A stretch of 64,000 bases of DNA, from contig JBBQBI010000009.1 in assembly GCA_038363005.1 (NCBI GenBank), positions 2,376 through 66,375 on the forward strand. The letters are read 5' to 3'. This document shows positions 1 through 64,000 of this stretch, piece after piece. Position 1 is the first letter of the stretch. Every line of letters starts with the position of its first letter. Under the pieces are notes generated by a model. It worked only from the letters and a program-made list of their open reading frames with translations. It was not told the DNA's origin and did not search any database. The stretch is from Rhodospirillales bacterium. Lineage in GTDB: Bacteria > Pseudomonadota > Alphaproteobacteria > Kiloniellales > JACOMY01. The position numbers and the translations under genes are program-made.

Positions 1-2409
1 TGGTTCCTCAACCTGCCCTGGGTGGCGCAGTGGCTGACCGAGGCCTTCAAGGACTACAAGCAGGCGCAGAAACCTGGACGACCGCTCAGCCCCGACGACT
101 TCCCCTATGTCTGCGAGCACTGGGCGCGCTACGCCACGCTGATCGACCTGCTGAAGGAGGCCATCAGCGTCCCCGACCTGAAGTTGGCCGACACGCTCTC
201 GGCCGCCACCTTGAAGCCGATCGACGTCGACCTGGTGCTGGATGTCGGCAACAGCCGCACCTGCGGTCTGCTGTTCGAATCGGTCGGCGAGAGCTTCTCG
301 ATGCGCAACGCCTATGTGCTGGCGCTACGCGACCTGTCGCGCCCCTGGCTGCTGACCGAGGACCCCTTCGAGAGCCGGGTGGAGTTCGCCAAGCCGGCTT
401 TCGGGCGCGAGCAGATCCGCACTGGCCGGCCCGACCTGTTCCACTGGCCCAGCCTGGTGCGCGTCGGCCCCGAGGCGGCACGCCTGGCCAGCGAGGTCCA
501 GGGCACCGAGGGCGCCACCGGACTGTCGAGCCCGAAGCGCTACCTGTGGGACACCCGGCGCGCGCGCCAACCTTGGCGCCTCAACACCGCCGAGGCGCCC
601 TATTGGGAGCGTGACGGCGAGATCGGCGGCGCGGTGACCACGCTGGTGACCGAGGAGGGCGAGGTGATCGCCACCCTGCCGGTCAAGCCCGGCGAGTTGC
701 CGCCGGTGTCCGCCGTGCTGCCGCTGTTCAGCCGCTCAGCGCTCTACGGCTTCATGCTGGCCGAGATCCTGCTGCAGGCGCTAATGATGATCAATTCGCC
801 GGGCACCCGCGCGCGGCGACAGAACGCCGACGTGCCGCGCCGCCTGAAGCGGCTGATCCTGACCCTGCCGCCAGCCACGCCGCTGGCCGAGCAGCGCATC
901 CTCAAGGCCCGGGTCGAGGGCGCCATCGCGCTGATCTGGGAGCTGCTGGGCTGGGACACCTCTGACTCCGCGCTGCACGAGCGCCCGCAGATCAAGGTCG
1001 ACTGGGACGAGGCCAGCTGCACCCAGATGGTCTACCTCTATACCGAGATCACCCAGAAGCTGCAGACCACGGCGCGCGACTTCTTCGAGGTCATGGGCAA
1101 GCCACGGCCGGACAGCGGGGTCGGCCGCAAGGAAGACCCGACGTTGCGGGTGGCGTCCATCGACATCGGCGGCGGCACCACCGACCTGATGATCATCACC
1201 TACGGCCTGGAAGGCGACCGGGCCATGGTGCCGCAGCAGAACTTCCGCGAAGGCTTCCGGGTCGCCGGCGACGACGTGCTGGAGGCAGTGGTCGAGGCGC
1301 ATGTACTGCCGGCCATCGCCCGCGCGCTGCAGGCCGCCGGGCTGGACGACGCCGAGGAGTTCCTGTCGCGCCTCTTCGCCGCCGACCGCGCCGGGCAGTC
1401 GGAGCAAACCCGTCTGGCGCGCGCCGTCTTCGTCGCCCAGGTGCTGGCGCCGGTCGGCCTGGCGATCATCGGCGAGTACGAGGCGCTGGGGCCGAACGGC
1501 GGGCCGCCGGTGACCCGCCGGCTGGGCGACTGCTTCGCCGGCCGCAACCCGCCGACCGCCGAGGCCCGTGCCTACCTGGAGGCCGAGGCGACGCTGCGTG
1601 TCGGCGCGCCCTTCATCCTGGACGACGTCGAGATCGTCATGGTGCCCGAAGCCATCGGCAAGACCGTCGAGTCGGTGATGGAAGCGGCGCTGAGCGACCT
1701 CTGCGAAGTGGTGCACGCCTACGACTGCGACGTGGTGCTGCTGTCCGGCCGCCCCTCGCGCCTGCCGGCGCTGGTGGAGTTCGTCAAGGCGCGCATGCCG
1801 GTGCCGCCGGACCGCGTGGTGCCGATGCACAGCTATCGCGCCGGCGAGTGGTATCCCTTCGGCGACAGCAAGCTGCGCGTCGCCGATCCGAAGACCACCG
1901 CCGCGGTCGGCGCCATGCTCTGCGCCGTGGCGGAGGGCCAGCTCGAGGCCTTCTCGCTGCGCACCGACCGGCTGCGCATGCGCTCCACCGCGCGCTATAT
2001 CGGCGAGATGGAAATCAACGGGCAGATCCGCAAGGAACTCTTCGCCAACATCGACCTGGATCAGCCGGGCCTGCCGGCGAAACCCTGCGAGATCGAACTT
2101 TTCGCGCCGATCTTCCTCGGCTTCCGCCAGCTGCCGATCGCGCGCTGGACGGCGACGCCGCTGTACTACCTGGAGTTCCGCAATCCGGAGGAAGCCAGCC
2201 GCCTGCCCCGCCCGCTGAAGGTCACGCTGGAACGGCGCGACCCCAAGCGCGAGGAGGACCGCGAGGCCAGCCTGGAGGACTTCCGCGTCGTCGAGGTGGT
2301 GGACGCCGAGGGCGGACCGCGACGTAACACGGTGGTGAATCTGCGCCTGCAGACACTGAAGTCGGAGGCCGGCTATTGGCTGGACACCGGCGTGCTGGTG
2401 GTGAGCTAG
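1..2409 (+). CDS. srfB: SrfB-family protein (Hsp70/actin-fold ATPase-like), 5' end cut by the window edge
   Basis: The frame is open from nt 1, with no stop before listed ORF 22..2409. It carries actin/Hsp70-fold phosphate motifs LDVGNSRTCGLL and SIDIGGGTTDLMI and an adenosine-like motif LLSGRPSRLP. Its size and the SrfC-like gene that follows match srfABC operons (family recognition from memory). Confidence 0.7.
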   Translation, partial: WFLNLPWVAQWLTEAFKDYKQAQKPGRPLSPDDFPYVCEHWARYATLIDLLKEAISVPDLKLADTLSAATLKPIDVDLVLDVGNSRTCGLLFESVGESFSMRNAYVLALRDLSRPWLLTEDPFESRVEFAKPAFGREQIRTGRPDLFHWPSLVRVGPEAARLASEVQGTEGATGLSSPKRYLWDTRRARQPWRLNTAEAPYWERDGEIGGAVTTLVTEEGEVIATLPVKPGELPPVSAVLPLFSRSALYGFMLAEILLQALMMINSPGTRARRQNADVPRRLKRLILTLPPATPLAEQRILKARVEGAIALIWELLGWDTSDSALHERPQIKVDWDEASCTQMVYLYTEITQKLQTTARDFFEVMGKPRPDSGVGRKEDPTLRVASIDIGGGTTDLMIITYGLEGDRAMVPQQNFREGFRVAGDDVLEAVVEAHVLPAIARALQAAGLDDAEEFLSRLFAADRAGQSEQTRLARAVFVAQVLAPVGLAIIGEYEALGPNGGPPVTRRLGDCFAGRNPPTAEARAYLEAEATLRVGAPFILDDVEIVMVPEAIGKTVESVMEAALSDLCEVVHAYDCDVVLLSGRPSRLPALVEFVKARMPVPPDRVVPMHSYRAGEWYPFGDSKLRVADPKTTAAVGAMLCAVAEGQLEAFSLRTDRLRMRSTARYIGEMEINGQIRKELFANIDLDQPGLPAKPCEIELFAPIFLGFRQLPIARWTATPLYYLEFRNPEEASRLPRPLKVTLERRDPKREEDREASLEDFRVVEVVDAEGGPRRNTVVNLRLQTLKSEAGYWLDTGVLVVS

Positions 2410-2415
2410 GAAGCG

Positions 2416-5124
2416 ATGATGGACGAGCTGGACAGCAAACTGGGCGGCGAGTGCCGCAAGGCGGCGGAGGCGGCCGGCCAGGCCCTCGGCTGGGTGGCGG
2501 ACAACGCCGAGCGTGTCGGCGCTGAGCGCCCCTCGATCGAGCGCCGCCTGCGCAAGGCGACGGTGACGGCCGGCAAGCTAGCGCTGGCGGCGGAGCGGCC
2601 GATGTGCGTCGGCGTCTTCGGCCCCAGCCAGGCCGGCAAGTCCTACCTGATCTCCGCCCTGGCCCGGCCGAAGGCGACCGAGGGCGGGCAGGAGGATCTG
2701 ATCGCCGAGTTCGACGGCATTCCCGGCGGCCTGTCCTTCGTGCGCCACATCAACCCGCAGGGCGGCGGCGAGGCCACCGGCCTGGTCACCCGCTTCACCA
2801 TCCGCAAGGCACCGACGCCGGCCGGCTTCCCGGTCGCCTTCCGCCTGCTGTCGGAACTCGACGTGGTGAAGATCCTGACCAACACCTACCTGTCGGACTT
2901 CAAGGACGACGAGGAGCGCCCGGCCACGGCCGAGGAGGTGGCGCGCGCCCTGACCGAGGCGCGCAACGCGGCGCAGGCGGCGCCGCTCGACCGTCTGTCG
3001 ATCGACGACTTCTATGACCTGCGCGAATACGCCGACAAGTATTTCCGCGGCCACGAATTCATCAAGGCGCTTGGCCCGACCTACTGGGGCGAGCTGGAGC
3101 GCCTGGGGCCACGCCTGCCGGCCGCCGCGCGGGTCAAGCTGCTGTCCTTCCTGTGGGGCCGCCACGCCTTCTTCACGCAGATCTACACCCGCCTGCAGGC
3201 GGCGCTGGCGCAGCTCGACTTCGCGCCCGAGGCCTTCGCGCCCATCGCCGCGCTGCGCGATGCCAACGCACCAGCGACCGAGGGGCCGCGGCGCGATTCC
3301 ATCATCGACGTCAACACGCTCTATGCGCTGTCCGAGCCGGGCGCCGACACCATCCAGGTGAAGACGCCGGCAGGCCGTGAGGTCGCTATCGCGCGGCCCG
3401 TGGTCACCGCGCTGATCGCCGAGCTGCGCATCCAGATGCAGAAGCAGCCCTGGCCCTTCTTCGAGCACACCGACCTGCTCGATTTTCCCGGCGCGCGGGT
3501 GCGCGAGAACTACACCGTCAAGCAGGTCACCGAGAATCCCGAGCTGGTGCCCAAGTGCTTTCTGCGCGGCAAGGTCGCTTATCTTTTTGAGCGCTACTGC
3601 GCCGAGCTTGAGCTCTCCTCGATGCTGCTCTGCATCGGCCCCTCCAACCAGGAGGTGCGCACCCTGCCGAAGATGATCGAGGACTGGGTAGCGGCGACGC
3701 ACGGCTCGACCCCGGCGGAGCGTGCCAAGCAGGAGACGCTGCTGTTCTTCGTGCTGACCAAGTTCGATACCGAGTTCGACGAGAAGGCCGGCAAGCTGGA
3801 TCCGGCGCTGGCCTTCGACACGCGCCTGCGCCACAGCCTGACCGAGTTCTTCGGCGCCAGCGGCTCCTGGGTCGGCGAGTGGCACCCCGGCGAGCCCTTC
3901 AACAACACCTACTGGCTGCGCAGCCCCAACGCCTATGCCGAGGGCCTGTTCGACTTTTCACCCGACCGCCGCGAGCTGAAGCTGCACGAGCACAAGCAGG
4001 CGCGCCTGGCCGAGATCAAGCCGCTCTACCTCTCCACCACCCTGGTGCAGCAGCACATCGCCGATCCCGAGCGCGCCTGGGACGAGGGGCTACGGCTGAA
4101 CGACGGCGGCGTCACCTGGCTGGCGGAGAACCTGGCCCCGGTGTGCAATCCGACCATCAAGCGCCGCCAGGTCTCGGCCCGGCTGGCCGAACTGGTGGGC
4201 CAGCTGGCGCAGACGCTGAAGCCCTTCCACGTCTCCGGCGACATCGCCGAGGAGCGCGAGAAGCGCCTAGCCCTGGCGCTGGAGAGTCTGGGCGAGCTGG
4301 AGGCGCTGGCCGAACAGGGTCGCTTCGGCACGCTGCTGGGCGCCTTCCAGGTAGAAACCGACCAGCTGGCCGACCTCTATCTCAAGGTCGCCGCCACCGC
4401 CGATGGCGAGCCCGGCCAGCCGGAAGCGGCGGCCAAGCCCAAGGCCAGCGGCCGGCTGCTCGGCCGCATCTCCGGCGTCGCCACCGGCAATGGCGAGGGC
4501 GCCGCGGCGCCGGCCGCCGCCACGCCGCCGGGTGAGCGCCGCGTCGAGCGCTATGCCGCGGCGGTGATGGAGGGCTGGATCGACGAGATGCGGCAGACTG
4601 CCGCCGACGAGGCGCTGCTGCGCCGCCTGCAGGTCGACGGCGGCACGCTGTCCAACCTGGTGACCGAGCTGGCGCAGGCGGCCGAACGGCTGAAGCTGGG
4701 CCAGTCGATCCGCGAACGGCTGCGCCAGACCAAGGGCGTGCCGAAGCAGCCGCGCCATGCCATGTCGAGCGGCGCGCTGGCCGCCGGCGAGGCGATCAAC
4801 CGCTTCGTCGCCAGCCTGGGCTTCGAGCGCGTTGCCCCGGCGCAGCGGCCGAAGACACAGGACGCCGCCGGCCAGGAGCGGCCGATCTTCACCCGCACCG
4901 TGGCCAGCGGCGAGGTGCCGAGCCTGCCGGCCGAACCGCAGCGCTACGACGACCAGATCGCCGTCGACTGGATGGCCGGCTTCCTGAAGCTGGTGGAGGA
5001 GAACGCCGCCACCCTGGAGGGCGCGCAGCTCGACATCGAGCAGAACGCGCGCCTTGGCCGCCTGCTGCAGACCCTGGGCCACGTCGGCCATACCCTCGGC
5101 AGCGCTGCCGGGGCCGCAGGCTGA
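2416..5124 (+). CDS. srfC: SrfC-like putative virulence factor; dynamin-like P-loop GTPase
   Basis: 902-aa ORF starting 7 nt after the srfB stop, with an AGGAAG RBS. G1 is GVFGPSQAGKSYLISAL (nt 2611-2643), G3 is LLDFPGAR and G4 is LTKFD. A long helical C-terminal half follows. Confidence 0.65.
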   Translation: MMDELDSKLGGECRKAAEAAGQALGWVADNAERVGAERPSIERRLRKATVTAGKLALAAERPMCVGVFGPSQAGKSYLISALARPKATEGGQEDLIAEFDGIPGGLSFVRHINPQGGGEATGLVTRFTIRKAPTPAGFPVAFRLLSELDVVKILTNTYLSDFKDDEERPATAEEVARALTEARNAAQAAPLDRLSIDDFYDLREYADKYFRGHEFIKALGPTYWGELERLGPRLPAAARVKLLSFLWGRHAFFTQIYTRLQAALAQLDFAPEAFAPIAALRDANAPATEGPRRDSIIDVNTLYALSEPGADTIQVKTPAGREVAIARPVVTALIAELRIQMQKQPWPFFEHTDLLDFPGARVRENYTVKQVTENPELVPKCFLRGKVAYLFERYCAELELSSMLLCIGPSNQEVRTLPKMIEDWVAATHGSTPAERAKQETLLFFVLTKFDTEFDEKAGKLDPALAFDTRLRHSLTEFFGASGSWVGEWHPGEPFNNTYWLRSPNAYAEGLFDFSPDRRELKLHEHKQARLAEIKPLYLSTTLVQQHIADPERAWDEGLRLNDGGVTWLAENLAPVCNPTIKRRQVSARLAELVGQLAQTLKPFHVSGDIAEEREKRLALALESLGELEALAEQGRFGTLLGAFQVETDQLADLYLKVAATADGEPGQPEAAAKPKASGRLLGRISGVATGNGEGAAAPAAATPPGERRVERYAAAVMEGWIDEMRQTAADEALLRRLQVDGGTLSNLVTELAQAAERLKLGQSIRERLRQTKGVPKQPRHAMSSGALAAGEAINRFVASLGFERVAPAQRPKTQDAAGQERPIFTRTVASGEVPSLPAEPQRYDDQIAVDWMAGFLKLVEENAATLEGAQLDIEQNARLGRLLQTLGHVGHTLGSAAGAAG

Positions 5125-5126
5125 TC

Positions 5127-6206
5127 ATGGCCCTGCGCTTCCTTCTGCAACAGGACACCTCGGTCCCTGGCGGCGGTCACGCGCTGCTGTTCCTGCAAGG
5201 TGCCGGCAAGGTGCCGGGCGACGCCCGCCTGATCATCCGACGGCTGCAGCCCGAGGCCTGGCTGGGCCCGGCCGGCTGGCAGCCGACGCGTGCCGAGCTC
5301 ACCGTCGCGGGGCCGGAGCGCAGCGAAAATTCGCTGTTCCTCAAGCTCGGCCCCGCGGTGGTCGACCGCATCCCGCCCTGGACCAAGGTCGAGGTGACGC
5401 TGCCGTCGCTGCAGGAAAGCCAGGTCATCGTCTGGCCAGCCCTGGAGCAGTCGCCCGGCGGCGGTGGCGGCAGCGGCCAGGTCGCCTTTGGCGGCCGCCG
5501 GCCGCCGCAGCGCAGCGAGCCGAGCATCGTTCCGCCGCCGGCGCCGGAGCCTGAGCCCGCGCCAGAACCGGAGCCCGAACCACCGCCGCCGGCCCCGGCG
5601 CCGGCGCCCTTCCTGACCGCCGACCGGCCGCCGCAGCCGCCACCGCTGCCGAAGCGGCGGCGCCGCGTCTGGCCCTGGGTGCTGCTGCTGGTGCTGCTGG
5701 TCATCGGCGGCCTCGCCGTCTGGCAATGGCAGACCGGGGAGCCCGAGCGGCTGCTCTGCCGATGGGGTGTGCCCGAGATGGGCATCCTGACCTGCCAGCA
5801 GCCGGTGACCGATGCCTGTCCGGCCAGCCTGCCGCTGGATCAGCGCAGCGACTGCTATCTGAAGGCGCTCGACGCCGCCGCGCTCTTCGCGCTGGCCGAG
5901 CAGCTTGGCGTCAGCGGCAAGCCGGGCGAACGTGACCTGGCCTGGACGCTGTTCGCCGCGCTGGATGCCCGCGGCTATGCCACCGCGACCTTCGAGCTCG
6001 GCCTCTGCTACGACCCGCTGCTGCCACAGGGCTGCTCGCTGCAGCCGCGCCTCTCGGCCAACGCGCGCCAGGCGCTGCAGTATTACAGCCGCGCCGATGT
6101 CGCCGGCGCCGCCGAGGCCAAGCCACGCATCGGGGCGCTCTGCGGCTGGCTTAACGGCAAGAACGACTTGGCATCGCAGGCGGCGAAGTTCGAGTTCTGC
6201 AAGTGA
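5127..6206 (+). CDS. hypothetical bitopic membrane protein: cytoplasmic N-domain, Pro-rich linker, one TM, Cys-rich Sel1-like periplasmic domain
   Basis: The ATG lies 2 nt after the srfC stop and GC3 is high. The linker reads PPPAPEPEPAPEPEPEPPPPAPAPAP. KRRRRVWPWVLLLVLLVIGGLAVWQW is an N-in TM segment. The C-terminal part has many Cys and a Sel1-like ATFELGLCYD / ALQYYSRA pattern. Confidence 0.6.
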   Translation: MALRFLLQQDTSVPGGGHALLFLQGAGKVPGDARLIIRRLQPEAWLGPAGWQPTRAELTVAGPERSENSLFLKLGPAVVDRIPPWTKVEVTLPSLQESQVIVWPALEQSPGGGGGSGQVAFGGRRPPQRSEPSIVPPPAPEPEPAPEPEPEPPPPAPAPAPFLTADRPPQPPPLPKRRRRVWPWVLLLVLLVIGGLAVWQWQTGEPERLLCRWGVPEMGILTCQQPVTDACPASLPLDQRSDCYLKALDAAALFALAEQLGVSGKPGERDLAWTLFAALDARGYATATFELGLCYDPLLPQGCSLQPRLSANARQALQYYSRADVAGAAEAKPRIGALCGWLNGKNDLASQAAKFEFCK

Positions 6207-6210
6207 CCTG

Positions 6211-6233
6211 CCCTCTCCCCTCGCGGGAGAGGG
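6211..6233. repeat. REP-type GC-rich hairpin (CCCTCTCCC-N5-GGGAGAGGG)
   Basis: Perfect 9-bp stem, 6211-6219 pairing with 6225-6233, in the 50-nt gap between the orf359 stop and the vWA start. It belongs to the same family as the elements at 10133, 10217, 28917 and 28989. Confidence 0.7.
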
Positions 6234-6256
6234 GGGCCTTAACAGGAGCTGGTGAT

Positions 6257-8155
6257 ATGCGCAGCGTTCTCCTCGCCCTCCTCGTCCTGGTCCTGCCGCT
6301 CGCGGCCCTGGCCGCCGAGCCGCTGAAGCAGCCCGGCAAGGAGCAGCTCTTCCAGCGCGTGCTGACGCGGCCCGGCGCGGTGATCCGCGTCGACCCCGAT
6401 GCCACCGCCAAACCGGTCGACCAGCCGCCGCCCTTCGCCGTGCTCTATGTCTTCCAGCGCCGCGCCGTCGGCAGCACCGAATGGCTGGCGGTGGGCGCGC
6501 CCTTCGCCGGGCCGACCCTAGGCTGGATCCCGGCGGAGCAGACCGTCGCCTGGTCACAGCAGCTGCTGCTCGCCTTCTCCAACCCGGCCTATCGCCTGCG
6601 CAACCTCTTCTTCGATGGCAAGGAGAGCGCCATCCGCTTCTACGAGGACGAGAACCTCTCAGCGGCGGCGGAGAGCGCGATCGCCGCGGCCGACGCCGGC
6701 GCGCCGCCGGCCGGCAGCGGCATTATCTCGGTCGAGCCGAAGCTGTTCCTCGACATCAACGAGAACCTCTACCTGCTGCCGATCCTGGAGGCGCAGGACT
6801 ACCTGCTGGGCGGCGTCTTCCCGGCCAACCTGGTGAAGATCGCCTCGATCCCGGTGCAGGCGCCGCCGCCCGACCCCTCGGCGAAGCTGCAGGACTTCAA
6901 TGCCGCGGTGGTCTTCGTCATCGACACCACGCGGTCGATGGATCCCTACATCGAGCGGGTCAAGGATGCCATCCGCAAGCTGAGCAAGGAGCTGGCCGGT
7001 ACGCCGATCGGCGACAAGCTGGCCTTCGGCGTCGTCGCCTTCCGCGACAACACCAGCGTGGCGCCCGGCATCGACTATGTCTCCAAGGTGATCCTGGCCC
7101 CCAGCAAGAACACCACGCCGGCCGACCTGGAGGCCGCGCTGGCCGGCCTGGGCGCCGCCACCGCCTCGACCCAGGCTTTCAGCGAGGACGGCATGGCCGG
7201 CATGGAATCCGCCATGAACCTGACCAACTGGAACGATTTCGGCGGCCGCTTCGTCATCTACATCAGCGACGCCGGCACCCGCAGCGGCGAAGACCCGCTG
7301 GGCGCCACGCACAAGAATCCGGCGGAGATCAATGCCCTGGCGCGCGAGCGTGGCATCGCCACCCTGGTGCTGCATCTGCGGACCGACGCCGGCAAGGCCT
7401 ATCACCAGCTGGCCGAGCAGCAGTATCAGGCGCTGGCCGCCTGGCCCGGCATCCAGCCGCTCTACTTCCCGATCGAAAACGGCGACGTGGCGCAGTTCGG
7501 CAAGGCGGTGGACGAGGCGACCGGACAGATCGTCTCCATCGTCGATACCTCGCTGGGCGGCGGCCTGGTCGATCCGGCGGCGACCCCGGGCACCCAGGTG
7601 CAGCAGGCCACCCGGCTGGTCGGCCTGGCGATGCAGCTGGCCTACCTCGGCCGCGCCAGCGGCGTCGCGGCGCCCGACCTGTTCGAGGCCTGGACGCTGG
7701 ACCGCGCGATGGACAATCCCACCGACCTGGCCTTCGAGGTGCGCGTGCTGCTGAACCGCACGCAGATCAACGACCTCTCGGAACGGCTGAAGGCACTGCT
7801 CGCCGCAGGCATCGAGGCGCGGCAGACCAGCAGCCAGGATTTCTTCCGCCTGCTGCGCACCACCATGGCGCGCTTCCTGCAGGATCCGGCGCAGCTGGCG
7901 CAGGCCGATACGCTGGGCGCTTTCCTGAACGAATTCCTTGGCGCCTTGCCCTACCGCAGCCAGGTGCTGCAGATCGACGAGGCCAGCTGGGCCTCGATGG
8001 GCGCCGCGGCGCAGGACGAGATCCTGTCCGGCATCCGCTCCAAGCTGGCGGCCTATCAGCTGCTGTACGACGACGTCGGGCGCTGGACCGCGCTGTGGCA
8101 GGGCGCGCCGACCGCCGAGCTGGTCTATCCCATCCCGCTCGCCCTGCTGCCGTGA
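6257..8155 (+). CDS. secreted von Willebrand factor A (vWA) domain protein
   Basis: An AGGAG RBS precedes ATG 6257. The signal peptide is MRSVLLALLVLVLPLAALA/AEP. The MIDAS motif is VVFVIDTTRSMDPY (DxTxS), with a later FVIYISDAGTRSG strand. A C-terminal extension of about 300 aa follows. Confidence 0.8.
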   Translation: MRSVLLALLVLVLPLAALAAEPLKQPGKEQLFQRVLTRPGAVIRVDPDATAKPVDQPPPFAVLYVFQRRAVGSTEWLAVGAPFAGPTLGWIPAEQTVAWSQQLLLAFSNPAYRLRNLFFDGKESAIRFYEDENLSAAAESAIAAADAGAPPAGSGIISVEPKLFLDINENLYLLPILEAQDYLLGGVFPANLVKIASIPVQAPPPDPSAKLQDFNAAVVFVIDTTRSMDPYIERVKDAIRKLSKELAGTPIGDKLAFGVVAFRDNTSVAPGIDYVSKVILAPSKNTTPADLEAALAGLGAATASTQAFSEDGMAGMESAMNLTNWNDFGGRFVIYISDAGTRSGEDPLGATHKNPAEINALARERGIATLVLHLRTDAGKAYHQLAEQQYQALAAWPGIQPLYFPIENGDVAQFGKAVDEATGQIVSIVDTSLGGGLVDPAATPGTQVQQATRLVGLAMQLAYLGRASGVAAPDLFEAWTLDRAMDNPTDLAFEVRVLLNRTQINDLSERLKALLAAGIEARQTSSQDFFRLLRTTMARFLQDPAQLAQADTLGAFLNEFLGALPYRSQVLQIDEASWASMGAAAQDEILSGIRSKLAAYQLLYDDVGRWTALWQGAPTAELVYPIPLALLP

Positions 8156-8892
8156 CCGAGGCCGCCGCGCCGCTGCTGCGGGTCGAGCGGCTGGCCAAGC
8201 GGCGTGCCGGCGACGACCGCTCCTTCACGCTGGAGGTGCCGCGCCTGGCACTGGCGCCGGGCGGCGCGCTGGCGCTGGTCGGCCCCTCGGGCTGCGGCAA
8301 GTCCACGCTGATCGACCTGCTGGCATTGGCCCTGGCGCCCGACCGTGCGGCGCTGTTCCACCTGCGGGTCGGTGGCGGCCAACGCTGGCTCGACGTGGCC
8401 CGCGCCTGGAGCGAGCGCAAAGAGGACCTGCTGGGCCGCGCCCGCGCCCTGACGCTGGGCTATGTGCTGCAGACCGGCGGCCTGCTGCCCTTCCTGACGG
8501 CCGGCCGCAACATCGCCCTGCCGGCGGAGATCGCCGGGCGGCACGACGCCGCCTGGATCGCCGACCTGGCCGGGCGCCTGGGCATCGCGGCGCTGCTGGG
8601 CGAAATGCCCAGCCGCCTGTCGGTCGGACAGCGCCAACGCGTCGCCGTGGCGCGCGCCCTGGCGGCGCGCCCGCCGCTGGTGCTGGCCGACGAGCCGACG
8701 GCCACGCACGACCCGGCCAATGCCGAGGTGGTGATGGGCCTGCTGGTGGCGGCGACACGCGATGCCGGCGCCGCGCTGCTGCTGGCGACGCACGACCGCG
8801 CGCTGGTGCAGCGCCTGGGCCTGCCGGTCGCCGGCTTCGCCGTCAGCGAGGCCGGCAGCGCGGTCACCGCGCGCCTGGTGGAGGCGGCATGA
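8152..8892 (+). CDS. ABC transporter ATP-binding protein (MacB/LolD-like)
   Basis: The GTG start overlaps the vWA stop (GTGA). Walker A is GPSGCGKST, the Q-loop is VLQTGGLLP, the signature is LSVGQRQR, Walker B is LVLADEPT, and LLLATHD is the H-loop. Only the last 246 codons of listed ORF 6481..8892 are used. Confidence 0.85.
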   Translation: MTEAAAPLLRVERLAKRRAGDDRSFTLEVPRLALAPGGALALVGPSGCGKSTLIDLLALALAPDRAALFHLRVGGGQRWLDVARAWSERKEDLLGRARALTLGYVLQTGGLLPFLTAGRNIALPAEIAGRHDAAWIADLAGRLGIAALLGEMPSRLSVGQRQRVAVARALAARPPLVLADEPTATHDPANAEVVMGLLVAATRDAGAALLLATHDRALVQRLGLPVAGFAVSEAGSAVTARLVEAA

Positions 8893-10103
8893 AGCGCCGT
8901 CTGATCCTGCGCCTGGCGCTGGCCGAGGCGCGCCACGAGCGGCGCTTCCTGCTGCTCTCCGCCATCGGCCTGGCCGCTGTGCTGGCGCCGCTGCTGGTGC
9001 TACTGGCGCTGAAGGTCGGCGTGGTCGACGTGTTGCTGACCCGCCTGCTGGCCGACCCGGCCAATCGCGAGATCAAGGTGGCGCTGCACGGCGACTATGA
9101 CCGCGCCTTCCTGGACACGCTGGCGCAGCAGCCCGGCGTCGCCTTCCTGGTACCGCAGACCCGCTCGCTGGCCGCCACAGCACTGCTGGCGGCGGTCGAT
9201 GCCAACCCGCAGCAGACCGCCGATGCCGAGCTGATCCCCAGCGGCACCGGCGATCCCCTGCTGCCCGCCGCGCTGACCCTGGCGCCCAGCGACATCGCGC
9301 TCTCCGCCGACCTGGCCGAGCGGCTGACGCGGCAGCCCGGCGACAGCCTGCGACTGATCGTGACGCGGCAGAAGAACGGACGCGAGGAGCGTGTCTTCCT
9401 CGACCTCACGGTGGCGGCGGTGGTGCCGCGCGGCCGCCTGGGTGGGCGCAACGCGCTGGTGCCGGCGCCGCTGCTGGAGGCGCTGGAGGACTATCGCGAC
9501 GACATCGCGGTCAAGGCCTACGGCTGGACCGGTGCGAGCGAGCCACCGGTGCCGGACTCGCGGCACTACAGCCGCTTCCGCCTCTATGCCACCAGCCTGG
9601 AAGCCGTGGCGCCGCTGGCCGACCAGCTCGCCCGCCTGGGGGTGGAGACGGTGACCCGCGCCAGCGACATCGACAGCGTGACGCAGCTGAACCGCAGCCT
9701 GTCGCGCATCTTCGCCATCATCGCTGGGCTGGGCGGCCTGGGCTACGTCGCGGCGCTGGCGGTCAGCCTGCTGACCGACGTGGAACGCAAGCGCCGCACC
9801 CTGGCGCTGCTGCGCCTGCTGGGCCTGCCGCGCCGGGCGCTGGCCGCCCTGCCGCTGCTGCAGGCCGGATTGATCGCGCTGGCCGGCTTCCTGCTCGCCC
9901 TCGGGCTCTACTACCTCGCCGCCGAAGCGGTGAATCGCTCGTTCGCGCAAGGGCTTATCCCCGGCGAGCGGCTGGCCGGCCTGCCTGCGGGGCATATCCT
10001 GGCCGCCTTGGCCGTAACACTCCTGGTGGCTTTCGGTGCCGCGGCCTGGGCCGCGCGCCGGGCCTCACGCGTGGAACCGGCGGAGGGCTTGCGTGATGTC
10101 TAG
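8889..10103 (+). CDS. FtsX-family ABC permease (4 TM, large periplasmic loop)
   Basis: The ATG overlaps the ATPase stop (ATGA). There is an N-terminal TM, a loop of about 230 aa, then three C-terminal TMs ending in the typical ARRASRVEPAEGLR tail. It occupies the last 404 codons of listed ORF 7938..10103. Confidence 0.75.
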   Translation: MKRRLILRLALAEARHERRFLLLSAIGLAAVLAPLLVLLALKVGVVDVLLTRLLADPANREIKVALHGDYDRAFLDTLAQQPGVAFLVPQTRSLAATALLAAVDANPQQTADAELIPSGTGDPLLPAALTLAPSDIALSADLAERLTRQPGDSLRLIVTRQKNGREERVFLDLTVAAVVPRGRLGGRNALVPAPLLEALEDYRDDIAVKAYGWTGASEPPVPDSRHYSRFRLYATSLEAVAPLADQLARLGVETVTRASDIDSVTQLNRSLSRIFAIIAGLGGLGYVAALAVSLLTDVERKRRTLALLRLLGLPRRALAALPLLQAGLIALAGFLLALGLYYLAAEAVNRSFAQGLIPGERLAGLPAGHILAALAVTLLVAFGAAAWAARRASRVEPAEGLRDV

Positions 10104-11880
10104 TCTCCGCTTTGGGCGGACAGGATTGGAAGCCCCTCTCCCGCGCACAGCGCGGGGGAGGGGTTGGGGAGGGGGTGGTTGCCAGGTGGGCTCGCCTGTT
10201 GAGACCCCCTCCCCAGCCCTCCCCCGCTTCGCAGGAGAGGGAGTTCTGGCGGCGCTGTTGCTCGTTCTCTGTACGCTCTTCACACCCACCCAGGCCGCCG
10301 AGCCTTGGCCCGAGACCCTGGTCAATCCGCAGCCGGCCACCGGCGACCTGCTGGTGCCGCTGCCCTGCGGCGGCGCCATGGCTTTCCGCTGGGTGGCGAC
10401 GCCGGCGGGCACGTCCTGGCTCGACGACCTGCAGGTCTTCATGGGTCGCGCCGCCGACGAGGCCTCCTACAACGAGTTCGCCCATCTCTCGCACCTGGCC
10501 GGCGGCCTGTCGCTGGACGGCAGCGCCGCGCTGCGCGGCTACTGGCTGGGCAAGTACGAGGTGAACGAGGCGCAGTGGCAGGCGGTGATGGCAGGCGATT
10601 GCGCCACTCCGCCCGCCAGCGCGCGCCGCGCCGCCGGCGGGCATTCCTGGTTCGAGGCCGTGGCCTTCGCCGAGCGCCTGACCGAATGGCTGCTGCAGAA
10701 CCAGCCCGGCGCCCTGCCGAAGGCCGGCGAGACCACTGCCTACCTGCGCCTGCCGACCGAAGAGGAGTGGGAATACGCCACCCGCGGCGGCAGCGCGGTG
10801 ACCGAGGCCGAGTTCCGCGCCCCGCTGTTCCCCATGCAGGGGCCGCTGTCGGGCTATGCCTGGACGCAGGAGAGCCAAGCCTGCCAGGGCAAGCCGCAGG
10901 TCATCGGCCTGCTGAAGCCCAACCCCTTGGGCCTTTACGACCTGCTGGGCAATGTCGAGGAGCTGATGCTGGAGCCCTATCGCGGCACGCTGGCCGGCCG
11001 GCCGCATGGCCAGGTCGGCGGCCTGGTGGCGCGCGGCGGCTCCTGCCTGTTGAACGGCAGCCAGCTGCGCTCGGCACTGCGTACCGAGTATCCGCCCTTC
11101 GATGTGCACAGTGGCCAGGCGCTTCGCCTGCCGCTGCTGGGTTTCCGCCTGACCATCGCCGCGCCGCTGGCGATCGACGCCGCGCGCATCGCCGCGCTGA
11201 AGGGCGACTGGAGCGACCTGGTGGCCGCCCGCCAGGGTGACGCCGGCGCCGATCCCCTGGCGGTGGTCGACCAGGTGGCGGCCGAGCTGACCGACCTGCA
11301 GGCGCGCGACCGGCTGAGCGCGGCGCTGCTGGCGCTGCGCAGCCGCGAGGGCGCGCGCAAGGAGGCCGAGGCCCGCGCCCTGCAGTCGCTGCTGCTGGCC
11401 GGCACCGCCATGGCCAAGAGCTACTACGACCTAGCGAAGAACGACCAGGCGCTGGCCGGCTTCGCCGCCGACTACCAGAAGCAGCTGGACAAGAACCCCG
11501 ACCCGGCCTCGGCCGGGCACAAGCAGTACAAGGCGTTGCTGGAGAGCCTGCAGGCCAAGCGGGCGGAACTGGCTGGGCGCCTGGCGCTGGCCGGCGCCGC
11601 CTATCTGGAGGTGCTGCTGCAGACCGCCGAGGGGGCCGATCCGGCGGCGCGCGCCGACCAGCTGGCGCTGCTCAAGGACCGCATCGCCCGCCTGGGGCAG
11701 CTGGCCGCCGGCAGCGACGCCGCCGCCCGCGCGCAGCTGCTGGACCTCGCCGCCTGCGTGGTGGCGCAGGCCGACGACCTGGCGGCGGGCCGAACCGAGG
11801 ATTCCAGCGTTTACCTGGGGGAGTACGTCGCGCTGGCGGCTACGCCGGGCGGCCAGACCGCCAGCGGCTGCCGCCTGTAA
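10096..11880 (+). CDS. FGE-sulfatase (SUMF1/PvdO-type) domain protein with a helical C-terminal extension; start uncertain
   Basis: Motifs are GYWLGKYEVNEAQW, HSWFEAVAFAERL, RLPTEEEWEYATRGG, NPLGLYDLLGNVEELM and RGGSC. The signal-like LAALLLVLCTLFTPTQA/AEP follows the REP-encoded stretch. ATG 10096 overlaps the permease stop, but the true start could be CTG/TTG at about 10246-10258. Confidence 0.75.
   Translation: MSSLRFGRTGLEAPLPRTARGRGWGGGGCQVGSPVETPSPALPRFAGEGVLAALLLVLCTLFTPTQAAEPWPETLVNPQPATGDLLVPLPCGGAMAFRWVATPAGTSWLDDLQVFMGRAADEASYNEFAHLSHLAGGLSLDGSAALRGYWLGKYEVNEAQWQAVMAGDCATPPASARRAAGGHSWFEAVAFAERLTEWLLQNQPGALPKAGETTAYLRLPTEEEWEYATRGGSAVTEAEFRAPLFPMQGPLSGYAWTQESQACQGKPQVIGLLKPNPLGLYDLLGNVEELMLEPYRGTLAGRPHGQVGGLVARGGSCLLNGSQLRSALRTEYPPFDVHSGQALRLPLLGFRLTIAAPLAIDAARIAALKGDWSDLVAARQGDAGADPLAVVDQVAAELTDLQARDRLSAALLALRSREGARKEAEARALQSLLLAGTAMAKSYYDLAKNDQALAGFAADYQKQLDKNPDPASAGHKQYKALLESLQAKRAELAGRLALAGAAYLEVLLQTAEGADPAARADQLALLKDRIARLGQLAAGSDAAARAQLLDLAACVVAQADDLAAGRTEDSSVYLGEYVALAATPGGQTASGCRL
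10133..10241. repeat. two REP-type hairpins (10133-10163 and a degenerate copy at 10217-10241)
   Basis: CCCCTCTCCCGCGC-aca-GCGCGGGGGAGGGG forms a 14-bp stem with one mismatch. CCCTCCCCCGC-ttc-GCAGGAGAGGG is the degenerate copy. Both lie inside the 5' part of the FGE-domain reading frame. Confidence 0.65.
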
Positions 11881-11917
11881 TCGAGATGCTAGACTGTTCG
11901 AAGTGGAGAGCTTGCCC

Positions 11918-12709
11918 ATGACCGCCCGCATCGCCCCGCGACCGCTGCCGCCACCCGCCCGCCCGCTGCGGCGGGCCGCGACACTGCTGCTTGCCGCCAC
12001 GATGGCGCTGGCCGGCTGCGCCTCGCAGCGCACCGCAGGCCCCAGCTTCGATGCCAGCGCCCCTGGCCTCACCGCCGACCAGCGCACGGTGCGCGAGGTG
12101 GCGCAGAAGGTCACGCCGCCGGAGGAGCAGGGCGGCAACAACTGGTTCGGTGACAACGCCATCGTCCTTCTGGCGGCCGCCGGCTGCGTCGCCGGCGCGG
12201 TGGTCGGCGGTTCGGCGCGCGGCTGCCTGACCGGCGCGGTGATCGGTGGCCTGGCCGGCGCGGTGGCCCGCATCACCGTGTTCGACAAGCGCGACAGCTA
12301 CGCCAACGACAAGGATTTCGTGAACGCGGTGTCCGACGAGATGGACCGCGTGCTGGCCGAGAACGAGCAGCTGGTGCCGGCGGCCGAGCGCCTGGCCGAC
12401 GCGCACGAGCTGACCCTGTCGCAGCTGAAGGAGGCCTATGGCCGCGGCAGCATCGGCAAGGCGGAGTACCGCAAGCAGGTGGAGCCGCTGCTGGTCGACG
12501 AGCAGGCTTTGGCCTACATCGCTGAATCCAACAAGCAGCTGGCCAGCGACCTGGACAAGGCGCTGACCGGGGTCAACGTCGCCACCTCGCAGCAACAGCG
12601 GCTGGAGGACCAGGAAGGCGACTTCCTGGCCGATTCCGGCCGCATCCAATATGCCCAGGAACGCCTGTCCGGTGCCCTCGCCCAGGTGCCGAAAGAGGTC
12701 CTGAAGTAG
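11918..12709 (+). CDS. lipoprotein with a glycine-zipper segment and a coiled-coil C-terminal domain
   Basis: A GGAGAG RBS precedes ATG 11918 and the lipobox is MALAGC. The glycine zipper reads AAGCVAGAVVGGSARGCLTGAVIGGLAGAV. It is a paralogue of 12812..13564. Confidence 0.65.
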   Translation: MTARIAPRPLPPPARPLRRAATLLLAATMALAGCASQRTAGPSFDASAPGLTADQRTVREVAQKVTPPEEQGGNNWFGDNAIVLLAAAGCVAGAVVGGSARGCLTGAVIGGLAGAVARITVFDKRDSYANDKDFVNAVSDEMDRVLAENEQLVPAAERLADAHELTLSQLKEAYGRGSIGKAEYRKQVEPLLVDEQALAYIAESNKQLASDLDKALTGVNVATSQQQRLEDQEGDFLADSGRIQYAQERLSGALAQVPKEVLK

Positions 12710-12811
12710 CCGCCGTCACTCTGGGCAAAAGCATCCACAGGCTTTGATGGCGGGGCTATGCCACGAAGTCGCCACGTAACACGCAGAAGGTTTCCTGCCG
12801 GAGTTCACCCG

Positions 12812-13564
12812 ATGCTGAAGCAAATGATGGTCCTCGTCGCCGCCGCCAGTCTGGCCCTGTCAGGCTGCGCCAGCGGTTCGTCGCGCTACAGCAGCAGCAA
12901 CAACAGCCACCTGACGCCGGACCAGAAGGTGCTGCGCGCCAACGCCGCGCGCGTCGATCCGGAGAACGCCGGCAGCAACACGGTCGGCGAGGCCGTGGTG
13001 CTGGGCGCCGTCATCCTGGGCGCGGTCGGCTGCGGCATCGCGCTGCTGGCCGGCGGTAACGGCGGCGACTGCGCGGCGGCCGGCGTCGGCGGCGCGGCGG
13101 TGGGCGCGGCCGGCGGCTACATCGCCGGCAAGATGGTGCAGAAGGAACAGAAGGACTATGCCAGCCGCGAGGCCTATCTGGCGGACGTGATCGACGCCGC
13201 CGACACCGAGATCGCCGAGAACCGCCGCGCCGCCGATGCCGCCCAGCGCGTCACCGCGCAGCACGAGCGCCGCATCGACCAGCTGAATGCGCAGTACGCG
13301 CAGAAGAAGATCAGCAAGAAGGACTATCGCGACGAGGTCGCCGAGATGAGCATCGACCGCGACGCTATCGCCCTGGCAGTGGAAACCAACCAGCAGAAGA
13401 TCGCCGAGATGGAGGACCTGATCGACCAGGGCGGCCGCAGCAGCGACCTGCGCGCGCTGCGCGATCGCCGCGACGCGCTGGACGAGGAGAACCGGGCATT
13501 GGAGCGCCAGCTGGAAGAGATGGTGGCGCTGCTGTCCTCGACCCCCTCGGCGATGCAGTCATGA
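12812..13564 (+). CDS. lipoprotein with a glycine-zipper segment and a coiled-coil C-terminal domain (paralogue)
   Basis: The lipobox is LALSGC. The glycine zipper reads GAVGCGIALLAGGNGGDCAAAGVGGAAVGAAGGYIAG. The C-terminal helical region aligns by eye with the preceding protein (DSYANDKDF.. versus KDYASREAY..). Confidence 0.65.
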   Translation: MLKQMMVLVAAASLALSGCASGSSRYSSSNNSHLTPDQKVLRANAARVDPENAGSNTVGEAVVLGAVILGAVGCGIALLAGGNGGDCAAAGVGGAAVGAAGGYIAGKMVQKEQKDYASREAYLADVIDAADTEIAENRRAADAAQRVTAQHERRIDQLNAQYAQKKISKKDYRDEVAEMSIDRDAIALAVETNQQKIAEMEDLIDQGGRSSDLRALRDRRDALDEENRALERQLEEMVALLSSTPSAMQS

Positions 13565-14073
13565 GGCTGCCGCTCGCCATCCTGGCGCTGCTCGCGCTGC
13601 CGGCGCTGGCCGGCTGTGGCGGCTGCAGCGGCGACCCCGCCAGGGACGGCTTCGTCTGCGGCGTCAACTCGCTGAGCAAGGGCACCTACGACAAGCGCCA
13701 GGAGGCGCTGGAATCGGAGGCCGGGACCAAGCAGGCACAGGCGCAGCAGAGCGAACAGGAACGCCTGGCGGCCGAGGCGCGCGAGAAGCAGAGCGCCGCC
13801 GATGCGCGCGCGCTGGAGCAGAAGCTGGCCGACCTGGACCGCGCCATCGCCAATCGCCAGGCCGAGCTGCAGCAGGCCAAGGCCAAGGCCGGCGGCGACC
13901 GCGTCGCCGAGCTGAGGGCCCTCGAGCAGAAACTGGCCGAACTGCAGCAGCGCTATGCCAAGCTGCAGGCCGATGCCGCGGCCTCCAAATCAACCACGGC
14001 GGAGGTTGCCGACCTGGAGGCGCGCAACGCCGAGCTGCGCCGCCTGCTCGACCAGATGATCAAGAGCCTGTAG
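13561..14073 (+). CDS. small coiled-coil lipoprotein
   Basis: It shares an ATGA overlap with the upstream gene. The lipobox is PALAGC. The rest is a Q/A/E/K-rich heptad-like sequence. Confidence 0.6.
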   Translation: MRLPLAILALLALPALAGCGGCSGDPARDGFVCGVNSLSKGTYDKRQEALESEAGTKQAQAQQSEQERLAAEAREKQSAADARALEQKLADLDRAIANRQAELQQAKAKAGGDRVAELRALEQKLAELQQRYAKLQADAAASKSTTAEVADLEARNAELRRLLDQMIKSL

Positions 14074-14077
14074 CAGC

Positions 14078-15163
14078 ATGGCCGCGCCGGGGGAGCCGAC
14101 ACCAGACGAAGAACGCCGTGGCGGCCCGCGCGCCGTGGCGATCGCTGCCTGGCTGGCGCTTACCCTGATTCTCGGCGCCCTGGCGGTGGTCACACTGCAC
14201 GGCTGCGGTATCCGGCTGTTCGGCAACACGCTGCTGGACTTCTGCCCGGAGGAACCGGAGCAGGCGCTAGGCCCGCCGCCGGCCCTGCTGGCCGAGCGCG
14301 AGCGGGCCGACCGGCTGGACGAGCGGCTGCAGAACCTGAAGCTCGAGGTCGCCGCCATCGACTACTGCCCGACGCCGCCGGAGGTGCAGGTGGCGGAAAA
14401 GCCACCCGAAAAACCGCCGGAGAAGCCACCCGAGAAGCCGCCCGAAAAGCCCCCTGAGAAGCCGCCGGAGCAGGCCTGCAAGGACGTGCCGCCGGAGGAT
14501 CGCAAGGTCGACCTCTACCTGCTGCTCGACGCCTCGGGCTCCTTCGAGGAGGACCTGCCGTCGATCCGCAAGACCCTGCAGGACCTGATCACCCAGGCGG
14601 CGCAGGGCAAGATCAAGGGCAAGATCCGCCTCGGCCTCGGCAGCTTCATCGACAAGCCGCTGCCGGCCTATCCGCAGCTCTACACCTACAAGCACCACCA
14701 GAGCCTGACCGAGGACTTCGGCGCGGTGCTGAAGGCGTTGCGTGGCATCAAGATCTACGAGAACTACGACGAGCCGGAAGCGCAGCTCGAGGCCATGCTG
14801 GAGGCCGCCGGGCGCGCCGGGCAGATCGGCTATGACAACGAGGCCGAGCGCCTGCTGGTGGTGATCACCGATGCCGACTATCACCGCGCCGGCGACTACC
14901 CGGCGCCGGCCGAGGACGGCAAGGCCGACGGCAACGCGTTGAACGAGGACTACCCCTCGGTCGCCCAGGTGAAGCGCGCGCTGGAGAAGGCTGACCTGAC
15001 GCCGCTGTTCCTGGTAACGGCGGACGCCGCCGGCTACTACCGCAACCTGGTCAAGCAGCTCGGCCGCGGCAACGTCGTGACGATCACCTCGAACTCCAGC
15101 AACCTGCTGGCCGGCCTCGACCAGGGCGTCAAGCAGGTCTGCGGCGAAGGCATCTCGCAGTAA
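14078..15163 (+). CDS. membrane-anchored integrin-beta-I-like (vWA/MIDAS) domain protein with an (EKPP)6 stalk
   Basis: It has an N-in TM anchor, a conserved GCGIRLFGNTLLDFCPEE box, a short coiled coil and an (EKPP)6 repeat. The ectodomain carries DLYLLLDASGSFEEDL (MIDAS DASGS, nt 14528-14542), RLGLGSFIDKPL, YTYKHHQSLTE, DEPEAQLEAMLEA, RLLVVITDADYHRAGDY, DYPSVAQV..LFLVT and SNSSNLL. Confidence 0.8.
   Translation: MAAPGEPTPDEERRGGPRAVAIAAWLALTLILGALAVVTLHGCGIRLFGNTLLDFCPEEPEQALGPPPALLAERERADRLDERLQNLKLEVAAIDYCPTPPEVQVAEKPPEKPPEKPPEKPPEKPPEKPPEQACKDVPPEDRKVDLYLLLDASGSFEEDLPSIRKTLQDLITQAAQGKIKGKIRLGLGSFIDKPLPAYPQLYTYKHHQSLTEDFGAVLKALRGIKIYENYDEPEAQLEAMLEAAGRAGQIGYDNEAERLLVVITDADYHRAGDYPAPAEDGKADGNALNEDYPSVAQVKRALEKADLTPLFLVTADAAGYYRNLVKQLGRGNVVTITSNSSNLLAGLDQGVKQVCGEGISQ
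14396..14467 (+). repeat. six tandem 12-nt coding repeats encoding (EKPP)6
   Basis: The units are gaaaagccaccc, gaaaaaccgccg, gagaagccaccc, gagaagccgccc, gaaaagccccct and gagaagccgccg. The peptide is identical in all six units while the DNA is diversified synonymously. Confidence 0.9.
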
Positions 15164-16344
15164 TGCGCCGCATCACCCCAGTGCTGCTGTGGCTCACGCT
15201 CGTCGCGCTGCTGGTCGGCGGCAGCCTGCTGGTGCTGGAGGGCTGCGGCATCCGGCTGTTCGGCGGCACGCTGCTGAACTTCTGTCCGGAGGAGGCGGAG
15301 GCCCCCAAGGGCGCGCCACCGGACCTGGCGATCGAGGAAGATCGCAACGATCGCCTGCAGGACGAACTGCACCAGCTGCGCCTGCAGCTGGCCGCGGTCG
15401 ACGACTGTCCGCTCCCGCCGATCCCGCTGCCACCGGAGCCGGTACCGCCGCCCACACCGGCACCTGCACCTGCACCTGCACCTGCACCTGCACCTGCACC
15501 TGCACCTGCACCCGCCCCGGCGCCGACTCCCGCGCCGACACCCGCGCCAGCTCCGGCTCCGGCTCCGGCCCCCGCGCCTGCTCCAGCACCCACCCCGGCG
15601 CCCACTCCCGCGCCCACGCCCGCGCCGACCCCGGCGCCGCAGACCAGCGAGCAGGCCTGCACTGAGCTGCCGCCGAACGAGCGGCCGATCGACCTCTACC
15701 TGCTGGTCGACACCTCGGCGTCCTTCGCCGACGACATGTCGTCGATCCGCGCCACCATCCAGGACCTGATCGCCCGCCAGGCGACCGGCCGCATCAAGGG
15801 CAAGGTGCGTATCGGCCTGGGCACCTTCCAGGACAAGCCGAACGCCCAGGCGCCCAGCAACTACACCTACAAGCACCACACCAACCTGACCGAGGCCTTT
15901 GCCGAGGTGCTGAAGTCGCTGCGCAGCACCGCCACCGATCCGAACTACGACGTCCCGGAAGCGCAGCTCGAGGCCATGCTGGAGGCCGCCGGCCGTGCCG
16001 GGCAGATCGGCTTCAAGCAGGGCGCCGCGCGCTTCCTCGTGGTGGTGACCGACGCCGCCTACCACCAGGCCGGCGACTATCCGGGCCCGGCCGAGGATGG
16101 CCGGCCCGACGGCAACCCGACCAACGAGGATTACCCCTCAGTGGCGCAGGTGCGCGCCATCCTGCAGGCCAATGACATCGTGCCGCTGTTCCTGGTGGCT
16201 GGCGGCGAGGAAGCGACCTATCGCAGCCTGGTCAAGCAGCTCGGGCGCGGCAGCGTCGCCCGGCTGGGGGCCTCCAGCGAGAACCTGCTGCAGGCGCTGG
16301 ACAGCGCGGTCAAGACGGTCTGCGGCGAAGGCATCGTGCAGTAG
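15163..16344 (+). CDS. membrane-anchored integrin-beta-I-like (vWA/MIDAS) domain protein with a (PA/PT)n stalk; tandem paralogue
   Basis: The ATG shares one nt with the upstream TAA (TAATG). It has the same architecture, with GCGIRLFGGTLLNFCPEE, DLYLLVDTSASFADDM (DTSAS, nt 15709-15723), RIGLGTFQDKP, YTYKHHTNLTE, DVPEAQLEAMLEA, RFLVVVTDAAYHQAGDY, DYPSVAQV..LFLV and a VCGEGIVQ end. Confidence 0.8.
   Translation: MRRITPVLLWLTLVALLVGGSLLVLEGCGIRLFGGTLLNFCPEEAEAPKGAPPDLAIEEDRNDRLQDELHQLRLQLAAVDDCPLPPIPLPPEPVPPPTPAPAPAPAPAPAPAPAPAPAPAPTPAPTPAPAPAPAPAPAPAPAPTPAPTPAPTPAPTPAPQTSEQACTELPPNERPIDLYLLVDTSASFADDMSSIRATIQDLIARQATGRIKGKVRIGLGTFQDKPNAQAPSNYTYKHHTNLTEAFAEVLKSLRSTATDPNYDVPEAQLEAMLEAAGRAGQIGFKQGAARFLVVVTDAAYHQAGDYPGPAEDGRPDGNPTNEDYPSVAQVRAILQANDIVPLFLVAGGEEATYRSLVKQLGRGSVARLGASSENLLQALDSAVKTVCGEGIVQ
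15461..15508 (+). repeat. perfect hexanucleotide tract (CACCTG)x8 inside the Pro-Ala/Pro-Thr stalk (about 15418-15650)
   Basis: Eight uninterrupted CACCTG units were read directly. They sit within a stretch of about 230 nt encoding APAPAP...TPAPTPAP. Confidence 0.9.
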
Positions 16345-16345
16345 C

Positions 16346-17926
16346 CTAGGCAGCCAGCAACGCCGCTAGCCGACTGTCGCCGCTCAGCGTCGCCGGGCGC
16401 GGCTGGCCCAGCAGGTCGATGGCGGTGGGCACCACGTCGAAGGCGCTGACCAGGCCGCGGTCACCCGGCGCGATTTCGGCCCCGGCGAACCAGGCGAAGC
16501 CATGGCCACCGGTGTGGCCGCCGGTGCGGCGCAGCGGCATCGGGCCGATGGCGCCCAGCGTCGGGTGGTTAAGGCCGCGCGCCACGCCCCGCCACAGCAC
16601 CACCAGGTCGGCGCCGGTCGGTGCCAGGTCCAGCGGGTCGCTGGCGGCCGGCCGCTCGAAGCGCTCCACCAGCGGCTCGCCGCTCTCCAGGTCGCGGCAG
16701 GCGCCGATCAGGGCTTCCAGGCGATCGAGTTCGGCCTTGTAGTCGGCCAGCGCCACGCGTCCCCGCGCCTCGCGCCCCTGCAGGTTGACGCGCACGCGGC
16801 CATCATAAAAGGCCGGCAGGGCAAAGGCGCGCATGGCCGACCAGAAGGGCTGGTACCAGCGGCCCGGCAGCCAGGCCAGATTGCCCAGCGGCAGCTCCGG
16901 CCGGCCGGCCGCGCGCCGCAGCGCCCGCGCCAGGCGCCACAGCGGGCGCCGCCGCGCGACGAAGCCTTGTCGCAGCAGGCGGCTCCAGTTCTGGTCCAGG
17001 GGCAGCACCGGCAAGCCGCCGGGCGACGCTGTCCAGGCCGGCGGCACCTGCAGCCCGGCCCGGCCGTAGCGGTCGCGATAGAGCAGCTCGGGCAGCAGCA
17101 CCATGCTGGGCAGGTCGCCGTTGTTGGTGCCCATGCCATGCATGTTGAACAGCAGCAGCGTGGCATCGGGACAGGCGGCCGATAGCGTAGCCACCAGGCG
17201 GTCGAGCGCGCGGTAGACCGTCGCCAGGCCCTCAGCCGCCGCCGCCTGCGACGGCAGCGCGTGGGCCGGATGCGTGGGATCGACGCCGTGCCACAGCGCC
17301 TCGATGGCCGAGTGTGGTTCGCCGGCGACCACCAGCCCCAGTTGCCAGTCGGGCAGGCGTTCGGTCAGCAGCCAGCGCGCGATGGCGCTGCGCCGGTCGG
17401 CGGCGTCGGCCAGTCCCTCGCCCATCTGCCGCGCCAGGGCCGGTGCGTGCCAGGCCAGGCCGTAAAGATGCTCCGGCGCCGGGTAGCGGCCGAAGCGGTC
17501 GTGGATCTCGGCCGCCAGGCCGGCCGGACGCTCGTTCGGCGGAACGCCGGGATCGTGCGCCCCCCAGTTCACCATGCCCTGGGTGGACGGCGCGTTGGCT
17601 AGGTCGAAGTAGGGCGGGTCAAACACCACGCTTTTCACGCCAAGGGCGGCGGGAAAAGGCCGCAGGCGCGTGCTGCTCTGCGTGGCGTCATAGCGCTGCG
17701 GGTCGAACTCCACGGCGGTGTAGCGCCTGGCGGCGTCCGGTGTCAGGCCACTGGCGACATGCTCCCAGGCCAGCCCGGTGTAGCGCGCCGGCCCATGTTC
17801 CAGTGCGAAACGCGCGCTGCGCTGGCGGATCGCCGCCAGCGCCGGCAGCGCGCCGGCCCGCAGCAGCGGCTCGGCGACACCAAGGTCCAGGCCGTCGAGG
17901 CCGATCATCAGCAGTCGCCCGGTCAT
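16346..17926 (-). CDS. alkaline-phosphatase-superfamily protein (type I phosphodiesterase/nucleotide pyrophosphatase-like)
   Basis: The N-terminus reads MTGRLLMIGLDGLDLG. Further motifs are RYTGLAWEHVASG and the C-terminal GGHTGGHGF. A GGAGG RBS lies upstream of ATG 17926. I saw no C/S-x-P-x-R sulfatase motif. Confidence 0.7.
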   Translation of the reverse strand: MTGRLLMIGLDGLDLGVAEPLLRAGALPALAAIRQRSARFALEHGPARYTGLAWEHVASGLTPDAARRYTAVEFDPQRYDATQSSTRLRPFPAALGVKSVVFDPPYFDLANAPSTQGMVNWGAHDPGVPPNERPAGLAAEIHDRFGRYPAPEHLYGLAWHAPALARQMGEGLADAADRRSAIARWLLTERLPDWQLGLVVAGEPHSAIEALWHGVDPTHPAHALPSQAAAAEGLATVYRALDRLVATLSAACPDATLLLFNMHGMGTNNGDLPSMVLLPELLYRDRYGRAGLQVPPAWTASPGGLPVLPLDQNWSRLLRQGFVARRRPLWRLARALRRAAGRPELPLGNLAWLPGRWYQPFWSAMRAFALPAFYDGRVRVNLQGREARGRVALADYKAELDRLEALIGACRDLESGEPLVERFERPAASDPLDLAPTGADLVVLWRGVARGLNHPTLGAIGPMPLRRTGGHTGGHGFAWFAGAEIAPGDRGLVSAFDVVPTAIDLLGQPRPATLSGDSRLAALLAA

Positions 17927-18038
17927 ACGCCGCCCCTCCACCGGCACCTTTCTCCGCCTCGACCCGCTTCATGGCAAGGGCTTGCGAGCGGCTGCGCCGG
18001 CCGGCATTAAGAACAGGTCGCGCAGCACCGGAGCCGGC

Positions 18039-18995
18039 ATGGGACCAGTTGTCGTCGCCATCTGCACCTATGATCGCTATCCGCTGCTGCGGCGCGCCCT
18101 GGCCGGCGCGCTGCGGCAACAGGCGCCGGGCCTGGACTGGCGCGTGGTGGTGGTCGACAACTCGCCGGATCAGGCGCAGGCCGCCGCCGAACGCGATCGC
18201 CACGCCGGCACGGGCCGCCTGGACTACCGTCTGGAGCCGCGGTCCGGCATCGCCAACGCGCGCAACGTGGCGCTGGCGGCGGCCCAGGACGCCGGGGCGG
18301 AGATCCTGGTCTTTCTGGACGATGACGCGGTACCGCGCGAGGACTGGCTGGCACGTCTGGTCGGCGCCTTCGACGCGGCGGACATCGCCGCGGTCGGCGG
18401 CAAGGTCGAGCTGGAGTGGAGCACCCCGCGGCCGGCCTGGCTGCACGATCTGGCATTGCCCTATCTGTCGCTGATCGACTGGGGGCCGGAGCGCCGGGCA
18501 CTGAGCGCCCAGGAATGGCTGGCCTGCGCCAACCTGGCCTTTCGCGTAGCGGCCCTGGCGGCAATCGGCGGCTTCGACGTGCTGCTTGGACGCAGCGGCC
18601 CCGGCGCGACCCTGGTCAGCAACGAGGAAAGCCAGGTCCTGCAGCGCTTGCGGCAGGCCGGGCAGCGGCTGCTTTATGAACCCACGGCGGTGGTGTCCCA
18701 CCTGGCCCACCCGGATCGCCTGAGCCAGGTCTGGTTCCGCCGCCGCGCCGCCTGGCAGGCCGTGTCCGACTTTCTGCAGGACCCCGCGGCGGCGACCGCG
18801 CGGCTGGCCGGCGCCTGGCGGGAAATCCGCCACTACACCGGACGGTTGCCCTGGTGGCGCCGCGGTTTCGCTAGCCTGGAGCGCGATGTCGCCGACCCTC
18901 GCCTGTTCATGAAGCAGCTGCACGCGATCTACCTCCTCACCCTGAAACAATTGGCAGGTCTGCCGCGCGAGACCCGCAAGCGCGAGGGTGCTTGA
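18039..18995 (+). CDS. family 2 glycosyltransferase
   Basis: Motifs are VVVAICTYDRYPLLRRAL, VVVVDNSPD, ARNVAL and LVFLDDDAVPREDWL (DxD). Confidence 0.8.
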   Translation: MGPVVVAICTYDRYPLLRRALAGALRQQAPGLDWRVVVVDNSPDQAQAAAERDRHAGTGRLDYRLEPRSGIANARNVALAAAQDAGAEILVFLDDDAVPREDWLARLVGAFDAADIAAVGGKVELEWSTPRPAWLHDLALPYLSLIDWGPERRALSAQEWLACANLAFRVAALAAIGGFDVLLGRSGPGATLVSNEESQVLQRLRQAGQRLLYEPTAVVSHLAHPDRLSQVWFRRRAAWQAVSDFLQDPAAATARLAGAWREIRHYTGRLPWWRRGFASLERDVADPRLFMKQLHAIYLLTLKQLAGLPRETRKREGA

Positions 18996-19095
18996 TCGGC
19001 GCCGGGCAGTGATACTCTAGTATTCAAACCTGCTTCAGGCGTATGAAGCCGCGGCGGCCAGGGCGCCGCGAACATGAACGGCGCGGGGTGAGGGG

Positions 19096-21675
19096 ATGCA
19101 ACGCGGCGGGCTGCAGCTGGAAGACCTGGGACCTGAACCGCAGCGCGGGCTGCGGCGCGGGCTGTGGTGTTTCAGCCTGCTGGTCCTGGCTGCGCTCATC
19201 GCGGTGACCTTCATCGAGCGTGACAACGAGCAGGCCGCCCTGCTGCAGAGCGCGCAGCGCGAAGCCGACAACCTGGCACGCTCCATCGCCCAGCACGGTG
19301 CCCGCACGGTCGGCGAAGGCGATCGCATGCTGCAGGTGCTGATCGACGACATCGCGGCGGACTTTCCCGCCGACCTGCACGACGAGGCCGCGCTGCATGA
19401 CCTGCTGACCCTGCGCCTGGCTACGGCGCCGGAGCTGCGCGCGCTCTCCATCGCCGACAGTTCGGGCTATCTGATCGCCAGCTCGGTGCAGTACCCGATC
19501 GGGCAGATCAGCGTCGCCGACCGCAGCTACTTCAACCAGCATCGCGACGATCCCGATGCCGGCCTGCTGCTGGGCGCACCGATGATCGGGCGACTCTCCG
19601 GACAGCCGTTGATCACGCTGTCGCGCCGCATCGACAACGCCGACGGCAGTTTCCGTGGCGTGCTGCTGGCCGGGCTGGACCCGGCTTACTTCGTGGAATT
19701 CTACCAGGCCATCGACCTGGGGCCGCACAGCCAGATCCTGCTGCTCGGCACCGACGGTCGCCTGCTGGTCTCCAGCCCGCCCAAGGGTTCGCCCGGCCAG
19801 CCCCTGGACTGGCCGTTGCTGCAGCAGCTGCTGGATGGCGGCAATGGTGGCACGATCAGCGGTGCCGGCCTGGATGGGGATGGCGACTACGTCTTCGCTT
19901 TTCGCCGCCTAGCCGATTATCCGCTGATCGCCCTGGTCGGTCTGGATCGCGAAGCACTGCTGTCGGGCTGGGGGCACGGCGAGATCTGGCGGCTGGTGCT
20001 GATCAGCCTGCTGGGCGCAGGCCTGCTGGCGCTGACCGCGGCACTGATCCGTTCAATCGGACAGATCTACGACAGCCGCCGGGTCGCCCACACCCGCGCC
20101 CAGGCGCTGGCGACGGTGATCGATTCCATCGCCGACGGCCTGATGCTGATCGACGCCGACGGCCGCGTCCTGCTGCAGAACCCCAAGGCGGTGGAGGTCT
20201 TCGGCGGGCCGACCTGGCAGATAGGCCACGAGAACCAGCCGACCGGCACCCAGGTGCTGCGAATCAACGGCGTGACGCCGTTGCCCGACAACGAGCGCCC
20301 GCTGGAACGCGCGCTGCGCGGCGAGGCGGTGGAGCAGCAGCTCTATCTGGTGCGGCGTGAAGGTGACCCCACGGTCTCGGCGATCAGCGGCTCCAGCCGC
20401 CCGGTGCGCGACGCCCGCGGCGAGGTGATCGGCGCCGTCGCCCTGCTGCGCGATGTGACGCAGCAGCGCCAACTCGACGAGCGCAACCGCACCACGCAAC
20501 GCCTGGAAGCCCTGGGCCAGCTGACCGGCGGCGTGGCGCATGACTTCAACAACCTGCTGACCGTCATCACCGGCAGCGCCGAGGAGCTGCTGTCGGACAA
20601 GAAGGACGAACCGACGCGCCAGACCCTGGCCCAGATGATCCTGGAGACGGCCGAACGCGCCAGCCGCCTGACGCGGCATCTGTTGGCCTTTGCCCGGCAG
20701 CAGACGCTGGCCCCGCGACCGCTCGACGTGAACGAGCAGCTGGTGGGGCTGGAACGGCTGCTGGCGCGCACCCTGGGCACCACGATCGACATCCGCCTGA
20801 AGCTGCAACCCGACCTCTGGCCGGCGCAGGCCGATGCCAGCCAGCTGGAAACCGCGGTTATCAACCTGGCGGTCAATGCGCGCGATGCCATGCCGGGTGG
20901 CGGCAAGCTGGTGATCAACACCTATCGCACGACGATCCAGCCTGACAGTGCGCGCGCCACTGGCGGGCTCATGGGGGGCGTGCCGCCTGAAGTCAAACCA
21001 GGCGACTATGTCACCATCTGCGTGACCGACGCCGGCCAGGGCATGATGCCCGAGGTGGCGCGCCGTGCTTTCGACCCCTTCTTCACCACCAAGGATGTCG
21101 GCAAGGGTACCGGCCTGGGCCTCTCCATGGTCTATGGCTTCGCCCAGCAGTCCGGCGGTTTCCTGACTCTGGATACGCGTCCCGGGGTGGGCACCACGGT
21201 CTGCCTGCACCTGCCGCGCGCCGCCGGCGCCGGCAAGGCGGCACGCCCAGCCCCGGCGGCCACCGGCCAACTTCCGGCCGGGACCGCGGAACGCATCCTG
21301 CTGGTCGAGGACGATGCCGCCGTGCGCCGCCTGGTCGAGGAGCAGCTGCTGACCCTGGGCTATCGGGTCACCACGGCGTCCGACGGTCGCTCCGCGCTGA
21401 ACGTGCTGGGTGCCGGCCTGCCGCTCGACCTCATGCTGACCGACCTGGTGATGCCCAACGGCATCGACGGCCTGACGCTGTCGCAGGAGGCACGCCGCCT
21501 GCGCCCCGGCCTGAAGATCGTGCTGGCCACCGGCATCGCCGACCACGCCTCGCTCACCGACCGGCGGCCGGACCCCAGCATCCGCATCCTGCCCAAGCCC
21601 TTCCGCGGCCGGCAGCTGGCCCGCCTGCTGCGCGAGCTGCTCGACGAGCCGGCCGGCGAGACTGCGGCCCCATAG
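19096..21675 (+). CDS. hybrid sensor histidine kinase/response regulator (Cache-like sensor, PAS, HisKA, HATPase, REC)
   Basis: It has a TM segment and a Cache-like SVADRSYFNQH region, then a PAS region. The H-box is GGVAHDFNNLL, the N/G boxes are NLAVNARDAM and GTGLGLS, and the C-terminal REC domain reads ILLVEDDAAVR..MLTDLVMP. Confidence 0.9.
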   Translation: MQRGGLQLEDLGPEPQRGLRRGLWCFSLLVLAALIAVTFIERDNEQAALLQSAQREADNLARSIAQHGARTVGEGDRMLQVLIDDIAADFPADLHDEAALHDLLTLRLATAPELRALSIADSSGYLIASSVQYPIGQISVADRSYFNQHRDDPDAGLLLGAPMIGRLSGQPLITLSRRIDNADGSFRGVLLAGLDPAYFVEFYQAIDLGPHSQILLLGTDGRLLVSSPPKGSPGQPLDWPLLQQLLDGGNGGTISGAGLDGDGDYVFAFRRLADYPLIALVGLDREALLSGWGHGEIWRLVLISLLGAGLLALTAALIRSIGQIYDSRRVAHTRAQALATVIDSIADGLMLIDADGRVLLQNPKAVEVFGGPTWQIGHENQPTGTQVLRINGVTPLPDNERPLERALRGEAVEQQLYLVRREGDPTVSAISGSSRPVRDARGEVIGAVALLRDVTQQRQLDERNRTTQRLEALGQLTGGVAHDFNNLLTVITGSAEELLSDKKDEPTRQTLAQMILETAERASRLTRHLLAFARQQTLAPRPLDVNEQLVGLERLLARTLGTTIDIRLKLQPDLWPAQADASQLETAVINLAVNARDAMPGGGKLVINTYRTTIQPDSARATGGLMGGVPPEVKPGDYVTICVTDAGQGMMPEVARRAFDPFFTTKDVGKGTGLGLSMVYGFAQQSGGFLTLDTRPGVGTTVCLHLPRAAGAGKAARPAPAATGQLPAGTAERILLVEDDAAVRRLVEEQLLTLGYRVTTASDGRSALNVLGAGLPLDLMLTDLVMPNGIDGLTLSQEARRLRPGLKIVLATGIADHASLTDRRPDPSIRILPKPFRGRQLARLLRELLDEPAGETAAP

Positions 21676-21738
21676 CTGCGCGCCCTGACGACGGCTGGCG
21701 GCTTGCGTTGGCGCGGCCAGGAACCCACATTCTGCTGC

Positions 21739-22023
21739 ATGACCGCTTCTCCCCGACTGCCCTGGCAGTTCTACCTCCTCGGCGCCCTGGGTCTGGCGCT
21801 GACCATAGGTCTGCTGTTCGTCGCCTTCACCGTGGCGATCGTGCTGCTGCCGCTCGTCCTGGTCGCCGTGCTGTGGCAGCGCTGGCGCTGGCAGCAGCGC
21901 CTGCGCGCCGCCATGGCCCAGGCGCCGCGGGCCCAGGCGCCGGGGGCACGGCCGGCCGACGGCAAGCCGGTGATCGAGGGCGACTACGTCGTGGTCGACG
22001 AGACGCGCCCGGATCCCCGCTGA
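21739..22023 (+). CDS. small hypothetical membrane protein
   Basis: GC3 is high. A single long hydrophobic stretch YLLGALGLALTIGLLFVAFTVAIVLLPLVLVAVLW is followed by an R/Q-rich tail. I recognise no family. Confidence 0.4.
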   Translation: MTASPRLPWQFYLLGALGLALTIGLLFVAFTVAIVLLPLVLVAVLWQRWRWQQRLRAAMAQAPRAQAPGARPADGKPVIEGDYVVVDETRPDPR

Positions 22024-22056
22024 CCCCCTGGCCCAGCCGGTCGCGACCGGCCTAGC

Positions 22057-24798
22057 ATGGCCGCCATGTGGGATGGCCTGATCGCCACCAAGTTCGTCGT
22101 GCCGCCGCCGCGCACCGATGCGATCGCTCGGCCACGGCTGCTGCAGCTGTTGGAACGCAGCGAGGAAGTGCCAGCGACCCTGCTGCTGGCACCGGCGGGC
22201 TCCGGCAAGTCGACCCTGCTGGCCGACTGGTATCGCCGGCTGGAGGCGCGCGGCCACGCCATCGCCTGGCTGTCGCTCGACCCCGACGACAACGAGCCGC
22301 TGCGGTTCCTCAGCTACCTGGTGGCGGCGCTGACCCGGGCCGAGCCCAGCGTCGGCGCCCGTGCCGCCGCGCTGCTGCGCAGCGTCCCGGTGGCCGACGC
22401 CGAATCGCTGCTGCCGCTGATCGTCAACGACCTGGCGGCGGTGCAGGCGCGGGTCGCGCTCTTCGTCGACGACCTGCATGTGCTGAGCAGCCCCGCCATC
22501 GCCCAGTTCCTCGACAAGCTGCTGGCCTATGCGCCGCGCAACCTGTCGCTCTATCTCGCCAGCCGCAGCGAGCCGACGCTGGCGCTGGCACGCCTGCGGC
22601 TGCACCAGCAGGCCGTGGTGCTGACGGAAATCGAGCTGCGCTTCGACCTCGACGAGGCCGAGCTGTTCCTCAACCGCCGCCGCGCGCTGGCGCTCTCGGC
22701 CGCGGACCTGCGGCTGCTGCACGCCAAGACCGAGGGCTGGGCCGCCGGCCTGGGCCTGGCCTCGCTGGCGCTGGAGCGGCGCCAGGCGCGCTCCGCCTTC
22801 CTGCAGAGCTTCTCCGGCACCGACCGCGACGTGGCCGAGTTCCTGGCGCACGACGTGCTGCTGCGGCAACCCGACGAGGTGCAGCAGTTCCTGCTCGCCA
22901 CCTCGGTGCTGACCCGCTTCGACGCCGCCCTGGCGCGCGAAGTCACCGGCCGGGCCGACGCCGCCGCCATGCTGGAGCGGCTGCGCAGCGCCAACCTCTT
23001 CGTGGTGCCGCTGGACGACCAGGGGCGCTGGCTGCGCTATCACCACCTCTTCGCCGATTTCCTGCGCGCCCGGCTGGAGCGGCGCCACCCCGGCGCCACG
23101 GTCGGCCTGCACCGCAAGGCCGCCGCCTGGTACCAGGGCCAGGGCGAAGTCGATGCGGCGCTGTTTCACTGGCTGGCAGCCGGCGACGACGACCGCGCCG
23201 CCGCCTACATCGACGACGTCGCCATGGAGTACCTGACGCGCGGCCAGCTGATGCTGATCCGCGACTGGCTGGCGCGGCTGCCCGAGGCAGCGATCCGTCG
23301 CCGCCCGCGCCTGGGCTTCATGGAATCCTGGATCGGCTTCCACATGCTGGAGCCGCGCCGTGCCTATCGCGCGCTGAAGGCAGCCAGGCGCGCGCTGGGC
23401 CCCGGCGCGCACCCGATGGACGACGACGCGCCCAGCCTGTCGCCCGCCATGCTGGGCGAGCTGCGTACCCTGATCGCCGGCACGCTGTCGGCCGCCGACC
23501 ATAACCGCTGGTCGCGCGACCTGGCGCTGCGCTGGCTGCCGCGGCTGCCCAAGGACCAGCCCTTCCTGGCCGGCGTGCTGGCCAACATCCTGGGCTTCAG
23601 CCACTACACCCTGGGCGACATGGACCTGGCAGCCGAGGCGGCGGAGCGGGCACGCGCCGAGCACCTGCGCGGCCGCTCGGTCTTTGGCATCGTCTACGCC
23701 GACCTGATCCTGGCCCTGGTGGAGAAGGCGCGCGGTCGCCTGGGCGCCGCCCAGGCGCTGCTGGAGCGCGCCCGCAGCCTGGCGCGGGAAACCCAGGGCA
23801 GCCCGTCCTATTCCGAGGCGCTGGTGGCGGTCTTCCTGGGCGAGCTGGCCTACGAGCGCGGCGACCTGGCGGAGGCCGACCGCCTGCTGACCGAGAACAA
23901 CTACATCATCGAGGGCACGGCACTGATCGTGCATGCCCTGGCCGGACACCTGCACTTGGCCCGCCTGGCGGCCCTGCAGGGCCGCGAGCAGAGCGCGCTG
24001 GAGATCCTCGACCGCGCCGAAGCGCTGGGGCGCGACCGGCTCTATCGCCGACTGCGTGCCGGCGTGCTGAACGACCGCGTCCGCCTGCTGCTGCAGCTAG
24101 GCGACCTGGCCGCCGCGCAGGCCGCGCTGCGCCGAGCCGGACTGCAGAACGAGCGCCTGCTGGCCAGTGCCCCGCCGCCCACCCCGGCGGTCGAACTGGA
24201 ACGCGTCGCACTGGCCCGCGTGCTGCTGGCCGAGCAACGGCCCGACGCGGCGTTGAAGATCCTGGAGGAGCTGGCCGGGCGCATGGAACGCCAGGGCCGC
24301 GACCGCCGCCTGGCGCAGGTCAACTGCCTGAAGGTCGTGGCGCTGGACCGCATGGGCCGCCGCGCCCAGGCGCAGGAGCTGCTGTCCCGCACCCTGGCGA
24401 AGGCCGAGGCGCAGGGCCTGCTGCGCACCATCGCCGACGAGGGCCGGGCGCTGAAGCCGCTGCTCAGCGACTTGCTGGCCCGGGTTTCGGCGCTGGGCGG
24501 CGGGCCGCCGACTCCGGCCTACCTGCAGCGCCTGCTGGCCGCCCTGGCACAGCCTGGGCAGAAACCCCGCCCGGCGCCCCGCCCCCTGGCGGTCAACCTG
24601 GTCGAGGCGCTGTCGCCGCGCGAGCTCGACATCATGCGGCTGCTGGCCGAGGGCGGTTCCAACGCCGCGCTGGCCCGCGCACTGGCACTGTCGCCCACAA
24701 CGGTGAAATGGCACCTGAAGAACATCTACGGCAAGCTGGGCGTGGCCAGCCGCACCCAGGCGGTGCTGGCGGCGCAGAGCCTGAGGCTGCTGAGCTAG
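22057..24798 (+). CDS. MalT-like LuxR-family transcriptional regulator (P-loop NTPase, TPR-like region, LuxR HTH)
   Basis: Walker A is LLLAPAGSGKSTLL and Walker B is LFVDDLH. The C-terminus reads LSPRELDIMRLLAEGGSNAALARALALSPTTVKWHLKNIYGKLGV. Confidence 0.9.
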   Translation: MAAMWDGLIATKFVVPPPRTDAIARPRLLQLLERSEEVPATLLLAPAGSGKSTLLADWYRRLEARGHAIAWLSLDPDDNEPLRFLSYLVAALTRAEPSVGARAAALLRSVPVADAESLLPLIVNDLAAVQARVALFVDDLHVLSSPAIAQFLDKLLAYAPRNLSLYLASRSEPTLALARLRLHQQAVVLTEIELRFDLDEAELFLNRRRALALSAADLRLLHAKTEGWAAGLGLASLALERRQARSAFLQSFSGTDRDVAEFLAHDVLLRQPDEVQQFLLATSVLTRFDAALAREVTGRADAAAMLERLRSANLFVVPLDDQGRWLRYHHLFADFLRARLERRHPGATVGLHRKAAAWYQGQGEVDAALFHWLAAGDDDRAAAYIDDVAMEYLTRGQLMLIRDWLARLPEAAIRRRPRLGFMESWIGFHMLEPRRAYRALKAARRALGPGAHPMDDDAPSLSPAMLGELRTLIAGTLSAADHNRWSRDLALRWLPRLPKDQPFLAGVLANILGFSHYTLGDMDLAAEAAERARAEHLRGRSVFGIVYADLILALVEKARGRLGAAQALLERARSLARETQGSPSYSEALVAVFLGELAYERGDLAEADRLLTENNYIIEGTALIVHALAGHLHLARLAALQGREQSALEILDRAEALGRDRLYRRLRAGVLNDRVRLLLQLGDLAAAQAALRRAGLQNERLLASAPPPTPAVELERVALARVLLAEQRPDAALKILEELAGRMERQGRDRRLAQVNCLKVVALDRMGRRAQAQELLSRTLAKAEAQGLLRTIADEGRALKPLLSDLLARVSALGGGPPTPAYLQRLLAALAQPGQKPRPAPRPLAVNLVEALSPRELDIMRLLAEGGSNAALARALALSPTTVKWHLKNIYGKLGVASRTQAVLAAQSLRLLS

Positions 24799-24828
24799 CG
24801 ACAATTGACCTAGCGCCCTATCGCCCCA

Positions 24829-24846
24829 CCCCTCCTTTCGGAGGGG
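24829..24846. terminator. GC hairpin CCCCTCC-tttc-GGAGGGG downstream of the regulator gene (REP-related; weak terminator candidate)
   Basis: The 7-bp perfect stem starts 31 nt after the stop codon. No U-tract follows, and a CCCCTCTCC REP-like half-site comes next. Confidence 0.3.
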
Positions 24847-24903
24847 GCCCCTCTCCGCCGACCCGTTAGCCTGCCTATGCAGACACCAGGGAGGATCCGC
24901 GCC

Positions 24904-26004
24904 ATGGCGACCGGTTGGCTCGTGCACGAACTCTACATGTGGCACTCGACCGGCAACTACGCCTCGGTCTTCCCGCCGGGTTTGACCATCGAGCCGGACG
25001 AGCATGCCGAGAACCCGCGCACCAAGCGGCGCTTCCGCAACCTGCTGGAGGTCGCCGGCCTGGAGGAGCGCCTGACGCGGATCAAGCCGCGCCCGGCGAC
25101 CGAGGGCGAGCTGGCGCGCTTTCACACCACCGACTACCTGCGCAGCATCAAGGAGATGAGCGACAAGGGCGGCGGCGACACCGGCTACCTGACACCCTTC
25201 GGCGCCGGCGGCTACGAGATCGCCAAGCTGTCGGCCGGCGGCACCATCGCCGCGGTCGACGCGGTGATCGAGGGGCGGGTGAAGAACGCCTATGCCCTGG
25301 TACGGCCGCCTGGCCATCACGCCGAGCGCGATCGCGGCATGGGTTTCTGCCTGTTCGGCAATGTCGCCGTCGCGGTGATGCATGCGCGCGCCGTGCACAA
25401 GCTGGGCCGCGTCGCCACGGTCGACTGGGACGTGCACCACGGCAACGGCACCGAGCAGGCCTTCTATGAGGACGGCGAGGTGCTGACCATTTCACTGCAC
25501 CAGGACCGCCTCTTCCCGCTCGACACCGGCGCGGTGAAAGACAACGGCAAGGGCAAGGGAGAGGGCGCCAATATCAACATCCCGCTGCCGCCCGGCAGCG
25601 GCGTCGGCGCCTATATCGCCGCCTTCGAGCGCGTGGTGCTGCCGGCGTTGCGCCGCTTCAAGCCGGAGTTGATCGTCGTGCCCTCGGGCTTCGACGCTGG
25701 CGGCAACGACCCGCTGGGCCGCATGATGATGACCAGCCGCGGCTATGCGCAGCTCACCCGCCTGCTGATGCAGGCGGCCGACGAGCTCTGCGGCGGCCGA
25801 CTGGTGCTGTCGCACGAGGGCGGCTACTCGCCGGTCCATGTACCCTATTGCGGACTGGCAGTGATGGAAGAGCTGTCCGGGATCCGCTCCGGCATCGAGG
25901 ATCCCTGGCTGGTCAACATGGAGGGCTGGGGCCAGCAGGAGCTGATGCCCCATCAGGCAGCGGCGATCGCCGACGCGGCGGCGCTCGTGGACCGCATCCG
26001 TTGA
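24904..26004 (+). CDS. histone-deacetylase-family amidohydrolase (acetylpolyamine/acetoin-utilisation type)
   Basis: Motifs are RPPGHHAERDRGMGFCLFGNVAVA, DWDVHHGNGTEQAFY and SGFDAGGNDPLG. Confidence 0.9.
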   Translation: MATGWLVHELYMWHSTGNYASVFPPGLTIEPDEHAENPRTKRRFRNLLEVAGLEERLTRIKPRPATEGELARFHTTDYLRSIKEMSDKGGGDTGYLTPFGAGGYEIAKLSAGGTIAAVDAVIEGRVKNAYALVRPPGHHAERDRGMGFCLFGNVAVAVMHARAVHKLGRVATVDWDVHHGNGTEQAFYEDGEVLTISLHQDRLFPLDTGAVKDNGKGKGEGANINIPLPPGSGVGAYIAAFERVVLPALRRFKPELIVVPSGFDAGGNDPLGRMMMTSRGYAQLTRLLMQAADELCGGRLVLSHEGGYSPVHVPYCGLAVMEELSGIRSGIEDPWLVNMEGWGQQELMPHQAAAIADAAALVDRIR

Positions 26005-26045
26005 GCCGCGCGACAACACAACAACAGGCTGAGGGAGACAGCACC

Positions 26046-27383
26046 ATGACCGACAAGATTGCTGAGAAGCTGGAGAAGGCCGCGACGCTCGGCCGGCGCG
26101 AGCTGTTCAAGCGTGGCGTGGTCGCCGCCGGTGGCTCCGCCGCCATCCTGGCCGGCCTGAATGGCGAGGCAAAGGCCGACGGCGAGCCCATCCCGGTGGG
26201 CCAGGCGGCGCCGTTGACCGCCTTCGCCGCCGCCGACGGCATCGAGTTCCAGAACGGCTTGAACCTGGCCTGCGAGGAAATCAACGCCATGGGCGGCATC
26301 CTGGGCCGCCCGCTGGAGCCCTACTTCGAGGACACCAAGGAGATGGGTGACGCCACCAACGTGCAGGCGGTGCAGCGCCTGATCGACCGGCACGGCGTCT
26401 ACGCCATCCTGAACGGCTACAACGTCGGCAGCGGCACCGCGATCCAGGACGTCGTCGCCGACGCTGGGATCATCTACGTCCACTACGACACCACGATCGG
26501 CCACAACAACCTGATCAAGTCGGACCCGGAGCGCTACTACGGCTCCTTCCAAGGCGACCCGGCGGAGTACTGGTACGGCCCCGGCTACCTGAAGTTCATG
26601 GCCCAGCTCGAGGAGCAGGGGAAGTGGAAGCGCGCCAACAACAAGATGGCGATCATCACTTCGGCCGGCGTCTATTCGGTCAACATCGCCAACGCGCTGC
26701 GTGACACCGGCAAGGACTACGGCTGGGAAATCAGCCTGTTCGAGACAGTGAACGTGCCGATCTCGGAATGGGGCCCGACCCTGGCCAAGCTGCGCGCCGA
26801 CCCGCCGGGTGCCATCGCCATCACCCACTTCTATCCGCAGGACCTGGCGCAGTTCATGGTGCAGTTCGTGCCGAACCCGACGCCGTCGCTGATCTACATG
26901 CAGTACGGCCCGACCCTGCCGTCGTTCCGCGAGGTCGGCAAGGACGCGGTGAACGGCGTGCTCTTCGCCACCGTCGTCGGCTGCCTGCAGGACGAGATCG
27001 GCAAGGCCTTCGAGACCCGCTACAAGGCCAAGTTCGGTCCCAATGCCGGGCACATGTCGGGCGGCCAGTCCTATGACGGTGCCTACATCTGGGCGATCGC
27101 CGCGGCGCTTGCCGGCGGCCCTGGCGAACAGGGCAACGACGAGCAGAACCGCAAGGTGGCAGCGCGCATGCGCCAGCTCATCTATCGCGGCGTCAACGGC
27201 ACCACCCGCTTCATCCCGAACGAGAACGCGGCCTACACCTATCCGACGCAGGTCAACGACTCCTCGCTCGGCATGCCGCATCTCTTCCTGCAGCATCAGG
27301 ACTACACCAAGGATGCGACCCTGATCGCGCCGGCGCCCTATGGTGTCGGCGACTTCAAACTGCCGCCTTGGCTCAAGGCCTAG
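26046..27383 (+). CDS. Liv/amide-type ABC substrate-binding protein with a twin-arginine signal
   Basis: The Tat-like signal reads MTDK..LGRRELFKRGVVAAGGSAAILAG. A type I periplasmic binding fold pattern (PVGQAAPLT.., NLACEEINAMGGILGRP) follows. Confidence 0.85.
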   Translation: MTDKIAEKLEKAATLGRRELFKRGVVAAGGSAAILAGLNGEAKADGEPIPVGQAAPLTAFAAADGIEFQNGLNLACEEINAMGGILGRPLEPYFEDTKEMGDATNVQAVQRLIDRHGVYAILNGYNVGSGTAIQDVVADAGIIYVHYDTTIGHNNLIKSDPERYYGSFQGDPAEYWYGPGYLKFMAQLEEQGKWKRANNKMAIITSAGVYSVNIANALRDTGKDYGWEISLFETVNVPISEWGPTLAKLRADPPGAIAITHFYPQDLAQFMVQFVPNPTPSLIYMQYGPTLPSFREVGKDAVNGVLFATVVGCLQDEIGKAFETRYKAKFGPNAGHMSGGQSYDGAYIWAIAAALAGGPGEQGNDEQNRKVAARMRQLIYRGVNGTTRFIPNENAAYTYPTQVNDSSLGMPHLFLQHQDYTKDATLIAPAPYGVGDFKLPPWLKA

Positions 27384-27390
27384 GCGTCGC

Positions 27391-28188
27391 ATGACGGCGA
27401 CCGCCACCAGCCAGCCGCTGCTCGAGGTGACCGCCGTCACCAAGAGTTTCGGCGCGCTGGTGGCGGTCGACCGCCTGTCCTTCACGCTGGCGGAAGGCGA
27501 GGTGCTGGGCATCGGCGGGCCCAATGGCGCCGGCAAGACCACGCTGTTCGAGGTCATCTCCGGCCTGTCGCCAGCCACCACCGGCAGCATCCGCTTCGCC
27601 GGACAGGACATCACGCGGCTGTCGGCGGAAGCGATCTGCCACGCCGGGATCGCCCGCACCTTCCAGCTCAATGCCGCCTTCGACAGCCTGACCGTGCGTG
27701 AGAATGTCGAGGTCGCGGCGCAGTTCGGCCGCGCCAACCGCGGCGTGCCGGGCCTGCGGCTCGACCGCCGGACCCGCGCCGCGGTGGACGAGGCGTTGGA
27801 CATCACCGGGCTTGGCGACCGCCAGCACCGCGTCGCCGCCAAGCTGCCGGTGCTCGACCGCAAGATGCTGATGATCGCCGCCGCGCTGGCCACCGAGCCG
27901 CGCCTAGTGCTGATGGACGAACCGGTCGGCGGCCTGACACCGGGCGAGATCGACCGCGTCGTCGCCCTGGTCGAACGCCTGCGCGGCGAGGGCCGCAGCA
28001 TCATCCTGATCGAGCACGTCATGCGCTTTCTGGTGCAGCTGTCCGACCGGGTGCTGATCCTGCATCACGGCGAGAAGATCTATGAGGGCGCGCCCAAGGG
28101 CCTGGTGCAGGACGCCCAGGTGATCGACGTCTACCTGGGCCAGGGCGCCTCGCAGCGCCTGGCCGGCTACATGGCGGGGCGCGCGTGA
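27391..28188 (+). CDS. branched-chain-type ABC ATP-binding protein (LivG-like)
   Basis: Motifs are GGPNGAGKTTLF and LVLMDEPVGGL. Confidence 0.9.
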   Translation: MTATATSQPLLEVTAVTKSFGALVAVDRLSFTLAEGEVLGIGGPNGAGKTTLFEVISGLSPATTGSIRFAGQDITRLSAEAICHAGIARTFQLNAAFDSLTVRENVEVAAQFGRANRGVPGLRLDRRTRAAVDEALDITGLGDRQHRVAAKLPVLDRKMLMIAAALATEPRLVLMDEPVGGLTPGEIDRVVALVERLRGEGRSIILIEHVMRFLVQLSDRVLILHHGEKIYEGAPKGLVQDAQVIDVYLGQGASQRLAGYMAGRA

Positions 28189-28898
28189 GCGGCGCGTTGG
28201 AAATCCACGACCTCAGCGCCGGCTACCTCGGCCGCGATGTGCTGCATGGCATCTCGCTCAGCGTGCCGGCGCAGGGCCTGGTCGCCATCATCGGTCCCAA
28301 CGGCCATGGCAAGACCACGCTGCTGCGCGCCATCTCCGGCCTGGTGCCGCGCGCCACCGGCAGCATCACGCTGGACGGCCGTCCGCTGCAGGCGCTGCGG
28401 CCCGACGCCAGGGTCGCCGCCGGTGTGGTGCAGGTGCCGCAGGGCGACATGGTCTTCGCCGAGATGACGGTGCTCGACAACCTGCTGATGGGCGCCTACC
28501 TGCCGGCCGCCGCCCGCGGCGCCAAGCAGCGCCTGGAGGAGGTCTTCACCCTGCTGCCCAAGCTGGCGGAGCGGCGGGCGCAGGTGGCCTCGACCCTGTC
28601 CGGCGGCGAGCGGCGCATGCTGGGCATCGGCCGCGGCCTGATGGCCGATGGCCGCGTCATCCTGCTGGACGAACCGTCGCTCGGCCTCGCCCCCATCATC
28701 ATCGAGCAGATCTACGCGCTGATCGCCCGCCTGAAGGCCAGCGGCCGCACCCTGGTGGTGGTGGAGGAAAATGCCGCGCGCGTCGTCGAGCTGGCGGACG
28801 CCATCTACCTGCTGGACGACGGCCGCTTCGTCTGGTCCGGCGCCGGGGCGGAGCTGATGGCCCGGCCGGAGATTCTGGAGACCTACTTCGGCGGATGA
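28185..28898 (+). CDS. branched-chain-type ABC ATP-binding protein (LivF-like)
   Basis: Motifs are GPNGHGKTTLL, LSGGERRML and ILLDEPSLGLAP. It overlaps the upstream gene by 4 nt. Confidence 0.9.
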   Translation: MSGALEIHDLSAGYLGRDVLHGISLSVPAQGLVAIIGPNGHGKTTLLRAISGLVPRATGSITLDGRPLQALRPDARVAAGVVQVPQGDMVFAEMTVLDNLLMGAYLPAAARGAKQRLEEVFTLLPKLAERRAQVASTLSGGERRMLGIGRGLMADGRVILLDEPSLGLAPIIIEQIYALIARLKASGRTLVVVEENAARVVELADAIYLLDDGRFVWSGAGAELMARPEILETYFGG

Positions 28899-28916
28899 AA
28901 AATCGACCGACCAAGG

Positions 28917-29028
28917 GCCCTCACCCTACCCTCTCCCGCCAGACGGGGGAGTGGGGGGGCTTGTGGCTCGCTCCCGCAGCTATCGCCCCCCTCTCCCGCT
29001 TCGGGCGGGAGAGGGCCGGGGTGAGGGC
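28917..29028. repeat. pair of inverted REP-type elements (GCCCTCACCC..CCCTCTCCCGC hairpins)
   Basis: 28989-28999 pairs perfectly (11 bp) with 29005-29015. 28917-28959 holds a degenerate copy in the opposite orientation, with outer arms GCCCTCACCC and GGGGTGAGGGC. Together they fill the 151-nt gap inside the liv operon. Confidence 0.75.
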
Positions 29029-29049
29029 GTTCGGTATGTCGGTGTCCCC

Positions 29050-29934
29050 ATGAGCCTCGACATCATCATCCAGATCATCGCCTCGGGCCTCACACTGGGC
29101 GCCATGTATGCGGTCTCTACCGTCGGGCTGTCGCTGGTCTGGGGCTCGCTCGGCATGTTGAACATGGCGCACGGCGGGCTGATGGCCTTCGGCGGCTATG
29201 CCGCCTACTACGCGATGAACGCGCTGGGCCTGCCGCTGCTGCCGGCGCTGCTGGCGGCGATCCTGGTCGGCGCCGTCCTGGGCGCCATCGTCTATCACGG
29301 CGCGGTGCGCCTGATGCTGCGGCAGAAGGCCTTCGAAACCAACGTGGTGATCGCCACGGTCGGCCTGGCCTTCGTGCTGGAGAACGCCATCCAGAAGCTG
29401 TTCGGCGCCCAGGCGCAGCGCCAGCCGCTGCAGGTCGAAGGCGCCATCGAGGTCGGCAACGTCGTGGTGCCGCTGCAGAACATCGTGATCCTGGTCACCG
29501 CCCTGCTGCTGATGCTGATCGTCGCGCTGCTGCTGCAGAAGAGCCGCATCGGCCGCGCCATCCGCGCCACCGCGATGAACCGCGAGGCGGCGCAGCTGAT
29601 GGGCGTGCGGGTCGGGCAGATCTATGCCCTGGTGCTGATGCTGGCGGGATCGCTGGCGGCGGTATCGGGGGTGATGATCTCCTCGCTCACCGGGCTGTCG
29701 CCCGGCGTCGGTGCCGACCCCATGCTGAAGGCCTTCATCATCTGCATCGTTGCCGGGCTGGGGAACGTCTATGGCGCGGTCGGCTCGGCCCTGGCGCTGG
29801 GGCTGATCGAAGCGCTGTCGCAGTTCGTGCTGGGCGTGCGCTTCGGCTTCGCCACGCTGCTGCTGATCGTCATCGTCGTGCTGATCTGGCGGCCCAACGG
29901 GTTGTTCGGCCGGCAGCAGGTGACACGCCTATGA
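29050..29934 (+). CDS. branched-chain-type ABC permease (LivH-like)
   Basis: The N-terminus MSLDIIIQIIASGLTLGAMYAVSTVGLSLVWG is typical, and the protein is multi-TM. Confidence 0.9.
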   Translation: MSLDIIIQIIASGLTLGAMYAVSTVGLSLVWGSLGMLNMAHGGLMAFGGYAAYYAMNALGLPLLPALLAAILVGAVLGAIVYHGAVRLMLRQKAFETNVVIATVGLAFVLENAIQKLFGAQAQRQPLQVEGAIEVGNVVVPLQNIVILVTALLLMLIVALLLQKSRIGRAIRATAMNREAAQLMGVRVGQIYALVLMLAGSLAAVSGVMISSLTGLSPGVGADPMLKAFIICIVAGLGNVYGAVGSALALGLIEALSQFVLGVRFGFATLLLIVIVVLIWRPNGLFGRQQVTRL

Positions 29935-30905
29935 GCGCGCGCGGCCATCTGCTGATCGGCCTGGTGGTGGTGTTGCTGGCCATCGCCCTGCCCTTCGTCT
30001 TCCCGATCAACTACGTCATCACCCAGGTCACGCTGCTGTTCGTCTGGGGCACCGTGGTGACGCAGTGGAACCTGGTCTATGGCGTCGCCGGCATCTTCTC
30101 GCTGGCGCAGATGGCGCTCTTCGCCGTCGGCGCCTATGCCGCCGCCATGCTGGCCTTCTACTTCGGCTGGTCGCTGTGGCTGGCCATGCCGGTGGCGGCG
30201 CTGATCACCGTCGTGGTGTCGGTGCTGGTCGGGCTGGCCTGCCTGCGGCTGCGCGGGCCCTATGTCGCTCTGCTGACCCTGGCGATCGCCCAGGTGCTCT
30301 ACCTGGTGATCGTCAACGACACCGACTGCTACACCACCGAGGGCTCCGGCTGCCTGCCCTTCTTCGGCGGCGTGCGCGGCCTGACGCGCTTCGGCGACAT
30401 GGGCTTCCGCGACTGGCTGGGACAGGACTGGCGCCTTGGCCACTACTTCGTCGCGCTGGCACTGCTGGCGCTAGCGCTGGTCTTCTCCGCCGTCATCATG
30501 CGCGGGCCGCTGGGCCTGGCCTTTCGCGCGCTGCGCGACAACCCCGGGCTGGCGCGCTCGCGCGGCATCAGCCGTTTCAAGTACCAGATCTGGGTCTTCG
30601 CCCTCTCGGCCTTCTTCACCGGCCTGGCCGGCGCCTTCTACGCCGCCAATTTCAAGACCATCGGGCCGACGGTCTTCTCCTTCTCGCTGCTGCTGTTCCT
30701 CATCGCCATGATGACGGTGGGTGGCATCGGCACGCTGTGGGGTCCGCTGCTCGGCGCCCTGCTGCTGATGGGCGTCGACGAGGGGCTGCGCGAGGTGCAG
30801 GACTGGCGTGACATCGGCCTTGGCCTGCTGCTGGTGGTCTTCGTCATCCTGCTGCCGCAGGGCATCGTCGGGGCGCTCAGTCGCCGCGACCGCGGCGGCG
30901 GTTGA
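29931..30905 (+). CDS. branched-chain-type ABC permease (LivM-like)
   Basis: It is multi-TM, carries GIFSLAQMALFAVGAY, and overlaps livH-like by 4 nt. Confidence 0.9.
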   Translation: MSARGHLLIGLVVVLLAIALPFVFPINYVITQVTLLFVWGTVVTQWNLVYGVAGIFSLAQMALFAVGAYAAAMLAFYFGWSLWLAMPVAALITVVVSVLVGLACLRLRGPYVALLTLAIAQVLYLVIVNDTDCYTTEGSGCLPFFGGVRGLTRFGDMGFRDWLGQDWRLGHYFVALALLALALVFSAVIMRGPLGLAFRALRDNPGLARSRGISRFKYQIWVFALSAFFTGLAGAFYAANFKTIGPTVFSFSLLLFLIAMMTVGGIGTLWGPLLGALLLMGVDEGLREVQDWRDIGLGLLLVVFVILLPQGIVGALSRRDRGGG

Positions 30906-30951
30906 CAAGGACTCCCGGCGGTAGGACGACTCTCGGCGGGAGGACCGCAAT

Positions 30952-31830
30952 ATGACCACAGGGATGCAACTGGGATATCTGGTGATCGAAGCCAGCAGCC
31001 TGGAGCGCTGGCGCGACTTCGCGGCCGAGGCCATCGGCCTGCCGGCGCCGCTGGCGAACCCCGACGGCAGCCTGGGCTACCAACTCGACGACCGCGCCCA
31101 GCGCTTGATTCTGACCGAGGGCCCAAGCGACGACCTGGCGGCCCTGGGCCTGGAGCTGGCTGACGAAGCGGCGCTGCAGCGGCTGTACGACCGTTTGACC
31201 GCCGCCGGCGTTGCCGTCAGCGAGGGCGATGCCGCGCTGGCACGCAGCCGCCGTGTGCGTCGCCTGGTGCGCTTCGCCGATCCCACCGGCCTTGCCGTCG
31301 AGGCGGCGCTGGGGCTGGAAGCGGCGGCACAGCCCTATGCCTCGGACGTGATTCCCGGCGGCTTCAAGACGAGCAACGGCTTCGGTCACGCGGTCATGAT
31401 GACCGGCGATGTGCCGACGGCCGAGCGCTTCTACTGCGACGTCCTGGGTTTCCGTCCGACCGAGCGCCTGCGCGTCACCTATGCCGGGCAGGAGATCACC
31501 GGCGTCTTCCTGCACTGCAATCCGCGACACCACTCGGTGGCGCTCTTCGCCGTGCCGGCGCCGCGCCGCCTGCACCACGTCATGCTGGAGGCGCGGGACC
31601 CCCGCGACGTGGCCCGCGCGCAGGCCAAGGCGATCAAGGCCAAGGTGCCGCAGACGCTGAGCCTCGGCCAGCACCCGGCGCCGGACAGCACCTTCTCGTT
31701 CTACGCCGTCACGCCGTCGGGCTTCGACTACGAGATCGGCGCCGGCGGCAACACCATCGAGCCGCAGGGCTGGCAGGAACTGCAGCTCAATCGCATGAGC
31801 GACTGGGGCCACGAGCCGGCGCACGCCTAG
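30952..31830 (+). CDS. type I extradiol ring-cleavage dioxygenase (BphC/HsaC-like, VOC superfamily)
   Basis: Motifs are LGYLVIEASSLERW, GFGHAVMM, FLHCNPRHHSVAL and HHVMLE. A GGGAGG RBS is present. Confidence 0.8.
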   Translation: MTTGMQLGYLVIEASSLERWRDFAAEAIGLPAPLANPDGSLGYQLDDRAQRLILTEGPSDDLAALGLELADEAALQRLYDRLTAAGVAVSEGDAALARSRRVRRLVRFADPTGLAVEAALGLEAAAQPYASDVIPGGFKTSNGFGHAVMMTGDVPTAERFYCDVLGFRPTERLRVTYAGQEITGVFLHCNPRHHSVALFAVPAPRRLHHVMLEARDPRDVARAQAKAIKAKVPQTLSLGQHPAPDSTFSFYAVTPSGFDYEIGAGGNTIEPQGWQELQLNRMSDWGHEPAHA

Positions 31831-31848
31831 CAGCCGGCAGCGGGCAGC

Positions 31849-33039
31849 TCAGGCGAAGCGTGCCAGTTGGAAGGGCGCCGGGTCGAAGGCCGGCTGCCCG
31901 CCGGTCAACCGCGCGGCGACGATCTGCCCGCTCATCGCGCCGATCAGGTTGCCGAAGGCGTGGCCGATGTTGAGCACCAGGCCCTCGGGCCCCGGCGCCA
32001 GGTCGAGGATCGGCAGGTAGTCCGGCGCTTGCGCCACCACGCCGGCCCACTGGCGCTCCACTGCCAGCGTCGCCGTGCCTGGCAAGTCGCGCGGCAGCGT
32101 CGCCAACGCCGGCGCCTGACCGGCTGGCGTGGCCTCGGCCTCCGTCTGGCCGCTCTCGCAGGCACAGCCGAACTGGATCCGCCCATCGGGATACTGCGCA
32201 ACCTGGTGGGTGTAGGTCACGCCGGGCGCCAGGGCGATCGCCGGATCGGTGAAATTGGCCTTGTCGAAGCCGGGCAACGCCGCCAGCAGCGGCAGGTGCA
32301 GGAAGAGCGAGGGCCCGCTGAGCAGCGCGCCCAGGCGGAAGTCCGCCGGCGCGGTCTCCGCCGCCTGGTAGCGCGTCGCCGTCAGCGGCGGCGCCAGGCC
32401 AAGCGGCGCCAGCAGGCGGCGGGCGTCCAGGCCGTTGGCCAGCACCACCGTGCCGGCGGTCAGCACCGTGCCGTCGTCCAGCTGCACGCCGCGGCAGCGA
32501 CTCTCCAGCATCACCAGCGATTCGACTCGTGCCTGGGTCTGCAGCATGGCGCCGGCGGCCGCGGCGGCCTCGACCAGGCGGCGCACCAGCAGGCGGGTGT
32601 CCTGATGCGCCTCCTCCGCCGACCAGAGGGCCCCGGCGATGGCCGGGTCCAGCGCTGGCTCGCGGGCCAGAGCGGCGTCGCGCGGCAGCAGCTCCACCGT
32701 CAGGCCATCGGACCGGCGCTGCGCCGCGAAGGCCTCGAGCAGCGGCAGGGCGCGCGGATCGCGCACGAAGGCCAGCATGCCGGTGGGGCGGTAGCCGAAG
32801 TCGCCGATGGCGTCGCCCAGTTCGGCCTGGAAGGCGCGGCCGGCCAGCGACACCTGCAGCGGCAGGCCCTTGGCCTTGCCCAGCAGGAACAGGAAGCCGG
32901 GGTTGCGCCCCGAGGCGCCGAAGGCCGGCTGCACCGCCTCGACCAGGCGCACTTGCACGCCGGCCCGCGCCAGGAAACAGGCGGTAGCGGCGCCAGCCAC
33001 GCCGGCCCCAACGACCACGACATCGCTGCGCTGGGTCAA
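31849..33039 (-). CDS. FAD-dependent oxidoreductase (DAO family)
   Basis: The N-terminal dinucleotide fold reads DVVVVGAGVAGAATACFLARAG. Confidence 0.85.
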   Translation of the reverse strand: MTQRSDVVVVGAGVAGAATACFLARAGVQVRLVEAVQPAFGASGRNPGFLFLLGKAKGLPLQVSLAGRAFQAELGDAIGDFGYRPTGMLAFVRDPRALPLLEAFAAQRRSDGLTVELLPRDAALAREPALDPAIAGALWSAEEAHQDTRLLVRRLVEAAAAAGAMLQTQARVESLVMLESRCRGVQLDDGTVLTAGTVVLANGLDARRLLAPLGLAPPLTATRYQAAETAPADFRLGALLSGPSLFLHLPLLAALPGFDKANFTDPAIALAPGVTYTHQVAQYPDGRIQFGCACESGQTEAEATPAGQAPALATLPRDLPGTATLAVERQWAGVVAQAPDYLPILDLAPGPEGLVLNIGHAFGNLIGAMSGQIVAARLTGGQPAFDPAPFQLARFA

Positions 33040-33049
33040 GGGAGCCTTC

Positions 33050-34225
33050 CTAGAAGTGCAGCGGGCCCTCGACCAAGCGATCGAGCAGGCGGGCGAGGAA
33101 ACGCTCGCCGGCGTCGAGCTGGCTGAGGTCGATCCACTCGTCGGGCTTGTGCGCCTGGGCGATGGCGCCCGGCCCGCAGACCACCGAGGCGACGCCGGCG
33201 GTCAGGTGGAAGTGCCCGGCCTCGGTGCCGAAGGCGACCTTGGCGTGGTCGTTGCGACCCACCAGGCTCTTCACGAAGGTCACCGCCGGATGCTCCGGCG
33301 CCATGTCGAGCCCGGGATAGACATAAAGCGGCTCGAAGCGGATGCCGGATTCCGGCGCCACCTTGTGCATCGCCGGCTCCAGCGTGTCGCGCACATAACC
33401 TTCGATGCGCCGCATCAGCCCCTCGGCGTCGAGCGAGGCCAGGTGGCGGAATTCGAAGACGAACTCGCAGTGCTCCGGCACGATGTTGATCGCCGCGCCG
33501 CCCTTGATCAGCCCGACCGACAGCGTCGAGTGCGCCACGTCGAACTCGCCGTCGAAGGGGCCCTGCTCGCGCCATTCGCGGGCGATGCCCTTGAGGTACT
33601 GGATCAGGTCGGCCGCCACTTCGATGGCGTTGACGCCGATCGGTGTCAGCGAGGAGTGCGCCGCGCGGCCAGTGATGGTGACGCGATAGCTGCGGCCGCC
33701 CTTGTGGGCGACGATGGGTTGCATCAGCGTCGGCTCGCCGACCACGCAGAGCGCCGGCTTGACCGCCAGGGTGGCCAGCTTCTCCACCAGGCTGCGCACG
33801 CCCAGGCAGCCGATTTCCTCGTCGTAGCTGAAGGCCAGGTGGAAGGGCGCCTTGAGGTCGCGCCGCAGCATCTCCGGCACCATGGCCAGGCTGAGCGCCA
33901 CGAAGCCCTTCATGTCGGCGACGCCGCGGCCATAGAGCTTGCCGTCGCCCGGCGCACGCACGGTGAAGGGGTCGCTGGTCCAGGTCTGGCCATCGACCGG
34001 CACCACGTCGGTGTGACCCGACAGGATCACGCCGCGCTGGTCGGCCGGGCCGATGGTGGCCCAGAGGTTGCCGCGGTCGCCCTCCGGCGCCCAGAGGATC
34101 TCGCTGGCGATGCCGAGGTCCTTCAGATAGCGCTCGATGTAGAGGATGAGCTCGCGGTTGCCGTCGCGGGTGACGGTCGGGAAGTGGACGAGATCGTTGA
34201 GCAGCTTGGCGGCGGTGTCTTGCAT
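33050..34225 (-). CDS. argE: M20-family deacylase (acetylornithine deacetylase ArgE-like)
   Basis: Motifs are [22 protein letters not shown] and [12 protein letters not shown]. Confidence 0.8.
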
Positions 34226-34234
34226 GGCGTCAGA

Positions 34235-34621
34235 CTAGCCTACTGTCCGAAAGACCGGCAGGGGGGGCAGCGGATCGCGCCGGCGCCAGTCCAGGACCAC
34301 CGCCTGGCCGATGCGCGCGCCCTCGCTGGCGATGTTGGTCAGCAGGCGCGGCCCCTCGGCCAGTTCGACGATCGCCACCTGGTAGGGCGGCGGCAGCTCG
34401 GGCTGTACCTGCACCCGCACCGTGGTGATGGAATAGATCGTGCCCTTGCCGCTGACCTCGGCCCAGTCGAGGTCGCGCGACTCGCAGGCCAGGCAGAAGG
34501 GGCGTGGATAGAACTGGTGATGCCCGCAAGCGCCGCAGCGCTGCACGATCAGCCGGCCCTCGCGGCAGGCGTTCCAGAAGGCCTCGGTGGTCGGATCGCC
34601 GACGGAGATGTTCTCGCTCAT
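34235..34621 (-). CDS. Zn-ribbon/OB-fold protein (DUF35 family)
   Basis: The Cys4 ribbon is QRCGACGHHQFYPRPFCLAC, followed by an OB-fold segment. Only the C-terminal 128 codons of listed ORF 34235..34735 are used. Confidence 0.85.
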   Translation of the reverse strand: MSENISVGDPTTEAFWNACREGRLIVQRCGACGHHQFYPRPFCLACESRDLDWAEVSGKGTIYSITTVRVQVQPELPPPYQVAIVELAEGPRLLTNIASEGARIGQAVVLDWRRRDPLPPLPVFRTVG

Positions 34622-34625
34622 GGGT

Positions 34626-35786
34626 TCAGTCCCGCGCCAGGATGATGGTGGAGGCGGTGGAGAAGGCCAGGCCGCCGGTGCCGTGCGCGATGCCGATCTT
34701 GGCATCCGGCACCTGGCGCTCGCCAGCCTCGCCACGCAACTGCCGCACCGCTTCGATCAGCAGCAGGATGCCCAGCGCGCCGGGGTGGTTGTAGGACAGC
34801 CCGCCGCCCGAGGTCATCGAGGGCAGCTTGCCGCCGGGCAGCAGGTGCCCCTCGGCGACGAAGGCACCGCCATCGCCCTTCTTGCAGAATCCGAGATCCT
34901 CCAGATAGAGGATCACCGCGTGGGTGAAGTTGTCGTAGGGCTGGAAGACGTCGACATCGTCCGGCGTGATACCGGCCATGGCAAAGGCGGCGCGGCCCGA
35001 GGCGGCGCCCGGCGTCACCGTCAGGTCGGGACACTGCGCCACCTGCCACTGGCACTGGCTCTCGCCGGCGCCGATCACCCGGATCGCCTGCTTCTTCGCG
35101 TCCCTGGCGCGCGCCGCGCTAGTCACGATCACCGCGCCACCACCGTCGGTCACCAGGCAGCAGTCGGCCTTGCGCAGCGGATCGCAGATCAGTGGCGAGG
35201 CCATGACCTCGTCCAGGGTCAGCGGATCGCGCGACCAGGCCTTGGGGTTCTTCTGCGCCCAGGCGCGCGCCGCCAGCGCGACATGCGCCAGATGCTCGGG
35301 CGTGGTGCCGTACTGGTGCATGTGGCGCGCGGCGGAAAGCGCGTAGTGGCCGATCGGGAAGTGGATGCCGAAGGGCGCCTCGAACTGCGCCGGCAGCGAC
35401 TGGTCCTCGGCCGAAACCGCGCGCTTGCGGCCCTTGCGGCTGCGCTGGCGCGAGGCATAGCCGATCAGCGCCGTCTCGCAGCGCCCGGTGGCGATGGCCA
35501 GCAGGGCGTGGTGCACGAAGTATTCGAAGGACGCGCCGCCATGATCGGACGATTCGGCGAAACGCGGCTGGATGCCGAGGTACTCGCTGAGCTGGACCGA
35601 GCCTTCCTCGCCCATGTAGTTGGTGAAGATGGCGTCGACGTCCTTGAAGCGCATGCCGGCTTCGTCCAACGCCTCCTGCGCGGCCACCGCCACCATGGAG
35701 AACTCGCTGTGATCAGGGACCTTGCCCAGCGGCGTCTCGGCGACGCCGGCAATATAGACATTCGGCAGGCGCATCAGGTCGCTCAC
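34626..35786 (-). CDS. thiolase-fold protein (SCP-x/Ltp type) lacking the canonical catalytic cysteines
   Basis: It has a thiolase-like N-terminus (VYIAGVAETPLGK) and C-terminus (IAHGTGGLAF). The usual nucleophile position reads SSDHGGASFE, with no Cys, by eye alignment. Confidence 0.8.
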   Translation of the reverse strand: MSDLMRLPNVYIAGVAETPLGKVPDHSEFSMVAVAAQEALDEAGMRFKDVDAIFTNYMGEEGSVQLSEYLGIQPRFAESSDHGGASFEYFVHHALLAIATGRCETALIGYASRQRSRKGRKRAVSAEDQSLPAQFEAPFGIHFPIGHYALSAARHMHQYGTTPEHLAHVALAARAWAQKNPKAWSRDPLTLDEVMASPLICDPLRKADCCLVTDGGGAVIVTSAARARDAKKQAIRVIGAGESQCQWQVAQCPDLTVTPGAASGRAAFAMAGITPDDVDVFQPYDNFTHAVILYLEDLGFCKKGDGGAFVAEGHLLPGGKLPSMTSGGGLSYNHPGALGILLLIEAVRQLRGEAGERQVPDAKIGIAHGTGGLAFSTASTIILARD

Positions 35787-35846
35787 GCTTCAAGGGCCTC
35801 CCGCCCGCGACCGCGCGGACCGGTTGGCCGGCCCTGCGGTTTATGC

Positions 35847-35867
35847 TATAGTGAACCTGTACAGTAT
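35847..35867. promoter_or_regulatory. AT-rich imperfect palindrome TATAGTGAACCTGTACAGTAT in a divergent promoter region; possible -10 (TATAGT) with TTGGCC 17 nt upstream
   Basis: This is the only AT-rich patch in the 182-nt intergenic region. The spacing TTGGCC (35824-35829)-N17-TATAGT (35847-35852) was read directly. The first 14 nt recur at 48750. Confidence 0.3.
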
Positions 35868-35968
35868 TACAAAACATCCCGCTGTCCAGCCCCAAGCCGG
35901 CCCGAATCCTGGTCCGCTTGGGGCTGGCCCCCCGATGAAGGCTATGGCATCAAGGCCTGCAACCCCCG

Positions 35969-36742
35969 GTGAGCGGAGTCATGAGGCAAGCGATTCGCCG
36001 CGTCAAAGCGCCCAAGCGCACCCCAGCCGATACCGCGCCCAGCGGCAAGTCCGCGCCGTCTCCCAAGCTTGCCAAGCTCAGCCTGGTACATGGCGACCCG
36101 GTGCCAACCACGCGCCGCACGCGCTCGCGCCTGCCGCCGCCGATCGGCGGCCGCCTGCGCGAGGTGCGCCAGCGCCAGGACCTGACGCTGGGTCAGGTCG
36201 AGGCGCTCTGCGGCATCTCCAAGTCCATGCTGTCGCAGATCGAGCGCGGCAAGGTGAACCCGACCTTCGCCACGCTGTGGCACATCACCCGCTCGCTCGG
36301 CGTCGGCATCGGCGAGCTGCTGGGCGAGGTGCGCTCGGCACCCGAGGCGGTGCGCAGCTACGAGCACATCAAGGTGCTCTCCACCCCCACCATCACCGCC
36401 GCCGATGGTCTCTGCACCACGCGTATCCTGTCGCCCCGGCGCTATGCCCTGCCTTTCGAGTGGTACGAGATCGTGCTGAAGCCGGGCGGCCAGCTGATGG
36501 CGCACGCGCACGGCAACGGCGAGTGGGAACACAGCACCGTGGTGCAGGGCAGCGTCACCCAGGTGATCGGCGGCGACGAGGTCGAGCTGGCGGAAGGCGA
36601 GACCATCCGCTACGCCGCCGACCAGCCGCACGGCCTGCGCAACGACAGCGGGGCCGACTGCAAGGTGCTGCTGGTGGTCATTCCGATGAAGGACCTGGAG
36701 CGACACAACATTCCGCACGGCCCGCTCGAGAGCGAGGACTGA
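35969..36742 (+). CDS. XRE-family HTH regulator with a C-terminal cupin domain; start uncertain (35969 GTG or 35981 ATG)
   Basis: The HTH region reads IGGRLREVRQRQDLTLGQVEALCGISKSMLSQIERGKVNPT. The cupin-like region reads HAHGNGEWEHSTVVQG..IRYAADQPHGLRN. Confidence 0.85.
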   Translation: MSGVMRQAIRRVKAPKRTPADTAPSGKSAPSPKLAKLSLVHGDPVPTTRRTRSRLPPPIGGRLREVRQRQDLTLGQVEALCGISKSMLSQIERGKVNPTFATLWHITRSLGVGIGELLGEVRSAPEAVRSYEHIKVLSTPTITAADGLCTTRILSPRRYALPFEWYEIVLKPGGQLMAHAHGNGEWEHSTVVQGSVTQVIGGDEVELAEGETIRYAADQPHGLRNDSGADCKVLLVVIPMKDLERHNIPHGPLESED

Positions 36743-36783
36743 GCGCCGCGCGGCGCTGCCCTTCTCGGCCTTCCATTCAGTTC

Positions 36784-36855
36784 GTCATCGCCGGGCTTGA
36801 CCCAGCGATCCAGCCGACAAGAAACCTGGATGCCCGGGTCAAGCCCGGGCATGAC
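36784..36855. repeat. palindromic MITE/REP-like element with 20-nt terminal inverted repeats
   Basis: GTCATCGCCGGGCTTGACCC (36784-36803) matches the reverse complement of GGGTCAAGCCCGGGCATGAC (36836-36855) at 18 of 20 positions. It lies between convergent genes. Confidence 0.7.
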
Positions 36856-36879
36856 GAGGTTGAAAAGGCGGCGCTCCCC

Positions 36880-37638
36880 TCAATGCACGTAGCTGGCGCC
36901 GTTGATGTGCACCGTCGTGCCGGTGGCGTGCTTGGCGTGGCCCGAGGCCAGGAAGATCACCGTGCGGGCGACGTCGATGGGTTCCGCCACCTCGCCCAGC
37001 GGGATGGTCTCGGCAGCGCCCGCCACGCCGTACTGATCGAAGAAGCCCTTGTTGAGCTGCGTGTTGACGAAGCCCGGCGCCACCGCGAAGCAGGTGATGC
37101 CCTGCTTGCCATAGCCGCGCGCGATGGTGCGCGTCATGGCCACCACGCCACCCTTGGCAGCGGCATAGTGCATGAAGTCGGGATCGTCGCCGCGGAAGCC
37201 GGCGCGGCTGGCAATGTTGACGATGATGCCACCACCCTGCGGCACAAAGCTGTTGATTGCCTCGCGGCACAGGTGCCCGGGCGCCACCAGGCAGATCTCC
37301 AGCGTGCGATGCCAGGCCGCCGACCACTTGGCGAAGTCGTAGGACACATCGGCCGGCTCGTAGATGCCGGCGTTGTTGACCAGCACGTCGAGGCGACCCT
37401 GGAACGCCAGCGCCTCCTGCCACAGTCTGGGCACGCTGGTGCCGTCGGCCAGATCGGCGGCGACGAAACGCACCTTGTCGGCGCCCAGCTCCTTGGCCAG
37501 CTTCTCCCCGGCGCCGCCGGCGCGCACGTCGTGCAGCACCACCTTGCCGCCCAGCTCCACCGCCAGCTTGACGCAGGCGGCGCCGATGCCGCCGCCGCCG
37601 CCGGTCACCAGCAGCGTCTTGCCAGTCATGTCGATCAT
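36880..37638 (-). CDS. short-chain dehydrogenase/reductase
   Basis: The cofactor motif is TLLVTGGGGGIGAA and the active-site region is YAAAKGG. An AGGAG RBS is present. Confidence 0.9.
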   Translation of the reverse strand: MIDMTGKTLLVTGGGGGIGAACVKLAVELGGKVVLHDVRAGGAGEKLAKELGADKVRFVAADLADGTSVPRLWQEALAFQGRLDVLVNNAGIYEPADVSYDFAKWSAAWHRTLEICLVAPGHLCREAINSFVPQGGGIIVNIASRAGFRGDDPDFMHYAAAKGGVVAMTRTIARGYGKQGITCFAVAPGFVNTQLNKGFFDQYGVAGAAETIPLGEVAEPIDVARTVIFLASGHAKHATGTTVHINGASYVH

Positions 37639-37679
37639 CGCTTCTCTCCTTCGTTGAACCGAGCCCCCTGGAGGCCCTG

Positions 37680-39107
37680 ATGCGCAGTCTCGATCTTTTC
37701 ATCGCCGGCGAATGGCGGCAGGGCGGCGGTCAGCCGCGCCCAGTGTTGAATCCGGCGACCGAGCAGCCCATCGCGCAGCTGGCCAGCGCCGATGCCGGTG
37801 ACCTGGACGCCGCGTTGGCCGCCGCGGCGGCGGCCCTGCCGGGCTGGCGCGCCACCCCGGCACTGCTGCGCGGCGAGGTGCTGAACCGGGCAGCGGCGCT
37901 GCTGCGCGACCGCGTGCCGGCGTTGGCGCGAGCGATGACCGAGGAGAACGGCAAGACCCTTGCCGAGTCGAGCGGCGAGATCGGCCGCGCCATCGAGACA
38001 CTCGTCTGGTGCGGCGAGGAAGCCGGCCGCATCGAGGGCCGCATCATCGCCGGCCGCGCGCCCGGGCAGCGCCGTTTCCTGGTGCCGCAGCCGGTCGGCG
38101 TGGTCGCCGCCTTCACCGCCTGGAACTTCCCTGCCGTGTTGGTGGCGCGCAAGCTGGGCGCGGCGCTGGCCGCTGGCTGCAGCGTCATCCTCAAGGCGGC
38201 CGAGGAGGCGCCCTCGGTCGCCATCGGCATCGTCACGGCACTGGCCGAGGCTGGACTGCCGCCCGGTACCGTCAACCTGGTGTTCGGCGACCCGCCAGCG
38301 ATCTCGCGCCACCTGCTGGCCAGCCCTATCGTGCGCAAGCTGACCTTCACCGGCTCCACCGCCGTGGGCAAGGAGCTGGCCGCCCTGGCGGCGGCCGACT
38401 TGAAGCGCTGCACCTTCGAACTCGGTGGCCACGCTCCGGTGATCGTCGCCGCCGACGCCGACCTGGAACTGGCGCTCAGCGCCACGCTGGCCGGCAAGTT
38501 CGGCACCGCCGGGCAGTCCTGCGTGGCCCCCAGCCGCTTCTATGTCGACCAGGCGCTCTATCCCACCTTCGTGCGCCGCTTCGCCGAGGCCGCGGCGGCC
38601 ATCGTGGTCGGCGAGGGCAGCGAGCAGGGCGTGAAGATGGGACCGCTGGCCAATCCGCGTCGCCTCGCCGCCATGCAGCGCCTGACGGCCGACGCCGTGG
38701 CCGCCGGCGCCCGCCTGGTCACTGGCGGCCAGCGCCTGGAGCGGCCCGGCTGGTTCTTCCCGCCCACCGTGCTGGGCGAAGTGCCGGAGAGCGCGGCGGT
38801 GATGAACGAAGAGCCCTTCGGCCCGATCGCTGCCATGGCGCCGGTGGCCGACCTGGACGAGGCCTATGCGCGGGCCAACCGCTTGCCCTATGGCTTCGCC
38901 GCCTATCTCTTCACCGGCTCGCTGAAGACCGCGGCCGAGGCGGCGGAACGCTTCCAGGCCGGCAACATCGGCGTCAACCAGATGGCGCCCTCGTTGCCCG
39001 ACGCGCCGGTCGGCGGCCTGGGCGACAGCGGCTATGGCTACGAGGGCGGACGCGAGGGGATGGCGGAGTTCCTGCACTGGCGTCTCGTCAATCAGGCCGC
39101 GGTCTAG
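37680..39107 (+). CDS. NAD(P)-dependent aldehyde dehydrogenase
   Basis: Motifs are FTAWNFP, FTGSTAVGK, ELGGHAP, GQSCVAPSR and EEPFGP. Confidence 0.9.
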   Translation: MRSLDLFIAGEWRQGGGQPRPVLNPATEQPIAQLASADAGDLDAALAAAAAALPGWRATPALLRGEVLNRAAALLRDRVPALARAMTEENGKTLAESSGEIGRAIETLVWCGEEAGRIEGRIIAGRAPGQRRFLVPQPVGVVAAFTAWNFPAVLVARKLGAALAAGCSVILKAAEEAPSVAIGIVTALAEAGLPPGTVNLVFGDPPAISRHLLASPIVRKLTFTGSTAVGKELAALAAADLKRCTFELGGHAPVIVAADADLELALSATLAGKFGTAGQSCVAPSRFYVDQALYPTFVRRFAEAAAAIVVGEGSEQGVKMGPLANPRRLAAMQRLTADAVAAGARLVTGGQRLERPGWFFPPTVLGEVPESAAVMNEEPFGPIAAMAPVADLDEAYARANRLPYGFAAYLFTGSLKTAAEAAERFQAGNIGVNQMAPSLPDAPVGGLGDSGYGYEGGREGMAEFLHWRLVNQAAV

Positions 39108-39499
39108 GCCGCGACCTCGGCCGTGCCGGTGACCACCGGCTGGCCGTCCTGCCGGGTCAGGGCCAGCTCCAGCACCAGGCGGCGGGCGCCGTCGGGTGCC
39201 ACCGTCTCGCCAGTGACCTGGCCGGTGGCGGTCAGGATATCGCCGGGAAACACCCTGTCGCGGAAGCGCACCTTGTAGCGCCGCACCGACCCGGCACCGA
39301 ACCAGCGGGTGACGAAGGAGGCCAGCAGGCCGGCCGACAGCATGCCATGTGCCATGACGCCCGGCAGGCCGGCGGCCCTCGCGTAGGCCTCGTCATGGTG
39401 CAGCGGGTTGAAGTCGCCTGAGGCGCCGGCATAGCGCACCAGGTCGGTGACGCTGAGCGGCCCGTAGGAGAAGGAGGGCGGTGCCGGGTAGGCGGCCAT
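39104..39499 (-). CDS. MaoC-like (R)-hydratase hot-dog subunit
   Basis: It carries the hydratase motif YAGASGDFNPLHHDEAYA. Confidence 0.85.
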   Translation of the reverse strand: MAAYPAPPSFSYGPLSVTDLVRYAGASGDFNPLHHDEAYARAAGLPGVMAHGMLSAGLLASFVTRWFGAGSVRRYKVRFRDRVFPGDILTATGQVTGETVAPDGARRLVLELALTRQDGQPVVTGTAEVAA

Positions 39500-39500
39500 C

Positions 39501-39902
39501 TCAGCCCTCCAGCCCCTGGGTCTCGACCGAGGTCGAGCGTTCCCAGCCGACGATCACGCCGCTGGCTTCCTCGGCCATCTCGATCTCCACCACGATCAGG
39601 CGCATGGCGCCACCGCGCCGGCCCTGCTTCACGGTGTCGGAGAGGATACGGGCGCGGCAGCGCAGGCGGTCGCCGACCCGCAGCGGGCGCAGATACTCGT
39701 ACTCCTGTTCGCCGTGCACTGTGCGACTGCGGTCGACCGGCAGGATCTCCTTCACCAGGCGCTCGATGAAAGCGGCGTTCAGCACCACGGGGAAGGTCGG
39801 TGCCGGGACCGCCGGGTGATCGTCCTGCACGGCGCGGGCGAAGTCGGCGACCTTCCAGGCCTCGACCGCGACACTCCATTCGGCGAGCAGTTGGTCGCTC
39901 AT
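39501..39902 (-). CDS. MaoC N-terminal-type hot-dog subunit (partner of 39104..39499)
   Basis: It has hot-dog-fold size and pattern (TVHGEQEYEYLRPLRVGD). It sits 1 nt from the partner gene and overlaps the upstream permease by 4 nt. Confidence 0.7.
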   Translation of the reverse strand: MSDQLLAEWSVAVEAWKVADFARAVQDDHPAVPAPTFPVVLNAAFIERLVKEILPVDRSRTVHGEQEYEYLRPLRVGDRLRCRARILSDTVKQGRRGGAMRLIVVEIEMAEEASGVIVGWERSTSVETQGLEG

Positions 39903-40720
39903 GTCGCGCGCTTCTGCTGCAGCAGGCCGCCGCGCCGCATCACCAGCGCGGCGGTGCCGGCGACCAGCAGGCTGAACAGGATCAGCACGCCGGCGACCGC
40001 GGTGATGGTCGGATTGATCTGCAGGGTCAGCTCGTTGAACATCTTCTTCGGGATGGTGAAGTGGGTGCCGGCCAGGAACAGCGTCACCACCACCTCGTCG
40101 AAGGAGATGACGAAGGCGAAGAGCCAGGCGGCAAAGCAGCTGGGTCCCAGGTTGGGCAGCAGCACCTTGCGCAACATGGTCAGGCGCGTCGCGCCGAGGG
40201 TCATGGCCACCAGTTCGATGCGCTGGTCGAAGGACTTGATGGCCACCGTCATCAGCATCAGCACATAGGGCACCACCAGTATCGTGTGGGCCAGGATCAG
40301 GCCGGCGAAGCTGCCAAGGATGTTGAGCTTGGCGCAGAAGAAGAACATGGCGATGGCGGTGATGATCGAGGGCACCACCATCGGCGCGACGAAGTTCGAT
40401 TCCATGGTCTTGCGACCGATCACGCCGCCGCGCACCAGGGCATAGGCCGCCAGGGTGCCGAGGATCAGCGCCGCGGTGGAGGCCGCCGCCGCCAGCAGGA
40501 TGGAATTGAGACCGGCATCGATCCAGGCGCTGTCGCCGAACAGGCTGTCGTACCAGCGCAGCGACAGGCCCGGCGGCGGGAACTCCAGCGACTTGGCGCT
40601 GGAGAAGGACATCGGGATGACGATGAGGATCGGCAGGCAGAGGAAGGCCAGCACGGAGACCGACAGCGTGGTCAGCCAGAGCGTGCGCGGTGCCGCCGCC
40701 GGATCCCGGCGCGGCTTCAT
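39899..40720 (-). CDS. Pot-type ABC permease (PotC-like)
   Basis: It is multi-TM and carries the EAA-like loop AMTLGATRLTMLRKVLLP. It shares an ATGA overlap with the upstream permease. Only the last 273 codons of listed ORF 39899..41293 are used. Confidence 0.9.
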   Translation of the reverse strand: MKPRRDPAAAPRTLWLTTLSVSVLAFLCLPILIVIPMSFSSAKSLEFPPPGLSLRWYDSLFGDSAWIDAGLNSILLAAAASTAALILGTLAAYALVRGGVIGRKTMESNFVAPMVVPSIITAIAMFFFCAKLNILGSFAGLILAHTILVVPYVLMLMTVAIKSFDQRIELVAMTLGATRLTMLRKVLLPNLGPSCFAAWLFAFVISFDEVVVTLFLAGTHFTIPKKMFNELTLQINPTITAVAGVLILFSLLVAGTAALVMRRGGLLQQKRAT

Positions 40721-41619
40721 GACGAGCGCCCCCGGAGCCACTGGTAGAGCGCGTAGAAGGCCAGCGTGATGATCAGCAGCATGACCGAGATGGCGGCCGC
40801 CATCTCCCAGCGCGAGAAGCGGTTGATCAGCAGATCCATCATGTTGGCGATCATCGGCACCTTGCCGCCGCCCAGCACCGCCGGCGTGATGTAGAAGCCG
40901 AGGCTGAGGATGAAGACCAGCACCATGGCAGCCATCAGGGTCGGCAGCGTGATCGGGAAGAACACCTTCCAGAAGGCCGTGCGGTCGGAGGCCCCCAGGG
41001 TCTGCGCCACCTGCCCCAGGCGGGCGTCGACCTTCAGCATGGCGGCATAGAGCGGCAGCACCATGAAAGGCAGCAACACATTGACCATGCCCAGGGTGAC
41101 GCCGAATTCGTTGTACAGGAAGGACACCGGCTTGTCGGCCAAGGCCAGGTCCTTGAGCATGCGGTTGACGATACCGCCGTTGCCCAGCACGACGATCCAG
41201 GCATAGGTGCGCACCAGGATGGAGACCCAGAAGGGAATCACCACGGCGCAGATCGCCACCACCTGCCAGCGCGCCCGCAGCCGGGCGATCCACAGCGCCA
41301 GGGGATAGGCCAGCAGGGCGCAGCAGGCGGTCACCGTCGCCGCTATCACGAAGGTGCGCCAGAGTACGGTGACGTAGATGTGCGAGGAGAAGAATTCCAG
41401 GTAGTTGGCGGTGGTGAAGTCGTAGGTCTTCGCCTCGCGGAAGCTCCAGCCCACCGCCAGCATCAACGGCAGGTCAAAGGCCAGCACCACCACGATCAGC
41501 AGCGGCAGCACGAAAGGCAGGTTGACGACATGCCGCAGCCAGCGCCCGGCCGAGCGCGTCCTGCCTGCCGTTGTCATCGCTGTCGTGGTCACGCTGTTAG
41601 CCCCCCTCCTTGATCGCAA
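40717..41619 (-). CDS. Pot-type ABC permease (PotB-like); start uncertain (41577, 41592 or 41619)
   Basis: It is multi-TM and carries the EAA-like loop AQTLGASDRTAFWKVFFP. Confidence 0.85.
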   Translation of the reverse strand: MRSRRGANSVTTTAMTTAGRTRSAGRWLRHVVNLPFVLPLLIVVVLAFDLPLMLAVGWSFREAKTYDFTTANYLEFFSSHIYVTVLWRTFVIAATVTACCALLAYPLALWIARLRARWQVVAICAVVIPFWVSILVRTYAWIVVLGNGGIVNRMLKDLALADKPVSFLYNEFGVTLGMVNVLLPFMVLPLYAAMLKVDARLGQVAQTLGASDRTAFWKVFFPITLPTLMAAMVLVFILSLGFYITPAVLGGGKVPMIANMMDLLINRFSRWEMAAAISVMLLIITLAFYALYQWLRGRSS

Positions 41620-41678
41620 GATCTCCAGTGGGCCGGCCCACCTTCGAGCCGGCCCACCGAGAACTCTTCAAGCAGACG

Positions 41679-42698
41679 CTACTGCGCCAGCTTGAACTCC
41701 GCCCAGCGCTTCTCGACCTCGTCGTTGTGTTCGACCCACCAGGCACCGTTCTGCAGCCACTGCACGTCCTTGTTCGGACCGTAGGTGGGCATCTCGGCGG
41801 CCTTGTCGGCGGGGATCAGCTTCTCGATCCCCGGGATCGGGCCGGGATAGGAGACGTACTGCATGATGCACTTCTGCCGCTCGGGCTTGGACTGCTCACG
41901 GAACCAGACGTAAGCCGCCTCGACCTCCTTGGGGTCGGCACCCTTGGCGATGACGAACCAGGAGGTGTCGAGCATGCCCTCGTTGAAGTTCACCGTGACG
42001 CCTTCCTGGCCGACCACGCGGCCGGACCAGGCGATGGCGTACTGCGCCTCGTTGTCCTTCAACAGCTGCGGCGGCTGCGCGCCGGCCTGCCACCAGATGG
42101 TATCGTCTTTGATCCGCTCCAGGGTCTTGAAAGCACGGTCGAGGTCGAGCGGGAACAGCTGGTCGACCGGCACCCCGTCACCCATCGCGGCGAAAGTCAG
42201 CACAAAGCCCGGATAGTCGGGCAGCGCCCGCTTGCCCGGGAACTTCTCGGTATCGAAGAACTCCACCCAGTTGGATACCGCCGGCGCGTCGCTGCGATAA
42301 GCCATGATCGTCGAGTAGTAGGAGCTGCCGAAAGCATCCGGCAGTTTCGCATCGTCGAAGATCGGATCAGGATTGACCTTGGCCCAGTCGATCGGCTGGA
42401 TCAGCCCCAGCTCGCGGGCGCGCACCAGCTCGCTGGTCTCCATGTCGAAGACGGTCTGCGAGATGTTGCCGGACTCGACGATGGCACGCAGCTTGGCCAG
42501 GCCACCCGGGCTTTCCGGGATTACCTTGATGCCCATCGACTTGGCCATGTCGTCCTCGATGCACTTGCTGATGGCCTCGCCCCACTGGCCGCCGGCGTGG
42601 AGCACATGCAGCTCCTGGTCGGCGAGCGCCGGGGTCGCCATCGCCAGGGTGGCTGCCCCGGCGAACAGCACAGACGCGAACAAGCTTCCCGTTCTCAT
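41679..42698 (-). CDS. Pot-type extracellular solute-binding protein
   Basis: The signal peptide is MRTGSLFASVLFAGAATLAMATPALA. The body is PotD/PotF-like. Confidence 0.8.
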   Translation of the reverse strand: MRTGSLFASVLFAGAATLAMATPALADQELHVLHAGGQWGEAISKCIEDDMAKSMGIKVIPESPGGLAKLRAIVESGNISQTVFDMETSELVRARELGLIQPIDWAKVNPDPIFDDAKLPDAFGSSYYSTIMAYRSDAPAVSNWVEFFDTEKFPGKRALPDYPGFVLTFAAMGDGVPVDQLFPLDLDRAFKTLERIKDDTIWWQAGAQPPQLLKDNEAQYAIAWSGRVVGQEGVTVNFNEGMLDTSWFVIAKGADPKEVEAAYVWFREQSKPERQKCIMQYVSYPGPIPGIEKLIPADKAAEMPTYGPNKDVQWLQNGAWWVEHNDEVEKRWAEFKLAQ

Positions 42699-42764
42699 TT
42701 TTTTCTCCCTTGCAGTCGCAAAACCTCTTCCTGGGCCAGCCTGGCCCACCGAAGCCGCCGGCGA

Positions 42765-43808
42765 TCAGGCCGGCGGCAGGACCCAGACACTGTCGGGGTC
42801 CCAGTCGAGTGTGACGTGGGTGCCTTCGGCGAAGTGCTGTGCGGACTCGCTGGTCTGCGCCATCAGTGTCAGGCCGGACTCCATGGCGATGGTGTAGCGC
42901 ACCGATTCGCCGAGGAAGACGGCTTCGCTCACCTGGCCCGCCAATGCCCGCTGTGGTCCCTGACCATTGGCCAGGCGGATGCGTTCCGGCCGCAGGACGC
43001 CGACCACCGACCCGCTGGCGTCCTGTGTGGCGGCCGGCGCCAGCTGGCCGTCGGGCAGCCGGATGCCGCCCGGCTGCGCCTGGCCTTCAAGGAAGTTGGC
43101 GATGCCGAGGAAGTCGGCGACGAAGCGGTTCCGCGGCCGGTGATAGATGTCGGTCGGGCTGTCGATCTGCTGCACCTGGCCCTGGTGCAGCACCACGACG
43201 TGATCGCTGAGCGACAGCGCTTCGTCCTGGTCATGCGTCACCAGGATGGTGGTGATCTTCAACTCGCGCTGCAGGCGGCGCAGCTCGACCCGCACCTCCT
43301 CGCGCAGCTTGCGGTCGAGCGCCGCCAGCGGCTCGTCCAGCAGCAGGATGTCGGGCTGGAACACGATCGCGCGGGCCAGCGCGACACGCTGCTGCTGGCC
43401 GCCGGAGAGCTGGTGCGGCTTGCGCCGTTCGAAGCCACCCAGCCGCACGGTCTCCAGCGCCTGGGCGACGCGCTGCTCGACCTCGGCACGGCCGAGCTGG
43501 CGGATGCGCAGCGGGAAGGCGACGTTGTCGAACACCGTCATGTGCGGGAACAGCGCGTAGCTCTGGAACACCAGGCCGACGTTGCGCTGGCGCGCCGGCG
43601 ACCAGGTGACGTCGCGCCCGCCGATGCGGATGGTGCCGCTGTCGGGATGCGCGATGCCAGCCAGCAACGACAGCATCGTGGTTTTGCCGCTGCCCGAGGG
43701 GCCGAGAATCGTGGTGAAGGCACCCGGTGCGACGGTCAGCGAGACGCCGTCGACGGCGCGCACCGGGCCATAGTGCTTACGAACATCGATGAATTCGACT
43801 GCTGTCAC
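42765..43808 (-). CDS. Pot-type ABC ATP-binding protein (PotA-like)
   Basis: Motifs are GPSGSGKTT, LSGGQQQRVALARA and LLLDEPLAALD. It has a C-terminal TOBE-like region. Confidence 0.9.
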   Translation of the reverse strand: MTAVEFIDVRKHYGPVRAVDGVSLTVAPGAFTTILGPSGSGKTTMLSLLAGIAHPDSGTIRIGGRDVTWSPARQRNVGLVFQSYALFPHMTVFDNVAFPLRIRQLGRAEVEQRVAQALETVRLGGFERRKPHQLSGGQQQRVALARAIVFQPDILLLDEPLAALDRKLREEVRVELRRLQRELKITTILVTHDQDEALSLSDHVVVLHQGQVQQIDSPTDIYHRPRNRFVADFLGIANFLEGQAQPGGIRLPDGQLAPAATQDASGSVVGVLRPERIRLANGQGPQRALAGQVSEAVFLGESVRYTIAMESGLTLMAQTSESAQHFAEGTHVTLDWDPDSVWVLPPA

Positions 43809-45226
43809 CGCAAAGGGGTCCCTTCCACCGGCCAGGCGCTCACGATCTCCACCTGGGCCCGTTCGGCCATGCGGCGGGTGGAGGCGCGCGCCTGGGCATA
43901 AACCAGGGTCTCGTCCAGCCGGGTCAGTTGCCCGCCACGGACGATGATGTCGCCGTTGACCACCACAGTATCGACGCCCTTGGTGCGATCGACTAGCGCC
44001 AGCTGGCGCAGCGGATCGACATTGGGCTGGTTGTCCGCCAGATCGGGGTCGCGGATCACGATGTCGGCCAGACGGCCGGGTGCCAGCACGCCCAGGTCGT
44101 CGGGCAGGCCGAAGGCCACCGCGCCGCAGCGGGTGAACATCTCCACCAGGCTCTCCGACGGCAGGAAGTCGCCTTCGCTGCGGGTCAGCAGATAGGCGAT
44201 ATAGCCCAGCTCGCCATAGGTCCAGGTCTTGGCCACATCGGCGCCGAAGGTGATCGGCGTGCCGGCGGCATAGAGCCCCGGCATGCGGTTCGGACCCTGC
44301 TTGCCGATGGCATAGAACATGTAGTTGCCGGGCTGCCAGACCAGCGCCATGCCGGACTGGTTGACCGCCGCCACCTCAGCCTCGCTGAGGATGTTCATGT
44401 GGGTGAAGCAGACGTTCTTCCCCAGGACACCGATCTCGGCTAGGTGGACCAACGGGTCCGTGCCGAAACGCTCGCGGTCATAGGCGGCGTCGCCGGCCAT
44501 GAAGTTCTGGTGCTGGTGGAACACGCTGCCGCTCTCGTCGGTCAGCTGCTTGGCCGCCTTCAACAGCGGCTCGGTAGCGCTGCCCAGGCCATAGAGCGCG
44601 ACGTGGCCGCGCACCAGGGCGTCCTTGTTGCCGTTGCGCTTCAGCTGCGTGCCCAGCAGCTTCTCGACCCGCTTGGCATCACAGGGCGCGCGCTTGATGT
44701 TGCCGGCCGCGGGTTCGCCGCCGATCAGGTCCCACAGGAAGGGATCGCCCAGGGTGACGCGGATGCCCACCGCCTCGCAGGCAGCGGCCACGGCATCGGG
44801 CTCGAAGGCGGTGGCGGCCTCGACGAAGCCGGTGAAGCCGTTCTTCGCCATCTCCACCGCCGCCATCAGTGCCGAATCGTACTCCGCCGCATCGTCCAGC
44901 GCGTTGATCCAGCGGTCGTAGGCGCCTGGCCCCAGCTTGCCGCCCTTCGGCCGCGGGTTGTCGGTGATGGCACCGCGCGACAAATGCAGCGAGGCGTGGG
45001 TGTGGCCGTCGATGTAGCCCGGATGCACCAGGCCGCCGCGCGCGTCGAGGCTGCGCTTCGCCTGGTAGGCCTTCGCCAGCGCGGCGCTGGAACCCACGGC
45101 GACGATGCGCGTGCCGGTGATCGCCACCGCGCCGTCGTTGATGATACGGCGGGTGTCATCCAGCGTCAGCACCTGGCCATGCAGGATCAGCAGGTCGCAG
45201 GCTTGCGGTTTCTGTGCTTCGGTCAT
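43805..45226 (-). CDS. amidohydrolase-superfamily enzyme (metal-dependent hydrolase/deaminase type)
   Basis: The N-terminus has LVHPGYIDGHTHASLH (HxH metal motif). It overlaps potA-like by 4 nt. Confidence 0.8.
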   Translation of the reverse strand: MTEAQKPQACDLLILHGQVLTLDDTRRIINDGAVAITGTRIVAVGSSAALAKAYQAKRSLDARGGLVHPGYIDGHTHASLHLSRGAITDNPRPKGGKLGPGAYDRWINALDDAAEYDSALMAAVEMAKNGFTGFVEAATAFEPDAVAAACEAVGIRVTLGDPFLWDLIGGEPAAGNIKRAPCDAKRVEKLLGTQLKRNGNKDALVRGHVALYGLGSATEPLLKAAKQLTDESGSVFHQHQNFMAGDAAYDRERFGTDPLVHLAEIGVLGKNVCFTHMNILSEAEVAAVNQSGMALVWQPGNYMFYAIGKQGPNRMPGLYAAGTPITFGADVAKTWTYGELGYIAYLLTRSEGDFLPSESLVEMFTRCGAVAFGLPDDLGVLAPGRLADIVIRDPDLADNQPNVDPLRQLALVDRTKGVDTVVVNGDIIVRGGQLTRLDETLVYAQARASTRRMAERAQVEIVSAWPVEGTPLR

Positions 45227-45237
45227 AGTGGGGTCTC

Positions 45238-46860
45238 CTAGCGCCAGGTGCCGCTGTCGCGGTCCCAGGCTCCGGTTGTCTGGTCGGCGCGGGCGCGCAG
45301 CGGCTGCTTCTGCACCCGCATGGACGGCGTGCGCTCGAAGTCCTCGGGATGGAACTCGATGTAGCGCGGCACCTTGTAGGGCGCGAGCTTCGACTTGCAG
45401 TAGTCGACAACCTCCTGCGGCGTCATGGTCACGCCCGGCTTCAGCTGGACATAGGCCTTCACCTCCTCGCCGCGCAGCGTATCGGGCACCGGGATCACCG
45501 CCGCCTCGACGACCTGCGGGTGGCCGCGCAGCACCGCCTCGACCTCTGCCGAGGAGATGTTCTCGCCCATGCGGCGGATGATCTCCTTCTTGCGGCCGAC
45601 GAAATAGAGCAGGCCGCGCTCGTCGCGCCGCACCAGGTCGCCGGAGTGATACCAGCCGCCCTTGTTGGCCTCGGCCGTCACCTCGGGCCGCCCGAGGTAG
45701 CCGACATAGATATCGGGGCCCTTGATCAGCGCCTCGCCGGCGGTACCCAGCGGCACCTCTTCGTCGTTGTCGTCGCCGACGCGGATCTCCATCGACGGCG
45801 GCTCGACGCCGATGGCGCCGGTGCCGACCAGCTCGTCAGCCAGGTGCAGCGGCACGCGGGTCATGATGCCGCCCTCGGTAGAGCCATACTGGTCGAGCCA
45901 GTGGAAGCCGAAGCGCTGCACCATTTCGGCGTGCAGCTCCTTAGGCAGGCCGGCATGCACCGCCAGGCGGATGCGGTGGTCCTGCTCCTTCTCGCTCGGC
46001 TCGCCCTTCAGCAGCAGCGCCGGGACCGAGGCGATGGAGAGGATTTCCGTGGCATCGTACTTGGTCACCACCTCCCAGAAGCGCGAGACCGAGAAGCGCC
46101 GCATCGCCACCATGGTGCCGCGCGACGCCAGCGAGGTGATGAGCTGGATCGCCGGGTCGGCGTAGTAGAACGGCAGGCAGCAGAGCTGACGGTCCTGCCA
46201 GCCGCGGCGGAACAGCCGCAGGTCGACGTCGATGACCCTGATCCACCAGCCGTGATGCAGCATGCAGCCCTTGGGCGCGCCGGTGGTGCCCGAGGTGTAG
46301 TAGACCGTGATCACGTCGTCGCGCTGGCAGGGCGACTTGGAGAAGTCGAGCGGCGGCTCCAGTGTCTCGTAGGCCTCCAGCCCCTTCGGCTCCTCGCCGT
46401 CCACCACGACCAGGTGCTGCAGGGTCGGCGCGCCGGGCTGCAGCGATTCCATCAGCGCCAGCTGCGGCTTGCCGACGATGGCGGCGACCGGGGTGGAGTC
46501 CTTCAAGATATGGCCGGCATCATGCTCCTGCGCGGTCGGCGCGATGGAGACCAGGATGCCGCGATTGGCGACGATGGCGAAAAGCGCGATCATGAACTCG
46601 ACACGGTTGTCGAGCATGACCACGACGCGGTCGTGCGGCTTGATGAAGCGCGCCAGGTAGCCGGCGAAGCGCTGGCTACGCTCCAGCAGCTCGCCGCGGG
46701 TGATCACCAGGCCGTCCTCGATGATCAGCGCCGGACGGTAGGGGTCGCTGCTGCAGCCCTGGTGCAGGATCTCGATGACGTTCTGCTGCGTCACCGCGGT
46801 GAAGTTCTCCGGCGCCACGTGGTGGCGCTCGCGGGTCACGCTGTTGCCGGCCGGGCTCAT
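45238..46860 (-). CDS. AMP-dependent acyl-CoA synthetase/ligase
   Basis: The AMP-binding motif is VYYTSGTTGAPKG, with further motifs YGSTEGG, GWYHSGD and GRKKEIIR. Confidence 0.9.
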   Translation of the reverse strand: MSPAGNSVTRERHHVAPENFTAVTQQNVIEILHQGCSSDPYRPALIIEDGLVITRGELLERSQRFAGYLARFIKPHDRVVVMLDNRVEFMIALFAIVANRGILVSIAPTAQEHDAGHILKDSTPVAAIVGKPQLALMESLQPGAPTLQHLVVVDGEEPKGLEAYETLEPPLDFSKSPCQRDDVITVYYTSGTTGAPKGCMLHHGWWIRVIDVDLRLFRRGWQDRQLCCLPFYYADPAIQLITSLASRGTMVAMRRFSVSRFWEVVTKYDATEILSIASVPALLLKGEPSEKEQDHRIRLAVHAGLPKELHAEMVQRFGFHWLDQYGSTEGGIMTRVPLHLADELVGTGAIGVEPPSMEIRVGDDNDEEVPLGTAGEALIKGPDIYVGYLGRPEVTAEANKGGWYHSGDLVRRDERGLLYFVGRKKEIIRRMGENISSAEVEAVLRGHPQVVEAAVIPVPDTLRGEEVKAYVQLKPGVTMTPQEVVDYCKSKLAPYKVPRYIEFHPEDFERTPSMRVQKQPLRARADQTTGAWDRDSGTWR

Positions 46861-47693
46861 GGCTGTATCTCCCCGAAGCCGTTCTTAATGACGACGTGCT
46901 TGCCAAGGTCAAGGGACTCGAAGCGCACGACCTGGCGGCCGCGCTGGCTGCCCCCGTCGCTCAGGCGCGTGGTCAGCGTCTGTCCGCCGGTGAGGAACAG
47001 CGGGTGCGAGAAGCGGCAGCCCAGGCGCCGCAGCCGGCGAACGTCGCCGCCGCAGGGCCCATCCACCACGGCGCGGCTGGCCAGCGCGATGCTGCACATG
47101 CCGTGCAGGAACGGCGCCGGGAAGCCCTTGGCCTTGGCCGCCGCGTTGTCGAGCGTATAGGGCGAGTAGTCGCGTGCCGCATCGGCATAGCGGAAGGCGA
47201 TGTCGTCCGGCAGCGCAATACTCACCTCGCCTAGCGCCTTGCCGCTCTCACCCAATGGCCGGTCCGGCGGTGGATCGCCACGGTCCTCGGGAACCGCGGC
47301 GCCCTGTACCAGGCAGCCGGAATATTGCACGCAGACCAGGTCGCCCGTGTGGGTCTGGGTCTCCGCCCGCACCACCAGCTGCACACCGGCCTTGGAGCCG
47401 GCGATGCGCTGCAGCACCGAGCGGGTGAAGAGTCGCTGTCCGGGTTCGATCGGCCGGTGGAAGTGGAAGTCGTGCTCGCCGTGGATGATGAATCCGTCGG
47501 TTACCGCGCGCAGCTCCTCCACCAGAGACTGCATGACCGGGATGTGGGCGAAGACCGGGGGCGCGACGCGGCCCACCGCCTGTGCCGGGTTGTCATCGCC
47601 CAGCGCGGCGGCAAACTGCGCCAGCCGGTAGCTGTTGACCCGGAATTCCTCGCTCTCTCGGACAGAGCCCACCCGGGCAAGATCGAAGCGCAA
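46857..47693 (-). CDS. double hot-dog MaoC-like protein
   Basis: It has two hot-dog-sized halves. The second half carries a degenerate hydratase motif, AARDYSPYTLD. It overlaps the ligase gene by 4 nt. Confidence 0.65.
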   Translation of the reverse strand: MRFDLARVGSVRESEEFRVNSYRLAQFAAALGDDNPAQAVGRVAPPVFAHIPVMQSLVEELRAVTDGFIIHGEHDFHFHRPIEPGQRLFTRSVLQRIAGSKAGVQLVVRAETQTHTGDLVCVQYSGCLVQGAAVPEDRGDPPPDRPLGESGKALGEVSIALPDDIAFRYADAARDYSPYTLDNAAAKAKGFPAPFLHGMCSIALASRAVVDGPCGGDVRRLRRLGCRFSHPLFLTGGQTLTTRLSDGGSQRGRQVVRFESLDLGKHVVIKNGFGEIQP

Positions 47694-47721
47694 GCGGTGC
47701 CTCCCCTCGTTGGTAGCGGTT

Positions 47722-48633
47722 TCAGCGCACGATGTCGGACAGCTCGGGCACGAAGTCGGCCAGGCCGGGCAGCGCCGGTAGCTTGCCGGCCAGCGCCTGT
47801 TCCAGGCCGGCGACGCTCCAGCGCCCCTCGGTCCGCACGTCGGCGGCGATGACGCTGGGCTGGATCACCTCGACCCGGTTGCCGTAGGCCTGGAAGACCT
47901 GGCCGCTCGCCGGGCAATCCTCGGTCGCCAGCCAGGCGATCAGCGGCGAGACGTTGGCCGGGTCGAAGGTGTCGAACTGCCCGGCCGGCGGTGGCTTCAG
48001 GCTGGTCTCGATGCGGGTGCGGGCCGAGGGCGAGACGGCGTTGGCGCGCACGCCGTACTTGGCGCCCTCCTGCGCCATGACGCGGGCCAGCCCCACCACC
48101 GCCAGCTTGGCGGCGGAGTAGTTCGCCTGGCCGAAGGAGCCGACCAGGCCGGCCAGCGAGGTGGTGCAGACCACCGAGGCCTTGACCTTGTGGCCAGCCT
48201 TGGCGCGTTCACGCCACCAGGTCATGGCGTGGCGCGACGGTGCCGCGTGGCCCTTCAGATGGACGCGGATCACCGCGTCCCACTCGCTCTCATCCATGTT
48301 GGCGAAGAGGCGGTCGCGCAGGATGCCGGCATTGTTCACCAGCACGTGCAGGTCGCCGAAGCGCTGGATCGCCAGCTCGATCATCGCCTTGGCATCGGCC
48401 CAGTCGGCTACATCATGGCCGCTGACTACGGCCTCGCCGCCCTGCGCCACGATCTCGGCGACCACGGACTGCGCTGGTGTCGCGTCTTTGCCGTGGCCCT
48501 GCAGATCGCCGCCGAGATCGTTGACCACGACCTTGGCGCCTTCGGCGGCCAGCATCAGCGCATGCGCACGCCCCAGGCCACGGCCAGCGCCGGTGACGAT
48601 AGCGACGCGCCCCTGCAAAGCTCCGCTCGCCAT
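47722..48633 (-). CDS. short-chain dehydrogenase/reductase
   Basis: The cofactor motif is VAIVTGAGRGLGRA and the active-site region is YSAAKLA. The start was placed at ATG 48633 inside listed ORF 47722..48714. Confidence 0.9.
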   Translation of the reverse strand: MASGALQGRVAIVTGAGRGLGRAHALMLAAEGAKVVVNDLGGDLQGHGKDATPAQSVVAEIVAQGGEAVVSGHDVADWADAKAMIELAIQRFGDLHVLVNNAGILRDRLFANMDESEWDAVIRVHLKGHAAPSRHAMTWWRERAKAGHKVKASVVCTTSLAGLVGSFGQANYSAAKLAVVGLARVMAQEGAKYGVRANAVSPSARTRIETSLKPPPAGQFDTFDPANVSPLIAWLATEDCPASGQVFQAYGNRVEVIQPSVIAADVRTEGRWSVAGLEQALAGKLPALPGLADFVPELSDIVR

Positions 48634-48748
48634 GCCATTCTTCTCCCCGCGTGCCGACCCCTGATCGCTGGGTCCCTGCCCGTCCTGCTGGTCGGTCCGC
48701 TCTGCGGCGGGCACGACGGTCTTGTTTCAGATCACGACACTTTTGTTG

Positions 48749-48771
48749 TTATACTGAACTTGTGTTGAAAA
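48749..48771. promoter_or_regulatory. AT-rich box TTATACTGAACTTGTGTTGAAAA sharing TATAsTGAACyTGT with the 35847 box
   Basis: Read directly. It lies in the divergent region between the SDR operon (start 48633) and the GNAT gene. Confidence 0.3.
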
Positions 48772-48821
48772 TGGCGTCAAGCTGCTTCGCAAGCATCGCG
48801 ACGCAAAAGAAGGAGGCGGGA

Positions 48822-49283
48822 GTGACGGGACCCATCGCGCTACGCCGGCCGCGCGCCGCCGACGAGGCCGCCTGGCGCGGCCTGTGGGACGCGCTGGTGG
48901 CCACCGGCCCGGAACCCTGCAGCGCCGCGGCGCCGGCGGCAGTATGGCAGCGCGTGCTGCGCGCCGACGATCCCATGGGCCTGTGGCTGGCGGTCGATGC
49001 CGCGGACCATCCGGTCGGATTCGTACTCTCGGTGGTCTTCCCCTACTCCTGGAGCACGCATCCGGTCTGCTACCTGCTCGACCTCTATGTCGCGCCGACA
49101 CTGCGTGGCCTGGGTGTCGGGCGGCGCCTGATCGAGCAGCTGGCGGCCGAGGGTCGCGCCGCCGGTTGGCTGAAGCTGATGTGGATGACGCAGCACGACA
49201 ACGCCGAGGCGCAGCACCTCTACGACAAGGTCGCCATCCGCTCCACGCTGGTGCGCTACGACCTGCCACTCACGGAACACTGA
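48822..49283 (+). CDS. GNAT-family N-acetyltransferase (GTG start after a GAAGGAGG RBS; alternative ATG 48771)
   Basis: Motif A reads LYVAPTLRGLGVGRRLIEQL. Confidence 0.7.
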   Translation: MTGPIALRRPRAADEAAWRGLWDALVATGPEPCSAAAPAAVWQRVLRADDPMGLWLAVDAADHPVGFVLSVVFPYSWSTHPVCYLLDLYVAPTLRGLGVGRRLIEQLAAEGRAAGWLKLMWMTQHDNAEAQHLYDKVAIRSTLVRYDLPLTEH

Positions 49284-49287
49284 GCCC

Positions 49288-49968
49288 ATGACCGACCGCC
49301 GCATCACCATCGCGCCCGCCGCGCCACCCGTGCCGGCCGGGCTGCTGGACGTCATCGCCGGGGCCACACCGGGCAACCTCTGCGACGCGCAGGGTGGCGG
49401 CGGCGCGTTGCCCACGGCCATTCGCCCGGTCACCGCGCGCTGCGACTTCGCCGGCCGCGCGCTGACGGTGCAGCTGCCGCCGGGCGACCACCTGGCGCTG
49501 TGGGCCGCCATTGCCCAGGCGCGGCCTGGCGACGTGCTGGTTGCCGCCACCGGCGGCTGCCTGACGCGCGCCATCCTGGGTGACCTGATGGCGGGACTGG
49601 CGATCAACGCCGGCGCCGTCGCCCTGGTGACCGACGGCGCGCTGCGCGATGCCGAGGGTATTGCCGGGCGCGGCCTGGTGGCCTTCGCCGCGGCGCTTTG
49701 CCCGACACCGCCGACGCGCGACGGTGGCGGCAGCGTCGGCCAGCCGGTGACCCTGGGCGAGGTCACGGTGCGGAGCGGCGACCTGCTGGTCGGCAACCGC
49801 GATGGCGTGACCGTCGTGCCGCAGAGCGGCTTTGCCAGCCTGGCCGAGGGCCTGGCCGGCGTGCGGGCGCGCGAGGCTGCGATCGAGGCGCTGATCGCCG
49901 CCGGCGGCCACCTGCCGCCGGCGATGCGCGAGAAACTTGCCGCGTGCGGCGTGACATTCAGCGGCTGA
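49288..49968 (+). CDS. RraA-family protein (aldolase/decarboxylase or RNase E regulator-like)
   Basis: Motifs are GDVLVAATGG, AILGDLMAGLAINAGAVALVTDGALRD and GDLLVGNRDGV. Confidence 0.75.
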   Translation: MTDRRITIAPAAPPVPAGLLDVIAGATPGNLCDAQGGGGALPTAIRPVTARCDFAGRALTVQLPPGDHLALWAAIAQARPGDVLVAATGGCLTRAILGDLMAGLAINAGAVALVTDGALRDAEGIAGRGLVAFAAALCPTPPTRDGGGSVGQPVTLGEVTVRSGDLLVGNRDGVTVVPQSGFASLAEGLAGVRAREAAIEALIAAGGHLPPAMREKLAACGVTFSG

Positions 49969-49986
49969 CCGGCGCCGCCGCCAGCC

Positions 49987-50289
49987 TCAGAGTTCCCGCG
50001 CGATCAGCCGCGTCATGGCGCGGATCGCCCGCGCGTCGCGGCGATAGAAGGTCCACTGCTTGCGCCGCGTGGCACGCAGCAGGCCGGTCGCCGCCAGCAG
50101 CTGCAGGTGCGCCGTCGCCGTCGGCTGGCTGACGCCCAGCTTGCGGGCAATCAGCACGACGCAGACGCCGTCCTTCACCAGGTCGCCGTCGACCTGCGGC
50201 GGAAAATGCGCCGCCGGATCCTTCAGCCAGTCGAGGATCTGCAACCGTGGCCGACTGGCCAAGGCGCGCAGCGTCGCTTGGATAGACAT
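49987..50289 (-). CDS. ArsR/SmtB-family transcriptional regulator
   Basis: The winged-HTH region reads RPRLQILDWL..IARKLGVSQPTATAHLQLLAATGLL. Confidence 0.85.
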   Translation of the reverse strand: MSIQATLRALASRPRLQILDWLKDPAAHFPPQVDGDLVKDGVCVVLIARKLGVSQPTATAHLQLLAATGLLRATRRKQWTFYRRDARAIRAMTRLIAREL

Positions 50290-50307
50290 ATAGGGATTTT
50301 CCTATAT
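50288..50307. promoter_or_regulatory. perfect inverted repeat ATATAGG-N6-CCTATAT overlapping the arsR-like start codon
   Basis: Read directly. It is the only AT-rich palindrome in the 58-nt divergent region. Confidence 0.35.
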
Positions 50308-50347
50308 CGTGGCCCGCCGTCAAGCGTTATCGGCACGGGAGGCAGGC

Positions 50348-51313
50348 ATGGTTGCAGCGCATCACGGGGACAGACTGGCCATCGACCGCGATGACGTGGC
50401 AGGTGCCGAGGCCCTGATCCGCCCGCACATCCGCCGCACGCCGGTGATCGAGTTGGCGGCCACCGACCTTGGCCTTACCGGCCGCGCAGTGACCCTGAAG
50501 CTGGAGTTCCTGCAGCGCGGTGGCTCCTTCAAGGCGCGCGGCGCCTTCACCAACCTGTTGGCACGACAGGTCCCGCCGGCTGGCGTGGTGGCGGCCTCGG
50601 GCGGCAACCACGGCGTCGCCGTCGCCCTGGCCGCCCAGGCCCTGGGGCAGCCCGCCAGCATCTTCGTGCCGGCCATCGCCTCGCCGGCGAAGGTGGCGCA
50701 GATCCGCGCCTGCGGCGCCCAACTGGTAGTGGGCGGCGAGCGCTATGCCGACGCCCTAGCGGCGGCCGAGGCACACCAGGCGACAACCGGCGCGCTGCCG
50801 GTGCATGCCTTCGACCAGCCGGAGACCTTGGCAGGCCAAGGCACAGTGGGGTTGGAGCTGGAGCAGCAGGCGCCGGACCTCGACACCCTGCTGGTGGCGG
50901 TGGGCGGTGGCGGGCTGATCGGCGGCATCGCCGCCTGGTATGCCGGCCAGTTGCGACTGCTGGGCGTGGAGCCGGAGAGCGCGCCGACGCTGAATCATGC
51001 GCTTGCCGCAGGGCAGCCGGTCGAGGCACCGGCCGGCGGCATCGCCGCCGATTCCCTGGCGCCACGCCAGGTCGGGCGGCTGATGTTCCCGCTGGCGCAG
51101 CGCTTCGTCGCCGGCAGCCTGCTGGTGCCCGACGACGCCATCCGCGCGGCGCAGCGGCTGCTGTGGGATCGGCTGCGCGTGGTGGCCGAACCGGGCGGCG
51201 CGGCGGCGCTGGCGGCGCTGCTCTGCGGCGCCTACCGCCCGGCCGCCGACGAGCGTATCGGCGTGCTGCTGTGCGGTGCCAACACCGACGCGGTGCACTT
51301 CCCCGACGCCTGA
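50348..51313 (+). CDS. PLP-dependent serine/threonine dehydratase-family enzyme
   Basis: The PLP-lysine motif is LQRGGSFKARGAF, followed by ASGGNHG and GGGGLIGG. A GGGAGG RBS precedes ATG 50348. Confidence 0.85.
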   Translation: MVAAHHGDRLAIDRDDVAGAEALIRPHIRRTPVIELAATDLGLTGRAVTLKLEFLQRGGSFKARGAFTNLLARQVPPAGVVAASGGNHGVAVALAAQALGQPASIFVPAIASPAKVAQIRACGAQLVVGGERYADALAAAEAHQATTGALPVHAFDQPETLAGQGTVGLELEQQAPDLDTLLVAVGGGGLIGGIAAWYAGQLRLLGVEPESAPTLNHALAAGQPVEAPAGGIAADSLAPRQVGRLMFPLAQRFVAGSLLVPDDAIRAAQRLLWDRLRVVAEPGGAAALAALLCGAYRPAADERIGVLLCGANTDAVHFPDA

Positions 51314-51346
51314 ACAGGGCGCAGACTGCGGGTTCCCGTCGCGGAG

Positions 51347-51751
51347 GTGAACTTGCCCCAACGCCATGTCTTGCAGGTCGGCCCCTGGCAGGTGGTGCTG
51401 CTGGATTCCATCACCCAGCTGCGCGCGGTGGACAGCGGCGCCGTCGCGGTCAGCGGTTCGCATGGCGGAACCAGCGCCGCCAGCTTCGCCCTGGCAGTGC
51501 CGCTGGCGCTGGCGATCTTCAACGACGCCGGCGTCGGCAAGGACAGGGCCGGCGTGATCGGCCTGGCGCAGCTCGAGGCGCGCGGCCTGCCCGCCGCCAC
51601 GGTCGGGCACCTGACGGCGCGCATCGGCGATGCGCAGGACAGCTGGGACAGCGGCGTCATCTCGCACGTCAACGATGGCGCCTCGCGCCTGGGCCTCAAG
51701 CCGGGCGATCGCCTGTGCGAGGTCTTGCCGCGCCTGGCGGCGGCGGGCTGA
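51347..51751 (+). CDS. hypothetical protein
   Basis: GC3 is high throughout the frame and the start is GTG. I recognise no family. Confidence 0.45.
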   Translation: MNLPQRHVLQVGPWQVVLLDSITQLRAVDSGAVAVSGSHGGTSAASFALAVPLALAIFNDAGVGKDRAGVIGLAQLEARGLPAATVGHLTARIGDAQDSWDSGVISHVNDGASRLGLKPGDRLCEVLPRLAAAG

Positions 51752-51900
51752 AGCCCGGATCGATCGCCAGCAGACCTCCCGACGCAGCAGCATTGTCATG
51801 CGCAGCCGCCGGTCCCATCATGGGGCTTCGTAGCTGGTCGTCCTCGAGGCGGCGACGACAGGGCGGCCACCCCCCGTTCGAACTGCACGGGAGACCGACC

Positions 51901-52332
51901 ATGCATGTGTCCGACATCCTGAAGGCCAAGGGTTCCGCCATCTTCAGCGCGGCGCCGACCATGACCGTAGCCGAGGCCGCTGGCATCCTGACCGACAAGC
52001 GGATCGGCGCCTTGATCGTGCTCGAGGGCGAGCGCCTGGCCGGCATTTTGTCCGAGCGCGACATCGTCCGCACCCTGGCGAAGGAGGGACCCGGCTGCCT
52101 GGCCGGCGCGCTGTCCCGGCTGATGACCGCCAAGGTGGTGACCTGCACGCCTGGCCATTCCATCGCCGAGGTCATGGAGATCATGACCAACAGCCGCATC
52201 CGCCACCTGCCGGTGCTGGAGAACGACCGCGTGGCCGGCATGGTCTCCATCGGCGACGTGGTGAAATGGCGACTGGAAGAGGCGCAGGAGGAAGTCCGCC
52301 AGCTCGCTGCCTACGTCGCCGGCGCGGCTTAG
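51901..52332 (+). CDS. CBS-domain pair protein
   Basis: It has two CBS repeats (GALIVLEGERLAGILSERDI and RHLPVLENDRVAGMVSIGDV). It occupies the last 143 codons of listed ORF 51163..52332. Confidence 0.85.
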   Translation: MHVSDILKAKGSAIFSAAPTMTVAEAAGILTDKRIGALIVLEGERLAGILSERDIVRTLAKEGPGCLAGALSRLMTAKVVTCTPGHSIAEVMEIMTNSRIRHLPVLENDRVAGMVSIGDVVKWRLEEAQEEVRQLAAYVAGAA

Positions 52333-52416
52333 CGGGCGATCCGCCACTCGGAATTTTCACCGGATCGGTTCATCTTCTTATTCACATCCCGCCTCTCTTG
52401 AGTGCAAGTTTATGTC

Positions 52417-53247
52417 ATGCATGGAGTCCGAGTCGGGTCGGCCGCCCAGCCTTCAGTCCTCAGTTCACTGAGCAACCTTGTCGTTGCGGCCAGGCCGCTG
52501 CGACGTGCCGGCCAGGCCGTGCTGCTTGCCTTGGTGCTGGCCGGCTGCGCGGTGGACCGGCCGCCGGGCAAGAACGGCGCCGCCGGCGATTCCGCCGCCA
52601 CCCTGCGACTGGCCGAGCGCACCGAAGAAGCCGGCGACTACAGCACCGCGCTGAAGCTCTATCAGGACCTGCAGACGGTAGAGCCGACCAAGCCCGCGGT
52701 GCTGCTGGGCCTTGGTCGCAGCTTCGCCGGCCTCGACATGAATGGCCGCGCCGAGCAGGCCTTCCGCGCCGCGCTGGCGCAGGCGCCGGGCGACCGCGAT
52801 GCGCTCTATGGCCTGGGCAAGGCGCTCTATCACCAGGACCGCTTGGCCGAGGCGGAAGACGCCTTCCGCCAGACGCTGCAGTCCGACGCAAGCTATCTGC
52901 CGGCCTACTCGGCGCTGGGTGCCTCACTCGACCGCCAGGGCAAGCACGATCAGGCACAGCAGGCCTACCAGGACGGCCTGTCGCGCGACCCGACCAACCT
53001 GGCGCTGCTTAACAACCTCGGCCTGTCGCTGGCGCTGTCCGGCCAATACGACCGCGCCATCCAGCTGCTGAAGGAATTGGTGAACGATCCGCACGCCACG
53101 CCGCGGATCCGGCAGAACCTGGCGCTGGCCTATGGCCTGTCCGGCAACTTCGAGGCCGCCGCCGCCATCGCTGCCATCGACCTGCCCGAAGGCCAGGTGG
53201 CGAGCAACATCGACTTCTATCGATTGGCCATCGACTCGCTGCGCTAG
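52417..53247 (+). CDS. tadD: TPR-repeat lipoprotein, TadD-like
   Basis: The lipobox is LVLAGC and TPR repeats follow (ALKLYQDL.., ALYGLGKALY.., AYSALGASL..). It is adjacent to the tad genes. Confidence 0.7.
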   Translation: MHGVRVGSAAQPSVLSSLSNLVVAARPLRRAGQAVLLALVLAGCAVDRPPGKNGAAGDSAATLRLAERTEEAGDYSTALKLYQDLQTVEPTKPAVLLGLGRSFAGLDMNGRAEQAFRAALAQAPGDRDALYGLGKALYHQDRLAEAEDAFRQTLQSDASYLPAYSALGASLDRQGKHDQAQQAYQDGLSRDPTNLALLNNLGLSLALSGQYDRAIQLLKELVNDPHATPRIRQNLALAYGLSGNFEAAAAIAAIDLPEGQVASNIDFYRLAIDSLR

Positions 53248-53250
53248 GCA

Positions 53251-54519
53251 CTATTCGAACAGCGCCGCGGTGGACAGGCCAATACTGCGGGTGCCGCTGC
53301 CGGCGCAGTTGCTCTTGAAGTCCGTGGTGCCGACGAAGGTGATGGTGCGGGCGATCAGCTGCGTGCACTCGGCGATGCCGGCCTGCGTCGTGCCGGTCCA
53401 CTTCACCGACTGCTTGGGAAAGTAGATCAAGCCATTCACGTTCTGCGTCGAGCTGCCGGTCATGGCGTTGGTGCCGCTGGCCACGGCATTGCGGTCCTGG
53501 AAGATCGCCACGCCGGACAGCGGGCCGCTGGTCGGCGCGGCAATGTTGAGCTGGCCCGAACCGGAGATGCTGAGCTCCGCGTGACTGCTGCCGGTGCTGC
53601 TGGTCAGGACGATGGTGACCGGTCCGGTGCCGTTGATGATCGTGGTGCCGGAGATGTCGAACTGGCCGCGGTCGATGATGTAGGTGCCGGCCTGCATGGT
53701 GATGGTGCGGCTGCCAGAAATCTTCAGGCCGTTGCAGTATGTGCCCGGGCTGATCGTCGCGGTGCCCGAGCCGGAGATCGAGAAATTGGTGTAGCTGCAG
53801 CCGGAGTAGCTGGGCACCGCGAGGTCGGCATAGGGGTCGGCGAGCGGCGCCATGCCGGTCTGCGGGCCGATCGCGTCGGTGGTGGCAATCACCGCGCTGC
53901 CGGTGGTCTTGTAGCCGCCGACGATGGAGACGTTGGTGGCATCGATACGCGACGTGCCGGTCAGGCGCAGCGCCTGGGAGTTCGCCGAGTTCACCGCCAG
54001 GCCGCAGGTCGGCAGGTCGAGGTGCGCGGTGCCGGTCAGCACCGTCGCCTCGGCCGTCACCTCCAGCGCCAGGACGCAGAAGTCGCCGCCGGTGCTCTGC
54101 ATGCTGGCCACTGCCCGTGCGCCCAGGTCGATGGGCCCCTCGATGAACATTGCGGTCAGCAGCGGTGCCCGCGGCTTGTGGATGACCACTTCCACCGCCT
54201 GGCTGATACCGGCCTTGCTGCCGCTGGTCGGCGGCACGTTGACGGCAATCACCACGCCATCGACGCCGTCCTGGTAGCCGAAGCTGCCGGCGACGGCGCG
54301 TGCCTGGGTTCCAGGATCCTGCCCGGTGAGCATGGCATTGGCGGCGCTGGAGGCCGCTGCGTCGGCGGCGCCCTGCAGGGTCCGGCGCTCGAGCTGCCAC
54401 AGGCCCACCTCCACGCCCAACCCGGCGAAGCCCAGGATGACGGTCAGCAGGATCGCGGTCAGCGGCGCGACGGCCCCACTCTCGCCATCGCGCCCACGCA
54501 AACGCTTCCAGATCGGCAC
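53251..54519 (-). CDS. tadG: TadG-like pilus-assembly protein
   Basis: The N-terminus carries a TadE/G-like TM segment (GAVAPLTAILLTVILGFAGLGVEVG). The C-terminal region is Gly/Thr/Ser-rich and beta-helix-like. Confidence 0.7.
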   Translation of the reverse strand: MPIWKRLRGRDGESGAVAPLTAILLTVILGFAGLGVEVGLWQLERRTLQGAADAAASSAANAMLTGQDPGTQARAVAGSFGYQDGVDGVVIAVNVPPTSGSKAGISQAVEVVIHKPRAPLLTAMFIEGPIDLGARAVASMQSTGGDFCVLALEVTAEATVLTGTAHLDLPTCGLAVNSANSQALRLTGTSRIDATNVSIVGGYKTTGSAVIATTDAIGPQTGMAPLADPYADLAVPSYSGCSYTNFSISGSGTATISPGTYCNGLKISGSRTITMQAGTYIIDRGQFDISGTTIINGTGPVTIVLTSSTGSSHAELSISGSGQLNIAAPTSGPLSGVAIFQDRNAVASGTNAMTGSSTQNVNGLIYFPKQSVKWTGTTQAGIAECTQLIARTITFVGTTDFKSNCAGSGTRSIGLSTAALFE

Positions 54520-54595
54520 GGGTTGTCCCTTTGCCCCTGAGAGGACTGCGTTAAATTACGCCTGTACTCTGGCGCAACGTATTGAAGTCTGTTTC

Positions 54596-55039
54596 ATGTT
54601 CGAACTCGCGGCGGTGTTCAGGCGGGCGCGGCGCTGCCAGCGGGGCGTGGCGGGCATCGAGTTCGCGTTGCTGTCGCCCATCCTGGTCACGCTGCTGCTC
54701 GGGGTCATCGACCTGGGCTCGGCCACCTACATCAAGCGCGAGGCACAGGCGGCGGCGCAGGCCGGTGTGCAGTTCTCGCTCATTGCCGGCTGGAAACCCA
54801 CCGAGATCGAGGCCGCCGTGGTCGGTTCCAGCACGCTGGAAGCGCCGATCATCACCGTCGAGAAGGTCTTTGCCTGCGCCCAGGCCACCAGCCTCAGCTT
54901 CGTGTCGCAGGGCAGCTCCTGCGGTAGTGGCAGCGCCGGCACCTACGTCCGTGTCACCGTCGACCCACAGTACACGCCGATTCTGCCGATGGCCGGACTG
55001 GACGTGGGACCGGCGGTTGCCATCGTGCGGATCGAATGA
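54596..55039 (+). CDS. tadE: TadE-family pseudopilin-like protein
   Basis: It carries the N-terminal motif GVAGIEFALLSPILVTLLLGVIDLG. Confidence 0.75.
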   Translation: MFELAAVFRRARRCQRGVAGIEFALLSPILVTLLLGVIDLGSATYIKREAQAAAQAGVQFSLIAGWKPTEIEAAVVGSSTLEAPIITVEKVFACAQATSLSFVSQGSSCGSGSAGTYVRVTVDPQYTPILPMAGLDVGPAVAIVRIE

Positions 55040-55461
55040 TGCGCCCGTTGCGCCACCTGTCGCGGGCCGACAACGGCGTTGCCGCCATGGAGTTCGCCCT
55101 GGTGCTGCCAGTGCTGCTGCTGCTGGTGCTTGGCATCATCGAATTCGGGCGCTTCATGTGGGTCGACAACACGCTACGCCACGCCGTGCAGGAAGGCGCG
55201 CGCTGCGCGGCGATGAACTGCTGCGACCTCGCCGGCGCCAGCTGCAGTTCGCCGGAGGGCCTGGCGGCGCAGCGCGCCACCGGCCTCAATCTCCAGCCGG
55301 CCGATTTCGTGCTCGACCTGCAGAGCTGCGGCAAACGGCTGCGCGCCGGGGCCGGCGGTGCCGGCCTGCCCTATACTTTCATGATGGCCGATCTTATCAG
55401 CCTGGCTGGCATCAATGTGACACTGACCGCCGAGGCCTGCTTCCCAACGCTAGACCGCTGA
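55036..55461 (+). CDS. TadE/TadF-family pseudopilin-like protein
   Basis: It carries the N-terminal motif GVAAMEFALVLPVLLLLVLGIIEFG and shares an ATGA overlap with the upstream gene. Confidence 0.75.
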   Translation: MMRPLRHLSRADNGVAAMEFALVLPVLLLLVLGIIEFGRFMWVDNTLRHAVQEGARCAAMNCCDLAGASCSSPEGLAAQRATGLNLQPADFVLDLQSCGKRLRAGAGGAGLPYTFMMADLISLAGINVTLTAEACFPTLDR

Positions 55462-55474
55462 GACCACCAGGCCG

Positions 55475-56473
55475 CTAGTGCGGCTTCCAGTTGGACATCA
55501 GGTTGTCCATCAGGATCAGCGCGCCGGGGCCCAGCAGCACGACGAACAGCGCCGGCAGCACGAAGACGATCAGCGGCACGGTCATGATCGCCGGCAGCCG
55601 CGCAGCCTTCTCCTCGGCCCGCATCATGCGTTCGCCGCGTTGCTCGGCGGCTAGCACACGCAGCGCCTGGGCCAGCGGCGTGCCATAGCGCTCGCTCTGG
55701 ATCATGGTGCTGATCAGGGCGCGGATCGCCGGCATGTCGATGCGATCGGCCAGGTTCTCCAGCGCGCGGCGCCGTTCGGACAGGAAGCGCAGCTCCAGAC
55801 CGCTGTACTCGATCTCCTCGGCCAGCACCTCGGAGGTACGGCGGATCTCGCGTGCGACGCGCTGCAGCGAGGCATCGATGCTGAGGCCGGCCTCGGCGCA
55901 GATCACCATCAGGTCCATGGCGTCCGGCAGGGCGCGCCGGATGTCGGTCTTGCGCCGCATTTCGCGGTTGCGCAGGAAAATGTCAGGCGACTGGCTGCCC
56001 AGCAGGCCCAGGCCGATCATCGCCGCCACCTTCAGCATGGTGGAGAGCGCCACCGGCTGCAGCACGAAGAGATAAACCGCGCCGATGCCGCAGGCCAGCA
56101 GCGGCAGCAGCACCTTGGCGAAGGCATAAACCAGGAAGGCGTCACGGTTGCGATAGCCGGCCCGCACCAGGCGCTGGCGCACCGAGGCCACCTGCTTGTC
56201 GCGCACCACGTTCATCCGCGCCGTGCTGGCCTTGATGACGCGCAGTGCATCCTGGCGCCAGCGCTCGGATCCCTTGACCTCGGCCTGGCGGCTGACTAGG
56301 CGGCCGCCGCGCTCCTGCCCGGTCGCCGCCCGCAGCCGGGCCCGGCGATCGGCCAACTGCACCAGGATGCCGCCCAGCGCCAGGCAGAACAGCAGGGCGG
56401 CCAGCGCGGCGCCCAGGGCCAACAGCATCGGCGTGTTCAATAGGGTGTCCATGGCCGCCTCGTCAGATCTCAA
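55475..56473 (-). CDS. tadC: type II secretion F-family membrane protein TadC
   Basis: It has a GspF-like domain (LPDAMDLMVICAEAGLS.., RAEEKAARLP) and terminal TMs. Confidence 0.85.
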   Translation of the reverse strand: MRSDEAAMDTLLNTPMLLALGAALAALLFCLALGGILVQLADRRARLRAATGQERGGRLVSRQAEVKGSERWRQDALRVIKASTARMNVVRDKQVASVRQRLVRAGYRNRDAFLVYAFAKVLLPLLACGIGAVYLFVLQPVALSTMLKVAAMIGLGLLGSQSPDIFLRNREMRRKTDIRRALPDAMDLMVICAEAGLSIDASLQRVAREIRRTSEVLAEEIEYSGLELRFLSERRRALENLADRIDMPAIRALISTMIQSERYGTPLAQALRVLAAEQRGERMMRAEEKAARLPAIMTVPLIVFVLPALFVVLLGPGALILMDNLMSNWKPH

Positions 56474-57467
56474 ACCGGATCATGCGCGCCATCACCACGG
56501 CGCCCATGGAAATGCTGGTCAGGCCGGCACCCAGCATCATGTGGCCGCGCGGATCGGTGAACAGGCTGTCGAGATAGCCGGGATTGACGATCAGGATCAG
56601 CAGCGCCATGGCGAAGGGCAGCCCGCCTAGGATATAGGCGCTGGCCCTGGCTTCGGACGAGAGGGCGCGGACCTTGAGCTTCATCTGCTCGCGCTGCCGC
56701 AGGATGCGCGACAGATTGGTCAGTGCCTCGGTCAGATTGCCGCCGGTCTCGCGCTGCACCGAGATCGAGATGACCATGAAGTTGAATTCCGCGCGGTTGA
56801 TGCGGTGGCCGATTTCCCACAGCGCCTGCTCCAGCGTGGCGCCGAAGTGCACCTTGTCGCGGATGGTGCGGAATTCCTCGCCCAGCGGTCCGTGGAACTC
56901 GTCCTCCACCACCCGCACCCCTTCGAGGATGGGCAAGCCGGCGCGCACACTGCGGATGATGATGTCGATGGCATCGGGCAGCTGCTTGAGGAAACGCTCG
57001 GTGCGGCGACGGCCGAGCCGCCCGACGAAGAGATGCATGATCGCGAAGCCAAGAACGACGCCGGCGAAGGCAGCCGGCAGGAACCGCAGCCCGGCCACCA
57101 GCTGCAACAGGAAACACAGCGTGATGCTGAGGATCAGCACGATTCCCAGGTACCAGCCGCTATCCATCTTCAGGCCGGCGCGCTCCAACCGCAGTTTCAG
57201 ACGTGCCCGATTGGGTAGCAGTGCGCCCAGCCGCTGTTCGAGGCGCTGCATTGGACCACGCGGCTTGCCGCTGCGAAATGCCGTGGTGCCCTCCAGGCTG
57301 GCGACAGGCGTGCGCTTGCTGGCGTCGTCGATGACCCGCTCATAACGCAGCTGGCGCCGCCGAACCGTGGAGTGCCACCACAGCAGGTAGGCCCCGCCGA
57401 AGGCCAGCATCGACAGGAAGCTGCCCAGCAGCACGGTCAGCAGGGCGCCGATCAGGCCGTCTTGCAT
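56463..57467 (-). CDS. tadB: type II secretion F-family membrane protein TadB
   Basis: It has a GspF-like domain (LPDAIDIIIRSVRAGLP.., SSEARASA). The start was placed at ATG 57467 inside listed ORF 56463..57824. Confidence 0.85.
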   Translation of the reverse strand: MQDGLIGALLTVLLGSFLSMLAFGGAYLLWWHSTVRRRQLRYERVIDDASKRTPVASLEGTTAFRSGKPRGPMQRLEQRLGALLPNRARLKLRLERAGLKMDSGWYLGIVLILSITLCFLLQLVAGLRFLPAAFAGVVLGFAIMHLFVGRLGRRRTERFLKQLPDAIDIIIRSVRAGLPILEGVRVVEDEFHGPLGEEFRTIRDKVHFGATLEQALWEIGHRINRAEFNFMVISISVQRETGGNLTEALTNLSRILRQREQMKLKVRALSSEARASAYILGGLPFAMALLILIVNPGYLDSLFTDPRGHMMLGAGLTSISMGAVVMARMIRFEI

Positions 57468-59077
57468 TCCATCGCCTCCAGCAGGGAGTCGCCCAGGCCG
57501 TAGTATTCGGCCCGGGTCACGAAGGCCGGCCGGTAGCCGGTACAGAGGTGGCGTCCCAGCAAGGATCCGTCGGGTCGCTCGCCCTGGTACTGATAGACGA
57601 AGAGATCCTGCAGCGTGATGATCTCGCCCTCCATGCCGATCACCTCGCTGACTTGGCTGACGCGGCGCACGCCGTCGCGCATGCGGCTGATCTGCACGAT
57701 GAGGTGCACGGCGCTGGCGATCTGCATGCGGACCGCCGCGCTGGGCAGCCGCATCGACGACATGGCCACCATGTTTTCCAACCGGGTCAGCGCCTCGCGC
57801 GCGGTGTTCGCGTGCAACGTGCACATCGAACCGTCGTGGCCGGTGTTCATCGCCTGCAGCATGTCGATGGCCTCGGCGCCGCGCACCTCGCCGCAGATGA
57901 TGCGATCGGGGCGCATGCGCAGCGCGTTCTTCACCAGGTCACGGATCGAGACCTCGCCTTGCCCTTCGATCGACGCCGGGCGGGTTTCCAGTCGCACCAC
58001 ATGCGGCTGCTGCAGCTGCAGTTCGGCCGCATCCTCGATGGTGACGATGCGCTCGCCATGATCGATCAGGCGCGACATGGCGTTCAGCAGCGTGGTCTTG
58101 CCCGACCCGGTGCCGCCGGAAATCAGGATGTTGAGCCGGCAGCGCGAGGCGATCTTCAGGACCGTTGACAGCCCTTCGGTGATGTTGCCCTGGTGCACCA
58201 TGGCGTCGAGCGTGAGCTGCCGCTTGGCGAACTTGCGGATCGAGATCGAGGGGCCGTCGATGGCCAGCGGTGGAATGATGATGTTGACGCGGCTGCCATC
58301 CGGCAGGCGGGCATCGACCAGCGGGCTGGATTCATCCACCCGGCGGCCGATACGGGTGACGATGCGGGTCGCCACGTGCATGACATGGGCGTTGTCGCGG
58401 AAGGTGACGTCGGTGTGTTCCAGCTTGCCGCGACGCTCGACATAGACGTGCTTCGGGCCGTTCACCATGATGTCGTTGATCGTCTCGTCGGCCAGCAGCG
58501 GCTCCAGCGGACCCAATCCCAGCATGTCGTCGACGATCAACCGCACCACCTGCGCCTGCTCAGCGCCGTTCAGCTGCAGCCGCAGTTCGCTCTGGATCTC
58601 CCCCACCATGGTACTGACCTGGGCTTCCAGGTCGGCCGGCATCAGGCGCGCCGCCACGGCAACGTCCATGCGCTCCATCAGCAGCGGCGAGATGCGGGCA
58701 CGGCAGGCCTCGCTGCGCTCCAGCTGGCGCGTGCGCAGTTCGTCGGCCTGCCGCGGCCCGCTGATCGCCAGGCCGTCGTTCGCCAGCACCTTGGCCGGCC
58801 GGGCCAGGGCGGCTTCCAGTTGCCCGGTCAGGCGTTCCACCAGCAGCCGCTGCTCGGCCAGCGGCAGGCGCAGGCCGCCCTGGGTCAGCACTTGGTCGAG
58901 CGCCTCGCTGGCCAGACGGGCGATGCGGCGGCGCGTCGCCGGTTCGCCGGGTTCCGCCGCCAGGCGCTCGCGCAGCAGCTTGGCCACGCCGACCGCGAGG
59001 GTCTCCTGCCATGCCGGCAGCGGTGGCGCGGCGGTGCTGGCAGGCTCTGTGGTCGGCAGGTCGAGGGGCGGGGTCAT
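57452..59077 (-). CDS. cpaF: CpaF/TadA secretion ATPase
   Basis: Walker A is [16 protein letters not shown]. The Asp box/Walker B is [11 protein letters not shown], with a His box [12 protein letters not shown]. Confidence 0.95.
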
Positions 59078-60300
59078 CAGCGCCGCCCGCTACGCCGCCA
59101 GCTACGCCGCTTCTGCGGCGCCTCGCGCACGCCGGCCATCTGCACTGTCAGGCGAGACAGCTCGCGCACGATGGCGTGGTTCGGCACCAGCTTGGCCAGC
59201 GGCTCGCCAGCCAGAGCGCAGCGCAGCAGCGGCTCGCGCGCATGCGGCAACTCGATATCTACCTTGGCTTCCAGGCCCTTCTCGATCTCCTTGCGGCTGA
59301 CCTCCGGCTTCGGGTCGCGACGGTTCAACACCACCAGGGTCTTCACCGTGGGGTGGCGCAGGCGCAGGAACCGCAGCAGGCGGCAGGAATCGCGCAGCGC
59401 TGCCAGACTGGCGTCCATCACGACCACCAGCGTGCTGAGCCCGCTAAGCAGGGCCTGATGCGGCACCAGGTGGTGGCGTGACAGGTCGAGGATGGCGATG
59501 TCGCAGCTCTTCAGCGCGCGCTCCACGAAGGCGGCCGGCTGGCGCGCCTCGGCGGCGCGCTCGACGTCGAAGCCCTCTTCCGACGCCAGCAGGTGCAGCT
59601 GCGGACCCAGGTGCGCGGCGGCGTGCTCCAGGAACACGCCGTCCACCCGTTCCGGTGCCAGCAGCGCCTCGCCCAGCGCCGGCCCGGGGGCCACGTCCAG
59701 CATCAGCGCCTGCACCCCGAAGTGGATGTCGAGATCGATCAGGAAGGTCTTGCGCCGCAGCCCCTTGGCCATGATCCAGGCACAGTTACCGGCGACCAGC
59801 GAGGCGCCGACACCGCCGCGTAGGCCAATCACCGCGACGCCACGCCCCTGCGGCTCGGCGGCCGCGCCATTGGGATTCTCCAGCCGGGCGAAGGCGCCAT
59901 TCAGCATGCCCAGGTCGATCGGCTTGACCAGATAGTCTGCCGCGCCGGCCTCGCGCAGGCGACGATAGAAGGCAACGTCATTGCGCTCGCCCAGCGCCAC
60001 CACATGGGCGCCGGCGCGCACGACCTCGGCAACGCCCTCGGCGACCTCTTCGGTCGCCTCGGCGGCGCCAAGATCCAGCAACAGCAGGCGCGGCGGCGGC
60101 GAGGCCGACAGCGTACGCAGCGCGCCCGCCAAGCCGCCACGCGCGACCTCGTCCGCCGGCCAGCCACGCTGCTTGGCGAACTCCAGCACCGCCGGGCGTG
60201 CGCCTTCGTCGTGCAGGAAGGCACCGAAGGGTTCGCGCGCCGCGTCCTCGACCGGTTGGGTCTTGGCCTTGCGCTGCAGCAGGTTGGCGCCGGCGGCCAT
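59077..60300 (-). CDS. cpaE: CpaE/TadZ pilus-assembly protein (receiver-like N-domain plus MinD/ParA-like ATPase domain)
   Basis: The deviant Walker A region is VIGLRGGVGASLVAGN. Its position between cpaD and cpaF fits the call. Confidence 0.8.
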   Translation of the reverse strand: MAAGANLLQRKAKTQPVEDAAREPFGAFLHDEGARPAVLEFAKQRGWPADEVARGGLAGALRTLSASPPPRLLLLDLGAAEATEEVAEGVAEVVRAGAHVVALGERNDVAFYRRLREAGAADYLVKPIDLGMLNGAFARLENPNGAAAEPQGRGVAVIGLRGGVGASLVAGNCAWIMAKGLRRKTFLIDLDIHFGVQALMLDVAPGPALGEALLAPERVDGVFLEHAAAHLGPQLHLLASEEGFDVERAAEARQPAAFVERALKSCDIAILDLSRHHLVPHQALLSGLSTLVVVMDASLAALRDSCRLLRFLRLRHPTVKTLVVLNRRDPKPEVSRKEIEKGLEAKVDIELPHAREPLLRCALAGEPLAKLVPNHAIVRELSRLTVQMAGVREAPQKRRSWRRSGRR

Positions 60301-60302
60301 GC

Positions 60303-60998
60303 TCAGTTGCCTGTCGCGCCGCCGGGCGTGAAGGTCCCGGCCTGGCCGCCGCCGGCATCGCGATCCAGCGCGTGCTCGCGCACCTGGTAGCTGCGCAGTA
60401 GCAACGCGGCGCGCTCGCCGTCGCTCGGCCCCAGCGGCCGGCCAGCCACCAGGTCGTGCGGATCGGCCAGCATGAGGCCGAGGTTATAGGCGGTGGCGCA
60501 GCCAAAGCGGCTCATCGCCACCTCGTTGTCATAGGCGATGCGACCCACCGCCGAACTGCCGGCGCAGCCCGCCGGCTCGGTCAGCACCAGCTGGTGCACC
60601 ACCAGCAGCGCCGAATCGCCCTGCCCGCTGGCGCCGGCACGCGCGGCGCTGGTCGGCACCAGGCCAAGCCCGCCCAGCAGGCCGCTGACGGCCTGGCGGC
60701 GCTGTTCGGTGAGCTGCGGCGTCACCGCCGGCTCGACCGCCACCGCCACCTGTTCGCCAGGTGCCACGCCATTGTAGGCTAGGAATTCGATCAGGGCGTT
60801 GCGCGCGCCGGGTTGCAGCAAGGCGCTGCCCTGGGCGAAGACCAGGTCGTGGCTGAGCACCCGCTCGTTCACCACCGGCTGCGCCAAGTCGACGCGCCTG
60901 GCGTTCAGGCCGCCGGGCACACCGACACCCTGCGGACCATTGCAGGCCGCGAGCAACAGCAGCGCGGCCGCACCGACTCCTCCCCGACTCCTCACCAC
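60303..60998 (-). CDS. cpaD: CpaD-like pilus-biogenesis lipoprotein
   Basis: The lipobox is LLLAAC. Its size and position between cpaC and cpaE fit the call. The start is GTG. Confidence 0.65.
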   Translation of the reverse strand: MVRSRGGVGAAALLLLAACNGPQGVGVPGGLNARRVDLAQPVVNERVLSHDLVFAQGSALLQPGARNALIEFLAYNGVAPGEQVAVAVEPAVTPQLTEQRRQAVSGLLGGLGLVPTSAARAGASGQGDSALLVVHQLVLTEPAGCAGSSAVGRIAYDNEVAMSRFGCATAYNLGLMLADPHDLVAGRPLGPSDGERAALLLRSYQVREHALDRDAGGGQAGTFTPGGATGN

Positions 60999-61007
60999 GA
61001 CGTCCCC

Positions 61008-62396
61008 CTATTCCAGGATGAATCCGGCGTTGCCGGCCAGCCGCGGCGTGCCATGCGCCAGGGTCGGCTGGTTCCCCGCCGCCGGACTCTGGAACTCACC
61101 CAGCAACACCCGCTCCAGCTCGTTCGGCGGCGCCAGGCCATCGGTCGGCAGCCGCATGTCGGCCAGCCGGGCGACCGGCTCCACGATGTAGGGCGTGACG
61201 ATGATGACCAGCTCGGTCTCACCCTGGATGTAGGCGCTGGAGCGGAACAGCGCCCCCAGGATCGGGATGTCGCCCAGCCCCGGCAGCTTGTCGACGTCAT
61301 GCGACGTGGTGCTCTTCAGCAACCCGGCGATGGCGAAGGATTGCCCGCTGCCCAGCTCGATGGTGGTGGAGGCACGGCGCGTGGTCAGCGCCGGCACGGT
61401 GACGCCGGCAACCTCGACGGCGCGGGTGAAGTCGATCTCGCTGACCTCGGGCGCCACCTTCAGGCTGATGCGGTTGTTGTCGACCAGGGTCGGCGTGAAG
61501 GTCAGGCTGACGCCGAACTGCTTGAACTCGATGGTGACGTCGCCGTCGGTGCCGGCCACCGGCACCGGGAACTCGCCGCCGGCCAGGAAACTGGCGCTCT
61601 CGCCAGAGATGGCGGTCAGATTGGGTTCCGCCAGGATCGAGATCAGGCCCTCCTGGGACAGCGCGTCGACCACAATGTTGAGGTCGATGCCGCCGGTCAC
61701 CACGTTGAGCACGGCGTCGAAGGCACCCGTCGCGCCGCTGCCGGCGCCGCCGTTGAAGCCGCCCTTGACCGGACTGCCACCGCCGCCGAACAGCGAATCC
61801 CAGCGGATGCCAAGGCGGTCGTCGAGGCTGCGCGAGATTTCCGCCACCCGCACCCTGAGGTTCACCTGGTTGGCAGCAGTCAGGCCGACCCGCAGCAGCA
61901 CCTCGTCGTCGCTGCCGACGTAGCTGCGCGCCAGGCGACGAATGTCCTCGACCTCGATCGGCGAGGTGACGGCGCCGTCGACCACCAGCGAACGTCCGAC
62001 CGAGCGGACCTGCACGCTGGCCTTGGGCAGCATCATGCGGATCGCCTGTTCGATGGTGACGATGTCGTGGGTCACGCGAATGGTGCGCCCGGCCACCACG
62101 CGGCCGGATTCGTCCGACAGGAAGACCGTGGTGTCACCGATCGCCTTGCCGAAGACGTAGACGCGCTGCGGCGACTGCAGCATCACGTCGGCGATGTTGG
62201 GGTCGGCGACGAAGACGCTGTAGAGCGGCTGGTCGACCTCCAGGATCACGCCTTGCCGCAGGAAGATATTGAGCTCGCCACTTGGCGTGATAGTGCGGTC
62301 CGCCGCCGCGGCCGGCCAAGCCGCCCCGAGCAGACCTGCCAGCAGAACAGTCAGGCGAAGCAGAAGCCGGCGGGTCATGGCGATCGTTCCAATCAT
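61008..62396 (-). CDS. cpaC: CpaC/RcpA secretin
   Basis: It has a signal peptide and the secretin C-domain pattern (GQSFAIAGLL, VDKLPGLGDIPILGALFRS, ELVIIVTPYIV). Confidence 0.9.
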   Translation of the reverse strand: MIGTIAMTRRLLLRLTVLLAGLLGAAWPAAAADRTITPSGELNIFLRQGVILEVDQPLYSVFVADPNIADVMLQSPQRVYVFGKAIGDTTVFLSDESGRVVAGRTIRVTHDIVTIEQAIRMMLPKASVQVRSVGRSLVVDGAVTSPIEVEDIRRLARSYVGSDDEVLLRVGLTAANQVNLRVRVAEISRSLDDRLGIRWDSLFGGGGSPVKGGFNGGAGSGATGAFDAVLNVVTGGIDLNIVVDALSQEGLISILAEPNLTAISGESASFLAGGEFPVPVAGTDGDVTIEFKQFGVSLTFTPTLVDNNRISLKVAPEVSEIDFTRAVEVAGVTVPALTTRRASTTIELGSGQSFAIAGLLKSTTSHDVDKLPGLGDIPILGALFRSSAYIQGETELVIIVTPYIVEPVARLADMRLPTDGLAPPNELERVLLGEFQSPAAGNQPTLAHGTPRLAGNAGFILE

Positions 62397-63379
62397 TCCT
62401 TGACGTCCACCTTCACCGCCATGGAAGCGGAGCGCCCCTGGCCAGAGTCAGGCTCGGTGCTCTGCTGCGGCGACAGCGTCGGCGCGCTGCCGCCGGCGCC
62501 GTCGAAGGTCATCTCCTGCTGCTGGCTGCCACGCACCACGACTACGACATGCGTGGTGACCGCCTTGGGCGCGGGCTCCTGTTCGCGGGCGGCCGGCGCG
62601 GGCGCCGATATGAAGGTCAGCTCCGGCGTGCCGGTATAGGAGGCGATGTGGCTGCGCCGCACCTCGAAGGCGCGCCGTGGGTCGAAGGAGGCTGGCTCGA
62701 CAGCGCTGTTCAGGGCGAGCGAGAGCTGGCCGACTTGCTGCGCCAGCGCCAGCATCTCGGCTTCCTTTGAGGAGACCTCGAGGGTCGCCGTCTTGCTGAC
62801 GACGATCTGCCCGTTGACGTCATCGGTGCGCTGGTCGGTTGCCAGCACCTTGATGTGCAGCAGCAGCGTCTCGGTCATCTGCGGTGGCGGGCCCTCGGGC
62901 GCTTCCGCCGCCGCCGCGACCTCGTGTGTCAGCAGCACGTCGACGTGGTCGCCCGGCATGACGTGGCCGGCCAGGCCACCGGTTTCAGTCAAGGCAATGG
63001 TCTTGGCCAAGCGCTGGTCGGCCAGCAGATAGGCGAGCGTACTGCCGGTGCCGCGCGGCAGGATCTGGGTGGAGAGCACCGGCGCGTTCAGCGCGATCGG
63101 CAGGTGCACCACCTGCCCGACGATGGAGTCTTCCGGCCTCAAGCTGCCCGGCGGCAAGGAATTGGCCGGCCAGTCGGCGAAGCGCAGGTCGTCAGCCTGG
63201 ATCAGATGGCCGCTCGGCAGGTCGCGGGTGGCTACCACCACCTTGACCATCGCCGCGGCGGCCACCGGCGCCTGGTTCGCCGCCACGACCGGACGCTGCA
63301 GGCGCTGCAGCACGAGGTAGCCGGTGCCGGCGGCGACGACCACGGCGACGAGCAGCAGAAGCAGGATGCGTGCACGCAT
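62393..63379 (-). CDS. cpaB: CpaB/RcpC pilus-assembly protein
   Basis: It has an N-terminal TM, a SAF-like segment (VVVATRDLPSGHLIQADDL), and a 4-nt overlap with cpaC. Confidence 0.85.
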   Translation of the reverse strand: MRARILLLLLVAVVVAAGTGYLVLQRLQRPVVAANQAPVAAAAMVKVVVATRDLPSGHLIQADDLRFADWPANSLPPGSLRPEDSIVGQVVHLPIALNAPVLSTQILPRGTGSTLAYLLADQRLAKTIALTETGGLAGHVMPGDHVDVLLTHEVAAAAEAPEGPPPQMTETLLLHIKVLATDQRTDDVNGQIVVSKTATLEVSSKEAEMLALAQQVGQLSLALNSAVEPASFDPRRAFEVRRSHIASYTGTPELTFISAPAPAAREQEPAPKAVTTHVVVVVRGSQQQEMTFDGAGGSAPTLSPQQSTEPDSGQGRSASMAVKVDVKE

Positions 63380-63383
63380 GGTC

Positions 63384-63881
63384 CTATCCCCCGTTCAGCC
63401 AGCCGCCCAGTGTCATGAAGGCGCCGCTGGCGATCGCCAGGCCATAGGGCAGGCGCTGATCGACTGGCTCGGCGATCCAGCGGCGCAGCAGGCGCGCCAG
63501 CAGGAAGGCAAGCGACAGCACGCCGCCGGCCAGGGCCACGGCGAGCAGGAAGGCCGGCGCGGAATGGCCGCCGAGAAACAGCTGACAGGCGAGCAGCAGC
63601 TTGACGTCGCCGCCGCCCAGCATCTTGTGCTGGAACAGCCAGAGCAGGACGCCCAGCAGCATGGTGAAGCACAGCAGCCCGACCCAGGTCGGCATCAGCT
63701 GCGGCCAGCCACCGGTGACGTAGTGGTGCAAGGGTGCCAGCAGCAGCACCAGCCCCACCAACCAATTGGGTATGCGTCGCTCGGCCATGTCCCAGATCCC
63801 CGCCAGTAGCAGCAGAAGGATGAAGCCGAGAAGGAAAAGGGGGTGGGCGGCGAAGCCCCCCACCCCCTGGTCCGTCGTCAT
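63384..63881 (-). CDS. cpaA: A24-family prepilin peptidase CpaA/TadV
   Basis: It is polytopic and has the two Asp motifs IWDMAERRIPN and GGGDVKLL. Confidence 0.85.
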   Translation of the reverse strand: MTTDQGVGGFAAHPLFLLGFILLLLLAGIWDMAERRIPNWLVGLVLLLAPLHHYVTGGWPQLMPTWVGLLCFTMLLGVLLWLFQHKMLGGGDVKLLLACQLFLGGHSAPAFLLAVALAGGVLSLAFLLARLLRRWIAEPVDQRLPYGLAIASGAFMTLGGWLNGG

Positions 63882-63900
63882 GATGCCTATCCGGCCTCGA

Positions 63901-64000
63901 TTACGGGGCCGGCGCCGGCGCCGGCGAAACGGCGTTGGTCAGCTCGGTCCCGACGCTGGTGAACAGCGTGTCGAGGCTGCCGCCCACCGCGGTCGCGCCA
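63901..64000 (-). CDS. flp: Flp-family pilin, 3' part only (the gene continues beyond the window)
   Basis: The reverse-strand frame reads ..GATAVGGSLDTLFTSVGTELTNAVSPAPAPAP and ends with TAA at 63901-63903. The Flp-like C-terminal pattern and the position directly upstream of cpaA support the call. It is too short to appear in the ORF track. Confidence 0.55.
   Translation of the reverse strand, partial: GATAVGGSLDTLFTSVGTELTNAVSPAPAPAP

Follow-up and report, generated by a model that had tools for sequence, protein, structure and literature searches.

The first 16,344 nucleotides of the window (the whole 64,000-nucleotide stretch of DNA that was analysed) hold the last 12 genes of a predicted operon of at least 14 genes, and the cluster is a lineage-specific variant of a widespread 'extended srf cluster'. 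The new part of this analysis is that this rare variant carries true integrin-beta-like periplasmic heads. The predicted gene order is protease, srfA, srfB, srfC, o359, vWA, ABC, FtsX, FGE, Lp1, Lp2, Lp3, IntB1, IntB2. The most likely role of the extended cluster, given about even confidence here and with its mechanism proposed from composition and architecture, is that of an envelope signal or mechanotransduction device driving SrfB and SrfC. The original prediction was partly supported: the conserved unit, the presence of srfA to the left and the layering of the products were upheld, but not its novelty or the core status of the integrin-like pair.

Twelve tightly packed open reading frames on the same forward strand occupy positions 1 to 16344, instead of the thirteen genes first counted. 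The junctions 2409/2416, 5124/5127 and 14073/14078 and the overlaps GTGA at 8152, ATGA at 8889, ATGA at 13561 and TAATG at 15163 were all borne out in the sequence, and a further GTGA overlap is found at 6203, the public gene call of the vWA gene beginning at ATG 6257. The proposed 10103/10096 overlap is uncertain, as is the FGE start at 10096, because a compound G-rich palindromic hairpin (10133..10225, seen as inverted repeats I8 and I23 and in the sequence itself) lies within the longest FGE reading frame. REP hairpins had been claimed to interrupt the gene run; this one hairpin is present, but it has no second copy in the 64-kb window and its REP status is unsupported. The convergent neighbour 3′ of IntB2 (16346-17947, reverse strand) is a real gene, with a GC3 of 0.89 and 73% identity at the same place in locus L002, and no promoter-like or terminator-like sites were found in 16000-18200, the sole stretch scanned. 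At the left edge, contig L083 matches window positions 1-5480 without a mismatch and contains srfB in full (L083:1788-4784, 998 amino acids, beginning 588 nt left of the window). As expected, srfA lies a short way to the left of the window on this contig. A membrane-anchored trypsin-like protease gene is found upstream of srfA, two genes upstream of srfB, so that the claim of an operon without any enzyme holds inside the window but not beyond it.

Conservation was investigated in a synteny test of 80 fetched loci anchored on the secreted vWA protein (vWA650), which has at least 585 relatives in species-representative genomes. The order SrfB-SrfC-x-vWA-ABC-FtsX-FGE was colinear in about 60 of the 80 loci, while the LpB lipoprotein family occupied a fixed position in 58 and was directly followed by LpC in 51. 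The extended order SrfA-SrfB-SrfC-o359-like-vWA-ABC-FtsX-FGE-lipoprotein-lipoprotein was likewise colinear in about 60 of the 80, from alpha-, beta- and gammaproteobacteria, with carriers including Pseudomonas, Haemophilus and 114 Klebsiella plasmids, the latter showing the same gene order in the RefSeq annotation. Chance adjacency is excluded because the gene order is colinear in dozens of genomes, and the genes are co-conserved as a unit in three proteobacterial classes and not unique to this strain. The combination had been thought undescribed, yet its core was already reported as a 10-gene neighbourhood of srfABC with tagQ, ppkA, tagR, tagS and tagT (Campbell et al. 2013, PMC3608642), and a 2026 preprint describes srfABC flanked by a conserved cassette of Lol-like ABC, vWA and SUMF1 genes (10.64898/2026.09.18.752743).

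The proposed partition of the products into three layers fits the hydropathy scan and the lipoboxes LAGC, LSGC and LAGC. The first is a periplasmic and outer-membrane module of glycine-zipper/coiled-coil lipoproteins, FGE protein, MacB/Lol/FtsEX-type ABC pair and secreted vWA protein; the second comprises the bitopic inner-membrane adaptors SrfA, o359, IntB1 and IntB2; and the third consists of the NTPases of the cytoplasm, namely SrfB, which bears ASKHA-type motifs, and SrfC, which is dynamin-like. Profile-HMM searches confirmed SrfB, SrfC/Virul_Fac, ABC_tran, FtsX, FGE-sulfatase and Integrin_beta, with VWA being weak. The 3′ 802 codons of srfB fill positions 1..2409 (PF07520, E 1e-256). All of 16 orthologues keep its motifs DVGNSRT, DIGGGTTD and SGRPSR unchanged, and judged from these motifs SrfB may have the predicted Hsp70/actin fold. 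SrfC (2416..5124, 902 aa, the public gene call starting one codon later; PF10139, E 1e-246) has invariant G1 GPSQAGKS, G3 DLLDFPG and G4 TKFD motifs of a dynamin-like GTPase. The top PDB matches of its AF2 model (pLDDT 80.5) in Foldseek were SynDLP (E 4.7e-9), BDLP (E 7e-6), mitofusin, Fzo1, Drp1 and MxA, which bears out the dynamin-like prediction at the fold level; this modelled likeness to bacterial dynamin-like proteins is new in this analysis. No signal peptides were found in SrfB and SrfC by sequence and hydropathy scan.

The bitopic adaptor o359 (5127..6206) begins with a small cytoplasmic N-domain (residues ~1-125) and continues through a Pro-rich linker to a TM helix, at 181-199 in the hydropathy scan, beyond which a Sel1-like C-domain lies in the periplasm. 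With the same-position protein in locus L006 the N-domain shares 36% identity (E 2e-14). A Hanks kinase found at the o359 position in Chromatiaceae has a periplasmic domain homologous to the C-domain (E 8e-6), and this periplasmic domain also matches the o359-position proteins of 19 Srf loci. Kinase-type units were present in eight loci, with a Pkinase domain (E 5e-38; HRDLSPDN, DFG and APE motifs) followed by a TM helix and a Sel1-like domain. The periplasmic module of Chromatiaceae, which is the same one, thus stands behind a Hanks Ser/Thr kinase and without SrfABC, a pairing that is new in this analysis. As the kinase bears a domain homologous to that of o359, the module plugs into alternative cytoplasmic outputs.

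This replacement of SrfABC by a Ser/Thr kinase beside the same periplasmic module fits signalling and not export, and bears on the possibility that SrfABC is a tripartite cytotoxic complex whose targets are eukaryotic cells, reached perhaps by way of membrane vesicles, with the Lol-like ABC pair, FGE, vWA and lipoproteins acting in processing or export. When produced in E. coli, SrfABC of X. stockiae showed cytotoxic as well as insecticidal activity, and its three proteins assemble into a complex (PMC6950479), and vesicle-mediated export via the flanking Lol-like/vWA/SUMF1 cassette has been proposed (10.64898/2026.09.18.752743). The same preprint reports, however, that SrfABC is not translocated by a T3SS. 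One source names a SrfC homologue 'type III effector HopL1' and the cluster occurs on Klebsiella plasmids of clinical isolates, but free-living methanotrophs, purple sulfur bacteria and MAGs of marine and soil origin also commonly have it. SrfB and SrfC, lacking signal peptides, resemble mechanochemical enzymes of the cytoplasm in their NTPase motifs or fold, and the FGE domain is without catalytic cysteines. A delivered toxin is accordingly considered unlikely. SrfABC is called a toxin in published work, and this counts against the signalling reading.

The periplasmic module begins with vWA650 (6203..8155, 650 aa, probable start ATG 6257), a secreted vWA/MIDAS protein with a signal peptide. 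Its VWA match in Pfam is weak (E 8e-5), the DxTxS motif does not vary across 46 homologues, and homologues are named 'PpkA-related' or 'PpkA' by sources. In the AF2 model (pLDDT 85.9) a vWA domain stands between a beta-rich N-domain and a helical C-domain, and integrin beta I domains, SpaC and CMG2 were the top Foldseek matches. The ABC ATPase of LolD/FtsE/MacB type (8152..8892; PF00005, ABC_tran, E 7e-22; best NCBIfam matches DevA, LolD and FtsE) has Walker A, LSVGQ, a Walker B D-E pair and an H-loop. Its type VII permease partner of FtsX/MacB type (8889..10103; FtsX, E 1.6e-11) matches MacB_PCD weakly (E 5.5e-4) and LolCE at E 8e-6, far below the LolCE cut-off, and the hydropathy scan gave TM helices at 21-39, 274-292, 318-336 and 370-388 with a large periplasmic domain between the first two. 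The type VII ABC systems MacB, LolCDE and FtsEX do work in the periplasm.

The FGE-fold protein (10096..11880, start uncertain; PF03781, FGE-sulfatase, E 1.2e-23) is periplasmic and non-catalytic; a signal peptide ends near residue 68 of the ORF, and the C-terminal region is long and helical. After its RGGS motif (RGGSCLLNGSQL) the catalytic Cys pair, at positions presumed from human FGE, is missing, and Cys occupies these positions in 0 of the 19 family members having the motif. The 'cysteine-less' label does not hold literally for the domain. Among solved structures, the non-catalytic TvpA, PorK/GldK and pFGE come closest to it. Three lipoproteins follow: Lp1 (11903..12709, lipobox LAGC) and Lp2 of the LpB family (12758..13564, LSGC), each a glycine-zipper hairpin with coiled coil and paralogous at 31% identity (E 4e-20), and the coiled-coil Lp3 of the LpC family (13561..14073, LAGC). 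The glycine-zipper matches in Pfam, those of Lp1 among them, are below threshold (E ~0.005); a Klebsiella Lp2 orthologue, annotated as a glycine zipper protein, matches Gly-zipper and Rick_17kDa_Anti somewhat better, still under the cut-offs.

This vocabulary of vWA, FGE/FGS domain, trypsin-like peptidase, GTPase and Hsp70-like ATPase matches the systems surveyed in PMC7159879 and would suit a conflict system of the NTPase-plus-vWA type, directed against phages or acting between bacteria, in which variable periplasmic heads would bind molecules of the invader, a threshold would be set by the NTPases and the response may be abortive or membrane-directed. The striking variety of heads borne by the SrfA stalk (vWA, integrin-like, lipocalin-like, DUF2135-like, trypsin-like), the plasmid location and the patchy spread across classes fit such a system; PADLOC lists bacterial dynamins as defence genes and Lp2 weakly matches its LeoBC model. 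SrfB, SrfC, the vWA and FGE proteins and IntB had, however, no PADLOC matches, and Srf is absent from the survey itself, to which the original prediction alluded. The vWA and FGE domains are here periplasmic by hydropathy scan and not cytoplasmic, and domain searches found no nuclease, pore-forming or NADase effector, making a conflict system improbable.

In IntB1 (14078..15163; PF00362, Integrin_beta, E 2e-33) an N-terminal TM anchor leads into a Cys/coiled-coil stalk of SrfA type, which a (PEKP)x6 linker joins to an integrin-beta I-like head. All 60 of its phmmer matches in PDB were integrin beta or beta-like chains, the best being beta7 (E 6e-21), and alignment to these chains shows the motifs DASGSFEEDL, GLGSFIDKP, NYDEPEAQ and TDADYH. 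IntB2, encoded by the last gene of the predicted operon (15163..16344; PF00362, E 4e-31), is 55% identical with the same architecture and a PA-rich linker. MIDAS, ADMIDAS and SyMBS residues, all three integrin-beta metal sites, are intact in both, and the integrin-beta assignment is strong. SrfA in this lineage is just a cytoplasmic domain, TM helix and Cys/coiled-coil stalk; both IntB proteins share its TM and stalk, with three aligned conserved Cys, and lack its cytoplasmic domain. At least five further lineages (L002, L014, L084, L085/L086, the contig carrying P0128, P0006, P0166) also have Integrin_beta heads at the position of IntB, while Pseudomonas and Haemophilus have SrfA paralogues with vWA heads there. 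As most clusters bear such ordinary vWA heads, the integrin-like pair was rejected as part of the cluster core.

The intact metal sites underlie affinity switching in integrins, and SrfB/SrfC NTP hydrolysis with the FtsX-type ABC pair might in the same way switch the MIDAS heads to high affinity from the inside. The Pro-rich linkers differ in length (~25 residues in IntB1 vs ~80 in IntB2), so the heads could reach different depths; lipoproteins could be their ligands, and type VII ABC systems such as MacB, LolCDE and FtsEX are generally known to act in the periplasm. Such inside-out adhesion is nevertheless quite doubtful, and equally so is its extension that through the heads the inner membrane is tied to peptidoglycan, to lipoproteins of the outer membrane or to a polymer in the periplasm. 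From their inner-membrane anchors the heads are unable to extend to the cell surface, most clusters have ordinary vWA, lipocalin-like or other heads, domain searches found no alpha-subunit-like FG-GAP partner in the operon, and the sister units of kinase type speak for signalling in the outside-in direction.

An envelope signalling device remains the preferred reading, and a trans-envelope NTP-coupled apparatus, as originally predicted, is a reasonable one. The periplasmic module has the same component list as the sensor formed by TagQ/TagR/TagS/TagT together with PpkA-vWA in the P. aeruginosa H1-T6SS, the likeness being one of composition, COG family, source names and literature annotation. 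TagR, TagS and TagT are COG1262, COG4591 and COG1136 (PMC13584744), TagQRST senses envelope damage (PMC7817224) and PpkA has an extracellular vWA sensor domain acted on by TagR (PMC3224232). No kinase, Fha, PppA or T6SS genes were found in the 64-kb window, which counts against this reading. SrfA, SrfB and SrfC co-immunoprecipitate (PMC6950479). In the proposed device the periplasmic module would sense an envelope perturbation or ligand, and ATP-driven FtsX-type mechanotransmission would set or reset its state. The IntB heads might join SrfA via the common stalk, any hetero-oligomerisation being conjectural, as is the direction of signalling, which could alternatively be inside-out. The signal, carried across the membrane by o359 and SrfA, would recruit or activate SrfB and SrfC, and these may then bring about local inner-membrane remodelling that serves repair or vesiculation.

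The gene run at 1-16344 is a real and conserved unit, and what is novel in it are the integrin-beta heads, the headless SrfA, the duplicated lipoprotein and the upstream protease. With about 71% G+C across its length, it consists of tightly packed same-strand genes as originally predicted, except that 12 ORFs were found in 1-16344 and not thirteen. The junctions previously read from the sequence were seen at 2409/2416, 5124/5127, GTGA at 8152, ATGA at 8889, ATGA at 13561, 14073/14078 and TAATG at 15163, together with a further GTGA junction at 6203. Profile-HMM searches with Pfam bore out the assignments of SrfB (PF07520, E 1e-256, its gene truncated at the edge of the window), SrfC/Virul_Fac (PF10139, E 1e-246), the ABC ATPase, FtsX, the FGE-sulfatase domain (PF03781, E 1e-23) and two Integrin_beta domains (PF00362, E 2e-33 and 4e-31). 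The SrfB and SrfC genes are adjacent on the same strand with a 6-nt gap, and the SrfC ORF in the window has one N-terminal Met more than its database version, P0154. Rfam and tRNA scans of the window returned nothing, and no promoter-like or terminator-like sites were seen near the operon end.

The proposed partition of the products into cytoplasmic, membrane-spanning and periplasmic or lipid-anchored layers was backed by a hydropathy scan and by the lipoboxes. SrfC has no hydrophobic segment, and the internal hydrophobic stretches of SrfB, the only ones it has, are taken to be buried core. One TM helix each was found in o359 (the product of 5127-6206) and in the integrin-beta-like proteins IntB1 (14078-15163) and IntB2 (15163-16344), and four were found in the permease. 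Signal peptides are present on the 650-aa vWA protein (6203-8155) and the FGE protein (10096-11880), and the lipoboxes of the three lipoproteins Lp1 (11903-12709), Lp2 (12758-13564) and Lp3 (13561-14073) read LAGC, LSGC and LAGC.

The left end of the operon was recovered from L083, a public contig identical to window 1-5480, on which the full srfB encodes 998 aa. The srfA gene expected left of the window is indeed there, directly upstream of srfB (L083:811-1716), and encodes a SrfA of 301 aa. The NCBIfam model SrfA_fam matches its N-domain with E 5e-24, a score that the missing C-terminal head keeps under the cut-off for full length. Upstream of srfA on L083 lies a trypsin-like protease gene; in L002, an 87%-identical relative used for comparison, this protease shows a coiled coil in addition to a TM helix at its N-terminus. 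At its right end, 16344, the operon is met by a convergent gene on the minus strand (16346-17947, 533 aa, GC3 0.89, clearly coding), the product of which has no Pfam match; this gene is kept at the same place in L002 with 73% identity and is absent beside other Srf clusters. The remainder of the window holds regulators, transporters, metabolic enzymes and a Tad/Flp pilus cluster. Among these are a dCache-PAS hybrid histidine kinase at 19096-21675 and a MalT-like LuxR regulator at 22057-24798, and the pilus cluster (53251-63881, minus strand) includes a TadG-like protein, a TadA-type T2SSE ATPase, the RcpA secretin and RcpC/CpaB.

Conservation was scanned with the vWA protein as anchor and one genome per species. 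At least 585 relatives of this protein were found, and 80 loci from alpha-, beta- and gammaproteobacteria were fetched, including Pseudomonas putida, P. entomophila, P. cichorii, P. mandelii, Methylococcus, Magnetospirillum, Azospirillum, Haemophilus parainfluenzae, Aeromonas and Chromatium. Gene order, derived from tblastn synteny and all-against-all clustering of the ORFs of the 80 loci, is canonically SrfA (often in two copies), SrfB, SrfC, the protein in the o359 position, vWA, ABC, FtsX, FGE, LpB (the family of Lp2) and LpC (the family of Lp3), often followed by another SrfA paralogue. The order is colinear in about 60 of the 80 loci, with LpB in 58 and LpC in 51, and the same order is found on a Klebsiella plasmid in RefSeq annotation, the vWA protein being matched by 114 Klebsiella plasmid records. 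As the genes are colinear in dozens of loci and on Klebsiella plasmids, their adjacency is not unique to this strain. The entire extended srf cluster (srfABC with the genes for a vWA protein, a Lol-like ABC pair and an FGE-family protein) occurs on large IncF/IncHI1B Klebsiella plasmids. In the one plasmid examined, K. pneumoniae pMB2930_1 (NZ_CP103732.1:154564-180432), it is flanked by IS elements and the glycine-zipper lipoprotein gene stands upstream of srfA, not downstream.

The original prediction held the combination to be undescribed, and here it fails, since its core has been published. A 10-gene neighbourhood of srfABC with tagQ, ppkA, tagR, tagS and tagT was reported by Campbell et al. 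2013 in host-associated Deltaproteobacteria and tied to the T6SS threonine phosphorylation pathway (PMC3608642). A preprint of September 2026 describes srfABC of H. parainfluenzae and X. stockiae as flanked by a conserved cassette encoding vWA proteins, an enzyme of the SUMF1 family and an ABC transporter of Lol-like type; in its model of SrfA, a TM helix links a kinase-like N-domain to a lipocalin-like domain in the periplasm (bioRxiv 10.64898/2026.09.18.752743). The core combination is thus known, with no tested mechanism. SrfA, SrfB and SrfC of X. stockiae form a complex by co-IP and are cytotoxic (PMC6950479); that the three are exported as a tripartite toxin is judged a decidedly improbable reading. 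The present operon shares with the extended srf cluster the gene families and the order SrfA-SrfB-SrfC-x-vWA-ABC-permease-FGE-lipoprotein(s). It differs in that its SrfA is headless in the periplasm (301 aa versus about 450-520 aa), that two stalk-only Integrin_beta (PF00362) proteins replace the terminal SrfA-N-TM-vWA paralogue, that the LpB lipoprotein is duplicated, and that a trypsin-like protease gene stands ahead of srfA.

The SrfA family is modular: from the cytoplasmic N-domain a TM helix and a linker lead to a periplasmic head that varies and was seen as lipocalin-like (canonical), as an ordinary vWA or as DUF2135-like. A vWA-headed SrfA is found in P. putida (L074:16684-18147) and in two copies in H. 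parainfluenzae. In L014:1491-2819, L008:361-2472 and L012:17772-18758 the C-terminal head reads 'L.WN...DLDLHV.CP.G..I......CGG.LD.D.N', a type with a weak DUF2135 match. IntB1 and IntB2 lack the SrfA N-domain and cluster with the family through a common juxtamembrane stalk, in which the TM helix is followed by GCG(I/V)R..G..FCP, PP.L..ER.R..L..L..L, a Cys and a Pro-rich linker, with three conserved Cys in all. The SrfA of the L083 contig has the stalk and no head. The simplest reading of these sequences is that a hetero-oligomeric stalk would couple the headless SrfA to both IntB heads. The linker of IntB1 is (PEKP)x6, about 25 aa (window 14380-14470), and that of IntB2 is PA/PT-rich and about 80 aa (15410-15650); with linkers so unequal, one head would stand further out from the inner membrane than the other.

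Judged by sequence, the IntB heads are genuine integrin beta I-like domains, and on this point the original assignment was upheld. The two PF00362 scores are 116.6 and 108.9 bits (cut-off 24.8), and all 60 of the 60 PDB matches of the heads are integrin beta or beta-like chains. In the alignment with beta7 the DxSxS of the MIDAS, the acidic ADMIDAS pair and the N-x-D-x-P-E of the SyMBS are all conserved, as they are in the bacterial relatives, and GLGSFIDKP (the GFGSFVDK motif), TDA.YH and DYPSV.QV (the DYPS motif) are also kept; gaps in the same alignment indicate that the specificity-determining loop is largely deleted. The architecture is an N-terminal TM helix, stalk, linker and head, and nothing more. 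Unlike integrin beta subunits, the IntB proteins lack the hybrid, PSI, EGF and tail domains as well as the NPxY cytoplasmic tail; their N-terminal TM helix is predicted to anchor them in the inner membrane of the bacterium with the head toward the periplasm, and an FG-GAP/alpha-subunit propeller partner is absent from the operon. That the cluster serves inside-out tethering, the integrin-like heads notwithstanding, is regarded as very unlikely. Other Srf clusters, too, end in heads of IntB type at the corresponding place, with 38-91% identity (L002, L014, the TARA marine scaffold L084, L085 from GCA_964619055.1, and the contig with P0128, P0006, P0166). The integrin-beta domain is rare: out of 1.84 billion representatives, about 522 clusters contain it at E <= 1e-10, in many cases as part of very large multidomain proteins; integrin-beta-like proteins were already known from cyanobacteria, and Dictyostelium Sib is a further known relative.

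SrfC, as modelled, is a protein of dynamin-like fold. Its AF2 model (pLDDT 80.5, pTM 0.71) was compared with the PDB by Foldseek and the 31 best matches were all of the dynamin superfamily, with probability up to 1.0, SynDLP (E 4.7e-9) being first and BDLP next. The G1 (GxxxxGKS), G3 (DxxG) and G4 (TKxD, here TKFD) motifs are invariant. From the bacterial dynamin-like proteins (BDLP, SynDLP, DynA, LeoABC and Campylobacter DLP1/2) SrfC differs in that it matches no solved dynamin at the sequence level, lacks a predicted TM helix or paddle, and has SrfB and SrfA as partners instead of a second DLP. The model superposes on dynamin structures with low TM-scores (0.2-0.25), owing to differences in the pose and length of the helical domains. 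Searches of the literature for papers naming SrfC together with dynamin gave none on this protein. One source names P0262, a member of the SrfC family, 'type III effector HopL1', a name through which the untested label of effector may be passed on to a dynamin-like GTPase of the cytoplasm. Profile searches of both SrfB and SrfC against PDB sequences gave no match. SrfB has motif-like invariant blocks of the ASKHA (actin/Hsp70) type, by which an ASKHA fold is putative; hhalign against an approximate DnaK NBD sequence aligned the phosphate-2 block only, with probability 31%.

That the cluster is a conflict or defence system is quite unlikely, given that PADLOC returned no defence-system match for the core proteins and that Srf goes unmentioned in the conflict-system survey alluded to in the original prediction (PMC7159879). 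Lp2 matches positions 431-578 of the PADLOC model of LeoBC, a bacterial dynamin, with E 1.4e-7, over its glycine-zipper hairpin and coiled coil. This match could be compositional or could mark a membrane element like the dynamin paddle. Otherwise the window lipoproteins have Gly-zipper matches only at E about 0.005, and the Klebsiella orthologue matches Rick_17kDa_Anti below cut-off (E 6e-5).

For the 650-aa protein Pfam gives no more than weak vWA matches. A vWA domain is seen in its AF2 model (pLDDT 85.9) and is closest in structure to integrin beta I domains, the SpaC adhesin and CMG2; the DxTxS motif of the protein is invariant in 46 homologues. The ABC ATPase (ABC_tran) has intact catalytic motifs and LolD-like best matches, and the FtsX domain of the permease is accompanied by weak matches to LolCE and MacB_PCD. 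Like type VII ABC systems (MacB, LolCDE, FtsEX), the pair combines a separate LolD/FtsE-like ATPase with a permease of four TM helices, the first two of which (TM1 and TM2) flank a large periplasmic domain. It departs from them in scoring far under the LolCE, FtsX and MacB equivalog cut-offs and in that no MFP, TolC, EnvC or LolA partner is encoded; its likely partners are the vWA and FGE proteins. NCBIfam searches of the cassette proteins gave no Tag- or Srf-specific names, only generic ABC, Lol and GldK similarities.

The FGE domain had been described as cysteine-less, which is incorrect as worded, the domain not being Cys-free, and correct in that the catalytic Cys pair after RGGS is missing, as it is in all 19 family members in which RGGS was located. 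The catalytic positions are those presumed from human FGE. The nearest solved relatives of the protein are the non-catalytic TvpA, PorK/GldK and pFGE. Of the REP hairpins reported earlier, one compound G-rich double hairpin was found, at 10133-10225 (CCCCTCTCCC...GGGGAGGGG...) between the permease stop codon and the FGE signal peptide; its palindrome is confirmed, and with a single copy in the 64 kb searched it is at most a candidate REP. The hairpin is translated within the longest FGE ORF, which leaves the start of the FGE gene uncertain, and insertion of this palindromic element may have displaced the start codon used originally.

In their parts list the companion genes resemble TagQRST-PpkA, the sensor of the threonine phosphorylation pathway in the P. 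aeruginosa H1-T6SS. TagR is paralleled by the periplasmic protein of the FGE family, TagT and TagS by the ABC ATPase and its LolE/FtsX-type permease, the vWA ectodomain of PpkA by the vWA protein, and TagQ, an outer-membrane lipoprotein, putatively by the lipoproteins; the likeness is drawn from this composition, COG families, source names and literature annotation. TagR, TagS and TagT are COG1262, COG4591 and COG1136 (PMC13584744), PpkA has an extracellular vWA sensor domain with TagR acting on the PpkA C-domain (PMC3224232), and outer-membrane damage is sensed by TagQRST (PMC7817224). In the operon, a TagR-type component is present as the FGE-family protein with its signal peptide and non-catalytic domain, TagT/TagS-type components are present as the ABC ATPase and the FtsX permease, and sources name homologues of the vWA protein 'PpkA' or 'PpkA-related'. 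In contrast to PpkA, the vWA here is a separate secreted protein and not a kinase ectodomain, and there is no kinase in the operon; the output, too, differs from that of TagQRST-PpkA in being SrfA, SrfB and SrfC. No T6SS, Fha, PppA or kinase genes were found among the scanned ORFs of the 64-kb window.

A kinase does accompany the module elsewhere. At eight Chromatiaceae and other gammaproteobacterial loci without SrfBC, a Hanks kinase directly precedes vWA-ABC-FtsX-FGE-LpB(-LpC), with no conserved gene further upstream (L060:8289-16315 of Chromatium weissei, L022, L036, L042, L054, L057, L058 and L078). By its motifs (HRDLSPDN, DFG and APE; Pkinase E 5e-38) the kinase is active-looking, and it continues into a TM helix and a Sel1-like periplasmic domain, so that at these sister loci, unlike in PpkA, a kinase with a Sel1-like ectodomain stands beside the vWA gene. 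This periplasmic domain is homologous to the C-domain of o359 (E 8e-6) and to the C-termini of the proteins in the o359 position in 19 Srf loci (E 1e-15 to 1e-6); the N-domain of o359 is conserved among Srf loci. An assignment of the gene after srfC to the FGE family ('FGE#1') was rejected as a single-linkage artefact, there being no Pfam FGE domain and the real link being the Sel1-like C-terminal domain. The stand-alone kinase unit appears to be related to the PpkA/TagQRST pathway and independent of the T6SS.

Three kinds of cytoplasmic partner are found beside the periplasmic module or fused to it, and for that reason we read the module as a putative envelope signal-input device. In MacB, LolCDE and FtsEX the ABC does mechanical work in the periplasm, and the FtsX-type ABC of the module would likewise supply mechanical work there. 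SrfA, SrfB, SrfC and o359 would form one output of the module, most plausibly local membrane remodelling of dynamin type; we infer the steps between the parts list and this mechanism. A wider reading, unlikely on balance, makes the Srf cluster a prokaryotic analogue of integrin-cytoskeleton mechanotransduction and its module a universal, portable sensor of envelope integrity. Three-metal heads anchored in the inner membrane would then be joined to SrfA by a disulfide-linked coiled-coil stalk, and SrfA would couple them to the actin/Hsp70-like ATPase and the dynamin-like GTPase. The portable sensor would be the lipoprotein, FGE, vWA and FtsX-ABC set, which evolution would have plugged into three outputs, namely the PpkA kinase (T6SS firing), stand-alone Hanks kinases and the membrane-remodelling NTPases SrfABC.

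To our knowledge, srfABC has carried the annotation 'virulence factor' for 25 years with no mechanism, and it is present in Salmonella, on Klebsiella plasmids, in Haemophilus, in Pseudomonas and in many environmental bacteria. Comparative anatomy makes this old question testable, with hypotheses arising from the SrfC fold, the TagQRST/PpkA-like companion genes and the kinase-coupled module; one is that SrfC would form foci after outer-membrane damage and that the cassette would be needed for them. Integrin-beta-like heads with three metal sites are rare in bacteria, and the domain is central to animal cell adhesion. The IntB heads, as predicted here, would offer a simple system for metal-dependent switching and for the evolutionary origin of the integrin-beta domain.

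Follow-up and report, generated by a model that had tools for sequence, protein, structure and literature searches.

One bacterial β-integrin-like protein that has been studied before is CglD of Myxococcus xanthus, an outer-membrane lipoprotein of the focal-adhesion machinery of gliding (bioRxiv 10.1101/2023.10.19.562135). It is rich in cysteine and forms part of an envelope-spanning machine, its vWA domain matches the βI domain of integrin β3, and mutation of its DxSxS MIDAS motif impairs gliding (bioRxiv 10.1101/2023.10.19.562135). The first bacterial homologue of the integrin β βA domain to be reported was a protein of the cyanobacterium Trichodesmium erythraeum, described as matching more than 450 residues of a β subunit and as having no transmembrane segment (Johnson et al. 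2009, cited in PMC3192720).

Here I consider two tandem genes, IntB1 (14078..15163, 361 aa) and IntB2 (15163..16344, 393 aa), in a window of 64,000 nucleotides (the whole stretch of DNA analysed) from a Rhodospirillales bacterium. Both open reading frames were confirmed at these coordinates, and all features described lie on the plus strand.

The proteins and their integrin-β-type heads

A preliminary description, relying on blocks of vertebrate integrin sequence, had assigned a domain in both proteins to the integrin β type and not to the generic vWA type. The profiles agree. PF00362 (Integrin_beta, gathering threshold 24.8 bits) matches IntB1 at 116.6 bits (E 2e-33) and IntB2 at 108.9 bits (E 4.4e-31) in a Pfam profile search, against 25.1 and 28.1 bits, respectively, for PF00092 (VWA) and 19.1 and 21.5 bits for VWA_2. 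The best sequence matches in the PDB are all integrins (β7, β1, β3, β6, β2 and β8), with E values down to 6e-21. These integrin blocks proved correct when aligned by MAFFT (alignment A5) with residues 109-359 of β3, a reference 100% identical to PDB 1tye_B. The structure predicted for the IntB1 βI domain (pLDDT 95.0, pTM 0.92) superposes on integrin β chains, which make up all of the best 50 Foldseek matches (TMq 0.73-0.84, mostly 0.81-0.84; rmsd mostly 2.5-3.4 Å). Profiles and alignment support the view that IntB1 and IntB2 are tethered to the membrane and carry a head of the integrin β type.

The metal ligands also appear to be retained, as had been claimed, every β3 ligand position being kept in alignment A5. 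Residues D119, S121, S123, D127, D158, N215, D217, P219, E220 and D251 of β3 are identical in both IntB proteins, and at the position of D126 IntB1 has E where IntB2 has D. The predicted MIDAS of IntB1 comprises D151, S153, S155, E234 and D265 (β3 D119, S121, S123, E220 and D251), with the same residues in IntB2. The ADMIDAS would consist of E158 and D159 in IntB1 and of D and D in IntB2 (β3 D126 and D127), and the SyMBS/LIMBS of IntB1 would consist of D192, N229, D231, P233 and E234 (β3 D158, N215, D217, P219 and E220). Among 166 bacterial domains, the metal-ligand columns are conserved in 146-165, with the exception of the N215 position, which is Gly in 140 of the 166 and Asn in the IntB lineage; the two ADMIDAS columns hold D in 142 and 159 of them. 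The claim that the domain is nearly full length needs a correction. The blocks are collinear, but two stretches are deleted relative to β3, one of 20 residues in both proteins, where the specificity-determining loop and the C177-C184 disulfide are gone, and one of 11 residues (A5). The IntB heads are true integrin-β-type (βI) vWA domains, with three metal sites that appear, judged from sequence, to be complete.

From its N-terminus, IntB1 consists of an N-in transmembrane anchor, a Cys box, a coiled coil, a tract of PEKP repeats, and the βI domain. The anchor (14132..14197, residues 19-40 by hydropathy and lipobox scan, helix 18-37 in the model) is a 22-residue hydrophobic helix, preceded by 18 residues in IntB1 and by 3 in IntB2. 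It is followed by L-H-G-C in IntB1 and L-E-G-C in IntB2, both departing from the canonical lipobox, [LVI][ASTVI][GAS]C with no charge upstream. The membrane-proximal Cys box (14204..14245), C43-GIRLFGNTLLDF-C56, was delimited by conservation within the subfamily, whose pattern is CG[ILV]x[LW]PG...C, and is predicted with low confidence to form a β-hairpin. The short coiled-coil helix (14279..14362, residues 68-95 in the AF2 model) has its hydrophobic residues spaced 4-3-4-3 and is ended by C97, which, like L80, is invariant in alignment A4. Between C97 and C134 lies the Pro-rich (PEKP)n tract (14369..14470), encoded by tandem repeats of 12, 24 and 36 nt at 14394-14470 and directly preceding the βI domain (14477..15142, C134-C355, placed by the alignment to validated β3 and by the model). 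Six residues remain beyond the last helix. Orthologues of IntB1 at loci L001, L002 and L005 are 60-87% identical to it.

IntB2 is a paralogue of the same architecture with a longer (AP/TP)n tract. Their C-terminal 234 aa share 61% identity, and their N-terminal regions of Cys box and coiled coil share 59%. The βI domain of IntB2 (15658..16323, C166-C387) keeps every metal-ligand position in alignment A5. Five cysteines, at 43/56/97/134/355 in IntB1 and 28/41/82/166/387 in IntB2, are positionally conserved between the two, as first described. The same description saw the Pro-rich tract as a stalk. The tract is there, and in IntB2 (15409..15651, between C82 and C166) it is encoded by tandem repeats of 6, 12, 30 and 36 nt at 15455-15639, but it was inserted in particular lineages, between two cysteines that are themselves conserved: its length in IntB2 differs between orthologues, and in short relatives it is absent, leaving the flanking cysteines 3-4 residues apart. 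If C97 pairs with C134, then the tract of IntB1 forms a loop instead of a stalk. Hydropathy revealed no hydrophobic segment beyond the N-terminal one in either protein, hence no C-terminal transmembrane helix, and profile and motif scans of both found no T1SS, T5SS or T9SS signal.

The genes overlap by TAATG. Purifying selection acts on both (a crude dN/dS of about 0.19 in comparison with the closest orthologues), and their GC and GC3 are native, equal to those of neighbouring genes. Tandem IntB genes occur within the window's lineage, and L018 and L019 carry a second protein with transmembrane helix, Cys box, coiled coil and vWA domain. The idea that IntB1 and IntB2 work as a pair thus gains support from the overlap and from the presence, in several lineages, of two such anchored coiled-coil proteins per cassette.

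The extended Srf operon and the SrfA-N fusions

The decisive context for IntB is an extended operon of the srfABC 'virulence factor' type, together with relatives in which a βI head is fused to the N-domain of SrfA. The operon in the window opens with SrfB (22..2409; PF07520, E 1.6e-252, profile positions 183-991), whose 5' end lies before the window starts, and SrfC (Virul_Fac, 2416..5124; PF10139, E 1e-246), a P-loop protein with the Walker A motif GPSQAGKS. Then comes a bitopic protein of 359 aa (5127..6206), identified by topology scan and conserved after SrfC in the loci, with a cytoplasmic N-domain, a Pro-rich linker, a KRRRR-TM segment and a periplasmic domain of 8 cysteines. It is followed by a periplasmic vWA protein of 650 aa (6203..8155) that has a signal peptide and a DxTxS motif and whose Cereibacter counterpart is annotated 'vWA domain-containing protein'. 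An ABC transporter ATPase (8152..8892; PF00005, synteny) and an FtsX/MacB/LolC-type permease (8889..10103; PF02687, starting MKRRLIL) precede a periplasmic protein of FGE-sulfatase fold with a helical C-terminal half (10096..11880; PF03781, E 1.3e-23). The start of this last gene, ATG 10096 in a reading frame that opens at 10036, was chosen by analogy with L001.

Three lipoproteins separate it from IntB. Lpp1 (11903..12709, lipobox LAGC) and its paralogue Lpp2 (12758..13564, LSGC) combine a glycine zipper with a coiled coil, the zipper of Lpp2 being a hydrophobic hairpin and its coiled coil C-terminal. Lpp3 (13561..14073, 170 aa, LAGC) has 3 cysteines and a coiled coil, and lies directly upstream of IntB1 with a gap of 4 nt. 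IntB2 is the last gene. Junctions along the operon overlap or are 4 nt apart, and IntB1 and IntB2 are its two distal, translationally coupled products. They share a srf operon with SrfB and SrfC as proteins that hydropathy predicts to be bitopic, with a periplasmic head.

The gene order of the window recurs in L001, L002/L003, L010, L011 and L018 at 33-87% identity. L019 is rearranged, keeping IntB, the FGE-like gene, a glycine-zipper lipoprotein, a 170-aa lipoprotein and a second vWA protein beside SrfA, SrfB and SrfC. Equivalents of Lpp2 and, at about 170 aa, of Lpp3 are found in L010, L018 and L019, and all loci with enough sequence have the FGE-like gene next to IntB. The lipoproteins and IntB are both absent from the Cereibacter and Methylobacterium srf loci examined. 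Directly upstream of the ABC-FtsX-FGE-Lpp-IntB block of L005, no srf genes were found.

Three relatives, P0023, P0032 and P0027, join the N-part of the SrfA family (NF040486) to PF00362 (E 2e-18, 2e-25 and 4e-11). In a neighbour-joining (NJ) analysis the first two fall inside the IntB clade, and P0027 is related. P0023 is encoded directly upstream of SrfA and SrfB; P0032 is followed downstream by an SrfA-N::VWA_2 protein and SrfA, on a contig that ends before any srfB. The βI head and SrfA-N of these fusions lie on opposite sides of the membrane, with one transmembrane helix between. In an AF3 model, SrfA is the platform for SrfB and SrfC (bioRxiv 10.64898/2026.09.18.752743). IntB1 and IntB2 gave no NCBIfam match and lack the SrfA-N domain, so their coupling to SrfB and SrfC is indirect at best. 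Neither the extended srfABC operon nor the fusion relatives figured in the preliminary description.

A proposed periplasmic binding role and its alternatives

Architecture, metal-ligand residues, fold and operon membership are established for IntB, and the position in the operon suggests that they serve the Srf envelope system by metal-dependent binding. I propose, with moderate confidence, that IntB1 and IntB2 are inner-membrane-anchored, cation-dependent periplasmic binding heads of that system, probably paired. In each head the MIDAS cation would clamp onto an acidic side chain provided by a partner, while the ADMIDAS and SyMBS cations, by analogy with integrins, would tune affinity. The two heads would act jointly: the coiled coil would keep them together, perhaps along with an interchain disulfide through an unpaired C97, and they would stand at two different heights because their spacers differ in length. 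Their likeliest partners would be the cassette's own lipoproteins, the FGE-fold protein, or both, because their presence and absence follow those of IntB. In that case the heads would link the part of the Srf machine that lies in the inner membrane with components of the outer envelope. In related genomes the βI head is joined covalently, via a transmembrane helix, to the cytoplasmic SrfA N-domain. Since the fusions carry the same head, βI would be one of several interchangeable periplasmic Srf heads, the others being a lipocalin, a trypsin-like protease and a generic vWA domain.

This model can be pushed further, although I think the extension unlikely: that Srf spans the envelope as a machine for sensing or for the coupling of force, with swappable heads, and that its βI head works much as an integrin does. 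MIDAS-dependent capture of a ligand in the periplasm or envelope would be coupled allosterically to the cytoplasmic NTPases SrfB and SrfC through the α7 helix, which the C134-C355 disulfide clamps to spacer and transmembrane segment; in the fusion relatives coupling would run directly through SrfA-N. If true, this would be a prokaryotic counterpart, possibly a forerunner, of outside-in and inside-out signalling by integrins.

An alternative view is that IntB1 and IntB2 are cell-surface adhesins for molecules of a host or substratum, like CglD and CglB at bacterial focal adhesions or like secreted RTX proteins, which carry the same domain outside the cell. CglD is, after all, a β-integrin-like surface lipoprotein in which a MIDAS mutation impairs gliding, RTX or PEP-CTERM proteins, probably exported, are numerous among the closest domain relatives, and srfABC has been loosely linked to host colonisation and toxicity. 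It is an improbable view nonetheless. With an N-terminal inner-membrane anchor and neither a lipobox nor a T1SS, T5SS or T9SS signal, the proteins could not reach the surface without an extra export step, and the fusion relatives tether their head to cytoplasmic SrfA-N by a single transmembrane helix. One might grant IntB a lipobox after all, the 'GCG' cysteine being lipidated, the helix cleaved, and a Lol-like ABC/FtsX module sorting IntB and the three lipoproteins to the outer membrane. Throughout the subfamily, L stands at -3 and G, A or S at -1 before the cysteine, removal of C43 leaves an even number of cysteines, and it has been suggested that the ABC module is Lol-like (bioRxiv 10.64898/2026.09.18.752743). 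The chances of this are small as well: most members have H, E, R, D or Q at -2, against the lipobox rule, when Lpp1, Lpp2 and Lpp3 next door are canonical (LAGC, LSGC, LAGC). The 22-residue hydrophobic stretch resembles a transmembrane helix, a true one is needed by the SrfA-N fusions, and in L019 IntB occurs without ABC/FtsX genes.

Proteins with vWA domains often partner ATPases in cofactor insertion. The heads might then be assembly or chaperone factors (compare the vWA partners of the MoxR, CbbQ and NorQ ATPases, which assist in metal insertion or in the remodelling of complexes) for the FGE-fold protein or the 650-aa vWA protein, given that FGE-family enzymes are metalloenzymes and that the same operon encodes an ABC ATPase and the FGE-fold protein. 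I regard this as very improbable. The ATPase is of the ABC/FtsX type, not an AAA+ MoxR; anchor, coiled coil and spacer better fit a positioned head; and the FGE-like protein, inspected by eye, has no obvious CxxxxC catalytic pair near 'RGGSC'. Finally, the strong block-by-block similarity to vertebrate integrins, and a gregarine (Porospora) protein among the nearer relatives, might suggest that a fragment of a eukaryotic integrin was recently acquired as a 'eukaryote-like' mimic. Horizontal transfer had been left as an alternative, and the integrin-β-type vWA domain had been taken as overwhelmingly eukaryotic. The latter fails for the nearest relatives, and the former is effectively refuted. 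An exhaustive search for IntB-type domains returned 1,189 representative clusters, 77 of them at E <= 1e-30, better than the E value expected for metazoan integrins (scaled from the PDB sequence search). All 74 relatives sampled match Integrin_beta, 27 of them with RTX repeats. The nearest domain relatives are numerous and bacterial (RTX, PEP-CTERM), nearer than human integrins, and when 165 sequences are ordered by NJ distance from IntB1, human β3 comes 161st and human β7 163rd. The IntB genes match their neighbours in GC and GC3, inside a conserved bacterial operon. Integrin-β-type domains are common in bacteria. The close relatives of IntB all come from metagenome-assembled genomes, so no cultured organism is at hand.

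Comparison with known integrin-like systems

The IntB heads share their fold with the βI domain of metazoan integrin β, and the DKP, DxPE, TDA and DYPS blocks are collinear, yet identity is only about 27-32%. In integrin β the βI domain sits within a hybrid domain; in IntB it does not, and a Pfam search of both proteins found no PSI, I-EGF, β-tail or other further domain. Integrin β ends in a transmembrane helix and an NPxY tail, whereas IntB has an N-terminal anchor and no such tail; its setting is the bacterial periplasm. R261 of β3, which contacts the α-propeller, is Pro at the equivalent position of IntB, and a scan of the operon and of large open reading frames in the window turned up no FG-GAP α-subunit gene. 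Dictyostelium SibA-E (PF24909) likewise carry a vWA domain of integrin-β flavour on a membrane protein, but they are eukaryotic type I proteins with a talin-binding tail, and PF24909 matches IntB weakly (24.8 and 37.1 bits), far below PF00362.

Members of the SrfA family (NF040486), whose genes lie in the same operons, cross the inner membrane once and have a periplasmic head that contains a disulfide. SrfA has a lipocalin-like head and SrfA-N, whereas IntB has a βI vWA head and is encoded at the operon's distal end. Outside the IntB subfamily, the nearest relatives of the domain are found in Integrin_beta proteins of the RTX/T1SS type (37-39% identity, up to 258 bits), such as WP_269780293.1 of Methylobacterium sp. 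Leaf118 and P0016, a 'Ca2+-binding RTX toxin-like protein'. They have the same metal-ligand columns, but are large multidomain exoproteins with RTX repeats, without the succession of transmembrane helix, Cys box and coiled coil, and in unrelated gene neighbourhoods. The Trichodesmium protein is compared with IntB here through its published description, and so is CglD (bioRxiv 10.1101/2023.10.19.562135). CglD, a surface lipoprotein of 1,130 aa, contains EGF-like repeats and a region for Ca2+ binding that resembles COMP, and its partner is the Agl-Glt motor; IntB1 and IntB2, at 361 and 393 aa, are instead anchored by a transmembrane helix, periplasmic, and part of a Srf/ABC/FGE cassette.

Heads of the integrin-β type

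IntB1 (window 14078-15163, + strand, 361 aa) and IntB2 (15163-16344, + strand, 393 aa) are open reading frames that lie exactly where the preliminary description placed them. The two paralogues are 61% identical over their C-terminal 234 residues and 59% identical over the N-terminal GCGIRLFG..FCPEE box together with the helix after it. Orthologues at 60-87% identity are found in several metagenome-assembled genomes and metagenomes, and both genes are kept by purifying selection, dN/dS against the closest orthologues being about 0.19 for each by a crude estimate. The minus-strand open reading frames that lie over them (e.g. 15037-16065, - strand) are the usual by-product of DNA with 70% GC and not genes.

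The Pfam profile for the integrin-β-type vWA domain, βI (Integrin_beta, PF00362), scores 116.6 bits with IntB1 (E 2e-33) and 108.9 bits with IntB2 (E 4.4e-31), as against 25.1 and 28.1 bits for the generic VWA profile (PF00092) and 19-21 bits for VWA_2, a comparison that sides with the integrin-β type claimed at the outset. A sequence search of the PDB matches integrin β chains only (β7, β1, β3, β6, β2, β8; best E 6e-21). When the two proteins are aligned with residues 109-359 of human β3 (a segment 100% identical to PDB chain 1tye_B) and with a segment of β7, every β3 block quoted in the preliminary description falls as claimed. I take the ligand residues of the three integrin metal sites to be those of the established αVβ3 and αIIbβ3 structures. 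The MIDAS ligands (β3 D119, S121, S123, E220, D251) and the SyMBS ligands (D158, N215, D217, P219, E220) are then identical in IntB1 and IntB2, as is D127 of the ADMIDAS. The other ADMIDAS ligand, D126, is Asp in IntB2 and Glu in IntB1, the sole exception to the retention of metal ligands in both. The same alignment shows two deletions relative to β3. One of 20 residues removes the specificity-determining loop with its C177-C184 disulfide, and the other removes 11 residues. Pro occupies the position of β3 R261, the residue that inserts into the α-subunit propeller.

The predicted structure, superposed on integrin βI domains, leads to the same family. In a full-length model, built on a shallow alignment of 16 sequences (mean pLDDT 67.6), the vWA core is confident, the TM helix spans 18-37 and a further helix spans 68-95; all of the 50 best matches of this model in the PDB are integrin β chains. 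I prefer a model of the βI domain alone, built on a 60-sequence alignment (mean pLDDT 95.0, pTM 0.92). With it, the top 50 Foldseek matches are again integrin β chains throughout, at query-normalised TM-scores of 0.73-0.84 (most 0.81-0.84) over about 247 columns and rmsd mostly of 2.5-3.4 A, up to 4.2. The highest scores belong to bent or closed headpieces (e.g. 9e8a, 0.84; 3nid, 0.83), and several ligand-bound or open forms score 0.73-0.78. Profile scores, aligned residues and modelled fold, all that were tried, agree in making IntB1 and IntB2 members of the PF00362 family.

One loop deserves separate mention: PAPAEDGKADGNALNEDYPS, residues 275-294 of IntB1 (window 14900-14960), with a counterpart in IntB2. 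Within it D280, G281, D284, E290 and D291 are invariant across the subfamily, and G285 and N286 among close relatives. It is modelled with pLDDT >95 yet without regular secondary structure, standing in for a longer integrin loop, and could be a candidate for an extra cation site.

The preliminary description took the integrin-β-type subfamily to be overwhelmingly eukaryotic, and this does not hold. Searched exhaustively with HMMER, 1.84 billion cluster representatives yielded 1,189 that match the IntB1 domain at E <= 1e-3, of which 523 reach E <= 1e-10 and 77 reach E <= 1e-30. The 150 strongest of the 1,189 score at least 114 bits at about 33-57% identity across the whole domain, more than metazoan integrins if the level of the latter is taken from expected E-values scaled from the PDB search, and they lie in proteins of 202 to 3,678 residues. 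All 74 relatives scanned match Integrin_beta; 27 of them carry RTX repeats, others PEP-CTERM, bacterial Ig or bacterial cadherin domains. A second, word-indexed protein search with the subfamily profile gave P0040 as its one addition, tblastn of the domain against 72,556 plasmids gave two weak matches, and a scan of metagenome contigs gave at least four loci.

Could the domain have come to this lineage recently from eukaryotes? When 166 domains are compared by neighbour joining, distance from IntB1 ranks human β3 161st and human β7 163rd of 165, and the GC (0.69-0.72) and GC3 (0.86-0.92) of the IntB genes are those of the adjoining genes, so I reject recent transfer. The metal-ligand columns are kept in 146-165 of the 166 domains, except at the N215 position, which is Gly in 140 and Asn in 22, including the window lineage. 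The residue in question in IntB1 is N229 (window 14762-14764), Asn as in metazoan integrins; probably a SyMBS with its full set of ligands was either retained or reached by convergence. Among the closer relatives, at 183.7 bits, is a gregarine protein, from Porospora cf. gigantea (P0024 / P0169; cluster member XP_068378503.1). It is nearer to bacterial βI domains than human integrins are, and hints at either exchange between bacterium and protist or an old eukaryotic lineage of the domain. The three-site βI domain is widespread and ancient-looking in bacteria, beyond secreted adhesins, which bears on the origin of the integrin headpiece. Bacterial examples also offer small material, free of the hybrid domain, for structural and biophysical study of the interplay of MIDAS, ADMIDAS and SyMBS.

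Anchor, cysteines and the proline-rich tract

Each protein has a hydrophobic helix of 22 residues, followed by L-H-G-C in IntB1 and L-E-G-C in IntB2. A minor alternative is that the IntB proteins are lipoproteins, the cysteine of GCG being that of a lipobox; the three lipoproteins encoded directly upstream, Lpp1, Lpp2 and Lpp3, have canonical ones (LAGC, LSGC and LAGC). In IntB, however, the residue at -2 is charged, which breaks the lipobox rule, and arginines precede the helix, most clearly in IntB2 and the orthologues. For both reasons I read the helix as an N-in signal anchor, which would leave the remainder of the protein in the periplasm. Judged from sequence, IntB1 and IntB2 are single-pass anchored proteins, each with a βI-type head in which the ligand residues for three cations are intact.

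Both proteins do contain the five positionally conserved cysteines described before. In an alignment of the subfamily that takes in diverged members, C97, C134 and C355 are invariant and C56 nearly so. The gap between C97 and C134 is just 3-4 residues in the short members, therefore the Pro-rich tract that separates them in the window proteins is a lineage-specific insertion. It is encoded by tandem DNA repeats (a PEKP unit of 12/24/36 nt and an AP/TP unit of 6/12/30/36 nt), and its length varies between orthologues. The spacer has about 34 residues in proteins of the IntB1 type and about 80 in those of the IntB2 type, a difference kept in the orthologues.

C134 precedes the first strand and C355 stands where the last helix ends; flanking the domain in this way, they most likely staple its termini together, at the place where integrins have the hybrid domain. 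C43 and C56 would close a membrane-proximal hairpin. These two pairings would leave C97, where the coiled coil ends, unpaired and available for a bond between chains. With C97 paired to C134 instead, the Pro-rich tract would be a loop and no stalk. If the tract is a stalk, then the unequal spacers would let one head reach further into the periplasm than the other.

The Srf operon and its relatives

IntB1 and IntB2 are the last two genes of an operon of Srf, ABC-FtsX, FGE and lipoprotein genes, a context that had gone unnoticed. The genes upstream of IntB1 share its strand (+), with junctions that overlap or nearly abut: SrfB (PF07520, E 1.6e-252), its 5' end cut by the window start; SrfC (PF10139, E 1e-246; Walker A motif GPSQAGKS); a bitopic 359-aa protein (5127-6206); vWA650, a periplasmic vWA protein of 650 aa; an ABC ATPase and then an FtsX-type permease; a protein of the FGE-sulfatase fold with a signal peptide (10096-11880); Lpp1 and Lpp2, with glycine zippers and coiled coils; and Lpp3, a coiled-coil lipoprotein of 170 aa. 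IntB1 starts 4 nt past the stop codon of Lpp3, IntB1 and IntB2 overlap in TAATG, and a convergent open reading frame has its stop 1 nt from the end of IntB2. Because of these junctions and the convergent frame after them, I place the two genes at the distal end of a long operon. SrfB, SrfC and vWA650, searched by sequence against the PDB, gave no meaningful match.

Several of the neighbours are worth describing. The bitopic protein, without family assignment, comes after SrfC in every srf locus examined. Its N-domain is cytoplasmic and is joined by a PAPEPEP linker to KRRRR and a TM helix, beyond which lies a periplasmic domain containing 8 cysteines. Catalytic FGEs carry a Cys...Cys pair, where the window protein, by inspection, has RGGSCLLNGSQLR. 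A helical extension of about 250 residues forms its C-terminus, and TIGR03525 gives a weak match (E 1.6e-7) to this protein, which may, like GldK or PorK, lack catalytic activity and have a role in structure or binding. I reject the idea that IntB is a substrate of an FGE, as the conserved FCPEE and YCPTP do not, on inspection, fit the sulfatase motif CxPxR. Scans of IntB1, IntB2 and the genes around them with NCBIfam and PADLOC assigned no family or defence system. The only match is a weak one (PADLOC, E 1.4e-7) between the lipoprotein Lpp2 (12758-13564), a glycine-zipper hydrophobic hairpin with a coiled coil, and the membrane region at the C-terminus of LeoBC, which is the dynamin-like protein in Eleos defence; Lpp2 also has weak SLATT_1 matches. 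The convergent frame (16346-17947, - strand, 533 aa) has no Pfam, NCBIfam or PADLOC family. It is 73% conserved in locus L001 and absent from the other IntB loci, so it probably lies outside the module. Just downstream (19096-24798) lie genes for a hybrid histidine kinase, with the domain order dCache-PAS-HisKA-HATPase-REC, and for a MalT/LuxR-type regulator. Both hold the same position in L001, so they may regulate the operon.

The gene order of the window recurs at 60-87% identity in L001 and L002/L003, and at 33-47% in other organisms (L010, L011, L018), with a single βI gene each. L019 is rearranged, without ABC/FtsX genes: it keeps IntB, FGE, the Gly-zipper and 170-aa lipoproteins and a second vWA protein, divergent from trypsin-SrfA-SrfB-SrfC. 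In L005, ABC, FtsX, FGE, three lipoprotein and two IntB genes have no srf genes directly upstream. Annotated srf loci of Cereibacter end after the FGE-family gene and those of Methylobacterium earlier; since both lack the lipoproteins and IntB together, these appear to form one optional distal unit. Such a conserved module (FGE-fold protein, Gly-zipper lipoprotein, coiled-coil lipoprotein, and two vWA heads on proteins of the form TM - Cys box - coiled coil - vWA) could be used to find and classify systems. Cassettes of the window lineage carry two βI heads each; those of L018 and L019 encode a second protein that has the TM - Cys box - coiled coil - Cys...Cys module with a generic head of the VWA_2 type. 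These two-head cassettes and the TAATG coupling favour the earlier suggestion that IntB1 and IntB2 act as a pair; the pairing itself I infer. A Kiloniellales metagenome-assembled genome, SMAG_U8705, probably has three tandem IntB genes, on contigs (L007, L009) that look adjacent.

In the neighbour-joining tree the IntB clade has 32 members. Besides the two window proteins it takes in 16 close relatives and 12 distant TM-box proteins; the remaining two, P0023 and P0032, carry a long N-terminal extension, as does the related P0027. In all three the extension is the N-terminal part of the SrfA family, SrfA-N (NCBIfam NF040486, profile positions about 25-145; E 2e-18, 2e-25 and 4e-11 for P0023, P0032 and P0027), and the C-terminus is a PF00362 domain. 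P0023 lies directly upstream of canonical SrfA and SrfB; P0032 has another βI gene on one side and, on the other, an SrfA-N::VWA_2 protein followed by SrfA. P0026, of the IntB type, immediately precedes SrfA, here full-length (280.8 bits, cut-off 150), and SrfB. The Cereibacter 'serine protease' adjoining SrfA proves to be SrfA-N - TM - trypsin. Fusions of SrfA-N through one TM helix to trypsin-like, VWA_2 and βI heads (L012:7767-9635, L022:2483-4288 and L021:7380-9083) stand in arrays directly upstream of srfA/srfB.

An account of Srf describes SrfA-N as a non-catalytic kinase-like platform on which SrfB and then SrfC dock (AF3 model, ipTM 0.66), and mentions an X. stockiae srfABC plasmid with 'vWA proteins'; the account makes no mention of integrin-β-type heads (bioRxiv 10.64898/2026.09.18.752743). 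From this platform and the fusions it follows that SrfA-N carries interchangeable periplasmic heads (lipocalin-like, protease, generic vWA, βI vWA). Together with IntB they suggest that the Srf proteins are an envelope-spanning apparatus with swappable periplasmic modules, and the SrfA-N::βI fusions are evidence of the Rosetta-stone type that the βI head works in the periplasmic arm of that system. The NCBIfam scan found no SrfA-N domain in IntB1 or IntB2, therefore any link to SrfB and SrfC must run via other membrane components.

A proposed role, and known systems

I propose, as a reading on balance probable, that IntB is part of the Srf envelope system and acts there as a cation-dependent binding head in the periplasm. 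The head would lie in the periplasm, with the MIDAS cation clamping an acidic residue of a partner and with ADMIDAS and SyMBS modulating affinity as they do in integrins. The coiled coil would bring the two IntB heads together. The likeliest partners would be the co-inherited lipoproteins, predicted from their lipoboxes to be anchored in the envelope at the inner or outer membrane, and/or the FGE-fold protein. If so, the outcome would be a bridge from the inner-membrane part of the Srf machine to the outer envelope. Permeases of the FtsX/MacB type pass ATP-driven movements to periplasmic coiled-coil partners (FtsEX-EnvC, MacB). Speculatively, the coiled-coil proteins of the cassette, IntB included, are candidates for such coupling. 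The srfABC 'virulence factor' operon, long orphaned, would thereby gain a testable periplasmic component, a predicted cation-dependent binding head.

A literature search returned no description of the TM - Cys box - coiled coil - βI architecture, of IntB in a conserved distal module of Srf operons, or of SrfA-N::βI fusions. IntB1 and IntB2 are not integrin β subunits. Unlike these, they lack the hybrid-domain insertion, the PSI, EGF and tail domains, the specificity-determining loop, and the C-terminal TM helix and cytoplasmic tail, and they have no α partner that could be found, the large window ORFs scanned near the IntB genes including nothing integrin-α-like. The occurrence of the βI domain in bacteria is already known and so not new here: PMC3192720 cites Johnson et al. 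2009 for a Trichodesmium protein homologous to the βA domain of β subunits, and the Myxococcus 'β-integrin-like' lipoprotein CglD has been studied experimentally (bioRxiv 10.1101/2023.10.19.562135). CglD matches the βI domain of β3 by HHpred, and the MIDAS mutation D656N gives a gliding defect (same source). It is functionally the nearest studied bacterial example, and differs from IntB in architecture, in location, and in the system to which it belongs.
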